From: Emiliania huxleyi CCMP1516
Taxonomy: Eukaryota
Assembly (NCBI RefSeq): GCF_000372725.1
Contig: NW_005201318.1
Coordinates: 293,016-357,015, forward strand
Length of the DNA stretch: 64,000 nucleotides
Reading direction: 5' to 3'
Shown here: positions 1 through 64,000 of the stretch, piece after piece
Layout of the letters: each line of letters starts with the position of its first letter
Position numbering within the stretch: position 1 is the stretch's first letter
Notes under the pieces: model-generated
What the model was told of the DNA's origin: nothing
The model's input: only the letters and a program-made list of their open reading frames with translations
Database searches by the model: none
Made by a program: the position numbers and the translations under genes

Positions 1-69
1 CCACAAGACAATTGCACCAAGAAAGGTGATGCCAAGCTGCCACTTGTACACGTGCCTTTGGGGATCATG

Positions 70-246
70 GTCGCTGGTCGTACTTTGGCGACCACTCTGC
101 CAGAGTGGTCGTGACCGTGGTCGCAAGTTGGCGACCACGCGACCAGCTGGCCGTATGTTGGCGACCATATAGGGTTTCTGGTCGCGTGGTCGCTGGTCGT
201 ATGATGGCGACCACCCACGCGACCACGTGGTCGTGACCGTGGTTCT
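70..246. repeat. Cluster of GCGACCAC / GTGGTCGC motifs in both orientations; possible subterminal region of a DNA transposon
   Basis: Many copies of gcgacca/tggtcg in both orientations, ending near ...gaccgtggttcta. The partner end is not visible in the window. Confidence 0.4.
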
Positions 247-572
247 AATTCTGTTTCTTCTTTTTCAAAACAGGCACCGAGGACTCAGACCATTTCGTCC
301 GTCGAGGCACTTCTCCGAACAACGCTTTGTCGAGATCCGGAGATCTACCTCTGAAAAACCTCTCGACTCGTGCCCCCCAAAAGCGTAAAAAAGGGCAGCG
401 GCCTCGCTGGGCCAGAACATCGGCCCCGAGTGCTCCGCAGCAGCCTTGCTGGGCCAGAACGTCGGCCCGCGAGGTGGGGTGCTAGTCTGGGACCCATACG
501 TGGCAGTTCCCTTGCTCCAAGCGCTTGCGCTTCGGCGGTAGTGATCTAATCACCCGAATACCACGTTCGGAT

Positions 573-750
573 CGCTCCTCATCGCAAACCCTGTCAGCAG
601 TTCGCCTACGGGTATGTTCGTAAGAGCTACATACACTGAAAAAGGTGCACTAACCTCCGAGAAACCCTTCGGGCCGCTCCTCATCGCAAACCCTGTCAGC
701 AGAGTCTCCTACGGGAATGTACGTAAGAGCTACATACACTGAAAAAAAAA
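573..750 (+). repeat. ~70 bp direct repeat, two copies
   Basis: cgctcctcatcgcaaaccctgtcagcag...taagagctacatacactgaaaaa at 573-643 and 675-750. Confidence 0.85.
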
Positions 751-1414
751 CATCTTGGAGAAGCGAATTCCGACCGTCCCTCCTCGCGCCGTGAGAGCAC
801 CAGCTTCGTCGGGCTTTTAGCCAGCGCTGGCGCTCCCCGACGATCTTTCTACCACTTCGCCCGCGCGAGCTTCTGGCAGCGCCTCTCTCTTCCTGCGCAC
901 GGCACGAGAGGCCGACGTGCACCTAAACACCTTCACGGATGCGTGGCGTCGCCGTCGGTGCTCTTTTGTCTCGCCGGATAGGCGTCGGTCTTTGGTCGTG
1001 CCGCACGGCGCGTACGTTGGAGAGCTCACATGCATGGCCTGTGTGTAGGCAGTCTACGCTCGGCGGGTGCGCGCTGCCTCGGCCGCTGCGATGTGCGTCT
1101 CGCCGCTGCCGCGCAGCCTTTGGCCAGCTCTTGTATTGTCGCGGCTTTGGCGAGGGCCGCGCTCGCGTGCCGCTGTCGTCGCGTGACCGAGTAGGACAGG
1201 CTGCTCTGACTGGTCGCGGAGAGCGGCCCGGCGCGAGCCGGGGGCTGTGCATTCGGGAAGGAGGCGGCAGGCGCGGCGGCCGCCGGGCCGCCCGCACGGT
1301 GGGTGCGAGACTCGAACAAGAGGGCTGGCGGGGAGACGCGGCCCGCGCCTCCGTGCGGTGGCTCAGTGCTTCCGTGCCGGTGGATTGTGTGTGCTGCCAC
1401 GCCACTGACTGGCC

Positions 1415-1540
1415 GAGTGCAGCAGATTGTAGCAGAGCGCAGCAGAGTGCAGCAGAGTGCAGCAGAGTGCAGCAGAGTGCGGCAGAGTGCGGCAAAGTGC
1501 GGCAGATTGCGGCTGAGTGCGGCTGAGTGCGGCAGAGTTT
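1415..1540 (+). repeat. 10-bp tandem repeat (GCAGAGTGCA/G)
   Basis: About 12 degenerate units are directly visible. Confidence 0.9.
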
Positions 1541-2050
1541 GCTTGCCTGTGGGAGAGCGCTGCAGCACTCTGGCTTCCGTCCCAACGAATTCTCTGGGTG
1601 TGACCGAGTGTGGCCGAGTTCGTGTGCTGACTGTGTGCGCAACCGGACGACCATTTGATTCCCACCTGCACTCAACCACACTCTGCTGCACTCCTTCACT
1701 GTAACAGAGTTTGACCGATTGAGGCCGAGTGTGCTGGAGGGTGCCATCGCGTGGCAGAGCCCGCCAGAGGGCGACCGCGTCGTAAAAATGTGGCAGAGTT
1801 CAACTCTCGTGAACCTCTGAACTTGGCCGTTCCAGCATACGGGGAACGCATCTCCATCGCTTCGGTGAAGGGGGTGAACCGTGCCATCCTCGATCGCCGT
1901 GCTAAGCTCGCTTCCGAGCTCTCACGCCGCGCGTAGGGCCCCTAGGGGCCTAGAGAACACACCCCCCTCTCTCTTTTCTCCCAGTAAGCTAAAAGTACGT
2001 ACGGGTATGCTGCCAGGACACATGCAATCGGAGTCGGCATCGTACTTGTT

Positions 2051-3570
2051 ATGATTGAATTTTGCATCATCATCCGCCTCGCAGTCCAGGATCCCTCGTC
2101 TCTTAAGCGCTGGGTCTCAACCGCCACTATCCTAGTCAACCACGCAGACAGTCAGTATCATTGCGAGCGAGCGAGCCTCCGGGTAGAGTGGCCAAACTCC
2201 TTGATCGAGCTCGCTTCGGCGCTGCGCCTAGAGATGCCACACGCCAGCTGCCTCTTTAACTCCGACAGAGACATCATTGACGACATAATACCTCGCTTTG
2301 GGGCATATGCGTTGTTTGCTACGACGGCTGCGCTTGTGTCCCTTGTTACGCCGCTCCTCGCCAAAGCCATCGCCCGTAGCTGCGGTCATTTTGCACCTTT
2401 TGATTCGGCCGAGGTCGCTTCGAGCATCGTATACGCAGTGGTCTTCAGCTGGCGCCTGGTCTTCAAATACGCAGTCTACACTTCTCGAATTTCTTTTCAC
2501 AGTCCGCAATCCGCATGGATGCTGCTCATCCAAAGAGGGTTGCTCGCACTTTTCCTCGCACGATCCTTCTGTTTGCTGAGAGCTTAATCTTGGCCCTGCT
2601 CTTACCCGCCCTCGCCGTCCACTTTGCACGAAACGCCTTCAGCTTCCAGCGCGGCGTCAACAAGGGCGAGTGGCGCTCGCCCGGCCTCTGCCGGCGCGGA
2701 CCCATCATCGCCCCTTGACGCTTGGAGAGGCAGGTTGCGTTTCTTACCGGCCGCTTCGCCCGATTCGCGCCTCGATGGCAGCTGGTCGTCTGGCTGCGCC
2801 AGTTCGCTTCCTCCTCCTCCTCGTAGTCTTTGCCATCGACTTGATCTTCTATCGCCTCTCTGAGGATGAATTCCGTATCGGCCGCTACGCCGGCGCCGCC
2901 GCCGCCATCGCCGTCACGCTCGCCTTCTGGCTCGCGCACCGCTCGAACGCCCCCTTCGCCTTCGACTTTCAAAATGCGCTCGAGTCGTGGCTCCACGGCG
3001 CCACGGCGCCACGACCGTCCTCCTCGTACTCACCTGCATCTACACGGCGCTCTGGGACCATCTCCTGGGAGTCAGCGACCTGGGAGTCACACGTACCGTC
3101 GTCGAGCTCCTCATGGCGGCCGTCTTCTTCGGAACCCTCGTTGGGGGCGCGCTCCTCTCGCTCCGAGAGCTGCACCGCACAAGGCGCGTGCTCGGCGCCG
3201 TCGACCTCTCCGCCGTGCTCACCGCCACCGACTCCAAGATCGACGGCACGCTCCGCGAGCGACTACTCGACGGCACCGTGCGGCTGGTCTGCTGCGAGTG
3301 GCTGAGATCGCCCGCGGCCGACGCGAGCCTCGGCCGCGACGCCTTGACGGGTTCCGCCATCATGAGGCGGCGGCAGGACCTGCCGCCGGAAGCTTTTGTG
3401 CCGTGCGAGGCGGCGGCGGCGGCGCTCGAGAGAGGCGACCGGAGTGTGTTTGCCCTCTCCTACGGCTGGCTGACGGCGTCGCACCCCGACCCGCACGGCA
3501 GCACGCCGCCGTGCGCCGCTTCCTTAACACCGACGCTGCGGGGGAGCGCGCCGGTCTCTTTTGGGACCCT
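2051..3570 (+). pseudogene. Frameshifted or truncated gene: hydrophobic segments followed by a HET-like domain
   Basis: Hydrophobic ORF pieces at 2051-2587, 2670-2990 and 2987 onward, then RRRQDLPPEAF...ALSYGWLTASHPDPHG, a frameshift, and ...GLFWD. It is cut off at ~3573 by a dispersed repeat. Confidence 0.5.
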
Positions 3571-3572
3571 CC

Positions 3573-3861
3573 ACACACACCCCTCCCCTAGGGCTAAGCA
3601 GTGCGCGAGCCCACCCGACTTCAGGCGAGACGTCGACCACTCCTCGGGAATAGTTCTGTCAGTGGCTGCACTAGACGCCCATAGAGGCGCGCGGCGCGGG
3701 CGGATGACTAGGGGAGAAACAGCGGAGATCCTAGCTCGCTGGGAGACGTGCGCAACCTAAAGTTGGGAATAGGGGGGAGTGCGAGTGGGGAGAAGTCAGA
3801 CGAGTGTCAGTGTGAGGGGAGGGCGTACGCCGGCGTTTTTGCCTTTGAAAACTGAACAGTT
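3573..3861 (+). mobile_element. Truncated copy of dispersed element family 'AB' (conserved-end half only)
   Basis: Reverse complement of ~37600-37865 and homologous to ~53365-53640. Ends ...cctttgaaaactgaacagtt. Confidence 0.85.
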
Positions 3862-4630
3862 CTTTAGGAAGCGTCACGATTGGTTTGATCACGATTTCTT
3901 TCACCAGACACCACCGGGTCTCCGCCGGGCGCCGGCACGCCTCGGCCGCGCGTGTGGCTCTCTGAGAATTGAGACCATCCGTGTGTCGCGGAGGGCTCCG
4001 TGGCATCCCCGTGTCACGCTCTCGCGCTGACAGCGACCAGCGTGTGTGGAGAGGACTGCGGCGAACAAAGAGGATGGGCGGGTCCTTCAGTCGTAGCGCC
4101 CCCTCCTAACCCCCGGCCCGCCCTGCCCCTGCCCGCCCGGCGGCGCCCCCCCCGTGCCGCCGAGGCCCTGCTGCCCGCCGTAGCCCTGCTGAGGCGCGCC
4201 GAAGGGCGAGGAGAAGCCGGGCCGCGTGCCTGCCTGCGAAGGCATGTCGCTCCTTCCACCGCCCGGTCCGGGAGGCACACCTCCCCGGCCCTGTGGCTGC
4301 GCAGCACCCATGCCCGACTGGCCCTGGCTCGGCTGCTGCGGCATCCCTCTGCCGCCCTCCTTCATCTGCGCCGCCGCGCCCGAGAGTTTGTCGGTGACGC
4401 GCACGGCAAGGAAGAGCGCCGTGTACCTGATGCGTTGTGGTGGTACGGTCACGGCTGTGTGTGAGAGAGCTTCAAGAGGAGAGGGGCGGCGCGCTTTTCG
4501 TCGAGCAGCCGCAGCGCCGCGTTCGCCTCTGCAACCTTCATCGCTGCGTATTCGAGGTCGCCTTTGGCGCGGTGCCACGGACGTGTCACACGGACGGGCT
4601 ACTGCTCAACCTGAGCGCGAGGTCGAGTCG

Positions 4631-5572
4631 TCACCCGGGAAGGCGGCGAGGGCAGGCAGCTTGCCGGCTGCGTTCATCCCCTTGATTGTCTCGTGAATGG
4701 CGAGCATGCCTAGCGAAGTGCCGGCCGACGCTTGAGGGAGGGCGCGCGTTGGTTCGGACGCGTGTCTCTCCGGGCGGTGGGCGACGCGGGCGCGCCGCGG
4801 TTGTCCTTTGGCAGCCCCGCGAGACGCTGGAAGAGCTCCTAACCGACATCCAACCCAAAGTGCTCTCAAAGTCCCAAGGTCTCGCGATGCGTTCGCGATG
4901 CGTGCGCGGCGAGCATTCCTTCTTTTCTGCAAACTTTGCGTCCGCGGCGAGCTTGCCCATCGTTTCGAGGTCGGCCGTCATGATGACCCGGGCAAGGTCG
5001 TCGGCCACCTCGCAGAGACAGCGAGGAACGCGTCACAATTTGCTCTGGTCAGCACGTAACTCTTGAGTTGGCGGGTGATGCGACGGGTGCTCGCTCTTGC
5101 TCACCCGGCTCTTCTGCAGGAGCGACTGACGCAGCTGGTCGCCCTCGTTCCAGTACATCGGCAGGTCGCCCAAAGGCCGGCTGTCCTCCGCCGTGATGAA
5201 CTGGTACTTAGCCATCGCCTGCATCGCAGGCGAAAAATCCTGCGGGTGCTCCGCGATGAACTTGAAGGGCTCGTTCATAAACTCGACGTTGTCGTAGTAC
5301 CTGTGGCGACGGCACTGTGCGGTGGAGGCGGCCGAGTGCAGACCGTAGGGCCTGTGGCGACGGCACTGTGCGGTGGAGGCGGCCGAGGGCAGAAGCTCCG
5401 GGCGTCGGCACCAGTCGTTGGGCCTGTCGGCTTGCATCAGTGCCGCTGGCGCGCGGTGGCCGCCGTTGGGCCTGTCGGCCTGCGTGAGCGACGCCGCGCG
5501 CGCCGGCAGGAGCGCGTCCACCGTGGCCACCAGGGCGAGAACCAGGGCGAGGAAGCCGAAGCTCATGTACAT
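4631..5572 (-). CDS. Putative secreted protein of unknown function, probably spliced
   Basis: Signal-peptide-like MYMSFGFLALVLALVATVDA and internal duplications (QADRPN x2, SAASTAQCRRHR x2). Likely continues into ORF 4631-5008. Confidence 0.4.
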
Positions 5573-5885
5573 CTTGCCTTTGCGCCCCCGCGCGAGATTT
5601 TTTTGCTCGCCGAGTGCGTATCCTATGCGCGAGAGATCCCCTGTGCCCTGTGCCCAGCCCTCTCCGCGCCGCGATGCCCCCCACCCACCCACCCACCCAC
5701 CCCCCCCCATCGCTTTTGGTCGCATTTGTTGTCTTCTTCGCTTTTGCAAAATCCTGCAAAGGTGGGGACGTGTCTAGCCTAGCTTGGCTTGGGGGGTTTA
5801 TTTACTTACTGGAACGGGACCTTACAGCGTTTCAAATAAAAGAAAAAACTCCGCCTGCCCCCGGGGGGGTGGGGGGCATTGCCAC

Positions 5886-6692
5886 ATGGCGGATTGGGCA
5901 AACATCACTCCGGAGCTCCTCCGCGCGATCGCATGGGTGCTCACTCGTGAGATCGACAGCGGGCCGGCATTCAGCCGACAGAATGCGGCCGATGAGATGC
6001 AAGCGGGCGCTTGCGGTGCTGCATCGATGATGGCTGCATGCTGGTCGTGGAAGGTCGCTCTCGCCCGAGAGGGCGTGCGCGACCGCGCCATTCGCGCCGC
6101 CCGCCGCTCCGCCATTTACCGGCAGGGGTGGGCAGCATTCATGCGCGAGATCGACTCGGGGGGCTGCTTCAGCTTCTCGGTCGGCTGCCTCAGATGCTTC
6201 CGGGTCTGCGACCCGCTGGAGTGCACGCACGCCATCATGACGGCTGTGCTCGCCGGGGAGGACGCGGTCGAGACGTGCCAGCGCATCGCGCAGGAGCACA
6301 TCGACTGGGACTCTGGAGACTTTGGCCAGACATTTCCCGAGGACGACGGCGAGGAGGCGGAGGACGGGGCCCAGCACGTCGTCGCCAACGCCATCATCGC
6401 CTCGATCTGCGGCGGATTCGCGACGACCAAGCTCGGCACCCTCGAGGAGAGCGTGATGGACAGCATCAACAAGTACTGCGCCAGCTCCTATCTGCAGCCC
6501 ACGCCCGGCGTCGCCCGCTTCCTCCTCTCGTGGCTCGACCAGAGGGACGGATGGCTGCGCTGCAGCATCGTCTTCGACACGCTGGCCAGCGACCAGCGCT
6601 TCAGGCCGCTGGTGGGCGCCGCGAGGTTCGCGGCGCTCGTGGCCGAGTGCAAGACCCGGATCGGGGGCTGGGCCGACTACAACGAGGACTGA
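5886..6692 (+). CDS. Intronless protein with F-box-like N-terminus
   Basis: ATG at 5886, MADWANITPELLRAIAWVL resembles W.xLPxELLxxI, GC3-rich codons. The C-terminal part is not recognised. Confidence 0.55.
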   Translation: MADWANITPELLRAIAWVLTREIDSGPAFSRQNAADEMQAGACGAASMMAACWSWKVALAREGVRDRAIRAARRSAIYRQGWAAFMREIDSGGCFSFSVGCLRCFRVCDPLECTHAIMTAVLAGEDAVETCQRIAQEHIDWDSGDFGQTFPEDDGEEAEDGAQHVVANAIIASICGGFATTKLGTLEESVMDSINKYCASSYLQPTPGVARFLLSWLDQRDGWLRCSIVFDTLASDQRFRPLVGAARFAALVAECKTRIGGWADYNED

Positions 6693-6747
6693 CGCGAAAA
6701 CGACGGGGGCGCAAAACGGTGACGCCGCAGGGGTTCTGCCGCTCTTC

Positions 6748-7018
6748 GAGTGGTCCCATCATGCAAGCGCTCGTGCCCCCGTTCGGCTGTTCTGAAGTTG
6801 CGTGCGACATTTGCGCGGCCGCCCGCGCGCGAAGCGGCGCAGCCGCAGTGCGCAGAGCCGGAGAGGGCGGCTCTATAAACAGACTGTAGAGGACCAGAGA
6901 AAGGACCGGACAGGCACGAGAGTAGCACAGGCGTCCGAATTCAGTATTCAGTGTCCAGCGCACCACCTTGGTCACACCTTTTCTGCGCCGCCCCCCGGCG
7001 CGAAGCCACCATAAAAAA
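6748..7018 (+). repeat. Dispersed ~270-330 bp repeat (SINE/MITE-like), copy 1
   Basis: gagtggtcccatcatgcaagcgctcgtgccccc...cggcgcgaag..caccat-aaaaa recurs at 12331-12657. Confidence 0.85.
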
Positions 7019-8629
7019 GGGTAAAAAAATTTTCCGCCACACGATGGCCATCACGCTCGCACCTGCCGACCGCCGCCACGACGGCAAGACGCCTCTTCCG
7101 CCACCGCGGCGCCGACCACAGGCCAGCACTAAGCAGCTGCCGGCCACACCGGGCCGGATTTTGCGGTACCCGTCGCCGCACACTCCTGCGTCCACGCCGC
7201 TGTGACGTCTGGCGATGAGGCGCCGGCCGCCAAGCTTCATCGCCAATGTGGTCGCTCGCTGGTCCTCTCGGCTCGGCCACGCGTCGGACCAGCTCGCACG
7301 AGCTCCAGACAGCCACCGGTCGCCACGCGCAAAGCGTACGGGTCACCGGCTCCCCGTTTAGCTCTCACGCTGGCCGGCGTAAAACTGTGCTGGCAGTTGT
7401 CAAGTCGTACCCGTCGCGTTTCGAAAGGGAGCCCTCGATCGACCCCTCTACATGCACCGCACCACCGCTCTCCACAGCTGCTACCGTGGACATCAAGCTC
7501 CTCGACTCGATCTGCGGCTACGACGGCGCTCTAGCTGCTGGCTCTCGCGGGTGTCTGGCGACCCGCTCAGGCTTGCGAAACGGCCGGCCGCGGCGACGTG
7601 TTTCGAGCTCGGTGGTCTTCTCCGCGCGGCTGGGCCCGCTCCTATATGGGACTGATCCGCCCCCGCACTGGCCGGCTCGTCCGCCGTCCCTCCGGGATGT
7701 GAGGGGCCGTTGAGTCCCTCGGCCCGCGCGGAAGTGTCTCGGAAAGGCCTCGTGGAGCCGGACAGACGACGCAGCCGCGAAGGGCCCGAGGTGCTTCGCC
7801 GACGGTGAGGCGGGCTGTGGTTGGAGCCACCGGGCGGGAGGCGGGCATGGTCCACCAGCGGTATGGCTGCGAGCACGCTGGCCGGCTCCACGGCACTGTG
7901 ACCGCGCTGAAGCAGCCCTCGGCAAGGCCCCTGAGGCCGCCGGAGAGCCTAAAAGTGTGAGCGGGTGCGTATATAACGGGAAGGACAGTACTCCCGAGCC
8001 GGCTAGGGCGTTGGAGCACCTATGAAATGGCGCCGATCCCGCATTTTCCCCGCAGCTTACTCGAACCCGCCGCCACCCGTACCTCGCTCCGAACCACGCC
8101 GGAGCAGCTCTGGTCGTGCTCGGGACGGGGGGAGGAAAGTTCGGGGCACAAGAGTGTCGAGTAAGGACGGAAGACGGTTCTGAAGAAGGATGCGGGGGGA
8201 GAGCTGCGGTGCGTCCCCGCCCCCGCCCTCCACCGCCCCCTCCAGCCCCCCCTCCCACCTCAGGGTGCGCAACGAAGTCGTCTGGACGAGGAGGAGGGGC
8301 GGCCCCTCGCCGCGCGCGCACCGAAGCGCGCGCGAGGCGACCCGCAGCAGGCTGGCGAGGGAGGGAGGGGCGAGGGAGGTGCGGGCGGCGCAGAGGGAGG
8401 CGCCGGCTCCGACTCGGAGGAGGGCCGGCCGCTTGCCGCCAGGCGGCGGGGGGCGGCGGCGGGGAAGCCGCCACCGAAGGCAAACGCCTCACCGGAGAGC
8501 GGCGGCGGCGAGGAGGTGGAGGCAGCCGGGGCGGCTGAGGCAGCCGGGGCGGAGGCTGCCGGCGCGGCGGAGAAGTGGGGCAGAGATGGCTGGGGCGGAG
8601 GAGGGCGAGGAGGAGGGCGAGGCGGAGAG

Positions 8630-10770
8630 CGAGGTGGCGAGCCGGCAGGAGGTTGCACCACCAGAGGCACAGCTGCCCAAGCGGCAGTCCCAGTCTATCT
8701 CCGCGTTCAGGGTCCGTATCGTGACACCGTCGTTGCCGGTGAAGGAGGCGTCGCTGATCGAGGAGGGCGAGCTTTCCAGGTGAAGCACCGAGGCTGAGTA
8801 GGCCGCTCTGTTGTCGATGAAGTCGACACCCGCAATGGAGAGGGAGATGCTGTACAACGCGTAGACGACGCCACCGCGACTGTGTCCCGGGGACTGCGGT
8901 TGCGAGGAGAGAGCGGGTGAGGCAGCCGTGGCCCCCTCTCTATCTCTCGCTCCGCTACCGTGCGTCGCTGCTGGAGTGCGGCTAGCTCTACGCGGCGCAC
9001 CCCGACAGCCGAGCAGCCCGTCATGGTCGAGCCGATTATCGAGACCGCACCCCTGTTTTGCGCGTAGACGACGCCGCCGTGCTGCGGTTGTGAGGAGAGA
9101 GCGGGGTGAGGCAGCCGTGGCCCTCTCCATCTCTCGCCCCGCCGCCGTGCGGCGCTGCAGGGGTGCGGCTAGCTCCACGCGGCGCACCGCGCCAGCCGAG
9201 CAGCTCGTCACGGTCGAGCCGATTATCGAGACCGCAGCGCGGTTCCGATACGCGTAGACGACGCCACCGTTCTGCGGTTGCGAGGAGAGAGCGGGGTGAG
9301 GCAGCCGTGGCCCTCTATCTCTCGCCCCGCTGCCGTGCGGCGCTGCTGGAGTGCTGCTCGCTCTACGCGGCGCACATAGACAGCAGAGCAGTCTCTGACC
9401 GTCGAGTCGATGATCTCGACGTCGCCTGCCTGGTTAGCGTACACAACGCCGCCGTCGTTCGCCCTCCCGTTGACGAGGGTCAGCCCCCGCAGGGTGAGGC
9501 TGCAGCCGCCCACGAGGGAAAAGAGCCCGGTCTGTTCCTGGCCGTCGAGCGTCGCGCCCTCGCCGCTGCTCGCGACGGTCACCTTGATGGTGGAGGCGCA
9601 GCTGATCTGGCTGCCCAGCTTGAAGTCCGCACTGGGCGGCAGGTAGATTGAGACGTCGGCTTGCGATATAGCAGCCTCCTCGATCAGGTTGCGGAGCTCG
9701 GCCTCGCTCTCCGCGGCGACAAAGCCGGTCAAGAGCGGCGGCAGAGGCGGTGGCGGTGACAGAGGCGGCGGCGGCGGCGAAAAGGGTGGCGACGGCGACA
9801 CAACGTTCCAGATCCGAACACCCTTCATCGATCCGGTGAAGTACTCGTTGCCGTACGTCTTCCCGACGCAAAAGTTGACGTTGGACGCCGCGGCGCCGCC
9901 CGTCGTCGTGTCGGTCGCGACGGTGACGCCATCAATGGAGAGCTTCCGCGTCGTGCCGTCAAACTCGGCGGTGACGTGGTGCCAGCTGCCGTCGAGGAGA
10001 GCACTGCTGGCGCTCGACCGCAGGTCGGCGCTCCACCAGTAGTTTTTGATGCGCTGGCACCCATCATCGAGGCGGAAAGCATTGACAGAGTTGGCGGTGC
10101 CGTAATTGCCCCAGCCGACGATCCCGCCATTGTTGGAGCAGGCGGCGCTGGCCGGCTTGATGTCCGCCTCGATGGCATACGGTTCAGTGCCCGTGGGCAG
10201 CGCGGCAGACGATCCCTCGCTCGCGTAGTAGCACGTGCTGCCGTCGAGCGTGAACTCCTCCAAAGCCTCAAAGACCGGTTGCAGCGGCGACGGCGAGGCG
10301 GAGGGAGGCGGCGGCGACGGCGAGGCGGAGGGAGGAGGCGGCGACGGTGGCAGTGGCTCCGACTGCGGCGGCAGTGGCTCCGGCTGCGGTGGCAGTGGCT
10401 CCGGCTGCGGCGGCAGTGGCTCCGGCTGCGGCGGCAGTGGCTCCGGCTGCGGTGGCAGTGGCTCCGGCTGCGGCGGCAGTGGCTCCGGCTGCGGCGGCAG
10501 TGGCTCCGGCTGCGGCGGCAGTGGCTCCGCGGCGGCGACAAAGCCGGGGGCGATTGGCGGCGAAGGGGGCGGCGGAGGGGGTGGAGGCGGCGGCAACGAC
10601 GGCGGCGGCGGTGGCGGAGGCGTCGACTGCGGTGGAAGCGGCGGAAGCGTCGGGGGCGGCGGCAGTGGCTCCGGCTGCGGCGGAAGTGGCTGCGGCTGCG
10701 GCGGAACGGTCGCCGCGGCCAAGATGCTCGCGAAGATCATGAGAAGAGGTGGCTGTCGCAAGGCCGCCAT
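8630..10770 (-). CDS. Secreted or surface protein: Pro-rich linkers, LamG/pentraxin-like domain, GGVVYA beta-helix-type repeats; multi-exon
   Basis: Hydrophobic N-terminus (LLMIFASILAAAT), PPQPEPL repeats, LamG-like LLDGSWHHVTAEFDGTTRKLSIDG...FCVGK...FTGSMKGVRIWN, and repeated exons xGGVVYA...VSIIGSTxTxCSA separated by homologous GT-AG introns. The 3' end is uncertain. Confidence 0.7.
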
Positions 10771-11112
10771 TTCCGGGGGGGGTGCCCGTCGAAGCCCGTC
10801 GACAACGAAATGTGGCGGCCTTCTCACACAATCCTATTCCTATGATTCCTCTTCGAATATTCTGATTCCGATTTCCCCCATCGGCATCGCTCTCACTACG
10901 CGTGTGTCTTGTGAGCTTGTTTGAGTTTGTGTCTGTGTGCCGCTCGAGCGTGTCGTCATCAATAATCTGTCTTGCGTCCACACATACCGCGCGCCCCCCG
11001 TGCCCAGTGCTGCTGCGCGAGGGGATTGGGAGAGATTTTTATTAACCAACAATTCATTGCGAGAATCCGCATTAAATTCTTTTTCGGACAAAGAGCGAGT
11101 TGCGTTGTAAAA

Positions 11113-11164
11113 TTCTTTTCTCGCACAACACTGGGCACGGGACTGGCGCGCACTGGCACTAACA
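11113..11164 (-). mobile_element. 52-bp extreme 3' fragment related to the non-LTR family at 46513-51704, with a 10-bp TSD
   Basis: Direct repeat cgttgtaaaa at 11103-11112 and 11165-11174. The insert carries gactggcgcgcactggcacta and ends ...aagaa on the minus strand, like the long element. Confidence 0.75.
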
Positions 11165-12183
11165 CGTTGTAAAAATCTTTTCATTGGCCTCCGGGGAAAC
11201 TGCGCTCTGCGGGATCGGTCCCATTACCCGTGGGGCCCGGGACCCGGCGGCGAAAGTTTGGTCCCGTTCGGCCACACGGACGTTAGCGGCTGTGGTTTCG
11301 GCCTGCACCCTCTCACGGCTCCGAGAGGGGCGCGAGAGGCCGGAGACAGGTCCACCTTGGCGCTCGCGTCGAGCTGCGAGGCCGGATCCGAGGCCGCCAG
11401 GCCGTTGGTAGCATCAGATGGAACACCCGCGCAGCCGATTTTTATACGCGAAAAGTACCCGACGGACTCACGAGGGCACACACTCGGCGGTCTCGCGACA
11501 GAGTAGACGGCTCACGGGGAGGAAAGAACAGAAGCTAAGGATGGGGACGCGGTTAGGGGTGTGCCGTCTTCGAGTCTGGCGGCTCGCGCTCGGCCGGGAC
11601 CAACGCTCGAGCCTCCGCCCCTCGGACGGGATCCGGAGAGCGCGCGTACCACCCGGCGTCGGCGAGCTGCGGAGCTGGCGGGAGCGGCACGACCGACGGC
11701 AGCGACGCGGGAGACCGGTGCGGTCGCAGCGCTGCAGAGTTGCAGCACCACGACCGCATCGACTGAGCGCATCGGCATGCCGCATGCGCGAGAGGAGGGT
11801 GTGCGGGTGCATGCCCGGGCCGTGAGGGCTGGCTGAAGCGCCGCTCGGGCGGCCGCAATCATCAATCATGACTTTGAATGAAGCGGCCTCGTTCACAACT
11901 CTCAAGAACCACCTTAATGATTAAAGCATTTAACCCAAACGGGCGAGAGCGACGGCGAGTCGCCGCTAGCACGAACGGACACGAGCAAGTCGTCGAGATG
12001 CCGCTGCGGGCACGGCGCTGAGGTTACACTGAGGAGGAGAGACGGGCGGCTTCGGCGCCTCCTAGTCCTGCACAGAAGAGGCGCCGGCAGGACGTTGGAG
12101 AAGAGCGGTAGAGGCGGAGCGGCTGGCGGCGGAAAAGAGCGTGAAGAGGCGCGCACGCGCACGCTCACAAAGCAAAAAGGCTC

Positions 12184-12258
12184 CACAGAGCGCAAGAAAA
12201 GCAAAAAGCCTGCACAGAGCGCAAGAAAAGCAAAAAGGCTGCACAGAGCGCAAGAAAA
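12184..12258 (+). repeat. ~31-bp tandem repeat, about 2.5 units
   Basis: cacagagcgcaagaaaagcaaaaag repeated. Confidence 0.85.
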
Positions 12259-12282
12259 GGATTTCCCCACAGGGACTCGAAC
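12258..12282 (-). pseudogene. 3' fragment of tRNA-Glu
   Basis: aggatttccccacagggactcgaac is identical to 14324-14348. Confidence 0.8.
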
Positions 12283-12330
12283 TTATGACACTATCAAGAG
12301 GAGACCAGCAGTGGTACATGTACGTCTGAG

Positions 12331-12657
12331 GAGTGGTCCCATCATGCAAGCGCTCGTGCCCCCGTTCGGCTGTTCTGATCTTCTGAAGTTGCGTGCGACG
12401 TTTGCGCGGCCCGCGCGCGAAGCGGCGCAGCCGCAGTGCCGAAGCGGCGCAGCCGCCCCGCAGTGCGCAGAGCCGGAGAGGGCGGCTCTATAAACAGAGT
12501 GTAGAGAACCAGCGAGAAAGGACCGGACACAGGCACGAGGGTTCAGAGTAGCACAGGCGTCCACGAATTCAGTATTAAGTGTCCAGCGCGCCACCTTCGA
12601 CCTTGGTTCTGCACCTTCTTCTGCGCTCGCCCCCGGCGCGAAGACACCATCAAAAAG
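12331..12657 (+). repeat. Dispersed repeat, copy 2 (homologous to 6748-7018)
   Basis: Colinear similarity with small indels. Confidence 0.85.
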
Positions 12658-12828
12658 CATAAACAACACAGGCGAGTGAGCGACGCGCCGACGGGCGCAC
12701 CCGCTCGGCGAGTCGCCCGCTAGCACGAACGGACACGAGCAAGTCGTCGAGATGCGGTGCGGCGGCACGGCGCTGAGGAGGAGAGACGGGCGGCTTCGGC
12801 GCCTCCTAGTCCTGCACAGAAGAGAGGC

Positions 12829-13933
12829 CTGAGCCCTGGCTGTCAGGCTGTCAGGTGCTGTCAGGTGATCTGTCGGGCTGTCGGGCAGCTGTCAGGCACT
12901 GTCAGGTGCCTCTGTCAGACCAGCTGTCGGGTGCTGTCAGTGCTGTCAGGTGCTGTCGGGTGCGTGTCTGACATCAGAGGGGCTCTGTAGCTGTCGGGTG
13001 CTGTCGGAGCTGTCGGGTGTTGCTGTCAGACGCTGTCGGAGCTGTCAGAGCTCTGTCAGGCTGCTGCTGCTGTCAGACGTTGGGCTGTTGCTGTCAGGTG
13101 CTGTCAGGTGGTGCTGTCGGGGTGCTGTCAGGCTCTGACACACACCAGCCACACTTATGACACTATCAAGAGGAGACCAGCAGGACTCTACTGCACACAT
13201 ACTCTAAGTCTCTACTCTGCCTCCGGTCCCACCATCTTCTTCATGGTGGACGTCACCATCTTCTTGTCTGCCGCACTGAGAGAATAGCAGAGAGGCAGGC
13301 TGGAGTGCTTCTTCAGGTACACCTTGCTGATGATCTGGTAGTTGCTTGCCCAGCGGAAGGCCTCCCCATCGTTGTCGCTCGTCAGCTTGTAGTACTTGCA
13401 CGCTCTGTTCTGGTAGCGCGGGCCGTCTGGGGGGGTCCCGTCACCCTTTTCACCTCACGGTACCACCGGAGGATAAAGAGGCCCTCGGGGTCGTTGATGA
13501 AGACCCCGTTGCTGCGCTGCTCCGCAGAGGTGGGGCGGGAGGGTTGAGACAGAGACCCTAGGAGAGACCCATGACCATCCCATGAGCATGACTACATGTC
13601 TTTGCGTGTAATAGTTTTGTTATACCCTCATGGGGCAGAAGAAAGAGGCTGCACGGCCTGTGTACGGTCTGTGCTGCTGTCGGGCTGGTCGGGCTGTCGG
13701 GCTGTCAGCGCTGCTGTCAGACCACTGTGTGCTGTCGGGCTGTCGGGCAGCTGTCAGGCTGTCACGTTACTCGTTAGGGCCTGACAGCGACGGAGCCCCT
13801 CTGATGTCAGACTCTGCTGTCAGGCTGTCAGATACGTGCTGTTAGCAGAGAAGTGCTGTCAACGCTGTCAGGCTGTCGGGCACTGTCAGGCGCTGTCCGG
13901 GGTTTGCTGTCAGGCTGTCAGACCAGGGCTCAG
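12829..13933. mobile_element. Non-autonomous hAT-type DNA transposon
   Basis: 11-bp TIR ctgagccctgg (12829-12839) / ccagggctcag (13923-13933), 8-bp TSD agagaggc (12821-12828, 13934-13941), dense subterminal ctgtcag/ctgtcgg motifs. A near-empty-site paralogue lies at ~12060-12100. Confidence 0.9.
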
Positions 13934-14327
13934 AGAGAGGCGCCTGCAGGACGTTGGAGAAGATTGGGAGAAGGCGGACGCAGGCGGGCAGCGGTACAGC
14001 GGTAGAGCCGGAGCGGCTGGCGGCGGAAAAGGGGGCGTGAGGGCTGGCGCGCGCGCGATCAGAGATTTTTAGGAGCCAACAAGAAATCTGGCACTGACAG
14101 TGATTTGGGCTCGGCAGCTTGTCGACTACCAGCCGAAGCCGGAGTCGGAACCGTACTCGAGTAGCCGAGATGGTCGTCGTACGTCGAGGGTGTCGAAAAT
14201 GTCATTCGCCGCGCTAGTAGAGCCGGAGCCGCATGAGTCTTGGTCGGAGGAGGACTCTTCCGGGAGCGAGCAACGAGGCAAGTGCTGAGATGTCGCAATA
14301 AGTAGCGACATCGCAACAAAAATAGGA

Positions 14328-14400
14328 TTTCCCCACAGGGACTCGAACCCTGGTCTTTCGGGTGAGAGCCGAATATCCTAACCAACTAGACTATAGGGAA
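14328..14400 (-). tRNA. tRNA-Glu, anticodon CTC
   Basis: TTCCCTATAGTCTAGTTGGTTAGGATATTCGGCTCTCACCCGAAAGACCAGGGTTCGAGTCCCTGTGGGGAAA: 7-bp acceptor stem, TTCGG/CCGAA anticodon stem, GGTTCGA T-loop, followed by a T5 Pol III terminator. Confidence 0.95.
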
Positions 14401-14693
14401 GTCTGATAGAGCCCGCCGAGCGGCAGTATATGTACGTCTGAGGTGAATTTTCATGAAAAATAAGAGGGTAAGGAGGTGGAGGTGTGATGGTGAGAGGAAG
14501 AGGATGTGTGAGGTGAGGAGGTGGAGGTGTGATGATGAGGAAATGGAGGGGTGGTGGTAAGTGAGTGAGAGTGAGAAGAGAAGGTGAGGATAATAAAGCA
14601 TTTAATCAAAACAATTTTTTACGGCAGACTCGTGAATAAAGAAATATCCGACGCCGACGACGACCCGCAGTCGGCAGCGGTCCGTCCTGTGCC

Positions 14694-15578
14694 ATGCACA
14701 TGCTGCGCCGCGTCGCGATGGCGGCGCGAGCCCCCGCGCGGCGCCAGGCACGCCGCCTGACGTCGGTCACGCCCATCGAGTTGAAACGCAGGCACCTGCC
14801 TGGTCCCGCCGGTGCGGCGGAGCCGCCGCTCGTGCTCGTGCACGGCATCTTTGGGATGGGAAACAATTTTGCGACGGTCGGGCGGAAGCTTGCGGCGCGG
14901 CGCGAGGTGGTGCTCGTCGACCTGCGCAACCACGGCGGCAGCCCGTGGCACGACGACGCCTCGTTTGAGGCCATGCGTGCCGACATGGAGGGCGTCCTCG
15001 AGTCGATCGGGCGACCTGTGAGCCTGTGCGGCCACTCGCTCGGCGGCAAGGTGGCCATGCTGACGGCGCTGCAGCGGCCCGACCTCGTCGCGCGCCTGTG
15101 CGTCGCCGACATCGCGCCGGTCCGATACGAGATGGAGGCAAACCGGGCCATCATCGAGGCGCTGCTCGCCGTGCCCGAGACGGCGCTCGGCGACCGAAAG
15201 GAGGTGGATTCGGCGCTCGCGGCGAGCGAGACAGCCATCGCGCAGGGAGGGGGCGGGCTCGGCAACCCCTTCGTGCGTGGCTTCCTGCTGCAGAGCCTGC
15301 AGCCCGAAACGCGCAGCTGGCGCCTGAACTTGCGCGCGCTGCTCGGGAGCTACGAGGCGCTGCGCGGCTTCCCCGCGCCCGCCGGGTCGAGGGCCGAGAT
15401 GCCGGCGCTCTTCATCGGGGGCGCGAACGGCGGCATGCTCCAGCCGAAGCACCTTCCTGCGTGCGAGGCCCTCTTCCCCAACGCGCGCCTCGAGATGGTG
15501 GCCACCGGCCACTTTGTGCACTCGGAGGCGCCGGCCACGTTTGTAGAGCTGGTGGACCGTTTCTGCGCCGACGGCTGA
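14694..15578 (+). CDS. Alpha/beta hydrolase, ABHD11/YbfF-like esterase
   Basis: LVHGIFG..NF, VDLRNHGGS, GHSLGGK nucleophile elbow, DIAP, GHFVHSE. The Arg-rich N-terminus resembles a mitochondrial presequence. Confidence 0.9.
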   Translation: MHMLRRVAMAARAPARRQARRLTSVTPIELKRRHLPGPAGAAEPPLVLVHGIFGMGNNFATVGRKLAARREVVLVDLRNHGGSPWHDDASFEAMRADMEGVLESIGRPVSLCGHSLGGKVAMLTALQRPDLVARLCVADIAPVRYEMEANRAIIEALLAVPETALGDRKEVDSALAASETAIAQGGGGLGNPFVRGFLLQSLQPETRSWRLNLRALLGSYEALRGFPAPAGSRAEMPALFIGGANGGMLQPKHLPACEALFPNARLEMVATGHFVHSEAPATFVELVDRFCADG

Positions 15579-16433
15579 GGTGGGGGCGTCTACTCAAAAA
15601 AGAAAAACGGGCGCCCAATCTGCGTTTCTTTTTTCTCACACCACGTGCCTCTCGGCACCGCCGTTCTTGAAAAAGTGGGTGGGTGGGGGGTAAACTTTGC
15701 GTAAACGCTTCGTAGGCCCCGGATCCGCGCGGATGGTGAGTGGGTGGGTGGGTGGGTGGTGGGTGGGTGGTGGGTGGGGTGGGTGGGTGGGTGGGTGGAT
15801 TGGGGTGGGTTTGGTCGTTTCTCTCTCCCCTCCGCGCGCGTCTTCGAGGCACAGCTCTCGTCGTTGCCACAGCATGTCGTTCCTCGCACCGTGCCCACGC
15901 GACGGCACCAGCTGACCGATATCGCGCTCCCTGACGGCTGCCGCGTGCCTTACGGGCGCTTACGGCGCGCTCAACAAGTCATCCGAGGGCGGACTGCTGT
16001 TACGCTCGACGAGTGCGACGCCGCTCCAGCAGCTCGAGGGGTTCAAACGCGAGGCGACCAGCGTCTCCGCCGAGCTCGACGACGAGGCGGCCGTAATTAT
16101 CTCCTGTCCTCGGGAGGGCGGCGGCGGCCCGGTGCAGAGTCGGAGGCGCGCTCCCGATGACAAATATTCGCCTCACAGTCAAACACGCTACACGGCTGCT
16201 CACACGCCCAGCCGTGCTCTGGTGCGTCGCTTGGGACGCCTCTGCCGCCGAGATGTCGAGGCCGGCGCGCACTCTTCGACTTGGGCTATTATCTGGCCTC
16301 GGGAGGGCGGCGGCGGCGGTGTTGGGGCCTGAGTACTAAAAAAGAAAAATAGACCTCAATCGAGGTGCTCGCATCGGCGCTCTTCGCCTTGACAGCCGCG
16401 TCCCTCGCAAGCACCCTTTTCCCTTCCTCTCAT

Positions 16434-19400
16434 ATGGCCGGCAAGGTGGACGAGAATGGCGTCCTGTGGAACGCCAACCAGGCTCGCCACCACTGCTGAG
16501 CCCGCCTCCCCCAGTGCCGCCAGCCCCGCCGCGGCCATCGGCACCAGCACACATTTTGTTGCCGGACCTTTGTTTCCGGGCACCTCGCGCCACAGCCCGC
16601 CCAAATCTCGCAGGTCGGCGCCTTCTCTGATTGCTTCGGCGGGCACAAAAACCTTTGGGAGACGCTCGTCGCCTCGGCAGCGACGCACGGTCCCCTCCAG
16701 TGTGCGGGCGTGCGCAAGATTCTCGAAGTCGTGCCCGAGGGGGGCTTCGAAAAGCTGCGCATGGCGCCCAACTACGAGTGGATGACCTACTCCGAGTACT
16801 TCAAGACGGCCGACTCGCTCGGCGCCGGCCTCGCCGAGGCCATCCCCGGCCTAAAGGCGAACGACACGGTGGTCATCTACGCAGACACGCAGCGCGACTG
16901 GATGCTCGCTGCGTACGCCTGCTGGCGGCAGGGGTACGTCGTTGGGACGATCTACGCGACGCTCGGCGCCGAGGGCGCCGAGTACGGCATCAACCAGTCC
17001 GGCTGCAAGGCGCACGCGCCGCCCGTCCTGCACTTGGCGCTACGTGCAGCCCTCACCGCCCTGGCCGCGCCACGCCGTCGCCGCCTCACTCGCAGAAGCC
17101 CTCTTCCGCGCCTCCCACCATCACGAGCCCGCACACCGCCGACCGCTGCCCACCACCCACCCCACTGGCCGACGCTGCCTTGTGCAGGCGGTCGTCGCAG
17201 ACTCCAAGCTGCTCAAGATCCTGGCGGTGACTGCTCTTGAATAACCCCTGCAACCCGCTCAGTCTCTGATCTCCCCTCTCATTGAGCACTTCTATACACA
17301 CACTCGAAGTGGCCTTGTCGTGTGGAGGGAAGAGCTAGAATCGTCATCCAGGAGGGAACCACCCCCCCCCCCCCCCCTGTTTTTTTTTTTGTTTTTTTTT
17401 TCCCCCTCCTTTCTTTCTTCTTCTCTTTTTTCTCCTCCCTTCCTTTTTTCTTTTTTTTTTTCTTTCTTCTNNNNNNNNNNNNNNNNNNNNNNNNNNNNNN
17501 NNNNNNNNNNNNNNNNNNNNNNNNNNNNNNNNNNNNNNNNNNNNNNNNNNNNNNNNNNNNNNNNNNNNNNNNNNNNNNNNNNNNNNNNNNNNNNNNNNNN
17601 NNNNNNNNNNNNNNNNNNNNNNNNNNNNNNNNNNNNNNNNNNNNNNNNNNNNNNNNNNNNNNNNNNNNNNNNNNNNNNNNNNNNNNNNNNNNNNNNNNNN
17701 NNNNNNNNNNNNNNNNNNNNNNNNNNNNNNNNNNNNNNNNNNNNNNNNNNNNNNNNNNNNNNNNNNNNNNNNNNNNNNNNNNNNNNNNNNNNNNNNNNNN
17801 NNNNNNNNNNNNNNNNNNNNNNNNNNNNNNNNNNNNNNNNNNNNNNNNNNNNNNNNNNNNNNNNNNNNNNNNNNNNNNNNNNNNNNNNNNNNNNNNNNNN
17901 NNNNNNNNNNNNNNNNNNNNNNNNNNNNNNNNNNNNNNNNNNNNNNNNNNNNNNNNNNNNNNNNNNNNNNNNNNNNNNNNNNNNNNNNNNNNNNNNNNNN
18001 NNNNNNNNNNNNNNNNNNNNNNNNNNNNNNNNNNNNNNNNNNNNNNNNNNNNNNNNNNNNNNNNNNNNNNNNNNNNNNNNNNNNNNNNNNNNNNNNNNNN
18101 NNNNNNNNNNNNNNNNNNNNNNNNNNNNNNNNNNNNNNNNNNNNNNNNNNNNNNNNNNNNNNNNNNNNNNNNNNNNNNNNNNNNNNNNNNNNNNNNNNNN
18201 NNNNNNNNNNNNNNNNNNNNNNNNNNNNNNNNNNNNNNNNNNNNNNNNNNNNNNNNNNNNNNNNNNNNNNNNNNNNNNNNNNNNNNNNNNNNNNNNNNNN
18301 NNNNNNNNNNNNNNNNNNNNNNNNNNNNNNNNNNNNNNNNNNNNNNNNNNNNNNNNNNNNNNNNNNNNNNNNNNNNNNNNNNNNNNNNNNNNNNNNNNNN
18401 NNNNNNNNNNNNNNNNNNNNNNNNNNNNNNNNNNNNNNNNNNNNNNNNNNNNTTCCCCGGGGGTTTGCTTTTCCCTGGCGGCCCCCTCTTTTTCTCTCCT
18501 CCCCCCCCCCCCCCTCTTCCTCCGCAAGCTCCTCCCGACCCCTCCCCCCCCCCTCCTCCTCCGCAAGCTCCTCCCGACCCCCCCCCCCGCCACCGCGAGT
18601 CCCGCCAGTCACCCCCACACCACCCCCTTCACGGGAGGCGGGGAGGGGCGGCGCGGGGTCCAGAGTAACACGCGACTGCGGACTGAGGCGTGACAATGAC
18701 TGCTGTAGCTCGGCGACGTGGCCATCGTCGCGCCCTCCATCTTCGTCGCCGCACCGGCGGTGCTCGACAAGGTGTGTGACATTCGCGCGTGCCATAGTGC
18801 AGCGCGATTGACATTGGCGAGGCCGGCATACGCGCTCCGCACGGCCCAGCTACGCGCATTGGGCGCCAGCACGCGCTTGCCCTCCTCGCTCTCCCAGTAG
18901 CCCCCGAGGGCGAGGAAGTCCGGTCCGGGCGAGAGGAACGAGGAGCTGATCCCCAGGCCCCCGACCACGCAGGTTCTCGTCGGCATCAAGGCCAAGTTCG
19001 CCGCGCTGCCTGGAATCCTGCAGGGGCGCGTCAACGCCGCGATCGCCAACGGCAAGTGCGACTACGACTCGGGCGGCGTGGGCGCTCACTGGACGTACAT
19101 CATCGGCGAGTCCTCGCCCGCGATCCGGCCGAGATGCAGCCGAGATGCAGCCGAGCTCCAGCCGAGTTGCAGCCGTGATCCCGCCGTGAGCGAGCCGAGA
19201 CTATCGGCCGCGAGGACGCCCTCGGCCGCTCAGCCCCCGCCCCCCCCTTCTCTCCGCTGCCGCAGGCAACCTCATCTTCAAAAAGGTGCAGAAGCTGCTC
19301 GGCGGCAACGTGGAGCTGATGGTGACCGGCAAAGCGCCCTAGAAGCGGAAGACGGAGTCGTGTCCTCCAACCAGCGCTCGAGAGGACCCGCCCTCCGCTG

Positions 19401-20635
19401 TCGTCGACCGTATTCGTACCCCTCGCATTCACGCGGGGCTCTGAAGTCTCCGCACGAGACCGTTCTTCCCGCCCTGATGTCGGTGTCTTCACCCCGTAGG
19501 CTCGGCGCCCCTCGGCGCGGAGGTGCAGAAGTTTGTGCAGACCGTCTTCAAGTGCCGCGTGCGGCAGGGCTACGGCCTCACCGAGACGTGCGCGGCCACG
19601 TGCATCGCCCTCGCGAGCGACAACACCACGGCGCAGGTCGTGGCGCGCACAGCCCCCCTAAACACGCTGGGCTATGCAATGTCCCGCGTGCATCAAGCTG
19701 CGCGACTGGGAGGAGGCGAGCCGCTTTCCGAGACACTTCCAAGACACTTCCAAGGCACTTCCGAGGCACTTCCGAGGCACTTCCGCCGAGGCACGCTTAA
19801 ATGCCGTGGGGCTCCTGTCTTCTAGACGTGGAGTCGCGAGGGCTGCCTGGCCCTTGCCCCACCACCTCGTGTGTGGAGAAGTTCACCTTCCCTTCCCTCA
19901 CGCCCAGGGCGGCTACATGAACGCCGACAAGGACAACAAGGAGATCGGCATGCCCCGCGGCGAGATCCTCATCGGCGGGCCGGGCGTGTGCGACGGCTAC
20001 CTCGTCGACCCGGCCGCGCCGGACCCGGACGTGGTGGCGAAGAACCGCGACGAGTTCGTGACGATCGACGGCCAGCGCTACTTTTGCACCGGCGACGTCG
20101 GCCAGTACACGCCCGAGGGCAACCTGATGATCATCGATCGCAAGAAGGACCTGGTCAAGCTGCAGCAGGGCGAGTACGTCGCCCTCTCCAAGGTTGAGAA
20201 CGTGCTCAAGACGTCGCAGTACACGGCGCTGCCGATGGTGTACGCGCTTTCCTCGATGTCGTACTGCATCGCGCTCATCTGCCCAAACGAGGGCCCGCTC
20301 ATGAAGCTCGCGGCCTCGCTCGGCGTGTCGGGAGATCTCGGCGCCGTCTGCGAGGACGCAAAGGTGGTCGCCGCCGTGCTCAAGGACATCACCGCCGAGT
20401 GCAAGAAGGGCAAGCTCGCCAAGTTTGAGATCCCGACCAAGGTCATCCTCGTCGCCGAGCTCTGGACGCCGGAGAACGAGCTGCTCACGGCGGTGAGCGC
20501 TCGCCCCCCAGGGGGCGGGCTTCCACGGAGGCCGGGGCTCCCTGAGGGCACTGGCGGTGCGAATAGGTGCGCAAGCTCAAGCGGCGCGAGATCGTCGCGT
20601 GCCACAAGGCGCAGATCGACAAGTGCTACGTCTAG
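16434..20635 (+). CDS. Long-chain acyl-CoA synthetase (ACSL3/4-, LACS-like), multi-exon, spanning an N gap
   Basis: YEWMTY, VVIYADT..DW, TIYATLG, MVTGSAPL, QGYGLTETCA, PRGEILIGG, FCTGDVG, IIDRKKDLVKLQQGEYVALSKVE, WTPENELLTA|VRKLKR. Several GC-AG introns. The start codon is tentative. Confidence 0.93.
19329..19499 (+). mobile_element. Introner-like intron (family I) in the acyl-CoA synthetase
   Basis: Homologous from cctagaagcggaagac to ccctga..cggtg...cgtag with the kinase introns. Flanked by ggcaaagcgc/ggctcggcgc. Splicing restores TGSAPL. Confidence 0.8.
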
Positions 20636-20925
20636 GCGGCCGCGCCCTGGGCGAGCGGCCAGAACCAAAGTAGGAGTGTTCATTTGGCATGCGGGGAGTT
20701 TCCCCTCTTGCCTTGGACGGAGCGGGGACCCACCCTCGAGCGCGTGGGCTGCGGCGGCGGCCTGCGGGAGCGTGCCCGGGGCGCCCTCTGTTCCAGCTGG
20801 GTACTAGACTAACTTATGGCATTCATGCAGAGAACAGTGTGGTGAGAGCCCCACAAGTCAAGGTGGATTTTCAAACGGCCCCTCACTGTACGGTAGTTTG
20901 CCCGGCCGGCGGCGTCGATCGCAAC

Positions 20926-21951
20926 ATGTGCGGGCCGAACAGCGCCACAGCCTCGGGCTACAAGACGCAGGACCACCTGCAGCCGGCACCTGCGTCCGAG
21001 GCCGCCGATGGAGACCTGGTGGTTGAGGAATTCCCGATCAGCTTTGGTGGCTACACGTATCCACACGGCCGCATCGCCTACGTCAAGGGACGGCAGCCAA
21101 CCCCCGTCATCCTCGTCCACCACAACTACGCGGGCTGCAAGCGGTTTGACGTGGACCAGGCGGCGTACCTCGCGCTCTGCGGATACGTCGGGCTCGCGGT
21201 AGACTTATACCCGGAGTGCGAGATGTACACTTCAGCCGACCGCTCCGTGAACGTCGACAGGGCCCGCCACTTCAAGGGCTCGTTCGACTACATGCAGTCG
21301 CTTCTCGTCGACCCAGCGAAGTGGCGCTCGCTCATGGGCGCGTTCATGGCTGCGGCGGACGTACACCCCGCTGTGGCGGCCGGGAAAGCGGGCTGCATCG
21401 GCTATTGCCTCGGCGGCCAGAGCTGCTTCGAGCAGCTTCGAGCTGGTCACGCGATCCAGGCGCTCGTCTCGCTGCACGGGCTGCTCCACTCGCGGCCGAT
21501 GGTCGAGGGCCTCCCCTTTTGGGACCCGCTCCAGCGCATAAGTGCCGAGGAGTACGCGCAACGCATCCAGCCGCCGCCGAGCGCGATGACGCCTGGTTGC
21601 ATTGTGCTCGTCGAGAACGGAGCGGACGACGAGCACGTGCCGGAGGACATGCAGAAGGAGTGGATCAAGGAGATGGACGGCAGCGGGGTCGACTGGCGCT
21701 TCACCAACCATGCGCGAACGCCACACGGCTTTGCACTCGCCCCCGGCGTCGTCGCGACCTCGTACATGGAGGCGGCCGATCGTAGGTCGACCCTGTCGAT
21801 GCTTGGCGCGTTCGCAGAGGCATGGCCGCATGTCGAGCAGCACCATGTGACGCGCAACGCCTCGGGCACCATCATCCCCTACGCGATCCCCACCTCCGCC
21901 GAGCTCGCGCTGCCGATCAGCGCCATCGGCGATGCGAAGCCTCGGGGTTAG
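20926..21951 (+). CDS. Dienelactone hydrolase family protein
   Basis: GYVGLAVDLY, GCIGYCLGG (Cys nucleophile), VSLHG, NGADD, HGF. Confidence 0.88.
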   Translation: MCGPNSATASGYKTQDHLQPAPASEAADGDLVVEEFPISFGGYTYPHGRIAYVKGRQPTPVILVHHNYAGCKRFDVDQAAYLALCGYVGLAVDLYPECEMYTSADRSVNVDRARHFKGSFDYMQSLLVDPAKWRSLMGAFMAAADVHPAVAAGKAGCIGYCLGGQSCFEQLRAGHAIQALVSLHGLLHSRPMVEGLPFWDPLQRISAEEYAQRIQPPPSAMTPGCIVLVENGADDEHVPEDMQKEWIKEMDGSGVDWRFTNHARTPHGFALAPGVVATSYMEAADRRSTLSMLGAFAEAWPHVEQHHVTRNASGTIIPYAIPTSAELALPISAIGDAKPRG

Positions 21952-22071
21952 CTTCAGGGCTTGTGTGTTGGAAGGAGATCTGTTTTGATTAAGATTTCTT
22001 TCCCCCTTTTTCCTCGTCGCCATGTGCATGTGCATGCCCCTGCTAGGGTGCATGTGCATTTAACATCTGAC

Positions 22072-25000
22072 ATGCTCGCTCACACGCACGCACGCTGCGG
22101 CGCCAGCGACAGCGAGGCCGCGATTGTGCTCCTGCACGGCTTCCTGGGCGATCGGCGCGACGTCGAGCCGCTGCGCCAAAAGCTCGGCGCTCTCGCGGAC
22201 TGCATCAGCCTCGACCTTCCCGGGCACGGCGACAGTGCGTGGATGCCGACCATCGACGCTGGGACGTCCGCCGTTGACGCCGCGCTCGCGACGCTAGAGG
22301 CGCTGTGTCCGCCGCCTGCGCGGCTGCTGCTCGTCGGGTACTCGATGGGTGGCCGCGTGGCGCTCCAGCTGGCGGCACGCCTGCCGCCGCCTCGCCTCGC
22401 CGGACTCGTCATCCTGAGCGGTAGCCCTGGGCTGGACGACGGCGCGTTGCGCGAGGCGCGGCTCTCTCGCGACGTTGCCCTCGCCGCGCGGCTGCGAGCG
22501 ATGACCCCGCCGCACTTTGACGAGTGGCTGCGACGGGAGTGGTATCGTGCGGCCTTGTGGGGTGGCCGGCTGCAAGAACACCCCTCCTTTGAGCGAATGC
22601 TGCTCCGGCGCACCGACGGCGCTCAGCCGCGCGACCGCGCGGCGTCGCTCGAACGCGAGAGCGTGGGTCGGCAACCCTCGTGTTGGCCGTGGCTCGAGGC
22701 GCCGCCCGCGCCAGTCCTGTACGTCGCCGGCGAGGAGGACGAAGCCTACTGCAAGGTGGCGACGAGGCTGGCCGAGCACTCCGGCGGGCTTGCGAGAGGC
22801 GGAGAGGAGGCGTGGCGTCGACCAGCACTCACGATCGGCTCGACTTCCCTAGGCGTCGCCGAGCCGGTGGAGCGGCGGCTTGTGCGGGTGGCGGTGCTGC
22901 CTGCTGCTGGCCACGCACTTCTCACCGAGGCCCCTCACCCCACTAGCTTCGCAAACCGATCGGACCGCGCAAAACCGAGGCCTCGCAAACCGATCGGACC
23001 GCGAAGCCGTAGGCCTCCGCGCCCGTCGCTGAGATATGCCACGCCTTCGCGAGCCAAGTGCTGCCACCGCCGCTTGTGCCGGCGTCGCCGCCGCTATCGG
23101 AGGGCGTGCGGATTCAAGCGCGTGGGCCGGAAGGCGTCGACGCGCTGTCTGCGCGTCTGCTGCCGTTCCGCTTGCCGCTGACGGCGCGACGTTCCTCGCG
23201 TGCCCACCGACTCTGCTGCTTGGAGGCGACCTCTTCTGTCTGTTGCACAGGCGCCGCTGCCGCTCGCGCGCGGACCTCCCCTCTCGGAACGCGCCGGCGT
23301 ACTTCTACTTGTGGAAGGCAACGTTTCGCTGCCGTGCCCGCTCCGCCCGCGCGGCTCTCTCAGCCGTTCACGCGGTCGCTCAGGTATGGCCGCGGACGGG
23401 AGGGCGGTGCGTGGTTTGGGGGAGGTGTGCCCGCTTCCCGGGCGCGCGATGACGGCGGGCGCGCATGAAGGTGGCGGCGGGAGTGCCTGAATCGCCGAGG
23501 GGCGTGTTTGGCGTTAGGTTCCATAGCGAGAGCCTCGACGAGGCGGCGGCGCAGCTCCGTTCCGTCGCTCACCGGTTGCAAGGAGCTCTGCTGCCCTTTG
23601 CGGTCGCTCGGCTCGACGGCCCGCCTCTCATGTCCATGTACCCGCGGCGGCTGTGAACGGCGTCTCTTCACACCTCCAGCTGTGAACAGGCCCGACCGCC
23701 AAGCGAGGCTAGTTCGGACAAGGCAGCGGAACGGAGGGGCGGTGGTGGCCGCCCCGTAGGCTCGATGAGTGCTTGGCTCGCCGCGGCTTGCGATCGGCCG
23801 AGCAAGTTGGCTTTTGGGCCCTTGCTACCGAGCGTGCGCTGCGCACTCGAAATGGCGTGCCTGCATTTGCTCGCGCAAGCAGCCAACACGAGCATCGCTC
23901 AACTCGTCTGCTGTGCACGACGAGCGCCCTACCAGTCGCACGCGCGTCTCCGCAAGCCGGCGGAGCGGCCCCCGCAGCTCCGAAAGCTTGGGGGGCTATG
24001 CGCATAGGTCCGCATCAACGGGCTGCTCGCCAGGGGCGAGGCTTCCTCTCTCGAGGCGGCGGCAGACGCCGCAAGAGCAGCCGTTGATTCGGCGCGTCCC
24101 TCCTCTCGCGCCTGCGCTTCTGGACCGGCAGTGAAACACGCGGCAGCTCGCATGCGCACGTGGAAGGTCAAGGTGGGGGGAGGCAAGGCTGCGAGCGAGG
24201 ACGGAGCAGTGGCCGTTGCCACGCATCGAAACCTCGCCGGCCGGCCGTAGGTGAGCCGGCGTTCGCGGGGCCGTGAGTGGGGGTCCCCACCGATGCCCCT
24301 CTGACTACTGCACTTTTGTCTGTGTTGATGCCTTTCCCTGAGAACGCACAACACGCCTCGTGTGTAATGCCCCGTGTGTTCCGCGAGCGTGTGTGCCCCG
24401 TCGTCCGTGGTAGGACGTGTGTAACACTGACTGACTGACTGTAGGTGATCCGGCGGCAGACGGCCGCCGGATCGGGAAGCTGCTCCTCGGCTGCACGGCG
24501 CTAGGCGCCCGCCTCCGCCTCGACGCGAACCAAGCTTGGAGCAGAGAGCAGGCGGCATGTAGAGAGCCGTCCATAGCGAGATGACGCGACGCTCCTTCGA
24601 CAGCCCGCGGGCCGCGGAGATATTCAAGCCCCGAACGTTTGCACTTCTGTTGACTCTGCATTTCTGTGACTGCCAATCCTCTCTTGAGATTGCACACAAT
24701 GCCTCGTGTGTCCGCGCGTGTGCCCCCCCTGCTAGGACGTGTGTAACACTGACTGATTGATTGTCTGACCGTTGAGCAGGCGGCCACTTTCTGCGAGGCA
24801 ATGCAAACCGAGTGGGAGGCAGGGTGCGCCGCCCTCTGTCCCGAACACCAACGTGGCGACGGCGCCGGGGCGGTCTCCGCTCCAGCACCGCGTTGGCCGC
24901 CGCCCGCCCTCGATTTCTGCGAAGAGCCGCTGATGGCTCGGTTGCATGCGCAGTTGCCGGCGCTTCACGCCCAGTACGGTCTTCGACACGCCATCGACGA

Positions 25001-25597
25001 ATGGGCGCTGCCAGCCGCCGCCGAAGCCCTCGAGCGGCTGGCGGCGTCGTGCGCCACCAGCGGCAGCGATGGTGCGAGCGCCAGGGGGGGCGAGGCGTTC
25101 CGGGCGCTGCAGGAGAGACTTGGAGACGCGAGCTGCGCGGGGCTCATCCTCAAGCCTACTCTGGCGGGAGGGCTGGAGGCGGGCGTTTTGCAGAGATTCA
25201 TGGGGGCGCTTGAAGAGAGGCGCCGACCTTCCCCCCGCTACTGCAGGTTAGCGCGCGACTCGCCGACGAGGCGAGTCGCTTGGGCAAGCCGACTGTCCTA
25301 ACCTCCGCCTTTGAGTCGGGCGTTGCTCATGCGCACGTCCGGGCTGCACCCCGCCGGTGCCAGCGGCGAGGTGAGGCTGGCTGACGGATTCGCTGCGAGT
25401 AGGTTGCGATGCTTGCGTCCGTCCTCGGGGGGCCGAGCATTGCGCACGGCCTCTCAACGTACGAGCGTTTGCAAGGCGACACGCTCTCGCCGGCCTTTGC
25501 GGAGGCGGTGGATGGCGACCTTGTGGACGTGCCAAGGTTGCAGGCTGCGCTTGATGCGACCGCGCAGGGGTTACGGTTTGTGAATGAGAGGAGGTAG
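22072..25597 (+). CDS. menH-menC: MenH (SHCHC synthase)-MenC (o-succinylbenzoate synthase) fusion, multi-exon
   Basis: MenH: LLHGFLGD, DLPGHG, GYSMGGRVAL, SGSPGL..R..D..LA. MenC enolase-fold motifs: PFRLPL, GEVCPLPG, PSVRCALEMA, KVKVG, LRLDANQAW, EEPL, AIDE, LKPTLAGG, SAFESGV, AHGLSTY. Confidence 0.8.
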
Positions 25598-25800
25598 AAG
25601 CTGCGGCTCAGGTCGTGGGGCAAAGCTCGGGTGTAAACGGGGTATGGGGGCAGAAGCCCCAGCCGATTTTTTTACGTGGCCGGCGGGGCGCCCACGCCCT
25701 GGGCCAGCCCGCGGCTGGTCTGTACACTTCATACGTTAATGCACATTCACGTACGCGCCGCCGGTCTGTCATGGCCACGGTTCCAATTTCCATTCTCCAT

Positions 25801-28800
25801 TCACACGTATCCGTAAACGTAGAACTTGCACACCGTCAGCCCCGTCGCAGACGGCCGGTTGAGGTAGATGTAGCGCCCCAACGCGTTGATCTCCACCTCC
25901 AACATCACGTTCGACAACACGCTCACGTCTGACTTCACCAGCGCGTTGCCCGTGTACGTCTCTGCCGTCGTGCCGAGATAGATGTCAATGCCGGTCAGAC
26001 GATGTGGGCAGCAGTCGTTGCGGTTCTGCAGCCGCACGTAGCGCACATACACCTCGCTCCCGAGGTCGACGCCCCACCACTGGCTTGTGTATTGGCCGCA
26101 CTCGGCCCACGGCCGTCCCGTCGTGCTGTCGGCGTATGACAGGTCGCTCACGGGCGCCTGCTTGTCGAACAAGCTCGAGTCCTGGTAAGTGGTGGCGGCG
26201 CTGAGGTCGAGCAGCTGCACGTCAGGCGGCGGCGGCGACGGCGAGGCGGACGGCGGCGGCGGAGAGGGCGAGGCGGACGGCGGCGGCGCAGGAGGGTACC
26301 CCGGCGGGGCCGCCGGCGGGGCCGACGGCGGTGGCGAAAGCGGCGGCGGCGACGGCAGCGAGGGCGAGGCGGACGGAGGCGGTGGCGATGGTGAGGCGGA
26401 CGGCGGCGGGGGCGAGGGCGATGCCGAGGGAGGCGGCGGCGACGGCGACACGGATGCCGGCGGGGGTGACGGCGATGCTGGGGGCGGCGGGGGCGACGGC
26501 GATGCTGAGGGCGGCGGCGGAGATGGTGAGGCGGACGGAGGCGGCGGCGACGGCGACGCGGATGGCGGCGGCGGCGACGGCGAGGCCGACGGAGGCGGCG
26601 GGGACGGCGACGCGGAGGGAGGCGGTGGCGACGGCGACGCGGAAGGAGGTGGACCATTGCGATTTCCTGCGAAGACGTAGAACTTGCACACCGTCAGCCC
26701 CGCCGCAGACGGCCGGTTGAGGTAGATGTAGCGCCCCAACGCGTTGATCTCCACCTCCAACATCACGTTCGACAACACGCTCACGTCTGACTTCACCAGC
26801 GCGTTGCCCGTGTACGTCTCCGCCGTCGAGCCGAGATAGATGTCGACGTCCGTCAGCCGCTCCGCGCAGCAGTCGTTGCGGTTCTGCAGCCGCACGTAGC
26901 GCACATACACCTCGCTCCCGAGGTCGACGCCCCACCACTGGCTTGTGTATTGGCCGCACTCGGCCCACGGCCGTCCCGTCGTGCTGTCGGCGTATGACAG
27001 GTCGCTCACGGGCGCCTGCTTGTCGAACAAGCTCGAGTCCTGGTACGTGGTGGCGGCGCGGAGGTCGAGCAGCTGCACGTCAGGCGGCGGCGGCGACGGC
27101 GAGGCGGACGGCGGCGGCGGCGACGGCGAGGCGGACGGCGGCGGCGCAGGCAGGGCGGAGGGAGGCGGCGGCAGAGGCGGCGGCGGCGACGGCGAGGCGG
27201 ACGGCGGCGGGGAGGGAGAGGCGGAGGGAGGCGGTGGCGACGGCGACGCGGAAGGAGGTGGCGGGGAGGGAGAGGCGGAGGGAGGCGGCGGCGAGGGCGA
27301 CGCGGACGGAGGCGGCGGCGACGGCGAGGCGGAAGGAGGCGGCGGCGAGGGCGAGGCGGACGGAGGCGGTGGCGATGGTGAGGCGGACGGCGGCGGGGGC
27401 GAGGGCGATGCCGAGGGAGGCGGCGGCGACGGCGACACGGATGCCGGCGGGGGTGACGGCGATGCTGGGGGCGGCGGGGGCGACGGCGATGCTGAGGGCG
27501 GCGGCGGCGACGGTGAGGCGGACGGAGGCGGCGGCAACGGCGAGGCGGATGGCGGCGGCGGCGACGGCGAGGCCGACGGAGGCGGCGGGGACGGCGACGC
27601 GGAGGGAGGCGGTGGCGACGGCGACGCGGAAGGAGATGGACCATTGCGATTTCCTGCGAAGACGTAGAACTTGCACACCGTCAGCCCCGCCGCAGACGGC
27701 CGGTTGAGGTAGATGTAGCGCCCCAACGCGTTGATCTCCACCTCCAACATCACGTTCGACAACACGCTCACGTCTGACTTCACCAGCGCGTTGCCCGTGT
27801 ACGTCTCTGCCGTCGTGCCGAGATAGATGTCAATGCCGGTCAGACGATGTGGGCAGCAGTCGTTGCGGTTCTGCAGCCGCACGTAGCGCACATACACCTC
27901 GCTCCCGAGGTCGACGCCCCACCACTGGCTTGTGTATTGGCCGCACTCGGCCCACGGCCGTCCCGTCGTGCTGTCGGCGTATGACAGGTCGCTCACGGGC
28001 GCCTGCTTGTCGAACAAGCTCGAGTCCTGGTACGTGGTGGCGGCGCGGAGGTCGAGCAGCTGCACGTCAGGCGGCGGCGGCGACGGCGAGGCGGACGGCG
28101 GCGGCGGCGACGGCGAGGCGGACGGCGGCGGCGCAGGCAGGGCGGAGGGAGGCGGCGGCAGAGGCGGCGGCGGCGACGGCGAGGCGGACGGCGGCGGGGA
28201 GGGAGAGGCGGAGGGAGGCGGTGGCGACGGCGACGCGGAAGGAGGTGGCGGGGAGGGAGAGGCGGAGGGAGGCGGCGGCGAGGGCGACGCGGACGGAGGC
28301 GGCGGCGACGGCGAGGCGGAAGGAGGCGGCGGCGAGGGCGAGGCGGACGGAGGCGGTGGCGATGGTGAGGCGGACGGCGGCGGGGGCGAGGGCGATGCCG
28401 AGGGAGGCGGCGGCGACGGCGACACGGATGCCGGCGGGGGTGACGGCGATGCTGGGGGCGGCGGGGGCGACGGCGATGCTGAGGGCGGCGGCGGCGACGG
28501 TGAGGCGGACGGAGGCGGCGGCGACGGCGAGGCGGATGGCGGCGGCGGCGACGGCGAGGCCGACGGAGGCGGCGGGGACGGCGACGCGGAGGGAGGCGGT
28601 GGCGACGGCGACGCGGAAGGAGGTGGACCATTGCGATTTCCTGCGAAGACGTAGAACTTGCACACCGTCAGCCCCGCCGCAGACGGCCGGTTGAGGTAGA
28701 TGTAGCGCCCCAACGCGTTGATCTCCACCTCCAACATCACGTTCGACAACACGCTCACGTCTGACTTCACCAGCGCGTTGCCCGTGTACGTCTCTGCCGT

Positions 28801-31800
28801 CGTGCCGAGATAGATGTCAATGCCGGTCAGACGATGTGGGCAGCAGTCGTTGCGGTTCTGCAGCCGCACGTAGCGCACATACACCTCGCTCCCGAGGTCG
28901 ACGCCCCACCACTGGCTTGTGTATTGGCCGCACTCGGCCCACGGCCGTCCCGTCGTGCTGTCGGCGTATGACAGGTCGCTCACGGGCGCCTGCTTGTCGA
29001 ACAAGCTCGAGTCCTGGTACGTGGTGGCGGCGCGGAGGTCGAGCAGCTGCACGTCAGGCGGCGGCGGCGACGGCGAGGCGGACGGCGGCGGCGGCGACGG
29101 CGAGGCGGACGGCGGCGGCGCAGGCAGGGCGGAGGGAGGCGGCGGCAGAGGCGGCGGCGGCGACGGCGAGGCGGACGGCGGCGGGGAGGGAGAGGCGGAG
29201 GGAGGCGGTGGCGACGGCGACGCGGAAGGAGGTGGCGGGGAGGGAGAGGCGGAGGGAGGCGGCGGCGAGGGCGACGCGGACGGAGGCGGCGGCGACGGCG
29301 AGGCGGAAGGAGGCGGCGGCGACGGCGAGGCGGACGGAGGCGGTGGCGATGGTGAGGCGGACGGCGGCGGGGGCGAGGGCGATGCCGAGGGAGGCGGCGG
29401 CGACGGCGACACGGATGCCGGCGGGGGTGACGGCGATGCTGGGGGCGGCGGGGGCGACGGCGATGCTGAGGGCGGCGGCGGAGATGGTGAGGCGGACGGA
29501 GGCGGCGGCGACGGCGACGCGGATGGCGGCGGCGGCGACGGCGAGGCCGACGGAGGCGGCGGGGACGGCGACGCGGAGGGAGGCGGTGGCGACGGCGACG
29601 CGGAAGGAGGTGGACCATTGCGATTTCCTGCGAAGACGTAGAACTTGCACACCGTCAGCCCCGCCGCAGACGGCCGGTTGAGGTAGATGTAGCGCCCCAA
29701 CGCGTTGATCTCCACCTCCAACATCACGTTCGACAACACGCTCACGTCTGACTTCACCAGCGCGTTGCCCGTGTACGTCTCTGCCGTCGTGCCGAGATAG
29801 ATGTCAATGCCGGTCAGACGATGTGGGCAGCAGTCGTTGCGGTTCTGCAGCCGCACGTAGCGCACATACACCTCGCTCCCGAGGTCGACGCCCCACCACT
29901 GGCTTGTGTATTGGCCGCACTCGGCCCACGGCCGTCCCGTCGTGCTGTCGGCGTATGACAGGTCGCTCACGGGCGCCTGCTTGTCGAACAAGCTCGAGTC
30001 CTGGTACGTGGTGGCGGCGCGGAGGTCGAGCAGCTGCACGTCAGGCAGCGGCGGCGACGGCGAGGCGGACGGCGGCGGCGGCGACGGCGAGGCGGACGGC
30101 GGCGGCGCAGGCAGGGCGGAGGGAGGCGGCGGCAGAGGCGGCGGCGGCGACGGCGAGGCGGACGGCGGCGGGGAGGGAGAGGCGGAGGGAGGCGGTGGCG
30201 ACGGCGACGCGGAAGGAGGTGGCGGGGAGGGAGAGGCGGAGGGAGGCGGCGGCGAGGGCGACGCGGACGGAGGCGGCGGCGACGGCGAGGCGGAAGGAGG
30301 CGGCGGCGAGGGCGAGGCGGACGGAGGCGGTGGCGATGGTGAGGCGGACGGCGGCGGGGGCGAGGGCGATGCCGAGGGAGGCGGCGGCGACGGCGACACG
30401 GATGCCGGCGGGGGTGACGGCGATGCTGGGGGCGGCGGGGGCGACGGCGATGCTGAGGGCGGCGGCGGCGACGGTGAGGCGGACGGAGGCGGCGGCGACG
30501 GCGAGGCGGATGGCGGCGGCGGCGACGGCGAGGCCGACGGAGGCGGCGGGGACGGCGACGCGGAGGGAGGCGGTGGCGACGGCGACGCGGAAGGAGATGG
30601 ACCATTGCGATTTCCTGCGAAGACGTAGAACTTGCACACCGTCAGCCCCGCCGCAGACGGCCGGTTGAGGTAGATGTAGCGCCCCAACGCGTTGATCTCC
30701 ACCTCCAACATCACGTTCGACAACACGCTCACGTCTGAGTTCACCAGCGCGTTGCCCGTGTACGTCTCTGCCGTCGTGCCGAGATAGATGTCAATGCCGG
30801 TCAGACGATGTGGGCAGCAGTCGTTGCGGTTCTGCAGCCGCACGTAGCGCACATACACCTCGCTCCCGAGGTCGACGCCCCACCACTGGCTTGTGTATTG
30901 GCCGCACTCGGCCCACGGCCGTCCCGTCGTGCTGTCGGCGTATGACAGGTCGCTCACGGGCGCCTGCTTGTCGAACAAGCTCGAGTCCTGGTACGTGGTG
31001 GCGGCGCGGAGGTCGAGCAGCTGCACGTCAGGCGGCGGCGGCGACGGCGAGGCGGACGGCGGCGGCGGCGACGGCGAGGCGGACGGCGGCGGCGCAGGCA
31101 GGGCGGAGGGAGGCGGCGGCAGAGGCGGCGGCGGCGACGGCGAGGCGGACGGCGGCGGGGAGGGAGAGGCGGAGGGAGGCGGTGGCGACGGCGACGCGGA
31201 AGGAGGTGGCGGGGAGGGAGAGGCGGAGGGAGGAGGCGGCGAGGGCGACGCGGACGGAGGCGGCAGCGACGGCGAGGCGGAAGGAGGCGGCGGCGAGGGC
31301 GAGGCGGACGGAGGCGGTGGCGATGGTGAGGCGGACGGCGGCGGGGGCGAGGGCGATGCCGAGGGAGGCGGCGGCGACGGCGACACGGATGCCGGCGGGG
31401 GTGACGGCGATGCTGGGGGCGGCGGGGGCGACGGCGATGCTGAGGGCGGCGGCGGCGACGGTGAGGCGGACGGAGGCGGCGGCAACGGCGAGGCGGATGG
31501 CGGCGGCGGCGACGGCGAGGCCGACGGAGGCGGCGGGGACGGCGACGCGGAGGGAGGCGGTGGCGACGGCGACGCGGAAGGAGGTGGACCATTGCGATTT
31601 CCTGCGAAGACGTAGAACTTGCACACCGTCAGCCCCGCCGCAGACGGCCGGTTGAGGTAGATGTAGCGCCCCAACGCGTTGATCTCCACCTCCAACATCA
31701 CGTTCGACAACACGCTCACGTCTGACTTCACCAGCGCGTTGCCCGTGTACGTCTCCGCCGTCGAGCCGAGATAGATGTCGACGTCCGTCAGCCGCTCCGC

Positions 31801-33512
31801 GCAGCAGTCGTTGCGGTTCTGCAGCCGCACGTAGCGCACATACACCTCGCTCCCGAGGTCGACGCCCCACCACTGGCTTGTGTATTGGCCGCACTCGGCC
31901 CACGGCCGTCCCGTCGTGCTGTCGGCGTATGACAGGTCGCTCACGGGCGCCTGCTTGTCGAACAAGCTCGAGTCCTGGTACGTGGTGGCGGCGCGGAGGT
32001 CGAGCAGCTGCACGTCAGGCGGCGGCGACGACGGCGGCTGCGCAGCCCAGCACACCTGTAAGAGGGGGGGGGGGGGGGGGGCTCACTTGTTCCAGAGCAC
32101 CATTGCCAGGCCAGAGACGTGCGGCGCGGCCATGGAGGTCCCACTCTTCGAACCGTAGCCCGGGGGGCCGACCCCAGTGTAGCTCGGGGGGCCTAGGTAG
32201 GAGACAATGATCGCGTGAGAGCGGTGGGAGAGCGGCGGCGCTGCGGCCTTCTCGCACAGGGGTGGCACCGACAGTCGATTTGATGTCGACGCCTGGCGCT
32301 GCGATGTCGATCTCGTCGTTGTACTGCGAGAAGCTCGCCTTCTTGTCGTTGCTGTCGGTGGCGGCGACGCTCATGACCGAGGAGTAGGACGCCGGGTAAA
32401 AGTAGCTGCTATCTCCGCCGTTGCCGGCGGCCGCGATGCTGAGGATGCCGTCATTAAAGAATTTCTGGAAGGCATCACGCTCAAAGTCCGACGAAAACCC
32501 ACCTCCGAGCGACACTGCGGAAGGCCGGGGGGGGGGGGGTTAGATGAGTCAAAGACGGGTAGCGGATCTAGGCACGCTCACTCGAGAGGATCTTGGCTCC
32601 GCTGTCGACACATCGCTGAGCCGCATCGACGAGTGTTGAGGCATAGGTCCAGCCACACGCCTCATTCTGGTAGGGCGTGCTGGGGTCGTCGAGCAAGCCG
32701 ACCTCCCCAAACACCTTGACTATCTTCAGGTCAGGCGCGCCCGGATAGACACCGACCACTCCCTCCCCGTTGCCACCGACCGCGGCGATGGTGCCCGCGA
32801 CATGCGTGCCTGGTGGGACGGAGGGAGGGAGGGTGGGGTAGAGGGGGCGGACGGAGAGATGGCGGGGAGGGGATATGGCGGCGGAGAGGGCGGCGGAGAG
32901 GGCATGCGTGCCGTGGTTGCAGATGTCGTCGCCGAAGTAACGCGTGCCGGCTGGGTCAGCTTGGGACGGGTCCGCCGCGGTGGCGTCAGAGGGGAGGTCA
33001 GGGTGTGCGAGCAGGTAGCCAGAGTCGATGATGCACAGCGGATGCGTCACCGCCGACGGGAAGAAGGAGGCGTCCGGCACCGCTTCGTTGTACACACGCT
33101 CGATCCCCCATGGCATTTCCTCGGCTAGCTGCCGCTTCCGCGAAGCCGAGGCCGAGCTTGTTGCTAGGAAGCGCCGCTGATCCTCCTCGACCCTTAGCCC
33201 CGAGCGCTCCGCCTGGTCCTGGAAGGCTCGCGCCGTGCTGTTGTCCTCGAATTCGACCACTGTGAGGGTTTTGAGGGCTGCTTCGATTGTCTTCTTGACC
33301 TCTCCGCCCACAACATCCGCCATCTGCGCCACCTTGCTTGGAGCTCGCGCGCCACCCTTGGTCGTCGCCACGTTGGTCTGCTTTGCCTCGGTGACAACGT
33401 ACCGAATCTTGGGGGGGTTTGCGGGCGGGCTAGGCGGCTCTGTCGCGCGCGGGCGGCCTTTCGTGGCAGGCGCCGCCGCGGCGGACGCCAGCAGGGCAAG
33501 AAAGAGGCAAGG
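25801..33512 (-). CDS. Secreted subtilisin (S8) protease followed by seven F-type-lectin/discoidin-like domains with SPSPPPP linkers
   Basis: Signal peptide MPCLFLALLASAAAA, triad motifs IIDSG, HGTHVAGTIAA and GTSMAAPHVSG, plus AAGN and IAAPG. Seven copies of WWGVDLG...QNRNDCC..RL...GRYI...LTVC. Confidence 0.9.
25810..32020 (-). repeat. 987-bp coding tandem repeat (lectin domain plus Pro-rich linker)
   Basis: Identical shadow ORFs recur every 987 bp (27006, 27993, 28980, 29967, 30954). The last linker is shorter. Confidence 0.95.
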
Positions 33513-34023
33513 CATCTTGACACCCATTTTTGGCAGAACGGCGTGCAGGCCCAGAGATTGTCGGAGATACCCGGGTACTCCATCGACACCGGATCGCTAC
33601 CCCAGATCGGCAGACGAACAGATAATCGTGCCGCTAAGAGGAGGCAAATGGGACAATACGGGGCGAGCGAAAGGGCACTGCGCCTGGCACCAAAATCACC
33701 CGTTCCGGGGGATTCTCCCCAAACCTTGCTCAGCTGATCCAGCACGGGCCGTAGGCCAGCCCTGGGCAAAGAAACCAGTACTCGAGTACCTCATCAGGTT
33801 TCCCTGAGCGTCACAGCTCGGTGATCGCGCCGGCCGGACACCACTGAGACGGCCGTTCCGGGCATTTGAACGCGACCTTCGGGGGCAAAGACATGGGCTC
33901 TATGGCTCAGACTGGACTCCTCTTGGTCCCTTCTGATGCCCTAGGCCACACCTGGGCCTTACCTGGAGCTCTAGGGGGCGGGCTGGGTTTGCCCCCCCCA
34001 ACTGGCCCGAGGGACCTTAAAAA

Positions 34024-34568
34024 CCCCACAGCCAGCCTACCCTCCTATCGCGCCACTCGACGCCCCGCGGCCGCCTCTCGCCTACCGCGCTGCCCTCGCC
34101 GGCCACCGCACCGCCCGCGCTCCAGCCTAACCAGCTTTGTGCTCCAGCCTAGCCAGCTCTGTGCTCCAGCCTAACCAGCCCTGTGCCCCAGCCTAACCAG
34201 CAGCCTAACCAGCTCTGTGCTCCAGCCTAACCAGCCCTGTGCCCCAGCCTAACCAGCAGCCTAACCAGCTCTGTGCTCCAGCCCAACCAGCTCTGTGCCC
34301 CAGCCTAACAAGCTCTCCAGCCTAACCAGTGCTCCAGTAACCAGCTCTGTGCTCCAGCTAACCAGCTCTGCATCTCGCAACACACACATGACAGGGACAG
34401 ACCAGGCGCAGGAAAAGGGAGCGGGGCCCGAATCCAAGGGACCACCCCGTCGGGCGGAGGAGCTGTGAACTCAGGACCAGTAGGAAGGCTGCTGGCTCCT
34501 GACTCATCCCCCAAATCCCCCACCCCCGTGGCCTGAAACCTTACCATTCCACCACCTCACACACACCA
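34024..34568 (+). mobile_element. Partial copy of family 'AB' with an internally expanded ~22-bp tandem repeat
   Basis: Reverse complement of ~37857-38168. The unit ccagcctaaccagctctgtgct is amplified about 10-fold at 34120-34370. Confidence 0.85.
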
Positions 34569-34569
34569 G

Positions 34570-34920
34570 CGTAAGGCGGAGCCGGCGGAGGCTCCGCCCC
34601 TCGGCTTCTTCTGGAGGTTGCGCGCCGATTTGCGCTCGTCGCTCGTCACGATGGCGCGGCGCAGGCTGCCGGACGCGCTCAAGGAGGGGCGAGCCGAGGT
34701 GCTATCTCACGACCAGGAGAAGCTGCTGCGCCGCGAGGAGGCGGTGCAGCGGCAGCTCAACGCCGCGGTCGAGAGGTACGCCGCCGCGCTCGAGCTCTTC
34801 GACCAGTGGCGCCGCAGGGCGTGAAGACCGCCGCCGAGCTCGAGCGGGCGCTGGGCGGCAAGTCGGAGCCCGAGCAGCTGGCGGAGCTGCGCCGCCAGAT
34901 CGAGATGCGGACAGTCGGCT
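34570..34920 (+). pseudogene. Frameshifted coding fragment, possibly transposon-derived
   Basis: Coding-like LGFFWRLRADLRSSLVTMARR...LELFDQW / GVKTAAELERAL..QLAELRRQIEMRTVG with no start or end. Family not identified. Confidence 0.35.
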
Positions 34921-35521
34921 GCGCCATCCCGCCGTCGCTGCCCTCTCCTTCGCCTCGCCCCTCTCTCCCCCGCCACCCTAGCCCACCACCCCAACCCCGC
35001 GGTGTAGGAAGATGAAGGAGAAGCAGAAGAAGGCGCAGTGTGGTGCTGCGCCGGGTGTGAGCGGGTATGAGCGATCGGTGGAGCGGCGGTGTCGATACAT
35101 GCGGCGCAGCGGCTGCGGGCGGGAGCAGGTCACGGCGTGTCCGGATCTCAGATCGGGAGGGAAAGGAGGGCAAACGAGAGGGGCTCGTGCAGTCGTGCTG
35201 CGGATCTGCTTTGTGAGCCAATCTCACACACGGGGGAGATTGGCATTTTGGACCTCGCGCTTCGGCGTGCCTCTTCGCCAGGCCAAGATTGTACCGGCTA
35301 CACGCGCCCCGAAAGAAAGAAAACAGACACGAGAGGGAGCTGGGACACACAGGCGAGAGGGAGGGATGGCGGACGCTGCGCACTTGGAGCACTTGGAGTG
35401 CATTCGGTAACCTCACATCCAGGGCCGGTGAGCTGAGAAGCGCATCCAGCGGCCGCGCATTTCTTTTTCTTTGTTTGGCGCTCGCACGTGCGCCGGTCGC
35501 TCCCGCTCCGCTCGAGCATTC

Positions 35522-36522
35522 ATGCCCTCGCGCGCGCGAACCGCCGACGACGCTCCGCCCACGGACTGGCTGGCAGAGCTGCCGCATGAGCTGCTGCTGC
35601 GTGTGCTCGAGGGCGTCGACGACTTCTCCGACTGCGCCGCCTTCAGCCTCGCGACGCCGCGCCTCGGCCTCCTCGCCCATCGCCGTGGGCTCGCGCGGTT
35701 CGTGGACCTACGCTTCGCCATTGCGATGAGGCTCCTGCTCATCCAGCGCTCTGCCGGTACTTTCGGCACTGTGTCGGTGACGCTCAGCGAGGTCACCCTC
35801 CGCAAATACGCCGGCGACTGCCGAGCCAGCGCCGACCACTTCCCATGGCTTGCGAGCGTGAGCCCGGCGTACCGCCTCTCGTCAGAATTTGAGGGCGCTG
35901 GCGAGTTCCGCAAAGAGGACTGGAGGCTGCGGCGCGGCGAAGAGGTTGGCGCGAAGCTGCGGACTCGCTTCTTGCAGCGTGGCAGCGTGTATCACTTCGA
36001 GGGCGAGCGAGGCGCGGAGCGTATGGTGCGCCAGGTGTTCGACGGCACGGTGTTTCACTTCGAGGGCGAGCCAGGCGCGGAGCGTATGGTGCGCCAGGTG
36101 GCTGTCGACGGCATGGTGCTTCACTTCGAGGGCGAGCGAGGCGCGGAGCGGAAGCTGCGCACCGAGTATCCCGACGGCGACGTGCTTCACTACGAGGGCG
36201 AGCGAGGCGCGGAGCGGAAGGTGCGCGAGTGTATCGAAGGCATGGTGATTCACTACGATGGCGAGAAAGGTATGGAGCGGATGGTGCGCGCGGTGAGTGC
36301 CAGCGGCGACGTGCACCACTACGAGGGCGAGCGAGATGCGGAGCGGGTGGTGCGCACAGAGTGTGTCGACGGCGAGGTGTTTCACCACGAGGGCAGCGAG
36401 GCGCGGAGCGGAGGGTGCGCGAGGTGAGTGCCAGCGGCGGCGTGGTCCAGTACTTCGAGGGCGAGCGAGGCGCGGAGCGGGTGGTGCGATGGGAATTCGA
36501 TGGCCCCGCTCGCCCGCAGTGA
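35522..36522 (+). CDS. Intronless F-box-like protein with ~9 [FY]EGERGAERxVR repeats; frameshift near 36395
   Basis: WLAELPHELLLRVL at the N-terminus, then ~22-23 aa beta-hairpin (MORN/YwqK-like) repeats. Confidence 0.7.
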
Positions 36523-37530
36523 GAGAGCAGCGGAGCAGCGCGACGTCAACAACGGCAGATGGAGCGGCGCGGAGGGCCGCGCTTGCCGCCGTAGCCCTGC
36601 GGGGCCGGGGCGCAAAGAGCGCCAACACTGAGGAGCGCCAACACTGAGGAGCATATCTAGCGCATGTGACATCCCATACCATATGTGAGTGACTTGATCC
36701 CGCGCAGCGGTTTATTGAGCTTTTATTTTTTATTATTTATTCCGAGAGAAAATTCAAACAATAAACTACAGGTCTACCTCTACGGCCGGGTCGTGGCCGA
36801 CGGCGGAGGGCTCCAGCAAGCGCCCACCTGGGCCCGACCTCTCCGCTCTCGCTCCGGCGCAAACGCGTGCCCGGCTGCCGCGCAAAGAACGGCCGCGACA
36901 GGCCGACAGCTGGACAGCGAAGACGCCTGAGAGGGAGGGGGGGGGGGTCAGAGAGCCACGGCCGTCGATCGGCGCGGCGGGGAAATGTCCCGGGGGTGTC
37001 CGGGAGATGTCCGGGAGAGTGTCCGGTTGTGCGCAGGCACGGGAAGTCGAGGGGCTGCGGAAGCGGCGGCTGGGGTGGCGGAGTGCCTCGTCCATCTCGA
37101 TCAGCCACTCCAGATCGCCATGGGCCAGCCGCCCGAACAGCAGCGGGGGGGGCGCCCTCGCCCGCGTCCATCACCTGCGAAGGCACGACGATGGGTCGGA
37201 GCAGGGTCCGCTCGATCGCGTGCGAGCCAGGGCGGCGGGTGGACGTGCGGGCGCGGTGCCCGTGGCTGGCGCTCGTGGGTCGGTGGGGGNNNNNNNNNNN
37301 NNNNNNNNNNNNNNNNNNNNNNNNNNNNNNNNNNNNNNNNNNNNNNNNNNNNNNNNNNNNNNNNNNNNNNNNNNNNNNNNNNNNNNNNNGGGGGGGGAGG
37401 CGGCTCAGAACCACAAGAATCATCCGCTCGGAGCGTCATCTGTCCCTATCTAACGAGTTGTTTGCTTCCTCATCGCCGCGGGGAGCAGGTGGACCGTGAG
37501 GCAGGTCGCTGTTGGCGCCGCGGCGGCGGC

Positions 37531-37581
<51 letters not shown>

Positions 37582-37593
37582 TGGGCGCGCGGA

Positions 37594-38233
37594 AAAAAAA
37601 ACTGTTCAGTTTTCAAAGGCAAAAACGTCAGCCTACGCCCTCCCCTCACACTGACACTTCTCCCCTATTCCCGTCTTTAGGTTGCGCACATCTCCCAGCG
37701 AGCTAGGTTCTCCGCTTTTTCTCCCCTAGTCATCTGCCCGCGCCGCGCGCCTCTATGGGCGTCTAGTGCAGCCACTGACAGAACTATTCCCGAGGAGTGG
37801 TCGACGTCTCGCCTGAAGTCGGGTGGGCTCGCGCACTGCTTAGCCCTAGGGGAGGGGTGTGTGTGAGGTGTCGGAATGGTAAGGTTTCAGGCCGCCAAGG
37901 TGTGGGGGATTTGGGGGATGAGTCAGGAGCCAGCAGCCTTCCTGATGGACCTGAGTTCACAGCTCCTCCGCCCGACGGGGTGGTCCCTTGGATTCGGGCC
38001 CCGCTCCCTTTTCCTGCGCCTGGTCTGTCCCTGTCAAGTGTGTGTTGCGAGATGCAGAGCTGGTTAGGCTGGAGCGCGGGCGGTGCGGTGGCAGGCGAGG
38101 GCAGCGCGGTAGGCGAGAGGCGGCCGCGGGGCTTCGAGTGGCGCGATAGGAGGGTAGGCTGGCTGTGGAGGGGCGCCGCGTGGCCTCGGAAAATAAGTAG
38201 TGCTTTATGAGCGGCCAGTTTCGTGCGTGCGGG
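37594..38233 (-). mobile_element. Family 'AB' element with a 13-bp TSD and a T-tract end
   Basis: Direct repeat gtgggcgcgcgga at 37581-37593 and 38234-38246. An A run on + (T run on -) abuts the conserved end aactgttcagttttcaaaggc. Confidence 0.8.
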
Positions 38234-38525
38234 GTGGGCGCGCGGAGCGATCACCTCCTCCCCGCCCCAGAACGCCGTCCGTAGAGCCTGAGCGCGAGCG
38301 ATTTTAGGATAATAGCTGGAGTCTGATAATCGCGGAATACCGAGGAGTCACCGCAGCACGCACTGAGAGGATGAGTAAGTGGCCACACACGTCACACGTG
38401 CGCACCGGACGCAGAGCAGTGCTGCAGCGCCACGGTACGCACTCACAACACACTAGACACCGCTCCAATAGCGCGGGGGAAGCATTTCGACACCCTGCAC
38501 GGTGGGCGCGCGGGTCCTCGCGCGG

Positions 38526-41500
38526 CTAGAGCGCGCCAATCTTGGGCGCCCCCTTCTTGACGACGGCCGCAAGCGCGTCGCTGCGCGCGCCGGCGACGAG
38601 TTTGTGCTTGAGCAACACGTCGGCCGAGGGGCGCGCGACGGCGTCCTTGACGAGCGCGCACCTCACGAAGTCGCGCAGCACGGGCGAGCCCTCCGCCTCG
38701 GGCGGCGGGTTGTTTACGATGGCGAGGATGATGTCGAAGACGGAGGAGAGGGAGGACCAGGGCGGCTTCATCGACATCAGCTCGATGGCAGTGATGCCAN
38801 NNNNNNNNNNNNNNNNNNNNNNNNNNNNNNNNNNNNNNNNNNNNNNNNNNNNNNNNNNNNNNNNNNNNNNNNNNNNNNNNNNNNNNNNNNNNNNNNNNNT
38901 GCTGTACACCTACGTGGTTTTTTTCCGCCAGCGTCAGGGCGGGGATGCGGTACTGTGCAGAGTACTCAGAGCACCGCGTGAATACGCCCGGCTGCGGTGG
39001 ATACCGCGGAAACCGCGAAATACGGTCGAGTCCAGTTGAGTACGTGCCCTTTGCGTCTCCCGCTTGTAGGGCTGAACACACCTGCGCCGCCACGCCGAGG
39101 TCGCCGAGCTTGACCGCACCTAAAAGGCCCAGCCACACACACGTGAGTCGCCTCGCTGCTCTCTGGAGGAGAGCGTCCACACGAGTGCGCTCCTGTTCAC
39201 AGCTGCAGGTGTGAAGAGACGCTGTTCACAGCTGTCCTCGCGTCCACACGAGTTCGCTCGGGCGGCGCCCGAGGCGGTCAGGAGCACGTTGGCCGCCTTG
39301 ACGTCGCGGTGGAGCGCGCGCAACTCGACGTGGAGGTAGCGCAGCGCGGTCAGCACCTGCGGCGGCGGGAGGCTTGGAGCGGGAGGGGCGGGAGAGCTGC
39401 ACGCACGTGGCGGGGGAGCCTCGCGGAGCACCAACGCCGCCTCCGCCTCGCTGAGGGGCGCGCCCTGCCGCTCCATGACGTCGAGCGCAGAGCCTACGTC
39501 GCGGACGCACCGAAGTCAGGGCGGGAAGACGGTCTCGTGCGGAGTATTCAGAGCACCGCGTCAGTACGAGGGGCTACGAATACGGTGAATACAGCGGAGG
39601 ACGGCCGAATACAGCGGAGTCCGTGTCCTCTCGAGCGCGGGTTGGAGTGCATGAATGCGCATCCTCTAGGGCACGAGATACGGGGAGAAACGGGGAGAAA
39701 CGGGGAGAAACGGGGAGATACGAGAATGCGCAGCCTCTAGGGCGCAGAGCCGAGCGCGCAATACTCGAGGACGATCCAGAGGAGCTCCTCGCCGTCGTGT
39801 AGCCGCGTGAAGTAGTCGTAGTAGCCGACGATGTTTGGGTGGCGCGCCTGCTCGAAGGCGGAGGGGATGCGGATGAGAGGGAGGGGGGGGGGCCCANNNN
39901 NNNNNNNNNNNNNNNNNNNNNNNNNNNNNNNNNNNNNNNNNNNNNNNNNNNNNNNNNNNNNNNNNNNNNNNNNNNNNNNNNNNNNNNNNNNNNNNNCAAT
40001 TTTGGGGGCCCCCTTTTTGACGAAGGCCGCAAGCGCGTCCCTGCGCGCCCCGGGGAAGAGTTTGTTCTTGAGCAACACTTCGGCAGAGGGGCGCGCGACG
40101 GCGTCCTTGACGAGCGCGCCCCTCCCGAAGTCGCGCAGCACGGGGGAGCCTTCCCCCTCGGGCGGGGGGTTTTTTTCGATGGCGAGGATGATTTCGAAGA
40201 CGGAGGAGAGGGAGGACCAGGGGGGTTTTATCGACATCAGCTCGATGGCAGTGATGCCAACCCCCCAGATGTCAACCTAAAAAATGGGCGAGCGCCGGAA
40301 GCGGTGTGGCACGACACCGCACACTTGCGACGGCGAGGAACCGCTCCCTCGGACCCCCCCCCCCCCCCCCCTCCCCCTCCTAATCCCTCTCTCGCCTTGT
40401 TGTCGTACGGATCGCCATCAATGGCCGTCACAGCCGCAAACGCCTCCGGCGCCATCCAATGCGGCGTGCCTAACGACATGACGTGGACGTGTCGTGGACG
40501 CGGCATGCCTTCTCGGGTGCGTCTCCGTGCGGCGTGCAACGTGCCGATCATCGTGCCGCGCTTCGCCATGGTGCTGTACACCTACGTGGGTTTTTTTCCG
40601 CCAGCGTCAGGGCGGGGATGCGGTACTGTGCAGAGTACTCAGAGCACCGCGTGAATACGCCCGGCTGCGGTGGATACCGCGGAAACCGCGAAATACGGTC
40701 GAGTCCAGTTGAGTACGTGCCCTTTGCGTCTCCCGCTTGTAGGGCTGAACACACCTGCGCCGCCACGCCGAGGTCGCCGAGCTTGACCGCACCTAAAAGG
40801 CCCAGCCACACACACGTGAGTCGCCTCGCTGCTCTCTGGAGGAGAGCGTCCACACGAGTGCGCTCCTGTTCACAGCTGCAGGTGTGAAGAGACGCTGTTC
40901 ACAGCTGTCCTCGCGTCCACACGAGTTCGCTCGGGCGGCGCCCGAGGCGGTCAGGAGCACGTTGGCCGCCTTGACGTCGCGGTGGAGCGCGCGCAACTCG
41001 ACGTGGAGGTAGCGCAGCGCGGTCAGCACCTGCGGCGGCGGGAGGCTTGGAGCGGGAGGGGCGGGAGAGCTGCACGCACGTGGCGGGGGAGCCTCGCGGA
41101 GCACCAACGCCGCCTCCGCCTCGCTGAGGGGCGCGCCCTGCCGCTCCATGACGTCGAGCGCAGAGCCTACGTCGCGGACGCACCGAAGTCAGGGCGGGAA
41201 GACGGTCTCGTGCGGAGTATTCAGAGCACCGCGTCAGTACGAGGGGCTACGAATACGGTGAATACAGCGGAGGACGGCCGAATACAGCGGAGTCCGTGTC
41301 CTCTCGAGCGCTGGTGGGGATAGATGAGTCTGTCTTCCGCTTCTAGGCTCCCATGCCCATATCTCCCCATATCTCCCCATATCTCCCCGTATCTCCCCGC
41401 TTCTAGGCTCCCATGCCCATATCTCCCCATATCTCCCCATATCTCCCCATATCTCCCCGCTTCTAGGCTCCCATGCCCTGCCCGAGCTTCTCCTCGAGCT

Positions 41501-43657
41501 CCACGCCGCCGTACGCCGACTCATCCGCCGTCCGGCTGGCGAGAGCCTTTGCGCGCGCCTTCTCATCGCTCCGCCGCCGCTTCGCTAGCGTGGCTGACGC
41601 CTCGCCACCATCGCCCGCCCACGGCGCGGCTGGCTGTGTGCCGCCCGGCAAGATCGTGGTGTCGCCATTGGCCACGGGCGGCCGGCTGTCAAGAGCGGCA
41701 ACCACCTGGTCCTTTGGCGTGTGGGGCACCGCCACCGGCTTGCCGCTCCCCACCGCCGGCTTGTTCACGGCGCTCAGGTTGAGCTTGAACCCCGTCGACG
41801 AAGACGACTTCTTCTGCAGCGGCGGCGCGGCGGCGGCGGGCGCGGCGGCGGCGAAGCCGCCCGATGCCTCGAGCGCCTCGAACGACTGTTTGTTCGAGAT
41901 GCGCCACGCCTCGCGCTGCAGCCCCTCTGGCGAGTTGCGGTCGTACGGCGCCTCTGGCAGCGCGTAGGCCACCGCGCGCGCCTCTAGCTCCGTCAGAGTG
42001 CCGTCGATCTGGAGCGGCTTGAGGACGGCCGCCTTTGCAATGTCGAGCTGCGCGCGCGTGGCGCGGAGCATGCGCAGCGCCGGCCGGTCTAGGATCGCCC
42101 GCGCCAGCTCGGGCGAGCAGCCAACCTTCTCGAGCCCCTTTTGGTCCTTGGGCTCCACCAAGCCGACCTGGTGAGATATGGTGGGATATGGTGAGATATG
42201 GGGAGATATGGGCAGCCGACCTGGTGAGGTCATGAGCACAACCAGGGTGAGGGTGGGAGTACGGGTCCGGTCTGGTGCAGAGATGTCGGAGCACCGCGTG
42301 AATACGAGGGCTGCGCATACGCGGATGCAGCCGAGAGCACAGCGGAAGACAGCGAGATATGGGGAGATATGGGGAGATATGGGGAGATATGGGGAGATAC
42401 GGTGGAAGACAGCTGGATGCGTCTCCTCTCGAGTGCGACTTGGGATACAAGAGTGCGTGTTGAGCCGCACGTGTATCACACATATCCCGCTGTACGCCGC
42501 TTCTAGCGGAGGCCTTGTCGGGGATGCGGCTGCGCAACTCGAAGTAGGCGGGGCGGTTCAGCTCGAGGTTGCGCTGTCGCGCGCCCGCTTCCTCCTGCGC
42601 CAACTTGCGCTGCACGCCCGGGTGCCCCTCGTACTTTGCGAGCACCGCTTGGAACTCGGCCGCCTGCGGAGCATGGCTGGGAGAGGTCATGCGCGGGCGC
42701 GCGTTCTTCTCCCTCCCACCCCTCACCCCAACCCGGCAACCACAGCCAAGAGCCAGGTCTGGGGCTGAGCATGGTCGCAATGATACAAAGGGCTGGGGCT
42801 CATGGTGGGGTGGGGGAGGTCCCGCCCTCTGTGCCCCCCTCTCCATCCTCGCCTCGGCCGGCGCCGCTGGGAGAGGTCATGCGGGCGTGGTGGCGGAGAG
42901 GGCGGGGGCGGGGGGGACGGCGACGGAGCTGGTGGTGGCGGAGAGGGAGGTGGAGGTAAGGGCGGAGGACTTGGTGGAGGTGGAGACGGCGGTGGTGGGG
43001 ATGGTGGTGGCGGAGAGGGTGGTGGCTGGTGCGGCGGCGGAGGCGCGGACGGTGGCGGGGACGGCGGTGCATCTTCCCGCCCTCTCTGCCCCCCTCTCCA
43101 TCCTCGCCTCGGCCGGCGCCGCTGCCGCCGCCTCGCGCAGCATGTCTTCCATGCGCATCGTGGCGACGTAGTCGGGCGGCTCGGGGGGCGCCCGGACGTT
43201 GCCGGCGGGCCGCCCGCCCTTGTTCGGCGGGGTGGCCGACGCACCCGTCACCATGCGCACCGGGTTGGGCACGTTGGCGTTCTGGTCTTTGGGCGGCGGC
43301 TTCCACTTTGGGCGCTCCGCAGCAGGCGCCCCCCCCTCGGGGACCCACTGGGGGGTCGCGGCACCCTTGGCAGGCGACGCAGCCGTCTTGCGGCCGCCGA
43401 TCCAGCTCTTCTTCTTCTGCAGCGCCGGCTCGGACTGCGCGGGCGGCGGGCGGGCGGGCGGCGGCGCGGCGGGCCCCGCCGCGGCCGCAGCGCTCGGGGG
43501 CGCCAGCTTGGACTTGGCGCGGCCCGGCGCCTTTGGCCGGTTGAGCTGGGCCGTCTCGACCTCCCCGGGGGAGCGGTCTGCCGCTGCCGTGTACTCGTTA
43601 AAGACCCACGCCGGCACCGTGCCGCCCGTGATGGCGGCGATCGGCTTGTCGTCGCTG

Positions 43658-43695
<38 letters not shown>

Positions 43696-46145
43696 TCCTC
43701 CGTCCGCACCGACTGCCGGGCGCTCTAGCTCGGGCGCCTCTCCCGCGATGGCGCGAAGACCGGAATCGGCGTCTGCTGAAGCGGTGGCGAGGTTGGCGGC
43801 CGTCGCGCCGCCCGACGACTGTGCCGACACCACCGCATCGATCTGCCCAAAGAGGTCGTCCTCCTCCACGCCGCCTGCAGTGTCGGGCGGCGGCGGCGTC
43901 AGGCGGAGAAGAGGGCGGAGAGCAGTGTTGGCGTGCACGCGTTGTCGCCCCGGCGCGTGTGAGGGACTGGCTTGCTTGGCTCTTGCCGTGGTGCTTGCGT
44001 GGGACCGCTTGCGTGCGACCGCTTGCGTGCGACCGCTTAGCGTGGGACCCTCACCGTGCGGCGTCGCGTCGCTGCCCGTGCGCTCCTTCTGCTCCAGGGT
44101 CGGGCCGAGGAGCACAGTGCCCGCCGGCGCCTTGTGGGCCTCGGCCCGCGCCATCGCGCCCGCTCTCGCGCTCCCTGCGGGTCGCTCGACCCCGGGTGCG
44201 GGAACGGCGCCGATGCCAAAGCCGCCAGGCATCTGCTTCGCCGCCGCCGCCTTTGCTGGGCCGGCGGCCACGTTCCTCCGCAGCGTGTCTTGGATGTCGG
44301 AGATGGACCACGCCTTGAGCTGGTCCATCGGCCGATTGGTGGCCGCGCGTGCGCGCGAGCGCCTGTCGGCGGACACCTAGTGGGGGAGAGGAGCGGCTCA
44401 CAGAGGAGCGTGCGGGGACAGCTGTACAGGCATCGGTGGGGGCGTAGGCGTAAGGTAGGGGTGGGGGTGGAGGGGGTGGGGGGGGAGACCTAGCCGCCCG
44501 CCGTGCGAGACATAGTTGGTCTTGGGCGACGCGCCGCGCGCCATCGTCTCGCCGTCCGCGATGGCTTGCAGCCGCTGCGTCGACATGATGTCCTTGGAGA
44601 GGGCAGCCTGCCGCGACTCGTCAAACGGGGGCCGGTAGATCTTGAAGCGGTATGCTGGCTGCCCCGGGGCCATGACCTGTGTAGAGGGCGAGCTCTCGTG
44701 ATCTGGAGCTGTAGGTGTAGAGAGGCGAGCTCTCGTGATCTAGAGCTGTAGGTGTAGAGAGGCGAGCTCTCGTCCTCTGCCGGGGAGCAGTGCGTAAACA
44801 GGGCGAGCTCTCGTGATGGGCGGTGGACCAGCGAGCGTAGAGGGCGTCGAGGGCCAGGGAGCATGACCTGTGGAACCGACTGGCCTCCATTGGCGACACC
44901 GCCACGCAGAGTCTGGCCGTCCACCTAGGGGAGGAAAAAAAGAATTCCCACCTAGGCGAGGCGCACGACAGGCGGGTGCGGCCTCCGCCACGCCGCCACG
45001 GGCTGGTGGCGGCTGAAGGGCCGTGCAGTGGCGGTTGCGAAGGCGGCCGCTGCTGTGCCGCCGCTTACGGCATGTGGCATCATATGTGGTGCTCCCAGTC
45101 TCCCACACGGGCAGCGGCGGGCTCAACGAGTGGGGGTGCGGGTGCGGGTGCGGGTGCGGGTGCGGGTTGGGTCAAGCCAGGGACAGGGCGGAAGCCAGGC
45201 TGAGACAGAGAACCAGCGTGTCTGCTCCGGAGGGTGGTCAGAGCCGCGCTCCCCTTTGGCTCTGAGAGCGCTGCGGCTCTTCGGCCGCCCAGCCGCTCGC
45301 AAACCCCGCCCTCGGAGTGGCGCAAGGGCCGGTGAGGGGGGGGGGCACGAAGGGGGGGTTCCCTTCACCTCGAGGATGACGTCGCCGACGTGCAGCAAGC
45401 CTACGCAGCGCAAGCAGGGGACCCGTCCTTTACGTACGACGGCTTCGGCCAGAGGCCCAAACAAGGTTGCGGCAGCAGTAGTGCTTCATGAGCGGGGCGG
45501 TTTGGGGGCGACATCACTCCGGCGAGCGGGGTGAGCGGTTTGGGGGCGACATCACTCCGGCGAGCGGATGAGCGCGCGCGCCTTGCTGCTCCGCCATCGA
45601 CCCGGGCGAGATGCGCCGCACGATGTTCTGGTTGTCGAGATCGAGGCCGAGGCCGGCAGTGCCGCGCATTGCCCGCACCTCCGTCACGAAGCCACCCTCG
45701 GGCACGTCCTTGAGGCCGTATGCGCCGCAGCCGGCGTCCGCCGCATCTGCTGCCGCCACTGGCCGCCGCAGCGTGTGGCCACGGTCGGGGTCGAGGTCGT
45801 AGTCGTCGTCGCTGGAAGCGAGCGCCGCCGCCGCGGCCGTTGCCTCTGCCGCGTCCACCTCAGCGTGCGCCGCCGAAACGAGGAAGTACCACGGGACGAG
45901 ACCTCGAGAGGTGGCAAGAGCGAGGGTCGGGGGAGGAGGAGCGACGCGCGTCGATGGGGCAGGCCGGGTGTGTGCGTGGGGCGGCGTGGGCGGTGGAGGC
46001 TGCCTCGGCCGCCATCGGCCTCGATGATGCACCAGCCTTCGGGCGCCTCCTCGGCGCAGACATGGACAAACTGACCGCGCGACACCGAAAGCTCACCCTC
46101 CGCCTCCGCATCGAAGTCGGCGAGCACGTGCGCGCGGAAGGCCAT
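38526..46145 (-). CDS. SH3-PDZ-STE20-family Ser/Thr kinase, multi-exon; kinase exons duplicated and scrambled around gaps
   Basis: SH3: VLADFDAEAEGELSVSRGQ..EGW..GRG|LVP. PDZ: GLGLDL..VRRISPGSMAEQQG|LLHVGDVILEV. Kinase: LEEKLGQG, HPNIVGYY, LWIVLEYC, LHRDVKAANVLL, VKLGDLGVAAQ, RGTMIGTPHWMAPE, GITAIEL, DFVRCAL..RPSA. Confidence 0.85.
39494..39750 (-). mobile_element. Introner-like intron (family I) with a perfect 10-bp duplication
   Basis: gcgcagagcc at 39485-39494 and 39742-39751. On the sense strand the element runs cctag...cgta, with a GC donor and AG acceptor. Confidence 0.85.
40582..40754 (-). mobile_element. Introner-like intron (family I)
   Basis: Sense cctacaagcgggagac...cgtattcacgcggtgctctga...cccgccctgac...cacgtag. 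Splicing gives AAQ|VYSTMAKRGT. Confidence 0.8.
41167..41476 (-). mobile_element. Introner-like intron (family I), apparently chimeric
   Basis: Aligns along the whole acyl-CoA synthetase intron. The 5' flank ggcatgggag does not match the 3' flank ggctctgcgc, and its 5' end is triplicated with GGGGAGATAT arrays. Confidence 0.75.
42168..42513 (-). mobile_element. Diverged introner-like intron (family I)
   Basis: Sense ctagaagcgg near the GC donor, then ctcgagagga and ccctcgtattcacgcggtgctcc, with GGGGAGATAT arrays inside. Confidence 0.65.
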
Positions 46146-46607
46146 TCGGAGGAAGTGGGCAGCAGCCACGCCCACGCTGTCAAAAGCAAGCGGGGACACC
46201 GTTCACGGAGCTGAAAACTGCGTGGCGCACAAGATGATGCTCAACCACTACCGCCAGACCAAAAACATGCTCGTCTCGTACGACAAGTCCAAGCTCGGTT
46301 AGAAAACTTACCCTTGCGAGCAGCTTTTAAGGGAGCGGGAGGCGGCGGCGCAGTCGCAGGACGAGGCCGCAGAGGAGAGCGACGCGACAGAGGAAGAAGC
46401 GACAAGAGAGAGAACGACGAGAGTGGGACGACCGCGAGGTGGCATGAAGGTTGCAGCGAGAATCGGCGAGAGACTGCGAAGAGAGATAGGAGGCGCCTGC
46501 TTGTGGAAAGAATTCTTAAGATACAAGCCTCTCTCACAGCACACTGGCACGACAAGGGCGCGGACTGGCGCGGACTGGCACACACACAGGCTCACCACCG
46601 GAGCCGC

Positions 46608-47060
46608 CTAAGCGACTCCGTTAAGAACGGCAATGCACTCCGCACCATGCACAATGCCGCTCTCCCCGCACGCTAGCTCGTTCACCGTCTGCCACGCCAC
46701 GGCGGTGTGGAGGACGACAGACAAGCGCTGCATCTGCAGCCCGTGCCAGTTCTTGGTGGTCCATGTGACCTCGTCCAGGTGCTGAGCGTGCGAAAGTTTG
46801 TTGCTCAGCTGGTTCGCCGCCTCCCTCAGGGTGCTGCGAACCTCCTTTCCAAAGCCTCCGAAAGCCTCAAAATCAAACAAACGTAGATCGCAATCCTGCT
46901 GCCGCGCAAAGGGGTAATCGCCAGGCAGCTCCTTGAGCTTTCCCTTGGGGGCATCCTCCTCCTCCCCCTCCTCCCCCTCCTCCTCGGCCTCCTCCTCCTC
47001 CCCCGCCACCGCCGCTGCCGTCGCTCCCGACGGAGACCACTTGTGTATCGCGCGCCTTGC
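46608..47060 (-). CDS. C-terminal ORF resembling the distal half of a restriction-like endonuclease of CRE/Dualen-type elements
   Basis: LFDFEAFGGFGKEV...L...W...QRLSVVLH resembles the E.xGxxG...QRLSxxL tail of RLE elements. The catalytic PD..D motif is not visible. A paralogue lies at 57243-57386. Confidence 0.5.
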   Translation of the reverse strand, partial: ARRAIHKWSPSGATAAAVAGEEEEAEEEGEEGEEEDAPKGKLKELPGDYPFARQQDCDLRLFDFEAFGGFGKEVRSTLREAANQLSNKLSHAQHLDEVTWTTKNWHGLQMQRLSVVLHTAVAWQTVNELACGESGIVHGAECIAVLNGVA

Positions 47061-47335
47061 GGGGGGGGGCGCGGAAAAGAGGAACCTCTTAGCGCCATCG
47101 CCACGGTGCTGCATGCAGCGCCGGGCGACGACGGCTTACCGCCTCCCGGTCCCCCTCGGCACACCTCCGCTGCTCAATGTTTGACGGCTCGAACCCGTGA
47201 AGCTTCCCCGTGCGCGGGTTACCCCGCACACGGGTCAGCCTGCCAGCCACGTATCCACGCAAGCGTGGTCCGCGTGCATGGCATACAGGCGTCCGCCAGA
47301 CAGCGCAGAGGCTAGGCGACCGGGGAAGGACTAGC

Positions 47336-50300
47336 TCAAGGGCAACACAGCGTCACCAGCCGTTGGCGCGCAGAACGAGTCTGCGGCTCTCGGTTGGGAC
47401 GAGTGCGCGACGCGGTTGAACCGCTCAATATGGCCGGCAGCTCGCGCTGCCGGCGGGGTTGGTTGGGGAGAACCGGCACGGGGAAGGCCGGCCTCCCCGG
47501 AGGGGTCGCCCCCTGGAGGGGCCCCAAAGGGCCCCCCCCGGGGGGGCGGGGGCCCCCGCCCCGAGGGGCGGGGGCGGGTCCTTCCGTGTCGCTCCCCTCG
47601 TCGGGAGTGTCCGTCGGGATGGTGTTGTCTGCCCACTCGGCAGCGTTTGAGCCTCTGTCACCTTGCCTGCCGCGAGCAGCTAGCTCGTCGACGTAGTCGT
47701 TCCATTTGTTGCCGCTGTGACCCGCCACATGCCTCCACGTCACGGTGTGTTTGGCGCGAAGGCGTCGCCAGAGGGAACGAAGGCGCTCCGCTAGCTGTCT
47801 GTTCGTTTTGGGGGTCACCCTCCCCATCATGCACGCCGCCGCGTACTCGCTGTCGGTCCGCACTACTCCGCGTGAGCCCGCTCGTTGCGGTGACGAGGAC
47901 AGGAGAGCCCGGAGGAGCTCGGCTAGGGCGGTTAGTTCCGCCGTGTTGTTGGTATGCCTGCGCGCGCCGAGGTAGGCTGGGTGCGCCGCCGAAGTGACAA
48001 CTGGCCCGTAGCCCTCGCTCGCCAGCGACGCGCCCCTATCGCCGATTGCGTCGCCCCCGATGAGTACTGTATAGGCCCACCCTGCTTTCCCTAGGTCTTC
48101 CGACCCGTCTGTGTATGCCACCCAGTCGGGCGGGCGTCGTTGCGCCTGCTCTGCCAGTTGCTGCTGTGGGCGAAGAACGACCCCTGGTGCCTCGACCATT
48201 AGTCTCAGCTTGACCCGGCATGCCCCCCCTTCACCCTGAGGCGCTACACAGAGGAGTGCGACTGTGCTCACCGCGCAGCCGTTTGCCGCCACCCCTCGGA
48301 CAGATTCGAGCGTCTCGGGGAGCTCGCACTCACCTTCGCTGGAAAAGAATCCTGAGGCGAGCCACTCCGTCTCCCACTCCGCAACAGGCCCCTCCCCTGG
48401 CGACGGCTGCCAGCCCGGGATTCGGAGGCGAATCGCCTTCTCCTCGTCGAGAGCTCGGCGGCGGGTGTGGGCGTAAGTCCGGATTAGGGCTCGGCGCGCC
48501 TCGTTGTAGATCGTGTCAACTCGCACGTCCGGTGTGTCTTCCAGCGCGAGGAGGGCGTTCCGGTGGCGCCGTCGGAGGATGCCTGCAAGTGTCTCAAGCA
48601 TAATAACGCGAGTCGGCGTCGCCCCAATGCGCCCCTCAGCCATTTGTCCTCTGCCCGTGGTCAGACGGAACCCGGTGATGCAGAGGCGGCGGTATTCGTG
48701 GACTAGCTGCTCCCTCCCCATGCCCCGTACCTCCTCTAGCACGGCTTCATCCAGGGTCGTGCTTTCCAGGACTGCGCGGAGTACCGCCTCGAGGGTCAGT
48801 GTGGTGTATGGACATTCGAGGGCGAGGTGGCGTGTCGTTTCGATTGCTCTCACGCCGCCCAGTAGGCCGCACAGGTCGCACAGCCCCCGTCGACGTGGCT
48901 TCTTACATCGTCGCGGTCCAACCGGTAGCGCATCAGTCAACACTGAGTACGCCGTGTCTGACGTCGGCCGTGATAGGGACCTGTCGTGGATAGAGCGGAA
49001 GATAGACCGCGCTATCTTTCGTTCATCAGAGGCTGTGCTCTCGCCATTCCCCTCTCCCCCCCCGTCGCCGTCGCCATCGTCACTGTCGCCCTCGCCGTCA
49101 CTTGGCTCATCTCTGCCTCCGTCCCCACCTACGTCGCTGCCGTCGGAGGGGCCCAATGCGGCGGTAAAGGCGTCTAGGAGTGGGCCAGCGACTGCCTCCT
49201 GCGCTAGCCACTCATCCTTCTCCTCGGATGCGTCCCGCCATCGCACCTTGTACTCCGGCTCCCCTCGCTCGATGTTTGTGCGCTGCGCCAAGATGTACTC
49301 GATTTCCCACTCTCGGTTCGTGTCGTCTTGGATCGCGCGCCCTTCTCGTTCGGTATGAGCCAATAGATCATAGAAGCGCGTCGTGGCCGTTGCATCGTCC
49401 GGCGGGCGGGATGGGTCAAGGGTACGCATCGGTCGGTAGACCCGTGAGAGGTGTAGCGATGCGAGGTGCTTGACGGCCAGTTTCACCAGCGGCACCGCGG
49501 CGCGCACTCGCGTGGTAGGCGCGTACTGCACTGCCCACCTGGATGGGCTAGCCGCAATCTCCCATCCTTCGCTGGTCGTGGCGGCCCGCTGCATGAGGGC
49601 CGCCCTTATCACCGGTCCGCCGCACACCAACCTCTTGAGTTTCCGTGGCGCCCCCTTTTCTGCCCGGGCTCGGCGCGACTCCGGCCCCCACTCCTCGCGT
49701 GTGACGCTCGCAGAGGATTGTCCACCGTCCTCCCATACCTCCACTTCGCACCATCCGCCCGCGCCTCTTTCCCTCACCGTTGCGAGGCTCGGCGCTCCGG
49801 TCTCATCTTGCGTTGTTGCCCTGAGCTCTCCGGTTTCCATCCATTCGAAGACCGGTGCCTCACCTTGTGTGGGTGCGACCCATCGCCTGCCCTGCCCGTT
49901 ATCATTCATGCATGTCCATGCATTCCCAGGCAGGTCGCTCGTTCGCACGCATTCCTGCCAATCTATTGGGCGAGGGCGATTGAGAACGGCGTCTCGGAGG
50001 GTGATTAGCCACGCCTCTGGCAGGCTTTCAATTAATCGGCTGTATTCGTGTTGGTCGCAGGGCGGGTTTGGGTGGCAGCTTCTCCTAAACTCGCGCCAGG
50101 CCATTGGCAGGCCGTCCCCGCCAAGGAGGTGCACTACGTGTGTTACCCCGACTTCTGCGAATCGCACCGATCGCTCGTAGACCTCCCGTGCGTCTTCCTC
50201 TCTTTCATTGGTCCACCGGCAGAGTTTGGGTTTCGGTTTCTTGTCTCTGGCCAGTCGCTCCCAGTCCGGGCTGTCGAGTACCGCTGCGCCCCACCAGCCC

Positions 50301-51695
50301 GACAGGTGTGGGTTGTAGAATAGCGGCTCCATTAACACGCGTCCGATCGACCAAAGCCCCCCCACTCGCACTGTCCTCGGTACGCCCGCCCTCGCCTGTC
50401 GGTACGTGACTTCAGGTGTGTGGTCTTTCTGTGCGGCGTCCTCACCATCGTACGGTACCAGTCCTCTCAGAGTGCCATGCGTCTTGAGTGCGATGCGCCA
50501 GTAGGCGGGCATCGTATCGGGGAGATTGAGAAAATCGCACGAGGAGTGGAAGAGCCGTCGCCCCATGCGGAGGTGCCCGTATGCTCGATTGACGTAGGAC
50601 GCCACTATATTCACGCCTTTGTGTGACGACGGCGTGACCAGGCGGCTCACCTGGCGCTGGTATAAGCTGCGTGTGAATATCTCGATGTCCTGGCAGTGTT
50701 GTCCGCCCTCGGGTCGCTCTTGGATGAGCGTCTCGCGTTTTACCGCGTGTCGGCGTGCCTGGTGTAGGCCCTCCGCGTTTGCCGGCGCCTCAAAGAAATT
50801 CCACGCGTACCGCTGCCATTTCTCGAGCATTTGGGGTAGGTTGGGCGGCGTCTGCGACTGCACCAGGTACCACGCACAGGATTGCACGTGATTCTTGATG
50901 ACTATATTTCGGCCCCGTCTTGAGCGAGGCATGCCTCGTCCCACCCATCGCTCATACCGCTTCTCCATCTTTGCCGTCACAGTCTCCTCCCACTTGCGGG
51001 CTATCCTCTCTGGGGCGCCGAGAAAAATGCCGAGATATCGGATGAGCGGGCTCGTTGTGTTGATGTCGCGTCTCTCCTCCCACCCCTGCGGCAGGTCGGT
51101 CGAGTCCCGGAGCGACCCGACCCTCATGCCAAAAGTCTTAGACCATGAGTTCAGCGCGCCCGACCCGTCCTCGTAGATATTTAGCAGTCGTTTGAATTCA
51201 TTGAGCTGGCCGGTGTTTCGTAGGAATATGATCAAATCGTCGGCGAACCCTAGCACTTTTAGGGTGTGGCGCAGTTGGTCGTCGCCTCCCGTCCCGGGAA
51301 TTTCCACTCCCTGGAGAGTGTCGGTTGTGCTGATGAGGGAGAGGAAGCTCTGTATCACCAAAAGGTACAGAATGGGGGATAGCGGGCCTCCTTGTGACAC
51401 TCCGTTTGTCGGTCTGAACGCCCCTCCAATGTGCGAGTTGACCTTGACTTTGTACTCGCTGTTCTCGTATAGTATTTCTACCATTCGCCTGAAGTCCTCG
51501 TGAATACCCATCGATTGCATCACCTGGTGCATAAAGTCCCATTGCACTCGCGGGTACGCATTGTCCTGATCGCAAAAGAGTAGAAACCCCCCCTCCATGA
51601 GCTCATCCGCCCATGCGATGTAATCTTGCACGAGCTGTGTGTTCTCGACGATGAGTTTTCCGGCTTGGAAAGCCTTCTGGTCCGGGGAGACTTGC
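47336..51695 (-). CDS. Non-LTR polyprotein fragment: L1/Tx1-type reverse transcriptase, chromodomain, CCHC-type finger, RNase H
   Basis: RT: SPDQKAF, DQDNAYPRV, GVSQGGPLSPILY, FADD (~51240), YLG (~51035). Chromodomain: EWEIEYILAQR..EYKVRW...DEWL (~49205-49315). CDLC...HLALEC (~48810-48895). RNase H: YTDGS, TNNTAEL, TDSEY, HVAGHSGNKWNDYVDELA (~47680-48120). Confidence 0.92.
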
Positions 51696-51730
51696 CGCGC
51701 CCTTTTGTGGAAAGAAAATAAATTCCTGCG

Positions 51731-53146
51731 ATGCCCGCTCCGCGGCGCCGCTCGCGCCGCCTCGCCTCCGCAGCCGCTCCCTCGCCAGACACGCCGCCGC
51801 CCATCCGCCTCCTCGACCTCCCCACGGACCTCCTCGCGCGCGTCATCTCCCGCTGCGACCCCGCCGACATCGCTCGCGTCGCGGCCGTCTCGCTGCTCTT
51901 CCACGCCTCGCTTGCGCTGGAGGGCATCCGCTTGCGCCTGCAAGAGGCCGGCTACGAGCCGCCGGCGCAGCCAGAGGGCGAGAGCTGCGCCGTGCGGTGG
52001 CTGTGCTATTCTGCGCTGCTGTGCGAGTCCAACCTGCCGGCGAGGGCGTTGGCAGGCGAACGGCACAGCGTCTTCATCGACGGCGAGGGGCGGCTCTCGT
52101 CGTGCGGAACGGCTGAGAGCTGGAGGCCAGGACTGCTCGGGCACGGCGAGGGGGTGACGCAGCTCAACACGCCGACCCGCCTCCCTTTCCCGCTGGGCGG
52201 CGAGCGCGCCGTGAGCGTGTCGGCTGGAGGTCTGCACAGCTGGGCCCTCGCCGCCGACGGCGCTGTCTGGAGCTGGGGCTTTGGTCTCCACGGCCGGCTG
52301 GGCCACGGCGACGAGCAGGAGCAGCTGCTGCCGAAGAAGGTCGAGGCCTTGGCTCGCCAGCGCACCGTCGCTGTGTCGGCTGGAGCCGCGCATAGCCTCG
52401 CCCTCACCGCCAACGGCGCCGTCTGGAGCTGGGGCTGTGGAGGCCTTGGCCGCCTGGGCCACGGCGACGAGCAAACCAAGCTGCTGCCGAAGAAGATCGA
52501 GGCCTTGGGTGGCCAGCGCGTCGTCGCTGTGTCGGCTGGAGCCATCCACAGCATCGCCCTCACCGCCGACGGCGCCCTCTGGAGCTGGGGCGGTGGAGGC
52601 TGGGGCCAGCTGGGCCATGGCGGCGGGCAGCACCATCTGCTGCCAAAGAAGGTCGAGGCCTTGGCGGGGAAGCGCGTCGTCGCTGTGTCGGCCGGAGCGT
52701 ACCACAGCATCGCCCACACCGCCGACGGCGCCGTCTGGAGCTGGGGCTATGGAGGCCTTGGTAAGTTGGGCCACGGTGACTCGCAGAACCAGTTCCTGCC
52801 GAAGAAGGTCGAGGCGTTGGCCGGTCAGCGTGTCGTCGCTGTGTCGGCTGGAAGCAGCCACAGCCTCGCCATCACCGCCGACGGCGCCGTCTGGAGCTGG
52901 GGCGGGGGAGATGAGGGCCGGTTGGGCCACGGCGACCAGCAGAACCAGCTGCTGCCCAAGAAGGTTGAGGCGTTTGCTGACCAGCGCGTCCTCGCTGTGT
53001 CGGCTGGGCTCGCGCACAGTCTCGCCATTACCGCCGACAACGCCGTCTTTACCTGGGGCAAGGGCGAGGGCGGCTGCCTAGGCCACGGAGAGGACCTGTC
53101 CAACCAGCTGCTGCCCAAGAAGATCGAGACGTGGGCGCCGGGGTAG
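51731..53146 (+). CDS. Intronless F-box plus RCC1-repeat protein
   Basis: LLDLPTDLLARVISR F-box, then about seven VSAGxxHSLALTADGAVWSWG..GxLGHG repeats. Confidence 0.92.
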   Translation: MPAPRRRSRRLASAAAPSPDTPPPIRLLDLPTDLLARVISRCDPADIARVAAVSLLFHASLALEGIRLRLQEAGYEPPAQPEGESCAVRWLCYSALLCESNLPARALAGERHSVFIDGEGRLSSCGTAESWRPGLLGHGEGVTQLNTPTRLPFPLGGERAVSVSAGGLHSWALAADGAVWSWGFGLHGRLGHGDEQEQLLPKKVEALARQRTVAVSAGAAHSLALTANGAVWSWGCGGLGRLGHGDEQTKLLPKKIEALGGQRVVAVSAGAIHSIALTADGALWSWGGGGWGQLGHGGGQHHLLPKKVEALAGKRVVAVSAGAYHSIAHTADGAVWSWGYGGLGKLGHGDSQNQFLPKKVEALAGQRVVAVSAGSSHSLAITADGAVWSWGGGDEGRLGHGDQQNQLLPKKVEAFADQRVLAVSAGLAHSLAITADNAVFTWGKGEGGCLGHGEDLSNQLLPKKIETWAPG

Positions 53147-53283
53147 TTAGCTGGAGGATCACCGCGCATCCTCTTGCGTTCACTTGGGTTGAATTCTTGT
53201 GAGCTTCGCGGGCTTCGCGAATTCTTTCCAACACGGGTCGCATTTGAGCGCGCTGTGCGCCTCGTGAGTTTCGTGAGCGTGCA

Positions 53284-53358
53284 CCTGTCTTAGTGCCAGT
53301 GCGCGCCAGTCGCCCGTGCCAGTGTCGGCAGTGTCGTGTCTCGTGCGGAGAGAGAGGG
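53284..53358 (+). mobile_element. Copy of the retroelement 3'-terminal motif downstream of the RCC1 gene
   Basis: cctgtcttagtgccagtgcgcgccag matches the reverse complement of 57200-57225 at 25/26 nt. A 21-nt core is identical to the reverse complement of 11141-11161. Confidence 0.75.
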
Positions 53359-53359
53359 A

Positions 53360-54060
53360 AAAAAACTGTTCAAGTCTTAAAGGCAAAACACAACGCTCTG
53401 CGGTTGGTGCACCCCCCACACTGACACATTCCCCTCATCCCCTACCCTTGGCTGAGCACATCTACCTGCGAGCTAGCCTCTCCGCATTTTCTCTTCCAGT
53501 CATCCGCCCGCGCCGCGCGCCATCTCTGGGCGTCTAGTGCAGCCACTGACAGAGCTATTCCGAAGGAGTGGTCGACGCCTCGCCTAGAGTTCGGGTGGAC
53601 TTGCGCACTGCTTAGCCCTGAGGGGGGAGTGTGTGTGAGGTGGTGTAATGTCGTCCCGTTTCAGGCGGCAGGTCAGGGGATTAGCCGGGAGGATTCGGCA
53701 GCTCAGCCGGGGGCTGAGCGTCTGCAGGCAGCCTTCCGCTCGCGCCGAAATTCACAGCCCTCCCGGGCCGACGGGGTGCTCCTTGGATCGGGCCCCGCTC
53801 CCCGCTTTTCCTGTACCTGGACTGTCCGGGTCAGGAGGGTGAGAGTATTGGGTGGGCGAGGGCAGTACATCTGGCGGGTGGGGATTGAGGGACAGCAAGA
53901 GGGCTGATTGTCGAGGCTGATTGGGGGGTCAATGGGCGCGGGCGGCGCTTCGTGGTCCTGGGCGAGCAGGGGCAGTGGTTAGGAGTCTTGGGCCTGGAGA
54001 TATGAGGATTGTCGAGATGTCATGCGAGAGCGGTAGGTGGGCGAAGGTAGCGCGGCTAGG
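53360..54060 (-). mobile_element. Diverged copy of family 'AB'
   Basis: aaaaactgttcaagtcttaaaggc...gggcgtctagtgcagccactgacaga...gcgcactgcttagccct...tgtgtgtgaggtg...ccgacgggg...cttttcctg is colinear with 37600-38170. The far end is approximate. Confidence 0.8.
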
Positions 54061-54394
54061 GTGGCGGCGGCGCGGGCGGTGGCGGCGCGGGCGGCGGTGG
54101 CGAGGGTGGCGGCGGCATGGGCGGTGGCGGCGAGGGTGGCGGCGGTACCGGCGAGGGTGGAGAGGGCGGCGGCGGTGCCGGCGGAGGTGGAGAGAAAGGT
54201 GGTGAGTGGTGGGTGTCCGCATGTACGATGGTGTGCGTCGACGAATCTGAAATCCGGTGCACGTGCTCATGAGCGTGGCTGGCGATGCCGTCGTGCGCGT
54301 GATCGTGGCTGTGCGTGATGACCACCACGTTATCCGACACCGAGGCGGACGGCGACAGGGTGGCGGCCACCGCAATGGCGGCCACCAGCAGCAT
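54056..54394 (-). CDS. Signal peptide, His-rich segment and Pro-rich segment; probably truncated
   Basis: MLLVAAIAVAATLSPSAS...THSHDHAHDGIASHAHEHVH...SPPPP. The stop coincides with the edge of the AB copy. Confidence 0.55.
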   Translation of the reverse strand: MLLVAAIAVAATLSPSASVSDNVVVITHSHDHAHDGIASHAHEHVHRISDSSTHTIVHADTHHSPPFSPPPPAPPPPSPPSPVPPPPSPPPPMPPPPSPPPPAPPPPAPPPP

Positions 54395-54684
54395 ATTCGT
54401 GCGTGCTTCCGATCGTCGGCTCCGGGTAAAAGTTTTTAGGTTTCGCCCGTCGGTGGCGGTAAAACTCTTGATATTGTAGAACCCGCCCCCCCGACCCCCC
54501 CCTCCCCCCACACACAAGAAGGGAGGGCGCAGCCTGGCTTTTTGATTATGTTCGAGAGAGCCCGCGGCGCTCGCCTCTACCTCACACGCCTCTTCTCTCC
54601 ACTCCGAAACTCAATGCGAATCGATGCGCCGCGCACGTCGCGTGGGTAAATATCACAATCGTAACGTCCCTGTGCGAAGAGGCA

Positions 54685-56500
54685 CTACACGCCGCGCTCC
54701 TGCAGCGCCCGCGAGAGCGCGTCGCACTCAGCGCGGACCATCTGCAGATGCTCGGGCGACAGCGTCGCCACGCTCTTCTGCAGCTCGCGCACCGCGGTGA
54801 GAGCGGCGGCCACCTGCTCGGCAACGCGGGGAGGGGGGGGGGGGGGGGGAGGAGGACTGTCGCGCAATGCGAGCCTGTTTTCGGCGTGGCGCCGGCGTGA
54901 TGGCTGCGCCGGCGATCCACGCACCGGCTTTGGCACGGCGCCCTGCCTCGCGCCGATGCCGTTTGCGCCGCCGGTGTGCGGAGCGACGCCGTTCGACACC
55001 CTCAACGCCTTGGGCAGCTCCCCCGCTGCCGGCTGCTGCGCCCCGTTCTCGACGTGCACCCCGTTCTGGCTGATCCACTCGAGCCACTGCGCGTTGAAAA
55101 CCTCCATCGCTTGGACGTACAGATGCATCCCCTCCGCGGCGCTTCTCCCCCCCGGGGGGGGGGGGGGGGGGGGGGTGGGGGCCCCCCCTTCCAAGGCCTT
55201 GGGGTCTCCCCAAAAATACTTAAAAGGGTCCTCGGGGCAAAGAAAATTTGGCCCAGGTCCAAAGGGGGGGGGGGGGGGGGAAAAGGGGGGGGGGGGTCTG
55301 CCTGCATCTGAAGCGCCTCGAGCAAGATGCGGTCCGCGTCGCTCAGGCTTGGCAGCGGTGGCCCGTGATTGGCATAGTGCACCGCCAGGTGGAACTTTTC
55401 AGGGTACGAGACCTATGTGGTCCACGAGGCTAGCCGCGGTGGCGACTCCGCCGCCGGCAGCAGCGCTGCATGTGGCGTCAAGAAATCACCGTTGCGAGCG
55501 ACGACGCCGACTTGAGCATGGCAGGAGGCTGCGGCGCCGCGGTCCGCACGCCAGCGCCGCTTGCCGCGCTGCTGCAGCTCGGCGCAACGTCGCTCGGTTC
55601 GGGCGCCGCAGCCTCGGCCTCGAAGCGGCGCTTGACAGCAAAGACGTGCGAAAAGTAGTTTCGCCAAAAGTCCTCCTCAGAGATGCTGCGGAGGGGCCGG
55701 CGGCGCGTGGAGTGAGTCGCCGCGGGTCTGCGAGTGTTTGTGTAGTATGGTGTGCGGCGCAGATGCGGTCTTGCGGCCAGCGCTCTGTCTGCCCTCAATG
55801 TGCGCTGGCGTGGAGAAGTTTGTACGAATGTGGCTGCCGCAGGGAATGCGGCCCGCGCGAGCGGGGACAGAGCCGTGCTTACCGGGAAGGGACGAGGCGA
55901 GGTATTAGCTTCGTCAGACGCTCGTCGCTCTGGTACGCCGCCTCTGCGAACGGCCGGTGCTCTACCCAGTCCCACGTGAATGCTGGGTCAGAGCTTAGCA
56001 CGTGCGGCACGAGGAAGTTTGCCGTCGAGTTGGAGAGCGACTTGACGGCGGCGCGAAAGTCGTCGGCGCGCGCCTTCTCCGCCTCGGTCTCCGCCTCCCA
56101 CGGCGGAAGGAAGACGCTGTGCTCGCTTCCCATCTGAGTTCCTGACACGGCGCGGCGTGCCGCGGCGAGTTGTTGATGCTGCAGAACGCCGCCTTGAAGT
56201 AAAACCAGCCCGTTGTGAAGAGCTGGGGCGCGCCAGCCAAGAGCCTAGGTAGGTGCGGATCGGCAAGAGCGCAATCGATCTTTTTGCCCTCTATCACCTT
56301 GGGTTGTAAGAACTTGAAACACACCACGCAGGGGCACAGCAAGCACGGATAGCCGTTGAGGAGAAAGGGCGTAAGGTGTATGCGCAGCCACGGCCGTGTT
56401 GCGGTGGGCGCGCCACCTCCCGCGAGCGCGGCGGGATCGGAATTGCGGCCGGAGGGAAGGGCGAGCCGCCGCCGCCGCCGCCATATACCATCAGCGACGA
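54685..56500 (-). CDS. BSD-domain protein, multi-exon; ends uncertain
   Basis: FTWDW...AEAAYQSDERLTKLIPRLVP|ISEEDFWRNYFSHV is the BSD signature (~55640-55980). Confidence 0.75.
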
Positions 56501-57189
56501 CGACCGCGGCTCGCCCCAAACGCCAGGCGCTGGATCGGCAGTAGGGCTTGGGCGGCGCAGCGTAGGCCTCGAGCCACACGAGTCGCCGACAACCCCCCCT
56601 CATCGACGTGATGGCCGCACCCGCTGCCGGCCGATGCAAGCTGCCGCCTCCACCGCACCAGCGATACTGGCCGCGGCTCGCCGCCACGCGCCGGCTCGGA
56701 AGAGGGGCTATCGGCGGCGCAGCAGAGCGGCATGCGTCGTCATTCGAGCAGCACCAGGTCCCCTCTTCGACGTGACGGCCGCTCCCGGAGCCGGCCGGTG
56801 CGCGCCCGACCCACGCCCCCTCTCGCACCCCCCCGACCCCCCTGCGCGGCGCCCCCTCCACTGCGCGCCGGCTCGAGCGCCTATTGCCAAATCGCGACTT
56901 TCGAGCGCAGTGCGTGCGCCCCACACGTCACGCGAGCGCAGGAGAGTTTGCGGCAGAGCAGTACCGTGTACTAGCCGGAGGCATCGCGCCGAAAACCCCG
57001 CGCATTCCGCCCCAACAGAGGCTGCAGGAGGCAGATGGCCAATAGCGTGTCGTTTAGCGACCATCGTTACGAAATGTAGCCTTACCGGGAGCTCTCCAAG
57101 CTGTCTTGGGTGGTAAAGATTTTTCGGCCGGCGCGCACACACCCCTCTCCTTAAAATCCCTGTGTGGTGGCGGCGTGCCTGTGTTTTAT

Positions 57190-57386
57190 TTCTTTCTTTC
57201 TGGCGCGCACTGGCACTAACACAGGTACACCACGGGAGCCGCCTAAGCGACTCCTGCGAGGACGGCGAGGCACTTAGCTCCGTGCCGCACCCGACCGCCC
57301 TCGCCGCAGGCAAGCGCATTCACAATCTGCTCTGCGATTGCCGTGTGAAGAACGACCGAGATACGCTGCTCTGCAGCCCTAGCCGC
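57190..57386 (-). mobile_element. 5'-truncated 3' fragment of the same non-LTR family
   Basis: Encodes QRISVVLHTAIAEQIVNALACGEGGRVRHGAKCLAVLAGVA* (stop at 57243), versus QRLSVVLHTAVAWQTVNELACGESGIVHGAECIAVLNGVA* at 46608. Followed by the same 3' UTR motif. Confidence 0.85.
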
Positions 57387-58800
57387 GTGCACCTCGATCC
57401 TGTACCGTGTTTGTTATGACCCACCCCACTGAGGGAACAAACACAAATGACGTGTGAGTGTTAGAGTTGTTTGGTATTGCTAAAAATCTCTCTGCCCCCC
57501 CAATGAACACACCAGAGAGGGAGGGCGAGACGATCGAGGGGTCCCGTACCATGCGGAATCGACCCTATCCAGTGCGCTCAAAGTGCTCAACTCTTGGTGG
57601 TCCAAGTCACCTCATCGAGGTAACTGGGCCCGCGGCAGCTTGTTCTGCGGCACGTTCGCCGCCTTCCAGAGGATCTCGCCGACCCCCTTCCCGTTTCCCG
57701 AACCCCCACCGGAGCTGCGCGCGGACGCCGATTTCTTTTCCACTCGTCCTCCCGGCCGCCCGCTCGGCGCGTGCGGCGACGCGTGCGCCACGTGAGCCCG
57801 CACGAGACCCGAGCCCTGCTCTCTCCCTACATGTACCACACGAAGTCGCCCATGCACCTCAGGCCTCAGGCGCCCGGCCCCCGCCCGCCCGGAGGCGGCG
57901 GAGCAGCCCCCACGCGTCGCCGCAAGGCCGCTCGAATTGGCCGCCTTCCTTCTCGACTGCATTCACTTCCTACATGATACAGAATTTTACAACACAAAAC
58001 TCGCAAACAACAAAAGGCGCGCACACGCTGGCGCTCGCTGGGGGTGGGGCACCCTATATAACGCCACAGGCCGTTTTGATGAAGAATTTCCGAAACAAAT
58101 AATTCTTTGCCGCCGGCGCTATTAGTATTACACAAATACAGAAAATACTCCAAATTCATTTGATGACGGCCGGCGCCTTCCCAAAGAGGCCACGGACGCT
58201 CTTGGGCGAGGCGGCGAGGCGGCGCTGCTGGCGTGGCTCGACAGCAGCGGGCGGGTCGGCGCCGGAGGAGGCTCAAGGAGGAGCAGACGACACAGAGGAG
58301 GATGGCGACGGCCGGAGGACTGCCCAGCGAGAGCAGGCAGGAAACTGCTAGAGGCGATCACCGTTTGCGCACAGTGCCGCTCAGCTTCTCCTCCGAGGCC
58401 ATCTTTTGCGACAGGATGAGCTCTTGCAGCCGCGCCGTCATCTCCTCCACCTCGCGTTCGCGCGCCTTTTTGAACCGCGGATGCATCGGGAGCGAGGGGC
58501 CAGGCGGCCGTGGCGTGGGGTATGTATCGCACACGTGTCGTGGGCGCGCCGGAGTGGGAGTGTGCGCTGGTGGCGCTGCGCTGGTGGCGCTGCGCAAGGG
58601 CGACGCGGCGCCTGCACCGCGTCGCAGAGCGCTGCCGCACGCTCCTCTGCCGCCACAACCTCAACACGCAGCGCCGCCTCGCGCGCTTCGGCCGCTTTCT
58701 CGGCCGCCTTTCGCTGCTCGTCATGCGCCGCGACCTCTGTGGCGCACCGCTGCCGCTCCGCCTCCAACGCCGCGGAGACCGCCTTCTCAACCGCGCTCGC

Positions 58801-59349
58801 CTAGCGCCAGCAACGAAAGTCGGATTCGCACGCGAGGAGCGTCAGCCGACGACGGGTGATCCCTCGCGCCTCCTCCTCGGCGTGCTGCTGCTTGTTGAGC
58901 TCGAGATTGATTGAGCGCGCCTCCCCCGCCATCCAGGCGCCGTGCAGCTCTCGCATCCCACTCGTGACGCTCGTGAGCTCATTGTCGGTGGCGTCAGCCA
59001 CCCACCTGCGGCACTCATCCGCACGCAGGGCGGAGAACCGCAGGATCGCGTGCTCAGAGGATCGGTCCGCGTGCGCCCGGTCATCGCACGCCGTGACGCG
59101 TGCCCCAGCCATTGCGCGCTGCGTCTGTTCGGAGAGGCCTTCGTCGAAGGAGGCGAGCACATGGTCCGCGGCTGCCGACAGGTCGTCCATCGTGACCTTG
59201 TTTTCGAGGGCAATCATCAAGTGCTGTATGAAGGCCACCCAGGCAAGGCGCCGGCTACGATGGGCGGCTGTTTTTCTTTGTTTATCGATCAACACTTTCG
59301 ATAGACCGAAAGTAAGATCGTTCGGTGCAGAAACCCCGGCCATGCCCAT
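58801..59349 (-). CDS. Hypothetical protein divergent from the Helitron-like ORF
   Basis: Open frame from MGMAGVSAP with coding-like composition. No recognisable motif. Confidence 0.3.
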   Translation of the reverse strand: MGMAGVSAPNDLTFGLSKVLIDKQRKTAAHRSRRLAWVAFIQHLMIALENKVTMDDLSAAADHVLASFDEGLSEQTQRAMAGARVTACDDRAHADRSSEHAILRFSALRADECRRWVADATDNELTSVTSGMRELHGAWMAGEARSINLELNKQQHAEEEARGITRRRLTLLACESDFRCWR

Positions 59350-59413
59350 GTAACGCAATTTGATTTTTTTTGATTTTTTGGTAGAAGTGTCTCCAAGTCT
59401 TCTGGACCCATCG

Positions 59414-60886
59414 ATGGCCGTCGCCTCGACGCCGCTCGTCGCGGCACCATCGTGCCCGGCCTGGGCGAAGCATCGTCGCGGGCGCCAGCCGCAGTTCGAC
59501 GGCAAGCCGTGCGAGCCTGCTAAGGAGGAGGACATGTGGCTGTGCCTGGCCGACGGCCGCGCGCGCAGCACCGCCGACCTGAAGCGCCTGGCGACAGCCG
59601 CTCGGGTGCGAGCGAAACGAGCAAGAGATGCAGCCGCCGCGAACACGCGCGATCGGCAGGCGCGCGACCAGCGCCGCCGGCAGCGTGAGCAGCACGACCG
59701 GCGCGCAGCGCCGGCGGTCGCCAAGACCGTGCGCCCACAACGCGGCCAGTGCGGCTGCCCGGCGCACGCGGTGTGCGGCATGTGCGTCGACCAGGGCAAG
59801 CTCGCCGCGGCCGAGCAGGCGGCCATCGACCTGGAGACGCGCTTTCACGCCTCGACGAACGTCGTCATGGACCTGGAGCGGCCCGAGGACGAGACGGCGG
59901 CGCTGCTGCAGCGCTGCGTGCACGTCTCCGACGAGACGAAGCGGCGGCTGCTGGGCGAGTGGAGCGACGAGCGCATGGCGCATGCGCTGCCGCTGCACGC
60001 ATGCGCCTCGTGCGGCGTGCGGGACCCGTCGCTGACGTACACGCGGGTTGACGTGTCGGCGCTGCCGCGCACTGTGTCTGTGTGCGTAGCCGGCGGCGAA
60101 GACGAGACGCGGCACGTGTTTGAGCTCTCGCCCGAGCAGTGCGCTAAGTATCGAGGTCTTCAAAACAAAAAGGTGCGCCTTGCGTTTCCCAACGGCGCGA
60201 GCAACGACCGTCCCAACGGCGACGGTACGCACGAATTCCGCGACACCGACATCTCGCGCGTCATCAGCTGCTGGGAGTCGGACGACGGCACGCTCTACCA
60301 CCTGCACCCCGAACTCGTCGACCGCCGCGCAAATGAGCATGGCGTGATGGTGCCGTGCGCGATGCTGTGTCAATGGTGTGGTGACCAAGCCGACGCACGA
60401 AACAAGGAGCCCAAGGCACCCAAGCTCTCCTTGGCCGCTGGCATCGACTACGGGTCGCTGGCTCGCGTGCGCGAGCTCACGCCGCTCTCCGAGGTCGAGC
60501 GCATGCTGGTCTCGGATGTGCGGCTCTACCATGTGGTCGCCAAGGTGACGACGCACTACGGTGCCGAGCGCCCCGGCGCGCTCAAAGGCGACGTGATCTA
60601 CTTCCCTCACGACGGCCCAAAGGAGGCGGCCAAGGCGCTCGCCAGCAGCGCGAGGGAGGCGCTTCGCGACCGCGTGGCGTGGCTCAAGGGCACCGACTTT
60701 CGCGTGGCCTTTGTCGGCCCCGACGGCAACCGTGACAACTTGATGAAGTGGCTGCGCGGCCGAAACGTGGTCGCCGTGCGACCTTGGGTGGTGTACAACC
60801 ACCTCGCAAGGAGTTGCGGTGTTGATCGCCGCGGGAGCCCTCTTATATCGCGTCCGAAGCGAAATATCCTTTTTTTGTTTTTTTGA
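59414..60886 (+). mobile_element. Helitron2/Helentron-type RepHel N-terminal fragment (DUF6570-like), truncated
   Basis: CASCG...LCQWC...PKLSLAAGIDYG...LTPLSEVERMLVS...ALKGDVIYFPHD...VAFVGP...VRPWVVYNHL resembles the region preceding the HUH Rep domain. No Rep or helicase motifs follow. Confidence 0.65.
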
Positions 60887-61145
60887 TTGTGTTTCTCCTG
60901 CTCCGCCGTAAGGGTTCATTTTTTCTCTTTGCTCAAAGTAAGCGACCAATGCGATGTAGAGAGGAGAGAGAGAGAGATTTGAAAAACCAACCAACACGAG
61001 TCTCACAGTGATTTGGGCTCGGCAGCGTGTTCTTCTTTTCTACAATGATCAATGTACAATCGATCACACCACACAAGTATACACAAGTATGCTGGGACGA
61101 TACAGTCGTTGTGGGAAAAAAGCTTTCATCTCTCATTCATGGCTC

Positions 61146-62020
61146 CTGAGGGAGGGTGGGTGTAGAGGATGTAGAGTGTAGAGCGCTGTAGAGCTGTAGA
61201 GATGTAGAGCGCTCTGGAGCGCTGTAGAGCTGTAGAGCTCTACATCCGCCGCGTGACGATGCGCGTGCGTTGTAGAGCGATGTAGAGGCGCTCTACAACG
61301 TGAAATCTCTACAACAAACTCTACATCATAAGCGGCGAACGAGGCACGGTCGCTCTCCGACATGAGGCGCGTTGCACTTGCCAGTGCTGCCCTGGCCTTC
61401 TGTCTGCCCGCCCAATGGGTGGCAGGTGCCTCTGCTGCTATGGCATGCCTCACGGCTGCGACTGGCCGGCGCCTCGGCGCGTCAGCTCGGCTCGGCGTAG
61501 CGATCGTGGCCAGCGCAACTCGCCTGGACTCAACGCTCAGCCAGGAGCTCCCGCACGCGCTGGCGCGAGTCATGGCGCATGCAACGCGCAGCAATGCTCG
61601 CCTCGCCTCGCGCAAATGCGACCGTCCTCGCAGCCGACAGTCCACCGCCTGCTAAAGAAGCACAGCGACGAATGCGGCACCGGCGACGCATGGCAGGCTG
61701 GTCATGACGCAGTTATAGGGTGTTGTGTGCCGTCGGAGTGACTCTCTGTGTGTCAGGGATGGTCAGGGCTGTCCATCAGAGCTCCAGTAAGCTCGGAGAC
61801 ACCCCATTAGCGCGGCTCGACCTCTTTGAGTCACTGCCTTCCCGGCGGTTTGGCTGTAGAGCCTCTACAACAAACTCTACAGCAAAATCGCGCTCTACAT
61901 CGCTCTACAACGGAGGCGCATCGTCACGCGGCGGATGTAGAGCTCTACAGCTCTACAGCGCTCCAGAGCGCTACAGCTCTACAGCGCTCTACACTCTACA
62001 TCCTCTACACCCTCCCTCAG
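61146..62020. mobile_element. hAT-type MITE with long imperfect inverted ends
   Basis: Termini ctgagggagggt / accctccctcag, 8-bp TSD catggctc (61138-61145, 62021-62028), ~140 bp inverted arms rich in tgtagag/ctctaca. Confidence 0.92.
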
Positions 62021-63265
62021 CATGGCTCATGCGCAGTGTGTGCACAAGATACTGCAGGTATAAGCGCATACATGCGCTCCCATCACAATGTGGGCCACAA
62101 CCCGCACAGGACAAGCTTTCACCACAAGCATGCTTTCACCAAGCATCCCTTTCACCAGCACAGGCTTCGCTCATATGAAACAAGATTGTCTGCCCTCGCA
62201 GGTCATTGGTCACTGCCTGCATCGCTGAATACACTGACTGCAACGCCAAGCAACAAAAGCTTGCAATTGTGGCCGGCGAAGTTGCCTGCGCGTGGTCATC
62301 GAATGCACAATAGAGAGGGGAAGACGAAGTTCCACCGCATCAGTGACCGTCCTGCCAAGCTCCCTACGAACTGATCAATATGACCCGGAGCACTACCCAA
62401 GCCACACTGCTTATAGAGCTCCGCCTCAATGCTTTCGACAGCAGACAAGGAAAACCCACCACCGTACAGAGCCTCATCATCAGCAATGCCCATCTGTGAC
62501 AGACTGTTTCGACGGCATTGTTTGATTGTACATATGCTGCGAGGCGCGATGCTACCCATGTGCCATGAAGAGTATGACGTTTGCGATGCAGGAAGAGCGA
62601 GGCCTCTAGTTGCGCACATTCGCGGGTTGTAAAGATGATTCGAGGCCTCCTTAGCATCGCATGTACTAGCCACAGCGAAAAGAAAGAAAGAAAAACACGG
62701 GCGGATGGGAGGACGGCCTGCCGCCACCATACAGGGATTTTATTCTAACGGAGGAAAAGAGAAAATGGCACAACCTTGGTATCGACATACCTAAAACTTT
62801 GGTATCGTGAGGAGAAGAGTGTGGTGCGCTAGCCGTCGCCCACCCTTGGGCCTCTGCCTCTTCCTATCTTTCTTCGCAGGCCCTCGCCGATTCTCTCGCT
62901 GCAACCTTCATGCCACAGCTGTTGTGTTTCGCCTGCTCCGCTGCCGCAATTTTTTTCTTCCTTGCGGTGTCTGTTTCCTTGCGGGTGTTAATGTAGACCA
63001 GCAGGTGAGAAGATAAAAAAGTGGCGGGTCTAGGAATAAAAAAACATGGAGTGCGAGGTACTCGGCTTTCAATCCCAAACTGTCACTCCCCGTTCTCCCG
63101 GCCGGGGTGGGGCGCGCGCGGGGGCGGCGGGTGTGCAATGTCCCCCTAGCATAACCCTAGCTAAAAAAAAAGCGGGCCCTGCAGTGTCCGTATTGGTCGG
63201 ACAGAATCCTACTTTGTGGCGGCTCGCCGTCCAGAGTGGCGGCTCGCCGGCAAGGCGTCGCGCCA

Positions 63266-64000
63266 ATGGCGCCCACCGCGAAGCAAGAGATCGAGAAGCT
63301 TAAGACGGCCATCAAGGCCAAGCGACAGGCGCTGGACGACGGCGGAATGGCCGCGCATCAGGCAAAACGATGAGCCCTCGGAGCTCTCGCTCCGCACAGT
63401 CACCAACCCTCTGCCCTACCCATCTGGCAAGCCTGGCGTTCGAATCACCGTGCGTCCGGCACGCTCCTCTCAGGCGCCGGCGATGGGTAAGGTCGCCCTC
63501 AAGTGCCGCAAGGTGCTCAAGGGCCACTTTGCCAAGATTTATGCGCTGCACTGGGCGCCGACGACAGAGGGCGAGCGGCGGCGCCACCTGGTCTCGGCGT
63601 CGCAGGACGGGAAGCTCATCGTGTGGAACGGGTTGACGGCTAACAAGGTGCACGCGATCCCGCTGCGCTCCTCGTGGGTCATGACCTGCGCCTTCTCCCC
63701 TTCGGGGGGTCGGATCGCCTGCGGCGGCCTCGACAACACGTGCTCGATCTACAACGTCGCGGCGACGAGCAAAGACCAGCCCATCAAGGTGCAGCGCGAG
63801 CTGGCGGGGCACACTGGCTACCTCTCCTGCTGTCGCTTCCTCGACGAGACCACCGTCGTCACCGCCTCGGGAGACATGACGTGCATGCGGTGGGATGTCG
63901 AGACGGGGCAGCAGCAGCAGCAGTACGTCGACCACCAAGGCGACGTCATGTCGATCTCAATCGCGCCGCGCCAGGCGAGGCTCTTCGTCTCTGGCGCATG
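63266..64000 (+). CDS. GNB: Heterotrimeric G-protein beta subunit (WD40), runs off the window end
   Basis: N-terminal coiled coil, an intron, then [76 protein letters not shown]. Confidence 0.96.

Follow-up and report, generated by a model that had tools for sequence, protein, structure and literature searches.

A ~180-bp repeat makes up whole introns in unrelated genes of Emiliania huxleyi and probably derives from a cut-and-paste transposon

The window, a stretch of 64,000 nucleotides of Emiliania huxleyi CCMP1516 (contig NW_005201318.1, positions 293,016 to 357,015), contains a long-chain acyl-CoA synthetase (ACS) gene on the + strand and a kinase gene on the - strand. Both harbor introns built from the same repeat (labels beginning with L denote metagenome loci):

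19329..19499, + strand: copy A, GC-AG intron in phase 1 of the ACS gene; element body from 19338; HMM E 7e-41
19329..19337, + strand: upstream 9-bp direct repeat of copy A, read as donor G plus the probable 8-bp duplicated target; intronic; 6/9 identical to 19500-19508
19500..19508, + strand: downstream 9-bp direct repeat of copy A; exonic
38910..39081, - strand: copy D′, second assembled copy of copy D (allele or assembly duplicate)
39494..39750, - strand: copy C, GC-AG intron of the kinase gene with a 9/9 direct repeat and an in-frame join; same site in L028
40582..40754, - strand: copy D, diverged GT-AG intron of the kinase gene with the join AAQ/VYSTM; same site in L028
41167..41476, - strand: copy B, chimera with its 5′ half from a copy in the LGQG| intron and its 3′ 145 bp from copy C
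42168..42513, - strand: copy E, GC-AG intron in phase 0 with an in-frame join; most diverged copy (70% identity to consensus)

A LINE-like ORF, read by eye, lies at ~47.6-51.7 kb of the window. A sequence-only reading had proposed that the ACS intron and the kinase introns on the - strand can be aligned over their full length, and BLASTN (E 2e-26), alignment and HMM all agree. The flank matches that it gave, 7/10 for copy A and 10/10 for copy C, are exact. Both introns join as it predicted: ALG/SAL in copy C and MVTG/SAPL in copy A, where L017 has the same site and the record P0002, intron-free because its 686 aa lie on a contig of 2365 bp, confirms the GC-AG join. Of the five copies in that reading, only two have a clean flanking repeat in register; the flanks of copies B and E match at 3/9, and copy D has a 2-nt insertion in its upstream repeat. 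Copy B is not an intact insertion but a chimera whose final 145 bp are identical to copy C; it contains a 60-bp x2.4 duplication (41337-41478), and its join LGQG/SALDV leaves out the exon for Pkinase positions 56-81. It is either a deletion allele or a mis-assembly. The kinase stretches around copies D and D′ agree in 579 of 594 bases, and copy D′ is not an independent site. In copy C the 5′ end is duplicated and a 10-bp microsatellite lies at 39675-39722 (TRF); copy E, whose site is shared by L029 and L052, is duplicated at its 3′ end and contains microsatellites of 10 bp. Many copies of the family bear such microsatellites and duplicated ends.

A core motif designed from the window copies (6 window matches vs. 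0.01 expected) recovers 57 loci in one scan of metagenome contigs, a source that is probably gene-biased, and the longer element is matched by HMM at 56 of the 57. Curation leaves 42 insertion sites in unrelated genes, among them ACS, kinesin, kinase, SWEET, TRM5, PDE, MFS_5 and RNB. L038 is a chance motif match and not a family copy, and a 22/27 BLASTN match at 32581-32607 of the window is without HMM match. Each family intron combines the ~180-bp element with a duplication specific to its locus, and intron lengths at the curated sites are 147-397 nt. The repeat thus defined is a whole intron in dozens of unrelated E. huxleyi genes, and its genome copy number is estimated at hundreds. As in the published definition of introners (PMC9860276), the similarity between introns of non-paralogous genes comes to within ~10 bases of the splice site at either end, and the sequence is removed by splicing at the element boundaries, as two junctions show through intron-free records. 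The definition also calls for genome-wide enrichment in genes and in sense orientation. In the metagenome sample, neighboring copies share the orientation of the focal copy in 7/7 cases, codon scores favor the sense orientation at only 35 of the 42 sites, and all copies in Pfam-recognized hosts are sense. Family copies do cluster. Local hopping was considered and rejected, since two copies from one gene do not resemble each other more than the average pair does (percentiles 0.04-0.92). At least two further repeated-intron families occur in the flanks of family copies.

The flanks of the introns carry a direct repeat of 9 bp. In a blind rule-based test of 35 sites, a set in which L018 and L019 were wrongly merged with L016 and several ends were mis-picked, positions 3-9 match at 136/245 (permutation mean 74.5, maximum 101 in 10,000). 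Blind identity at length 9 is 0.565 vs. 0.343, while lengths 4-8 and 10-13 show no excess; compared with control introns, the blind set reaches p = 0.015 only. At the curated indel-free sites, where ends were picked with the flanks in view, 166/224 positions match, vs. 27/70 in ten introns that belong to these two genes but not to the family. An indel is required at 10 of the 42 curated sites, and four of the other 32 match at 5/9 or worse. The 74% identity of the direct repeats is close to the median copy-to-consensus identity (79%). With the AG assigned to the element, the excess confined to length 9 corresponds to the fixed-length target site duplication expected of a MITE.

These flanks bear on whether introns were gained at all. 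A repeat may have inserted into or converted existing introns, or 10-bp microsatellites may have converged on similar sequence; the microsatellites and duplicated ends of many copies and the degenerate decamer middle would fit, and the identity of L042 and L045 hints at conversion. This is very improbable, however: similarity by HMM begins at intron base 10 and reaches the acceptor, covering 180 columns that are mostly non-repetitive, and the following exon is repeated in intron bases 1-9 of family members, not clearly so in the ten control introns.

The sequence-only reading placed the duplication at 10 bp. Position 10 lies outside the repeat (17/32, p = 0.008), and a 10-bp duplication shifted right to include the terminal C was rejected. 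A near-invariant G (41/42) occupies the repeat boundary, and the choice between an 8- and a 9-bp duplication hinges on whether target or element owns it. The repeat is likely an 8-bp target duplication plus the terminal G of the element, the smaller size being favored by the terminal inverted repeat described below; in copy A, G19500 would then likely be the terminal base of the element. The donors are GC at 22, GT at 13 and GA at 7 of the 42 sites, so the supposed GGY target is rather a G followed by C, T or A. The acceptor AG is supplied by the element, not assembled from its last A and a target G.

The joins predicted from this geometry preserve the reading frame at most sites. Frames predicted separately for each side agree at 38/42 junctions (permutation mean 14.6, maximum 28), and Pfam profile positions continue over the junction in L003, L019 and L041. 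Transcript-type support is limited to two junctions, that of P0002 and a GA-AG join confirmed by the intron-free record P0125. Two ACS relatives (P0040 and P0041, 59% identity) are unbroken through TGSAPL and look like genomic ORFs, an indirect hint as to the absence of the intron position from outgroup orthologues that the introner definition also asks for. A search for kinase homologues gave no matches. The reference models of both tested genes mis-splice the element: P0001 skips the motif, while the P0123 model retains 11 residues encoded by the intron, its splicing apparently taking place within the element. Surveys relying on annotated introns may therefore overlook decayed families.

The 43-copy consensus ends in an imperfect 17-bp terminal inverted repeat (12/17 paired, reached by 96 of 200,000 shuffles), where no inverted ends had been noticed before; in single copies only 5-10 of 15 terminal bases pair. 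The element reads CCTA...TAGG at its ends, with a GTATTC word close to each, and GTATTC recurs inside at ~10-bp spacing, the middle being a degenerate decamer array. A nucleosome-positioning signal was considered and has little support: A/T dinucleotides peak at 10.25 bp (80/5000 permutations in band, 607/5000 for any period), and the signal is gone outside the decamer array (2109/5000). An intron length of ~190 nt is suggestive of positioning, and nothing else supports that idea.

Both ends of the element bear on the older geometry, a 10-bp GGY-starting target duplication without inverted ends and with an acceptor formed by the element's last A and a target G. A G precedes the donor at 28/42 sites and at 11/11 phase-1 sites, and the pre-donor base matches at 20/32, not significantly below positions 3-9 (p = 0.10). 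Yet this base is A, C or T at 14/42 sites, eight of these being second codon positions, and a G would alter a residue in DLT/PTA (L010) and YAN/DLNP (L030). Ordinary introns have the pre-donor G in 10/10, which marks it as a donor feature, and inverted ends do exist. This geometry is accordingly improbable.

Spread through RNA, with a LINE reverse transcriptase copying either a SINE-like RNA or a reverse-spliced intron RNA, is also unlikely. It would suit an element end at the acceptor or one base beyond, the single orientation within the gene of all copies seen and the imperfect inverted ends, but the duplication length is fixed, and what intron bases 1-9 repeat is the exon at the site itself rather than a source intron. 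The consensus has no A-tail, Rfam gives 0 matches for 7 loci, and folding (as DNA) is no better than in shuffles (-23.8 vs. -23.6 +/- 3.5). The A-rich or simple-repeat tail, variable duplication length and tRNA/5S/7SL-derived head of SINEs and non-LTR elements are all lacking.

The 42 sites with shared whole-intron sequence, the 9-bp repeat, the imperfect inverted ends and the precise splicing at two junctions are best explained by copies of one ~181-bp repeat, a non-autonomous cut-and-paste DNA transposon (MITE-type introner); this reading, with probably one old burst, is likely. A transposase would cut the target with an 8-bp stagger, somewhat favored over the alternative of 9 bp, in which AG would be the end of the element. 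Insertions would survive if sense-oriented and if the left junction reads GC, GT or GA. This G and the next base would become the donor (GC, GT or GA), and the element's AG the acceptor. The terminal G of the element would stand in for the target G in the mRNA, leaving the protein unaltered. The earlier proposal of an intron-generating element whose splicing restores one target copy holds on the 42 sites. The cut-and-paste model offers a concrete route for the origin of GC-AG and GA-AG introns in haptophytes.

Among transposon classes, hAT elements make 8-bp duplications and have YA...TR termini and short inverted ends with subterminal repeated words, while MULE/Mutator elements make 9-bp duplications and have GR...YC termini, their inverted repeats starting with G and usually being long. 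The element resembles hAT MITEs in its short inverted ends with subterminal words; its duplication would match theirs if 8 bp, as favored, and that of MULE MITEs if 9 bp. It differs from both in its CC...GG termini, which are not the hAT YA...TR, and in having no linked transposase; a MULE would allow for 9 bp, but not for ends that open with C, and the inverted pairing here extends no further than 17 bp. No autonomous partner or long copy was seen in the window, viral contigs or prokaryote genomes: the core motif matches 0 viral contigs and the 5′ block 0 viral and 0 prokaryote contigs. Eleven viral matches to a 16-nt end motif are without extension and due to chance.

The age of the family is read from its decay. 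Copies with a median 79% identity to the consensus suggest a burst ~5-7 Myr ago, and the tree is star-like (terminal branches make up 83% of its length). The family is presumably inactive now. L042 and L045, at unrelated sites, are 95% identical, which a single old burst leaves unexplained.

E. huxleyi has 73,358 donor sites, of which 56% are GC, 40% GT and 4% GA, a pattern ascribed to GC content (PMC4028052). It had been suggested that the family could explain the many GC donors. Its estimated hundreds of copies amount to ~1% or less of the donor sites and cannot explain most GC donors, and GC donors occur without clear duplication in 8 of the ten non-family introns. These ordinary introns resume with G in 10/10. 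Tentatively, the donor code of the species may be a fossil of successive transposon waves, each taking its donor from a G-[C/T/A] target and converging on the dinoflagellate pattern, with the ~180-bp family as one half-decayed wave; ordinary introns would then be older waves. The family makes a transposon origin of the GC-majority donors testable.

The introners already catalogued in E. huxleyi comprise 653 elements in five families (PMC9860276, Tables S5/S6) or three families (PMC12130899, Dataset S2). By the table rows available, they too are repeated whole introns with GT and GC donors. In contrast to the 147-397 nt introns described here, they measure 37 and 70 bp (37-69 bp splice to splice), have 0% GA donors (7/42 here), duplications of 2-4 bp or unresolved, and TIRs listed as "N" or "?". 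One of them, fam24, bears the entry "co-opt 5', carry 3'", and its "10bp terminal direct repeats" agree with a distinct family of ~41 bp observed in the same data. The ~180-bp family, set apart by length and features rather than by sequences, is thus probably absent from these catalogues, and adds an old, probably uncatalogued introner family to a model bloom alga. Introners elsewhere differ as far as the sections available describe them (PMC11282704, PMC9860276): Micromonas pusilla IE1 makes a 3-bp duplication and carries its donor, and the case cited from Aureococcus lengthens the mRNA by 12 nt, whereas the ~180-bp family adds none. A close likeness is with Polarella glacialis, a different lineage compared here by description and not by sequence, in the available part of its report (bioRxiv 10.1101/2020.10.14.339549). 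Its introner-like classes 6, 8 and 10 have 8-nt duplications, the size favored here. These three classes and class 1 give rise to introns in either orientation, and the class ages quoted are young (0.9-3.8% tip length), unlike the ~20% decayed family seen in one orientation in E. huxleyi. In one mode of class 1, the base ahead of the duplication and the first base inside it make up the donor, and the second- and third-last bases of an end TAAG or TAGG make up the acceptor. This is the geometry favored for the ~180-bp family, and its prior description in Polarella limits the surprise of finding it in a haptophyte.

The ~180-bp repeat is a real, old introner family. The intron of the long-chain acyl-CoA synthetase gene (ACS; 19329-19499, + strand) aligns with introns of a kinase gene on the - strand, and the window holds 6 matches to a motif built from these ACS and kinase copies against 0.01 expected, bearing out the sequence-only reading that the two genes share introns. 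These matches collapse to five insertion sites in the two genes. The copy at 38910-39081 duplicates 40582-40754 within a second assembled kinase copy (579/594 bases identical). The intron at 41167-41476, previously taken for an ordinary copy, is instead a chimera, produced by deletion between two copies or by mis-assembly: its flanks match at 3/9 positions, its final 145 bp repeat the 39494 copy without a mismatch, and its join omits the exon for Pkinase positions 56-81. At 38525-41480 (-) the assembly carries two copies of the exons for the kinase domain, set around N gaps, and sequence quality is low at ~40000-40270. The ACS exon at 19637-19680, garbled and longer in the window, reads VGPPQMSA in metagenome locus L017 and in the intron-free ACS record P0002, and probably reflects poor sequence quality or a broken allele.

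A single exact-motif scan of metagenome contigs gave 58 matches in 57 loci; viral contigs gave 0 matches to the exact motif. With an HMM trained on 16 clean copies (consensus of 180 columns), the match extends past the motif in 56/57 loci, and 6 additional copies without the motif were found (L004, L005, L006, L055 and two in L057). Locus L038, with no HMM match beyond the motif, was rejected as a chance match. Further copies flanking a focal copy (neighbours), including the second L028 match, share its orientation in 7/7 cases. Four of the five window sites were found again (L017, L028 twice, L029/L052). Sixteen of the 57 loci were set aside (14 same-site duplicates; L032, a near-duplicate of L014; L038), L002, L009, L016, three incomplete neighbours and the chimera were also excluded, and L029 is represented by the window copy, giving a curated set of 42 sites in host genes unrelated to each other. 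The copies in L042 and L045 are 95% identical though their sites are unrelated and their flanking repeats have decayed (7/9, 6/9). This could reflect an assembly artefact, a late transposition or gene conversion.

The flanking duplication was measured by a blind rule-based test (35 sites, obtained from 64 oriented hits after 15 lacking an end or flank were removed and 14 were merged). When AG is counted as element, identity at length 9 was 0.565 vs 0.343, and lengths 4-8 and 10-13 showed no excess at these 35 sites; positions 3-9 matched at 136/245, whereas 10,000 permutations averaged 74.5 and reached 101 at most. In the curated set, whose ends were picked with the flanks in view, the 32/42 sites free of indels matched 166/224. 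In the ACS and kinase genes, ten introns outside the family matched 27/70 (p=1e-7 vs curated, p=0.015 vs blind). The 10-bp duplication proposed from sequence alone is thus not upheld. Its tenth base, which is the final base of the exon, is a G at 28/42 sites and matches at 20/32 (p=0.10), a count in itself compatible with a duplicated base. However, 8 of the 14 non-G exceptions are second codon positions, two sit in DLT|PTA and YAN|DLNP, which we take to be conserved motifs, and G is also the last exon base in 10/10 ordinary introns; we therefore read this G as a donor preference. The base following the 9-mer is C in 24/32 upstream copies and matches downstream at only 17/32 (p=0.008), and therefore belongs to the element. 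In the non-family introns checked (16482-20566 and 40277-41092), G both ends the upstream exon and starts the next in 10/10; in one of them, 40470-40544, 7/9 bases are repeated across the intron.

The ends of the 43-copy consensus, taken with the G following the acceptor, pair at 12/17 positions (CCTA...TAGG), a level attained by 96/200,000 shuffles, so that the earlier statement of no visible TIR does not stand. A GAATAC/GTATTC word is symmetrically positioned near both ends, with more GTATTC-like words at positions 53, 63, 73, 83 and 92. Terminal symmetry favours placing the first exon G inside the element, leaving an 8-bp duplication; since this G is nearly invariant on both sides, the element may instead end at AG, with a duplication of 9 bp. 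Microsatellites of 10-bp period begin at the element ends and duplicate terminal segments. The 5' third of the L022 element has been replaced by such microsatellites, and the 9-bp repeat is still present there.

Sites of 10-bp microsatellites
41337-41478, window
39675-39722, window
42169-42211, window
42354-42399, window
L004, L019, L030, L053, L055, metagenome loci

Separately predicted flank frames agree at 38/42 junctions (permutation mean 14.6, maximum 28), sense scored above antisense at 35/42 sites, and in L003, L019 and L041 the Pfam positions run on through the junction (65 fragments scanned, most without a match). P0002 (686 aa, 2365-bp contig) reads MVTGSAPL at its junction and the kinesin record P0125 (969 aa, 3255-bp contig) reads YLMEPCLS; because the contigs are too short for introns, we infer that both records are transcripts. 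The reference models of these genes, P0001 (ACS) and P0123 (kinesin), mis-splice both sites. One ACS exon of the window is 100% identical to P0001, an E. huxleyi CCMP1516 gene model, so the window comes from this species or a near-identical one. In kinesin, the sole register giving an AG acceptor carries a GA donor. Donors at the 42 curated sites are GC (22), GT (13) and GA (7); the portion of PMC4028052 available records GA donors at 11/241 curated E. huxleyi junctions, one RT-PCR-verified. Since 8/10 non-family introns in the two genes also have GC donors, the family alone does not account for the GC majority of the species. That transposon waves of this kind built the E. huxleyi splice code is a tentative idea that we rather doubt.

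The median copy is 79% identical to the consensus when the motif is left out, the median for pairs of copies is 69%, and terminal branches make up 83% of tree length (37 copies). With rates from the accessible part of PMC7486954, the age is ~4.8-7.1 Myr, likely an overestimate that presumes neutral decay and a single source; the family is far older than the origin of E. huxleyi (~290 kyr). P0124, a kinesin record, continues into a diverged copy at the kinesin site. The exact motif occurs in 0/6 neighbours, the best alternative block matched 10/43 copies, and a 5' pattern matched 5 motif-positive sites. As there are ~42 motif-positive sites and the exact motif detects a minority of copies, we place the total at roughly 200-300 or above, which is a crude minimum. 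The seven neighbours within ~39 kb of flank and the four sites in a single kinase gene suggest that copies cluster.

We consider it likely that the family is a DNA transposon of the non-autonomous type, and that its insertions became introns where they lay in sense orientation at G-[C/T/A]. The left junction would supply the donor and the candidate element the acceptor, and splicing would leave the protein sequence as before insertion. Indirect evidence hints that these intron positions may be missing in outgroups.

Two other repeated intron elements occur. One spans ~41 bp, ends in direct repeats of ~10 bp and, in L024, L036 and L053, is flanked by exon duplications of 25-30 bp; the other spans at least 120 bp and is 77-89% identical among unrelated genes.

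Other repeated intron elements
23650-23690 (+), ~41-bp element
40865-40905 (-), ~41-bp element
39192-39232 (-), ~41-bp element
L024, L036, L053, L016, L005, L030, ~41-bp element outside the window
19790-19907 (+), third intron family
L005 (two), L014, L009, L004, third intron family outside the window

By eye, the window also contains LINE-like coding sequence for reverse transcriptase and an RNase H-like domain (~47600-51700, -), about six tandem ~1-kb globular-domain units with Pro/Ser-rich linkers adjoining a subtilase-like region (25790-32050, -), and three copies, in both orientations, of a dispersed non-coding repeat of ~300-500 bp (3550-3870, 37590-38170, 53340-53800).

Published E. huxleyi introners are shorter: the tables available from PMC9860276 give 653 introners in five CCMP1516 families, with lengths of 37 or 70 bp, and those from PMC12130899 three families of 37-69 bp. 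The ~41-bp element probably belongs to these 37/70-bp families and fits their tabulated note of '10bp terminal direct repeats'. These table descriptions list no GA donors or 8-9-bp duplication; by length and features, the ~180-bp family appears to be distinct from them. Among the papers listed by literature searches, none describes this family, which is probably uncatalogued. Phaeocystis families are listed at lengths of 183-202 bp. As far as the Polarella classes are described in the source, the splice geometry matches class 1 and resembles classes 6/8/10.

What the first reader, a model, noticed from the sequence alone, without database searches (positions are those of the whole stretch)
46501..51716. 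Non-LTR retrotransposon combining L1-type RT, a chromodomain, RNase H and an RLE-like tail
Seen: an exact 12-bp TSD (ttgtggaaagaa) brackets a 5.2-kb minus-strand element truncated just before the RT core. One open frame carries RT, a chromodomain-like segment with aromatic-cage residues (W..EYI...YKVRW...DEW), an acidic linker, a CCHC-type finger and an RNase H with its acidic catalytic motifs. A further ORF (46608-47060) looks like the distal half of a restriction-like endonuclease. Known: chromodomains are typical of LTR chromovirus integrases and uncommon in LINEs. L1-type RTs normally pair with an APE endonuclease, and Dualen/RandI elements carry RNase H with both APE and RLE. Inference: a chromatin-reading, possibly dual-endonuclease LINE lineage. 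The homopolymer-rich stretch 47060-47600 may hide sequencing frameshifts or a chimeric junction.
Basis: partly seen in the sequence, partly recalled or inferred. Interest (0 to 1): 0.82.

Follow-up and report, generated by a model that had tools for sequence, protein, structure and literature searches.

The report
Chromodomain LINE nested in another LINE
The 5.2-kb stretch is two jumping genes, one inside the other, and the inner one belongs to an L1-like lineage, likely of haptophyte algae, that carries a chromodomain predicted to read chromatin, a feature so far reported for LTR retrotransposons.

Summary
The RT, chromodomain, CCHC finger, RNase H and 12-bp duplication are real. The dual-endonuclease idea is wrong. 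The 'RLE tail' is the last 144 codons of a separate, abundant RLE-type LINE (CRE-like) that has its own RT. It lacks the PD and D-x-K catalytic motifs. The 15 bases beside the far TSD encode that LINE's preceding residues (KGRGK). So a 4.65-kb 5'-truncated chromodomain LINE sits inside a 0.54-kb fragment of the other LINE with its own 5-bp duplication, and the 12-bp TSD belongs to the fragment. Two near-full-length copies (96% identical, about 9.7 kb) show APE-RT-chromodomain-CCHC-RNase H; the one that reaches the 3' end has no RLE tail. The chromodomain is an insertion in the zinc-finger region shared by 6 clusters, absent in sister families, and sits at a second position in 2 more. This family keeps only 2 of 3 methyl-lysine cage residues. 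Full-length copies also carry a predicted frame-switching intron in ORF1. I found no chromodomain LINE in the literature searched; Repbase could not be checked.

The parts
46501..46512 (.). Outer 12-bp target-site duplication, 3' copy; belongs to the CRE-like fragment
   Evidence: exact, only two copies in the window
46513..46607 (-). 3' UTR of the CRE-like LINE; similar motifs recur at 11120-11165, 53284-53325 and 57200-57274
46608..47042 (-). Last 144 codons and stop of a CRE-like RLE LINE ORF; no ATG of its own, no PD or D-x-K motif
   Evidence: 96-99% identical to P0008, P0009, P0011 over residues that start exactly at 47042
47039..47043 (-). Inner 5-bp target-site duplication CAAGT, 3' copy
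47044..47330 (-). 3' UTR of the chromodomain LINE, ending in a short CA tail; strongly folded
   Evidence: L002 ends at the same place; loose ends with mixed flanks at 47042-47044 in runs X9 and X3; folding z = -4.87; no Rfam match with E below 0.95
47331..47668 (-). Low-complexity ORF end. In-frame deletion of about 400 nt at 47579/47580 and two extra G near 47532 relative to L001/L002; the family stop is at 47333-47331
   Evidence: both deleted and undeleted forms are seen in runs X1 and X12
47669..48121 (-). RNase H with D-E-D-H-D residues (His type)
   Evidence: Pfam RNase_H 55 bits; nearest NCBIfam model PRK00203 RNase HI, E 5e-9, on L002; motifs located
48812..49021 (-). Second half of the zf-RVT-like region with the CCHC finger
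   Evidence: Pfam zf-RVT positions 36-82 of 85, weak (E 0.14); relatives P0159 and P0149 E 0.0055 and 0.0021
49022..49150 (-). Acidic linker, fast-evolving
   Evidence: sequence; 1 synonymous and 10 non-synonymous codon changes between L001 and L002
49166..49309 (-). Chromodomain inserted ahead of the CCHC finger; cage positions W, W, A
49310..51016 (-). Thumb and lineage-specific extension, conserved across the clade, no Pfam family
51017..51691 (-). Reverse transcriptase, N-terminal part lost by 5' truncation
51690..51694 (-). Inner 5-bp target-site duplication CAAGT, 5' copy (3-nt microhomology with the element)
51695..51704 (-). 10-bp 5' stub of the CRE-like fragment; with adjacent bases it reads KGRGK, the residues preceding WSP in the parent protein
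   Evidence: KGRGKWSP is present in 25 fetched proteins
51705..51716 (.). Outer 12-bp target-site duplication, 5' copy; 11 bp before the ATG of an F-box/RCC1 gene on the + strand

Best explanation
This is a 5'-truncated copy of an L1-like LINE (APE, RT, chromodomain, CCHC finger, RNase H) that sits inside a short fragment of an unrelated RLE-type LINE, and its chromodomain likely helps steer insertion by binding chromatin. Shown: the nesting, the domain order, the APE fold, and that the tail belongs elsewhere. Inferred order of events: a 5'-truncated CRE-like copy (about 540 bp) inserted with a 12-bp duplication; the chromodomain LINE then inserted 10-15 bp from that copy's 5' end by target-primed reverse transcription, leaving a 5-bp duplication with microhomology at both ends. 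Inferred mechanism of the intact element: APE nicks the target, RT copies the RNA from its structured CA-ended 3' UTR, RNase H removes the template, and the chromodomain, placed in the C-terminal zinc-finger region, tethers the complex to chromatin (about 0.4 that it biases insertion in this family, whose cage is incomplete; higher for relatives with a full cage). Inferred expression: an 85-94-nt intron in ORF1 is removed to make ORF1p (about 0.7), while unspliced RNA is the template that gets copied and may be read as one ORF1-ORF2 protein of 3,100 residues (about 0.45). This copy has no APE or ORF1 and cannot move by itself.
For: Nesting: the tail homology starts exactly at 47042; the bases at the far TSD read KGRGK and the tail resumes with KWSP, giving the parent's KGRGKWSP (chance of KGRG at a fixed place about 3e-5); CAAGT flanks the insert on both sides; L002 ends at 47042-47044 and goes on into unrelated DNA; runs X9 (6 and 3 contigs) and X3 (8 contigs) have loose ends there with agreement of about 0.5, that is mixed flanks; tail and family proteins never overlap (0 of 38, 0 of 213). 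Intact architecture: L001 and L002 hold open frames of 3,075 and 3,131 codons from ATG; the model of the N-terminal nuclease region finds human L1 endonuclease first (E 9.6e-6); the RT finds L1 ORF2p at 68-70 bits against 43 and 26 for R2 proteins. Selection: window versus L001 and L002 has 121 and 117 synonymous against 48 and 55 non-synonymous codon changes. Depth falls steadily towards the 5' end in runs X2 and X10, as for a 5'-truncating LINE. Chromodomain: Pfam 46 bits in P0139, 45 in P0169, 38 in P0063; same site in 6 clusters, second site after the finger in 2 clusters; sisters P0281, P0261, P0119 and P0170 join directly across the first site. Intron: GT...CAG at the same aligned codon boundary in L001 and L002, lengths 94 and 85 (both 3n+1), lowest nucleotide identity of the conserved part of ORF1 (0.46-0.48), third-position GC 0.90 and 0.78 before it in frame A and 0.86 and 0.88 after it in the shifted frame.
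Against: The APE region has no Pfam or PDB sequence hit and its model is poor (mean pLDDT 41.7); support rests on the fold hit, on motifs, and on relatives P0120, P0179 and P0272 that do hit Exo_endo_phos. The chromodomain is less conserved than its flanks between families (0.50 and 0.36 against 0.70-0.74 and 0.50-0.54), shows 6 synonymous and 4 non-synonymous changes between L001 and L002, and lacks the third cage residue here. Nothing here measures insertion-site preference. The junction to the tail could not be tested for bridging contigs because 46947-47025 was masked as repeat. No empty site was seen. No spliced ORF1 was found (0 of 4 hits), the proposed splice pair ranked 8th of 8,432 candidate pairs by alignment score, and no RNA read was tested across it. 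Frame A is closed inside the proposed intron in P0107 and P0108, so the long fusion frame is not universal, and off-frames in ORF1 are often open by composition (15-64% of 90-codon windows).
Confidence: 0.85

Rival explanations
1. One dual-endonuclease LINE (APE plus RLE) with chromodomain and RNase H, broken here by sequencing frameshifts.
For: One exact 12-bp duplication brackets both parts and both are on the same strand. Dualen elements with both endonucleases exist (passage in PMC4640811).
Against: The family stop and a 287-nt structured UTR lie between RNase H and the tail. L002 has no tail. The tail lacks the catalytic motifs that its parent has upstream. The parent has a different RT.
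Confidence: 0.02
2. The nested pair moved as one unit: a source locus held the chromodomain LINE inside a CRE-like copy, and a read-through RNA was copied here, 5'-truncated just upstream of the nested insertion.
For: Only 10-15 bp of the CRE-like stub lie upstream of the insert, which is a coincidence of a few percent under simple nesting.
Against: It needs the same coincidence in the truncation point, and more steps. No second copy of the composite was seen in 5 loci or among 38 tail proteins.
Confidence: 0.1
3. The nesting is right, but the chromodomain in this family is a decaying passenger or binds RNA or DNA rather than methylated histone.
For: Cage positions are W/W/A here, W/F/A in P0001 and L/W/H in P0002. 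Sister families lack the domain altogether. It is the least conserved folded part.
Against: It is kept in frame across families only 36-50% identical in the domain. P0169 (F/W/Y) and P0178 (Y/W/Y) keep a full cage. A chromodomain occurs at two different positions in the clade.
Confidence: 0.4
4. The ORF1 frame switch is a programmed +1 ribosomal frameshift, or ORF2 simply starts at its own ATG (L001 2049, L002 2467), rather than splicing with an ORF1-ORF2 fusion.
For: That ATG is in the same place in both copies. The linker after it is weakly constrained (22 synonymous, 38 non-synonymous). No spliced product was found.
Against: Splice-like ends, a pyrimidine-rich 3' end and low conservation of the intervening segment in both copies. 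P0281 and P0202 also run ORF1-like and ORF2 sequence in one frame, with the same compositional dip after the ORF1-like part.
Confidence: 0.3

Closest known systems
RNase H-bearing L1 elements: plant Ta11 and oomycete L1 (passages of PMC5348765)
   Same: APE-RT-CCHC-RNase H order, with the CCHC motif upstream of a C-terminal RNase H.
   Different: Their RNase H is archaeal-like (Arg); this one has His and is nearest to bacterial RNase HI models. No chromodomain is described for them. Plant L1 rows fall outside this clade in the RT tree.
Chromoviruses, Chronos and CoDi-I LTR retrotransposons (PMC5348765, PMC10984392, bioRxiv 10.64898/2025.12.07.692804; passages)
   Same: A captured chromodomain proposed to direct integration; repeated independent capture.
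   Different: Those are LTR elements with the domain fused to integrase. Here it lies inside a LINE ORF2, ahead of or behind the zinc finger.
Human L1 ORF2p and Tx1-type elements
   Same: Best PDB matches for RT and for the nuclease model. Tx1-like L1 families are reported in the haptophyte Tisochrysis lutea (passages of PMC5963040).
   Different: ORF2 is about twice as long, has a chromodomain and RNase H, and is open in one frame with most of ORF1. The fish Tx1 row P0225 lies outside the 14-row clade.
Dualen/RandI (APE plus RLE; PMC4640811)
   Same: APE, RT and RNase H.
   Different: No RLE in the intact element. No Dualen reference was available for the tree.
CRE-group RLE LINEs (for the tail only)
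   Same: Single ORF with N-terminal Cys/His motifs, RT and a C-terminal PD..D-x-K nuclease (P0084).
   Different: The label CRE rests on motifs recalled from memory, not on a named reference; Atlas neighbours were unnamed RVT_1 clusters.
Ty1/Copia EVD splicing strategy (abstract of PMC5580714)
   Same: Predicted here: a spliced RNA makes the structural protein while unspliced RNA makes the enzymes and is the copied genome.
   Different: Shown there by RNA and mutants in an LTR element; here only predicted from two LINE copies.

Membership tests
L1 group LINEs (L1/Tx1) | APE endonuclease upstream of RT | tested here: met
   Fold hit to L1 endonuclease, motifs, Pfam hits in relatives; no direct Pfam hit for L001/L002
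L1 group LINEs (L1/Tx1) | RT closer to L1 than to RLE-type RTs | tested here: met
   68-70 bits to L1 ORF2p against 43 and 26 to R2; E 1e-32 to a Tx1-named plant protein against 0.004 to the tail's parent
L1 group LINEs (L1/Tx1) | Placement in a named clade (L1, Tx1, Proto1) by RT phylogeny | tested here: inconclusive
   Own clade of 14 unnamed rows at 98/81; deep nodes open; rows were picked as top hits to the query; no Proto1, Ambal or Dualen references
L1 group LINEs (L1/Tx1) | C-terminal CCHC zinc finger (zf-RVT) | tested here: met
   CCHC motif in sequence; Pfam second half only, E 0.14; aligns with canonical zf-RVT rows
L1 group LINEs (L1/Tx1) | ORF1 with RRM-type RNA-binding fold, separate from ORF2 | tested here: inconclusive
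   Model pLDDT 65.6 with two alpha/beta units; many RRM rows but none below E 0.017; ORF1 N-part is in frame with ORF2
L1 group LINEs (L1/Tx1) | 5' truncation and short target-site duplication | tested here: met
Dualen/RandI | Both APE and RLE in one ORF | tested here: not met
   No tail homology in L001 or L002; 0 of 213
Ta11 / oomycete L1 with archaeal-like RNase H | Arg in place of the active-site His | tested here: not met
   His present; bacterial RNase HI model E 5e-9 against 0.11 for the archaeal model
Canonical methyl-lysine-binding chromodomain (HP1/Polycomb type) | Chromodomain profile match | tested here: met
   30.0 bits over cut-off 25.1; 38 of 39 PDB rows at E up to 1 are chromodomain or chromatin-reader proteins by name
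Canonical methyl-lysine-binding chromodomain (HP1/Polycomb type) | Three aromatic cage residues | tested here: not met
   W/W/A in this family; met in relatives P0169 and P0178. Cage positions taken from the CBX5 alignment and recalled knowledge
Canonical methyl-lysine-binding chromodomain (HP1/Polycomb type) | Binds a methylated histone tail | not testable with these tools
   needs a binding assay
CRE group (tail only) | Single ORF with RT and C-terminal PD..D-x-K nuclease | tested here: met
   P0084, 1,439 aa, weak RVT_1 hit E 4e-5; QPDV in 6 and LV.DLKL in 7 of 38 tail proteins
CRE group (tail only) | RT groups with named CRE elements | not tested
   no named CRE reference could be fetched; no PDB hit
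Existing Repbase/Dfam family | Same architecture already curated | not testable with these tools
   no repeat library on hand

The most novel reading that the evidence does not exclude
An undescribed clade of giant L1-like LINEs in marine algae has captured chromodomains twice and RNase H at two positions, uses the chromodomain to choose insertion sites, and balances its two proteins by splicing: a retained intron gives ORF1p when removed and a 3,100-residue ORF1-ORF2 protein, plus the copied genome, when kept. That would be the LINE counterpart of both chromovirus targeting and Copia gag splicing.
Probability: 0.25. Interest if true: 0.8.

Novelty: new variant of a known kind. Interest (0 to 1): 0.58.

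Why it matters
How LINEs choose insertion sites beyond the nuclease's sequence taste is open. A natural series of close families with a full cage, a broken cage, no chromodomain, or a chromodomain at another site makes chromatin-directed LINE insertion directly testable. A frame-switching intron kept in a LINE would be a second way to set the ORF1p to ORF2p ratio. The case also shows that a perfect TSD can bracket a nested pair and mimic a new domain architecture.

Tried and rejected
No whole genome was held, so no genome consensus or empty-site search was possible. Viral contigs gave no relative and no match to a short motif spanning the parent's insertion site. Rfam found nothing in the 3' region; my first guess of a ribozyme there is unsupported. 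I recalled that Chlamydomonas ZeppL elements carry a chromodomain; the word occurs 0 times in the three Craig et al. texts searched, so I dropped it. Ten literature searches returned no LINE with a chromodomain and no LINE with an ORF1 intron; supplements were not opened and could hold such annotations. The Atlas gave no hit for ORF1. The wide structural search for ORF1 did not complete. Errors of mine that were corrected or dropped: the intron search window started too late (redone); three frames were off (redone); the window row in the alignment is out of frame and was ignored. Contig depth was used for shape only, not as copy number. RNA-run contigs cover much of the element but do not show transcription. 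Earlier scan notes held nothing on this element; one search listed only LTR elements.
Full report
Observation. The 12-mer duplication is exact and unique in the window, at 46501-46512 and 51705-51716. The minus-strand frame between them hits Pfam RVT_1, Chromo and RNase_H. Scanned alone, the chromodomain scores 30.0 bits against a cut-off of 25.1, and its PDB neighbours are HP1, CDYL and CBX proteins. The right flank is an F-box/RCC1 gene whose ATG lies at 51728. The host is likely Emiliania huxleyi or a close relative, because the tail protein is up to 100% identical to E. huxleyi gene models. No genome was held.

The tail is another element. A search with the tail gave 38 proteins. The longer ones continue upstream of window position 47042 into a PD motif, a D-x-K motif and an RT C-terminus. 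A cluster member, P0084 (1,439 aa), is a complete single-ORF element with its own RT, which barely aligns with the RT studied here (E 0.004) and falls on a long branch outside it. I call it CRE-like from recalled motifs only. The window holds just its last 144 codons, without the catalytic motifs. A more diverged piece of the same tail lies at 57200-57667 with no RT nearby. None of the 38 tail proteins matches the full-length chromodomain element, and none of 213 family or RT-search proteins carries the tail.

Nesting. The parent protein reads KGRGKWSP at the break (25 fetched proteins). In the window the 15 bases from the last base of the far TSD read KGRGK, and the tail resumes at KWSP. The five bases CAAGT stand on both sides of the insert, at 51694-51690 and 47043-47039, with short microhomology to the element at each end. 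So the 12-bp duplication brackets a 5'-truncated fragment of about 540 bp, and the 4.65-kb chromodomain LINE was inserted into it. L002 ends at the same base in a CA run and continues into unrelated DNA. In two public runs, contigs leave the window at 47042-47044 into mixed flanks (6 and 3 contigs in X9, 8 in X3). The repeat mask at 46947-47025 prevented a test for contigs bridging this junction. A variant in which the pair moved together from another locus cannot be excluded (0.1).

The intact element. A metagenome scan returned 5 loci. L001 and L002 are 96% identical to the window over 4.1 kb and extend 4.7-5.1 kb further 5'. Each has one open frame of 3,075 or 3,131 codons from ATG. The region before RT has the motifs of an APE nuclease. 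It gives no Pfam or PDB sequence hit, and its single-sequence model is poor (pLDDT 41.7), but the model's best structural matches are human L1 endonuclease structures (E 9.6e-6), and relatives hit Exo_endo_phos. The RT is nearer to L1 ORF2p than to R2. RNase H has the His-type site and is nearest to bacterial RNase HI models. Changes against the window are mostly synonymous (121 against 48, 117 against 55). The window copy has an in-frame deletion of about 400 nt at 47579/47580, also seen in runs X1 and X12, and two extra G that alter the last codons. The true 3' UTR, 47330-47044, folds far better than shuffles (z -4.87).

The clade. A search of 1.84 billion representatives and an RT tree of 37 rows give a group of 14 unnamed environmental rows (support 98/81) apart from fish Tx1 and plant L1 rows. 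The rows were chosen as top hits, deep nodes are open, and no Proto1, Ambal or Dualen reference was available. Domain mapping over 303 fetched proteins shows the chromodomain ahead of the CCHC finger in 6 clusters (this family, P0001, P0002, P0139, P0169, P0178), behind the finger in 2 (P0119/P0259, P0170; E 1e-6 and 3e-8 to a family profile, Pfam E 0.25 and 4e-5), and absent from P0281, which otherwise has the same order including RNase H. Five of the six first-site clusters are fragments without RT, so only L001 and L002 tie that site to the tree. Sister families join directly across the first site, so the domain with its acidic linker is an insertion or a clean loss. RNase H also moves: in P0202, P0179 and P0272 it lies soon after the RT.

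Cage. Against CBX5 the three cage positions read W, W, A here, W, F, A in P0001, L, W, H in P0002, and are complete in P0169 and P0178. The domain is less conserved than its flanks. Methyl-histone binding is therefore doubtful for this family and plausible for some relatives. I put chromatin-guided insertion in this family at about 0.4.

ORF1 intron (outside the finding's coordinates). Between L001 and L002 the conserved reading switches from the long frame to the +1 frame and ends at a stop after a Cys/His motif. At the switch both copies have a GT...CAG segment at the same codon boundary, 94 and 85 nt long, poorly conserved, with third-position GC moving to the new frame after it. Removing it would give ORF1 proteins of 475 and 476 residues. 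The ORF1 model has two alpha/beta units with weak RRM matches (best E 0.017-0.03). P0281 and P0202 show a similar compositional dip after an ORF1-like start in one long frame, P0261 less clearly, P0119 not. Against: no spliced protein among 4 hits; the splice pair ranked 8th of 8,432 by score; two relatives stop inside the segment, which fits an intron but not a universal fusion; and a shared downstream ATG could start ORF2. No RNA test was made.

Literature. What I saw: find-passages of PMC10984392, bioRxiv 10.64898/2025.12.07.692804, bioRxiv 10.1101/2020.06.13.149070, PMC8226300, bioRxiv 10.1101/2022.06.16.496473, PMC3747384, PMC4427930, PMC4640811 and PMC5963040; the first fifth plus passages of PMC5348765; the abstract of PMC5580714. 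PMC5348765 lists chromodomains only for LTR groups and describes CCHC-then-RNase H in Ta11 and oomycete L1. Ten searches found no chromodomain LINE. The library lacks most subscription papers, supplements were not opened, and Repbase was not available. I have an unverified memory of chromodomains in some algal or fungal LINEs, so novelty is probable, not certain.

Verdict. The dual-endonuclease element is an illusion made by nesting (confidence about 0.95 that the tail is foreign). The chromodomain-bearing L1-like lineage is real and looks undescribed. New variant of a known kind; interest 0.58.

Noticed in passing
L001:1371-1464, L002:1606-1690: Predicted frame-switching intron in ORF1; unspliced sequence stays open into ORF2 in both copies.
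   Followed up: partly
L001:1836-1910, L002:2085-2145: A 19-residue hydrophobic segment in the long frame just after the ORF1 stop, conserved in both copies and followed by a conserved REPNPEHGRP motif; role unexplained.
   Followed up: no
window 47056-47380: The element's own 3' UTR is covered several-fold deeper than the ORF end in runs X3 and X9, with loose ends at 47086-47103 and 47232: many very short copies or a SINE-like derivative.
   Followed up: no
window 57200-57667, 53284-53325, 11120-11165: Further 3'-end remnants of the CRE-like family; the one at 57200-57667 is itself interrupted by about 210 bp.
   Followed up: partly
window 51728-53146: Intronless F-box plus RCC1-repeat gene, very deeply covered in public runs and followed by the CRE-like 3' motif; may be a retroposed or mobilised gene family.
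   Followed up: no
window 46254-46500 and 62862-62916: The left flank is itself a very deeply covered repeat, so the pair sits between two repeated sequences.
   Followed up: no
window 25804-32082: A 987-bp tandem repeat (5.8 copies, 98% alike) inside a 2,093-codon minus-strand frame with proline-rich spacers.
   Followed up: no
P0006-P0043: Many E. huxleyi gene models have the CRE-like tail fused into unrelated proteins, probably annotation artefacts.
   Followed up: no
P0202, P0179, P0272, P0273: Related LINEs carry RNase H at other positions (soon after RT, or a degenerate one at the C-terminus), so RNase H was gained or moved more than once in the clade.
   Followed up: partly
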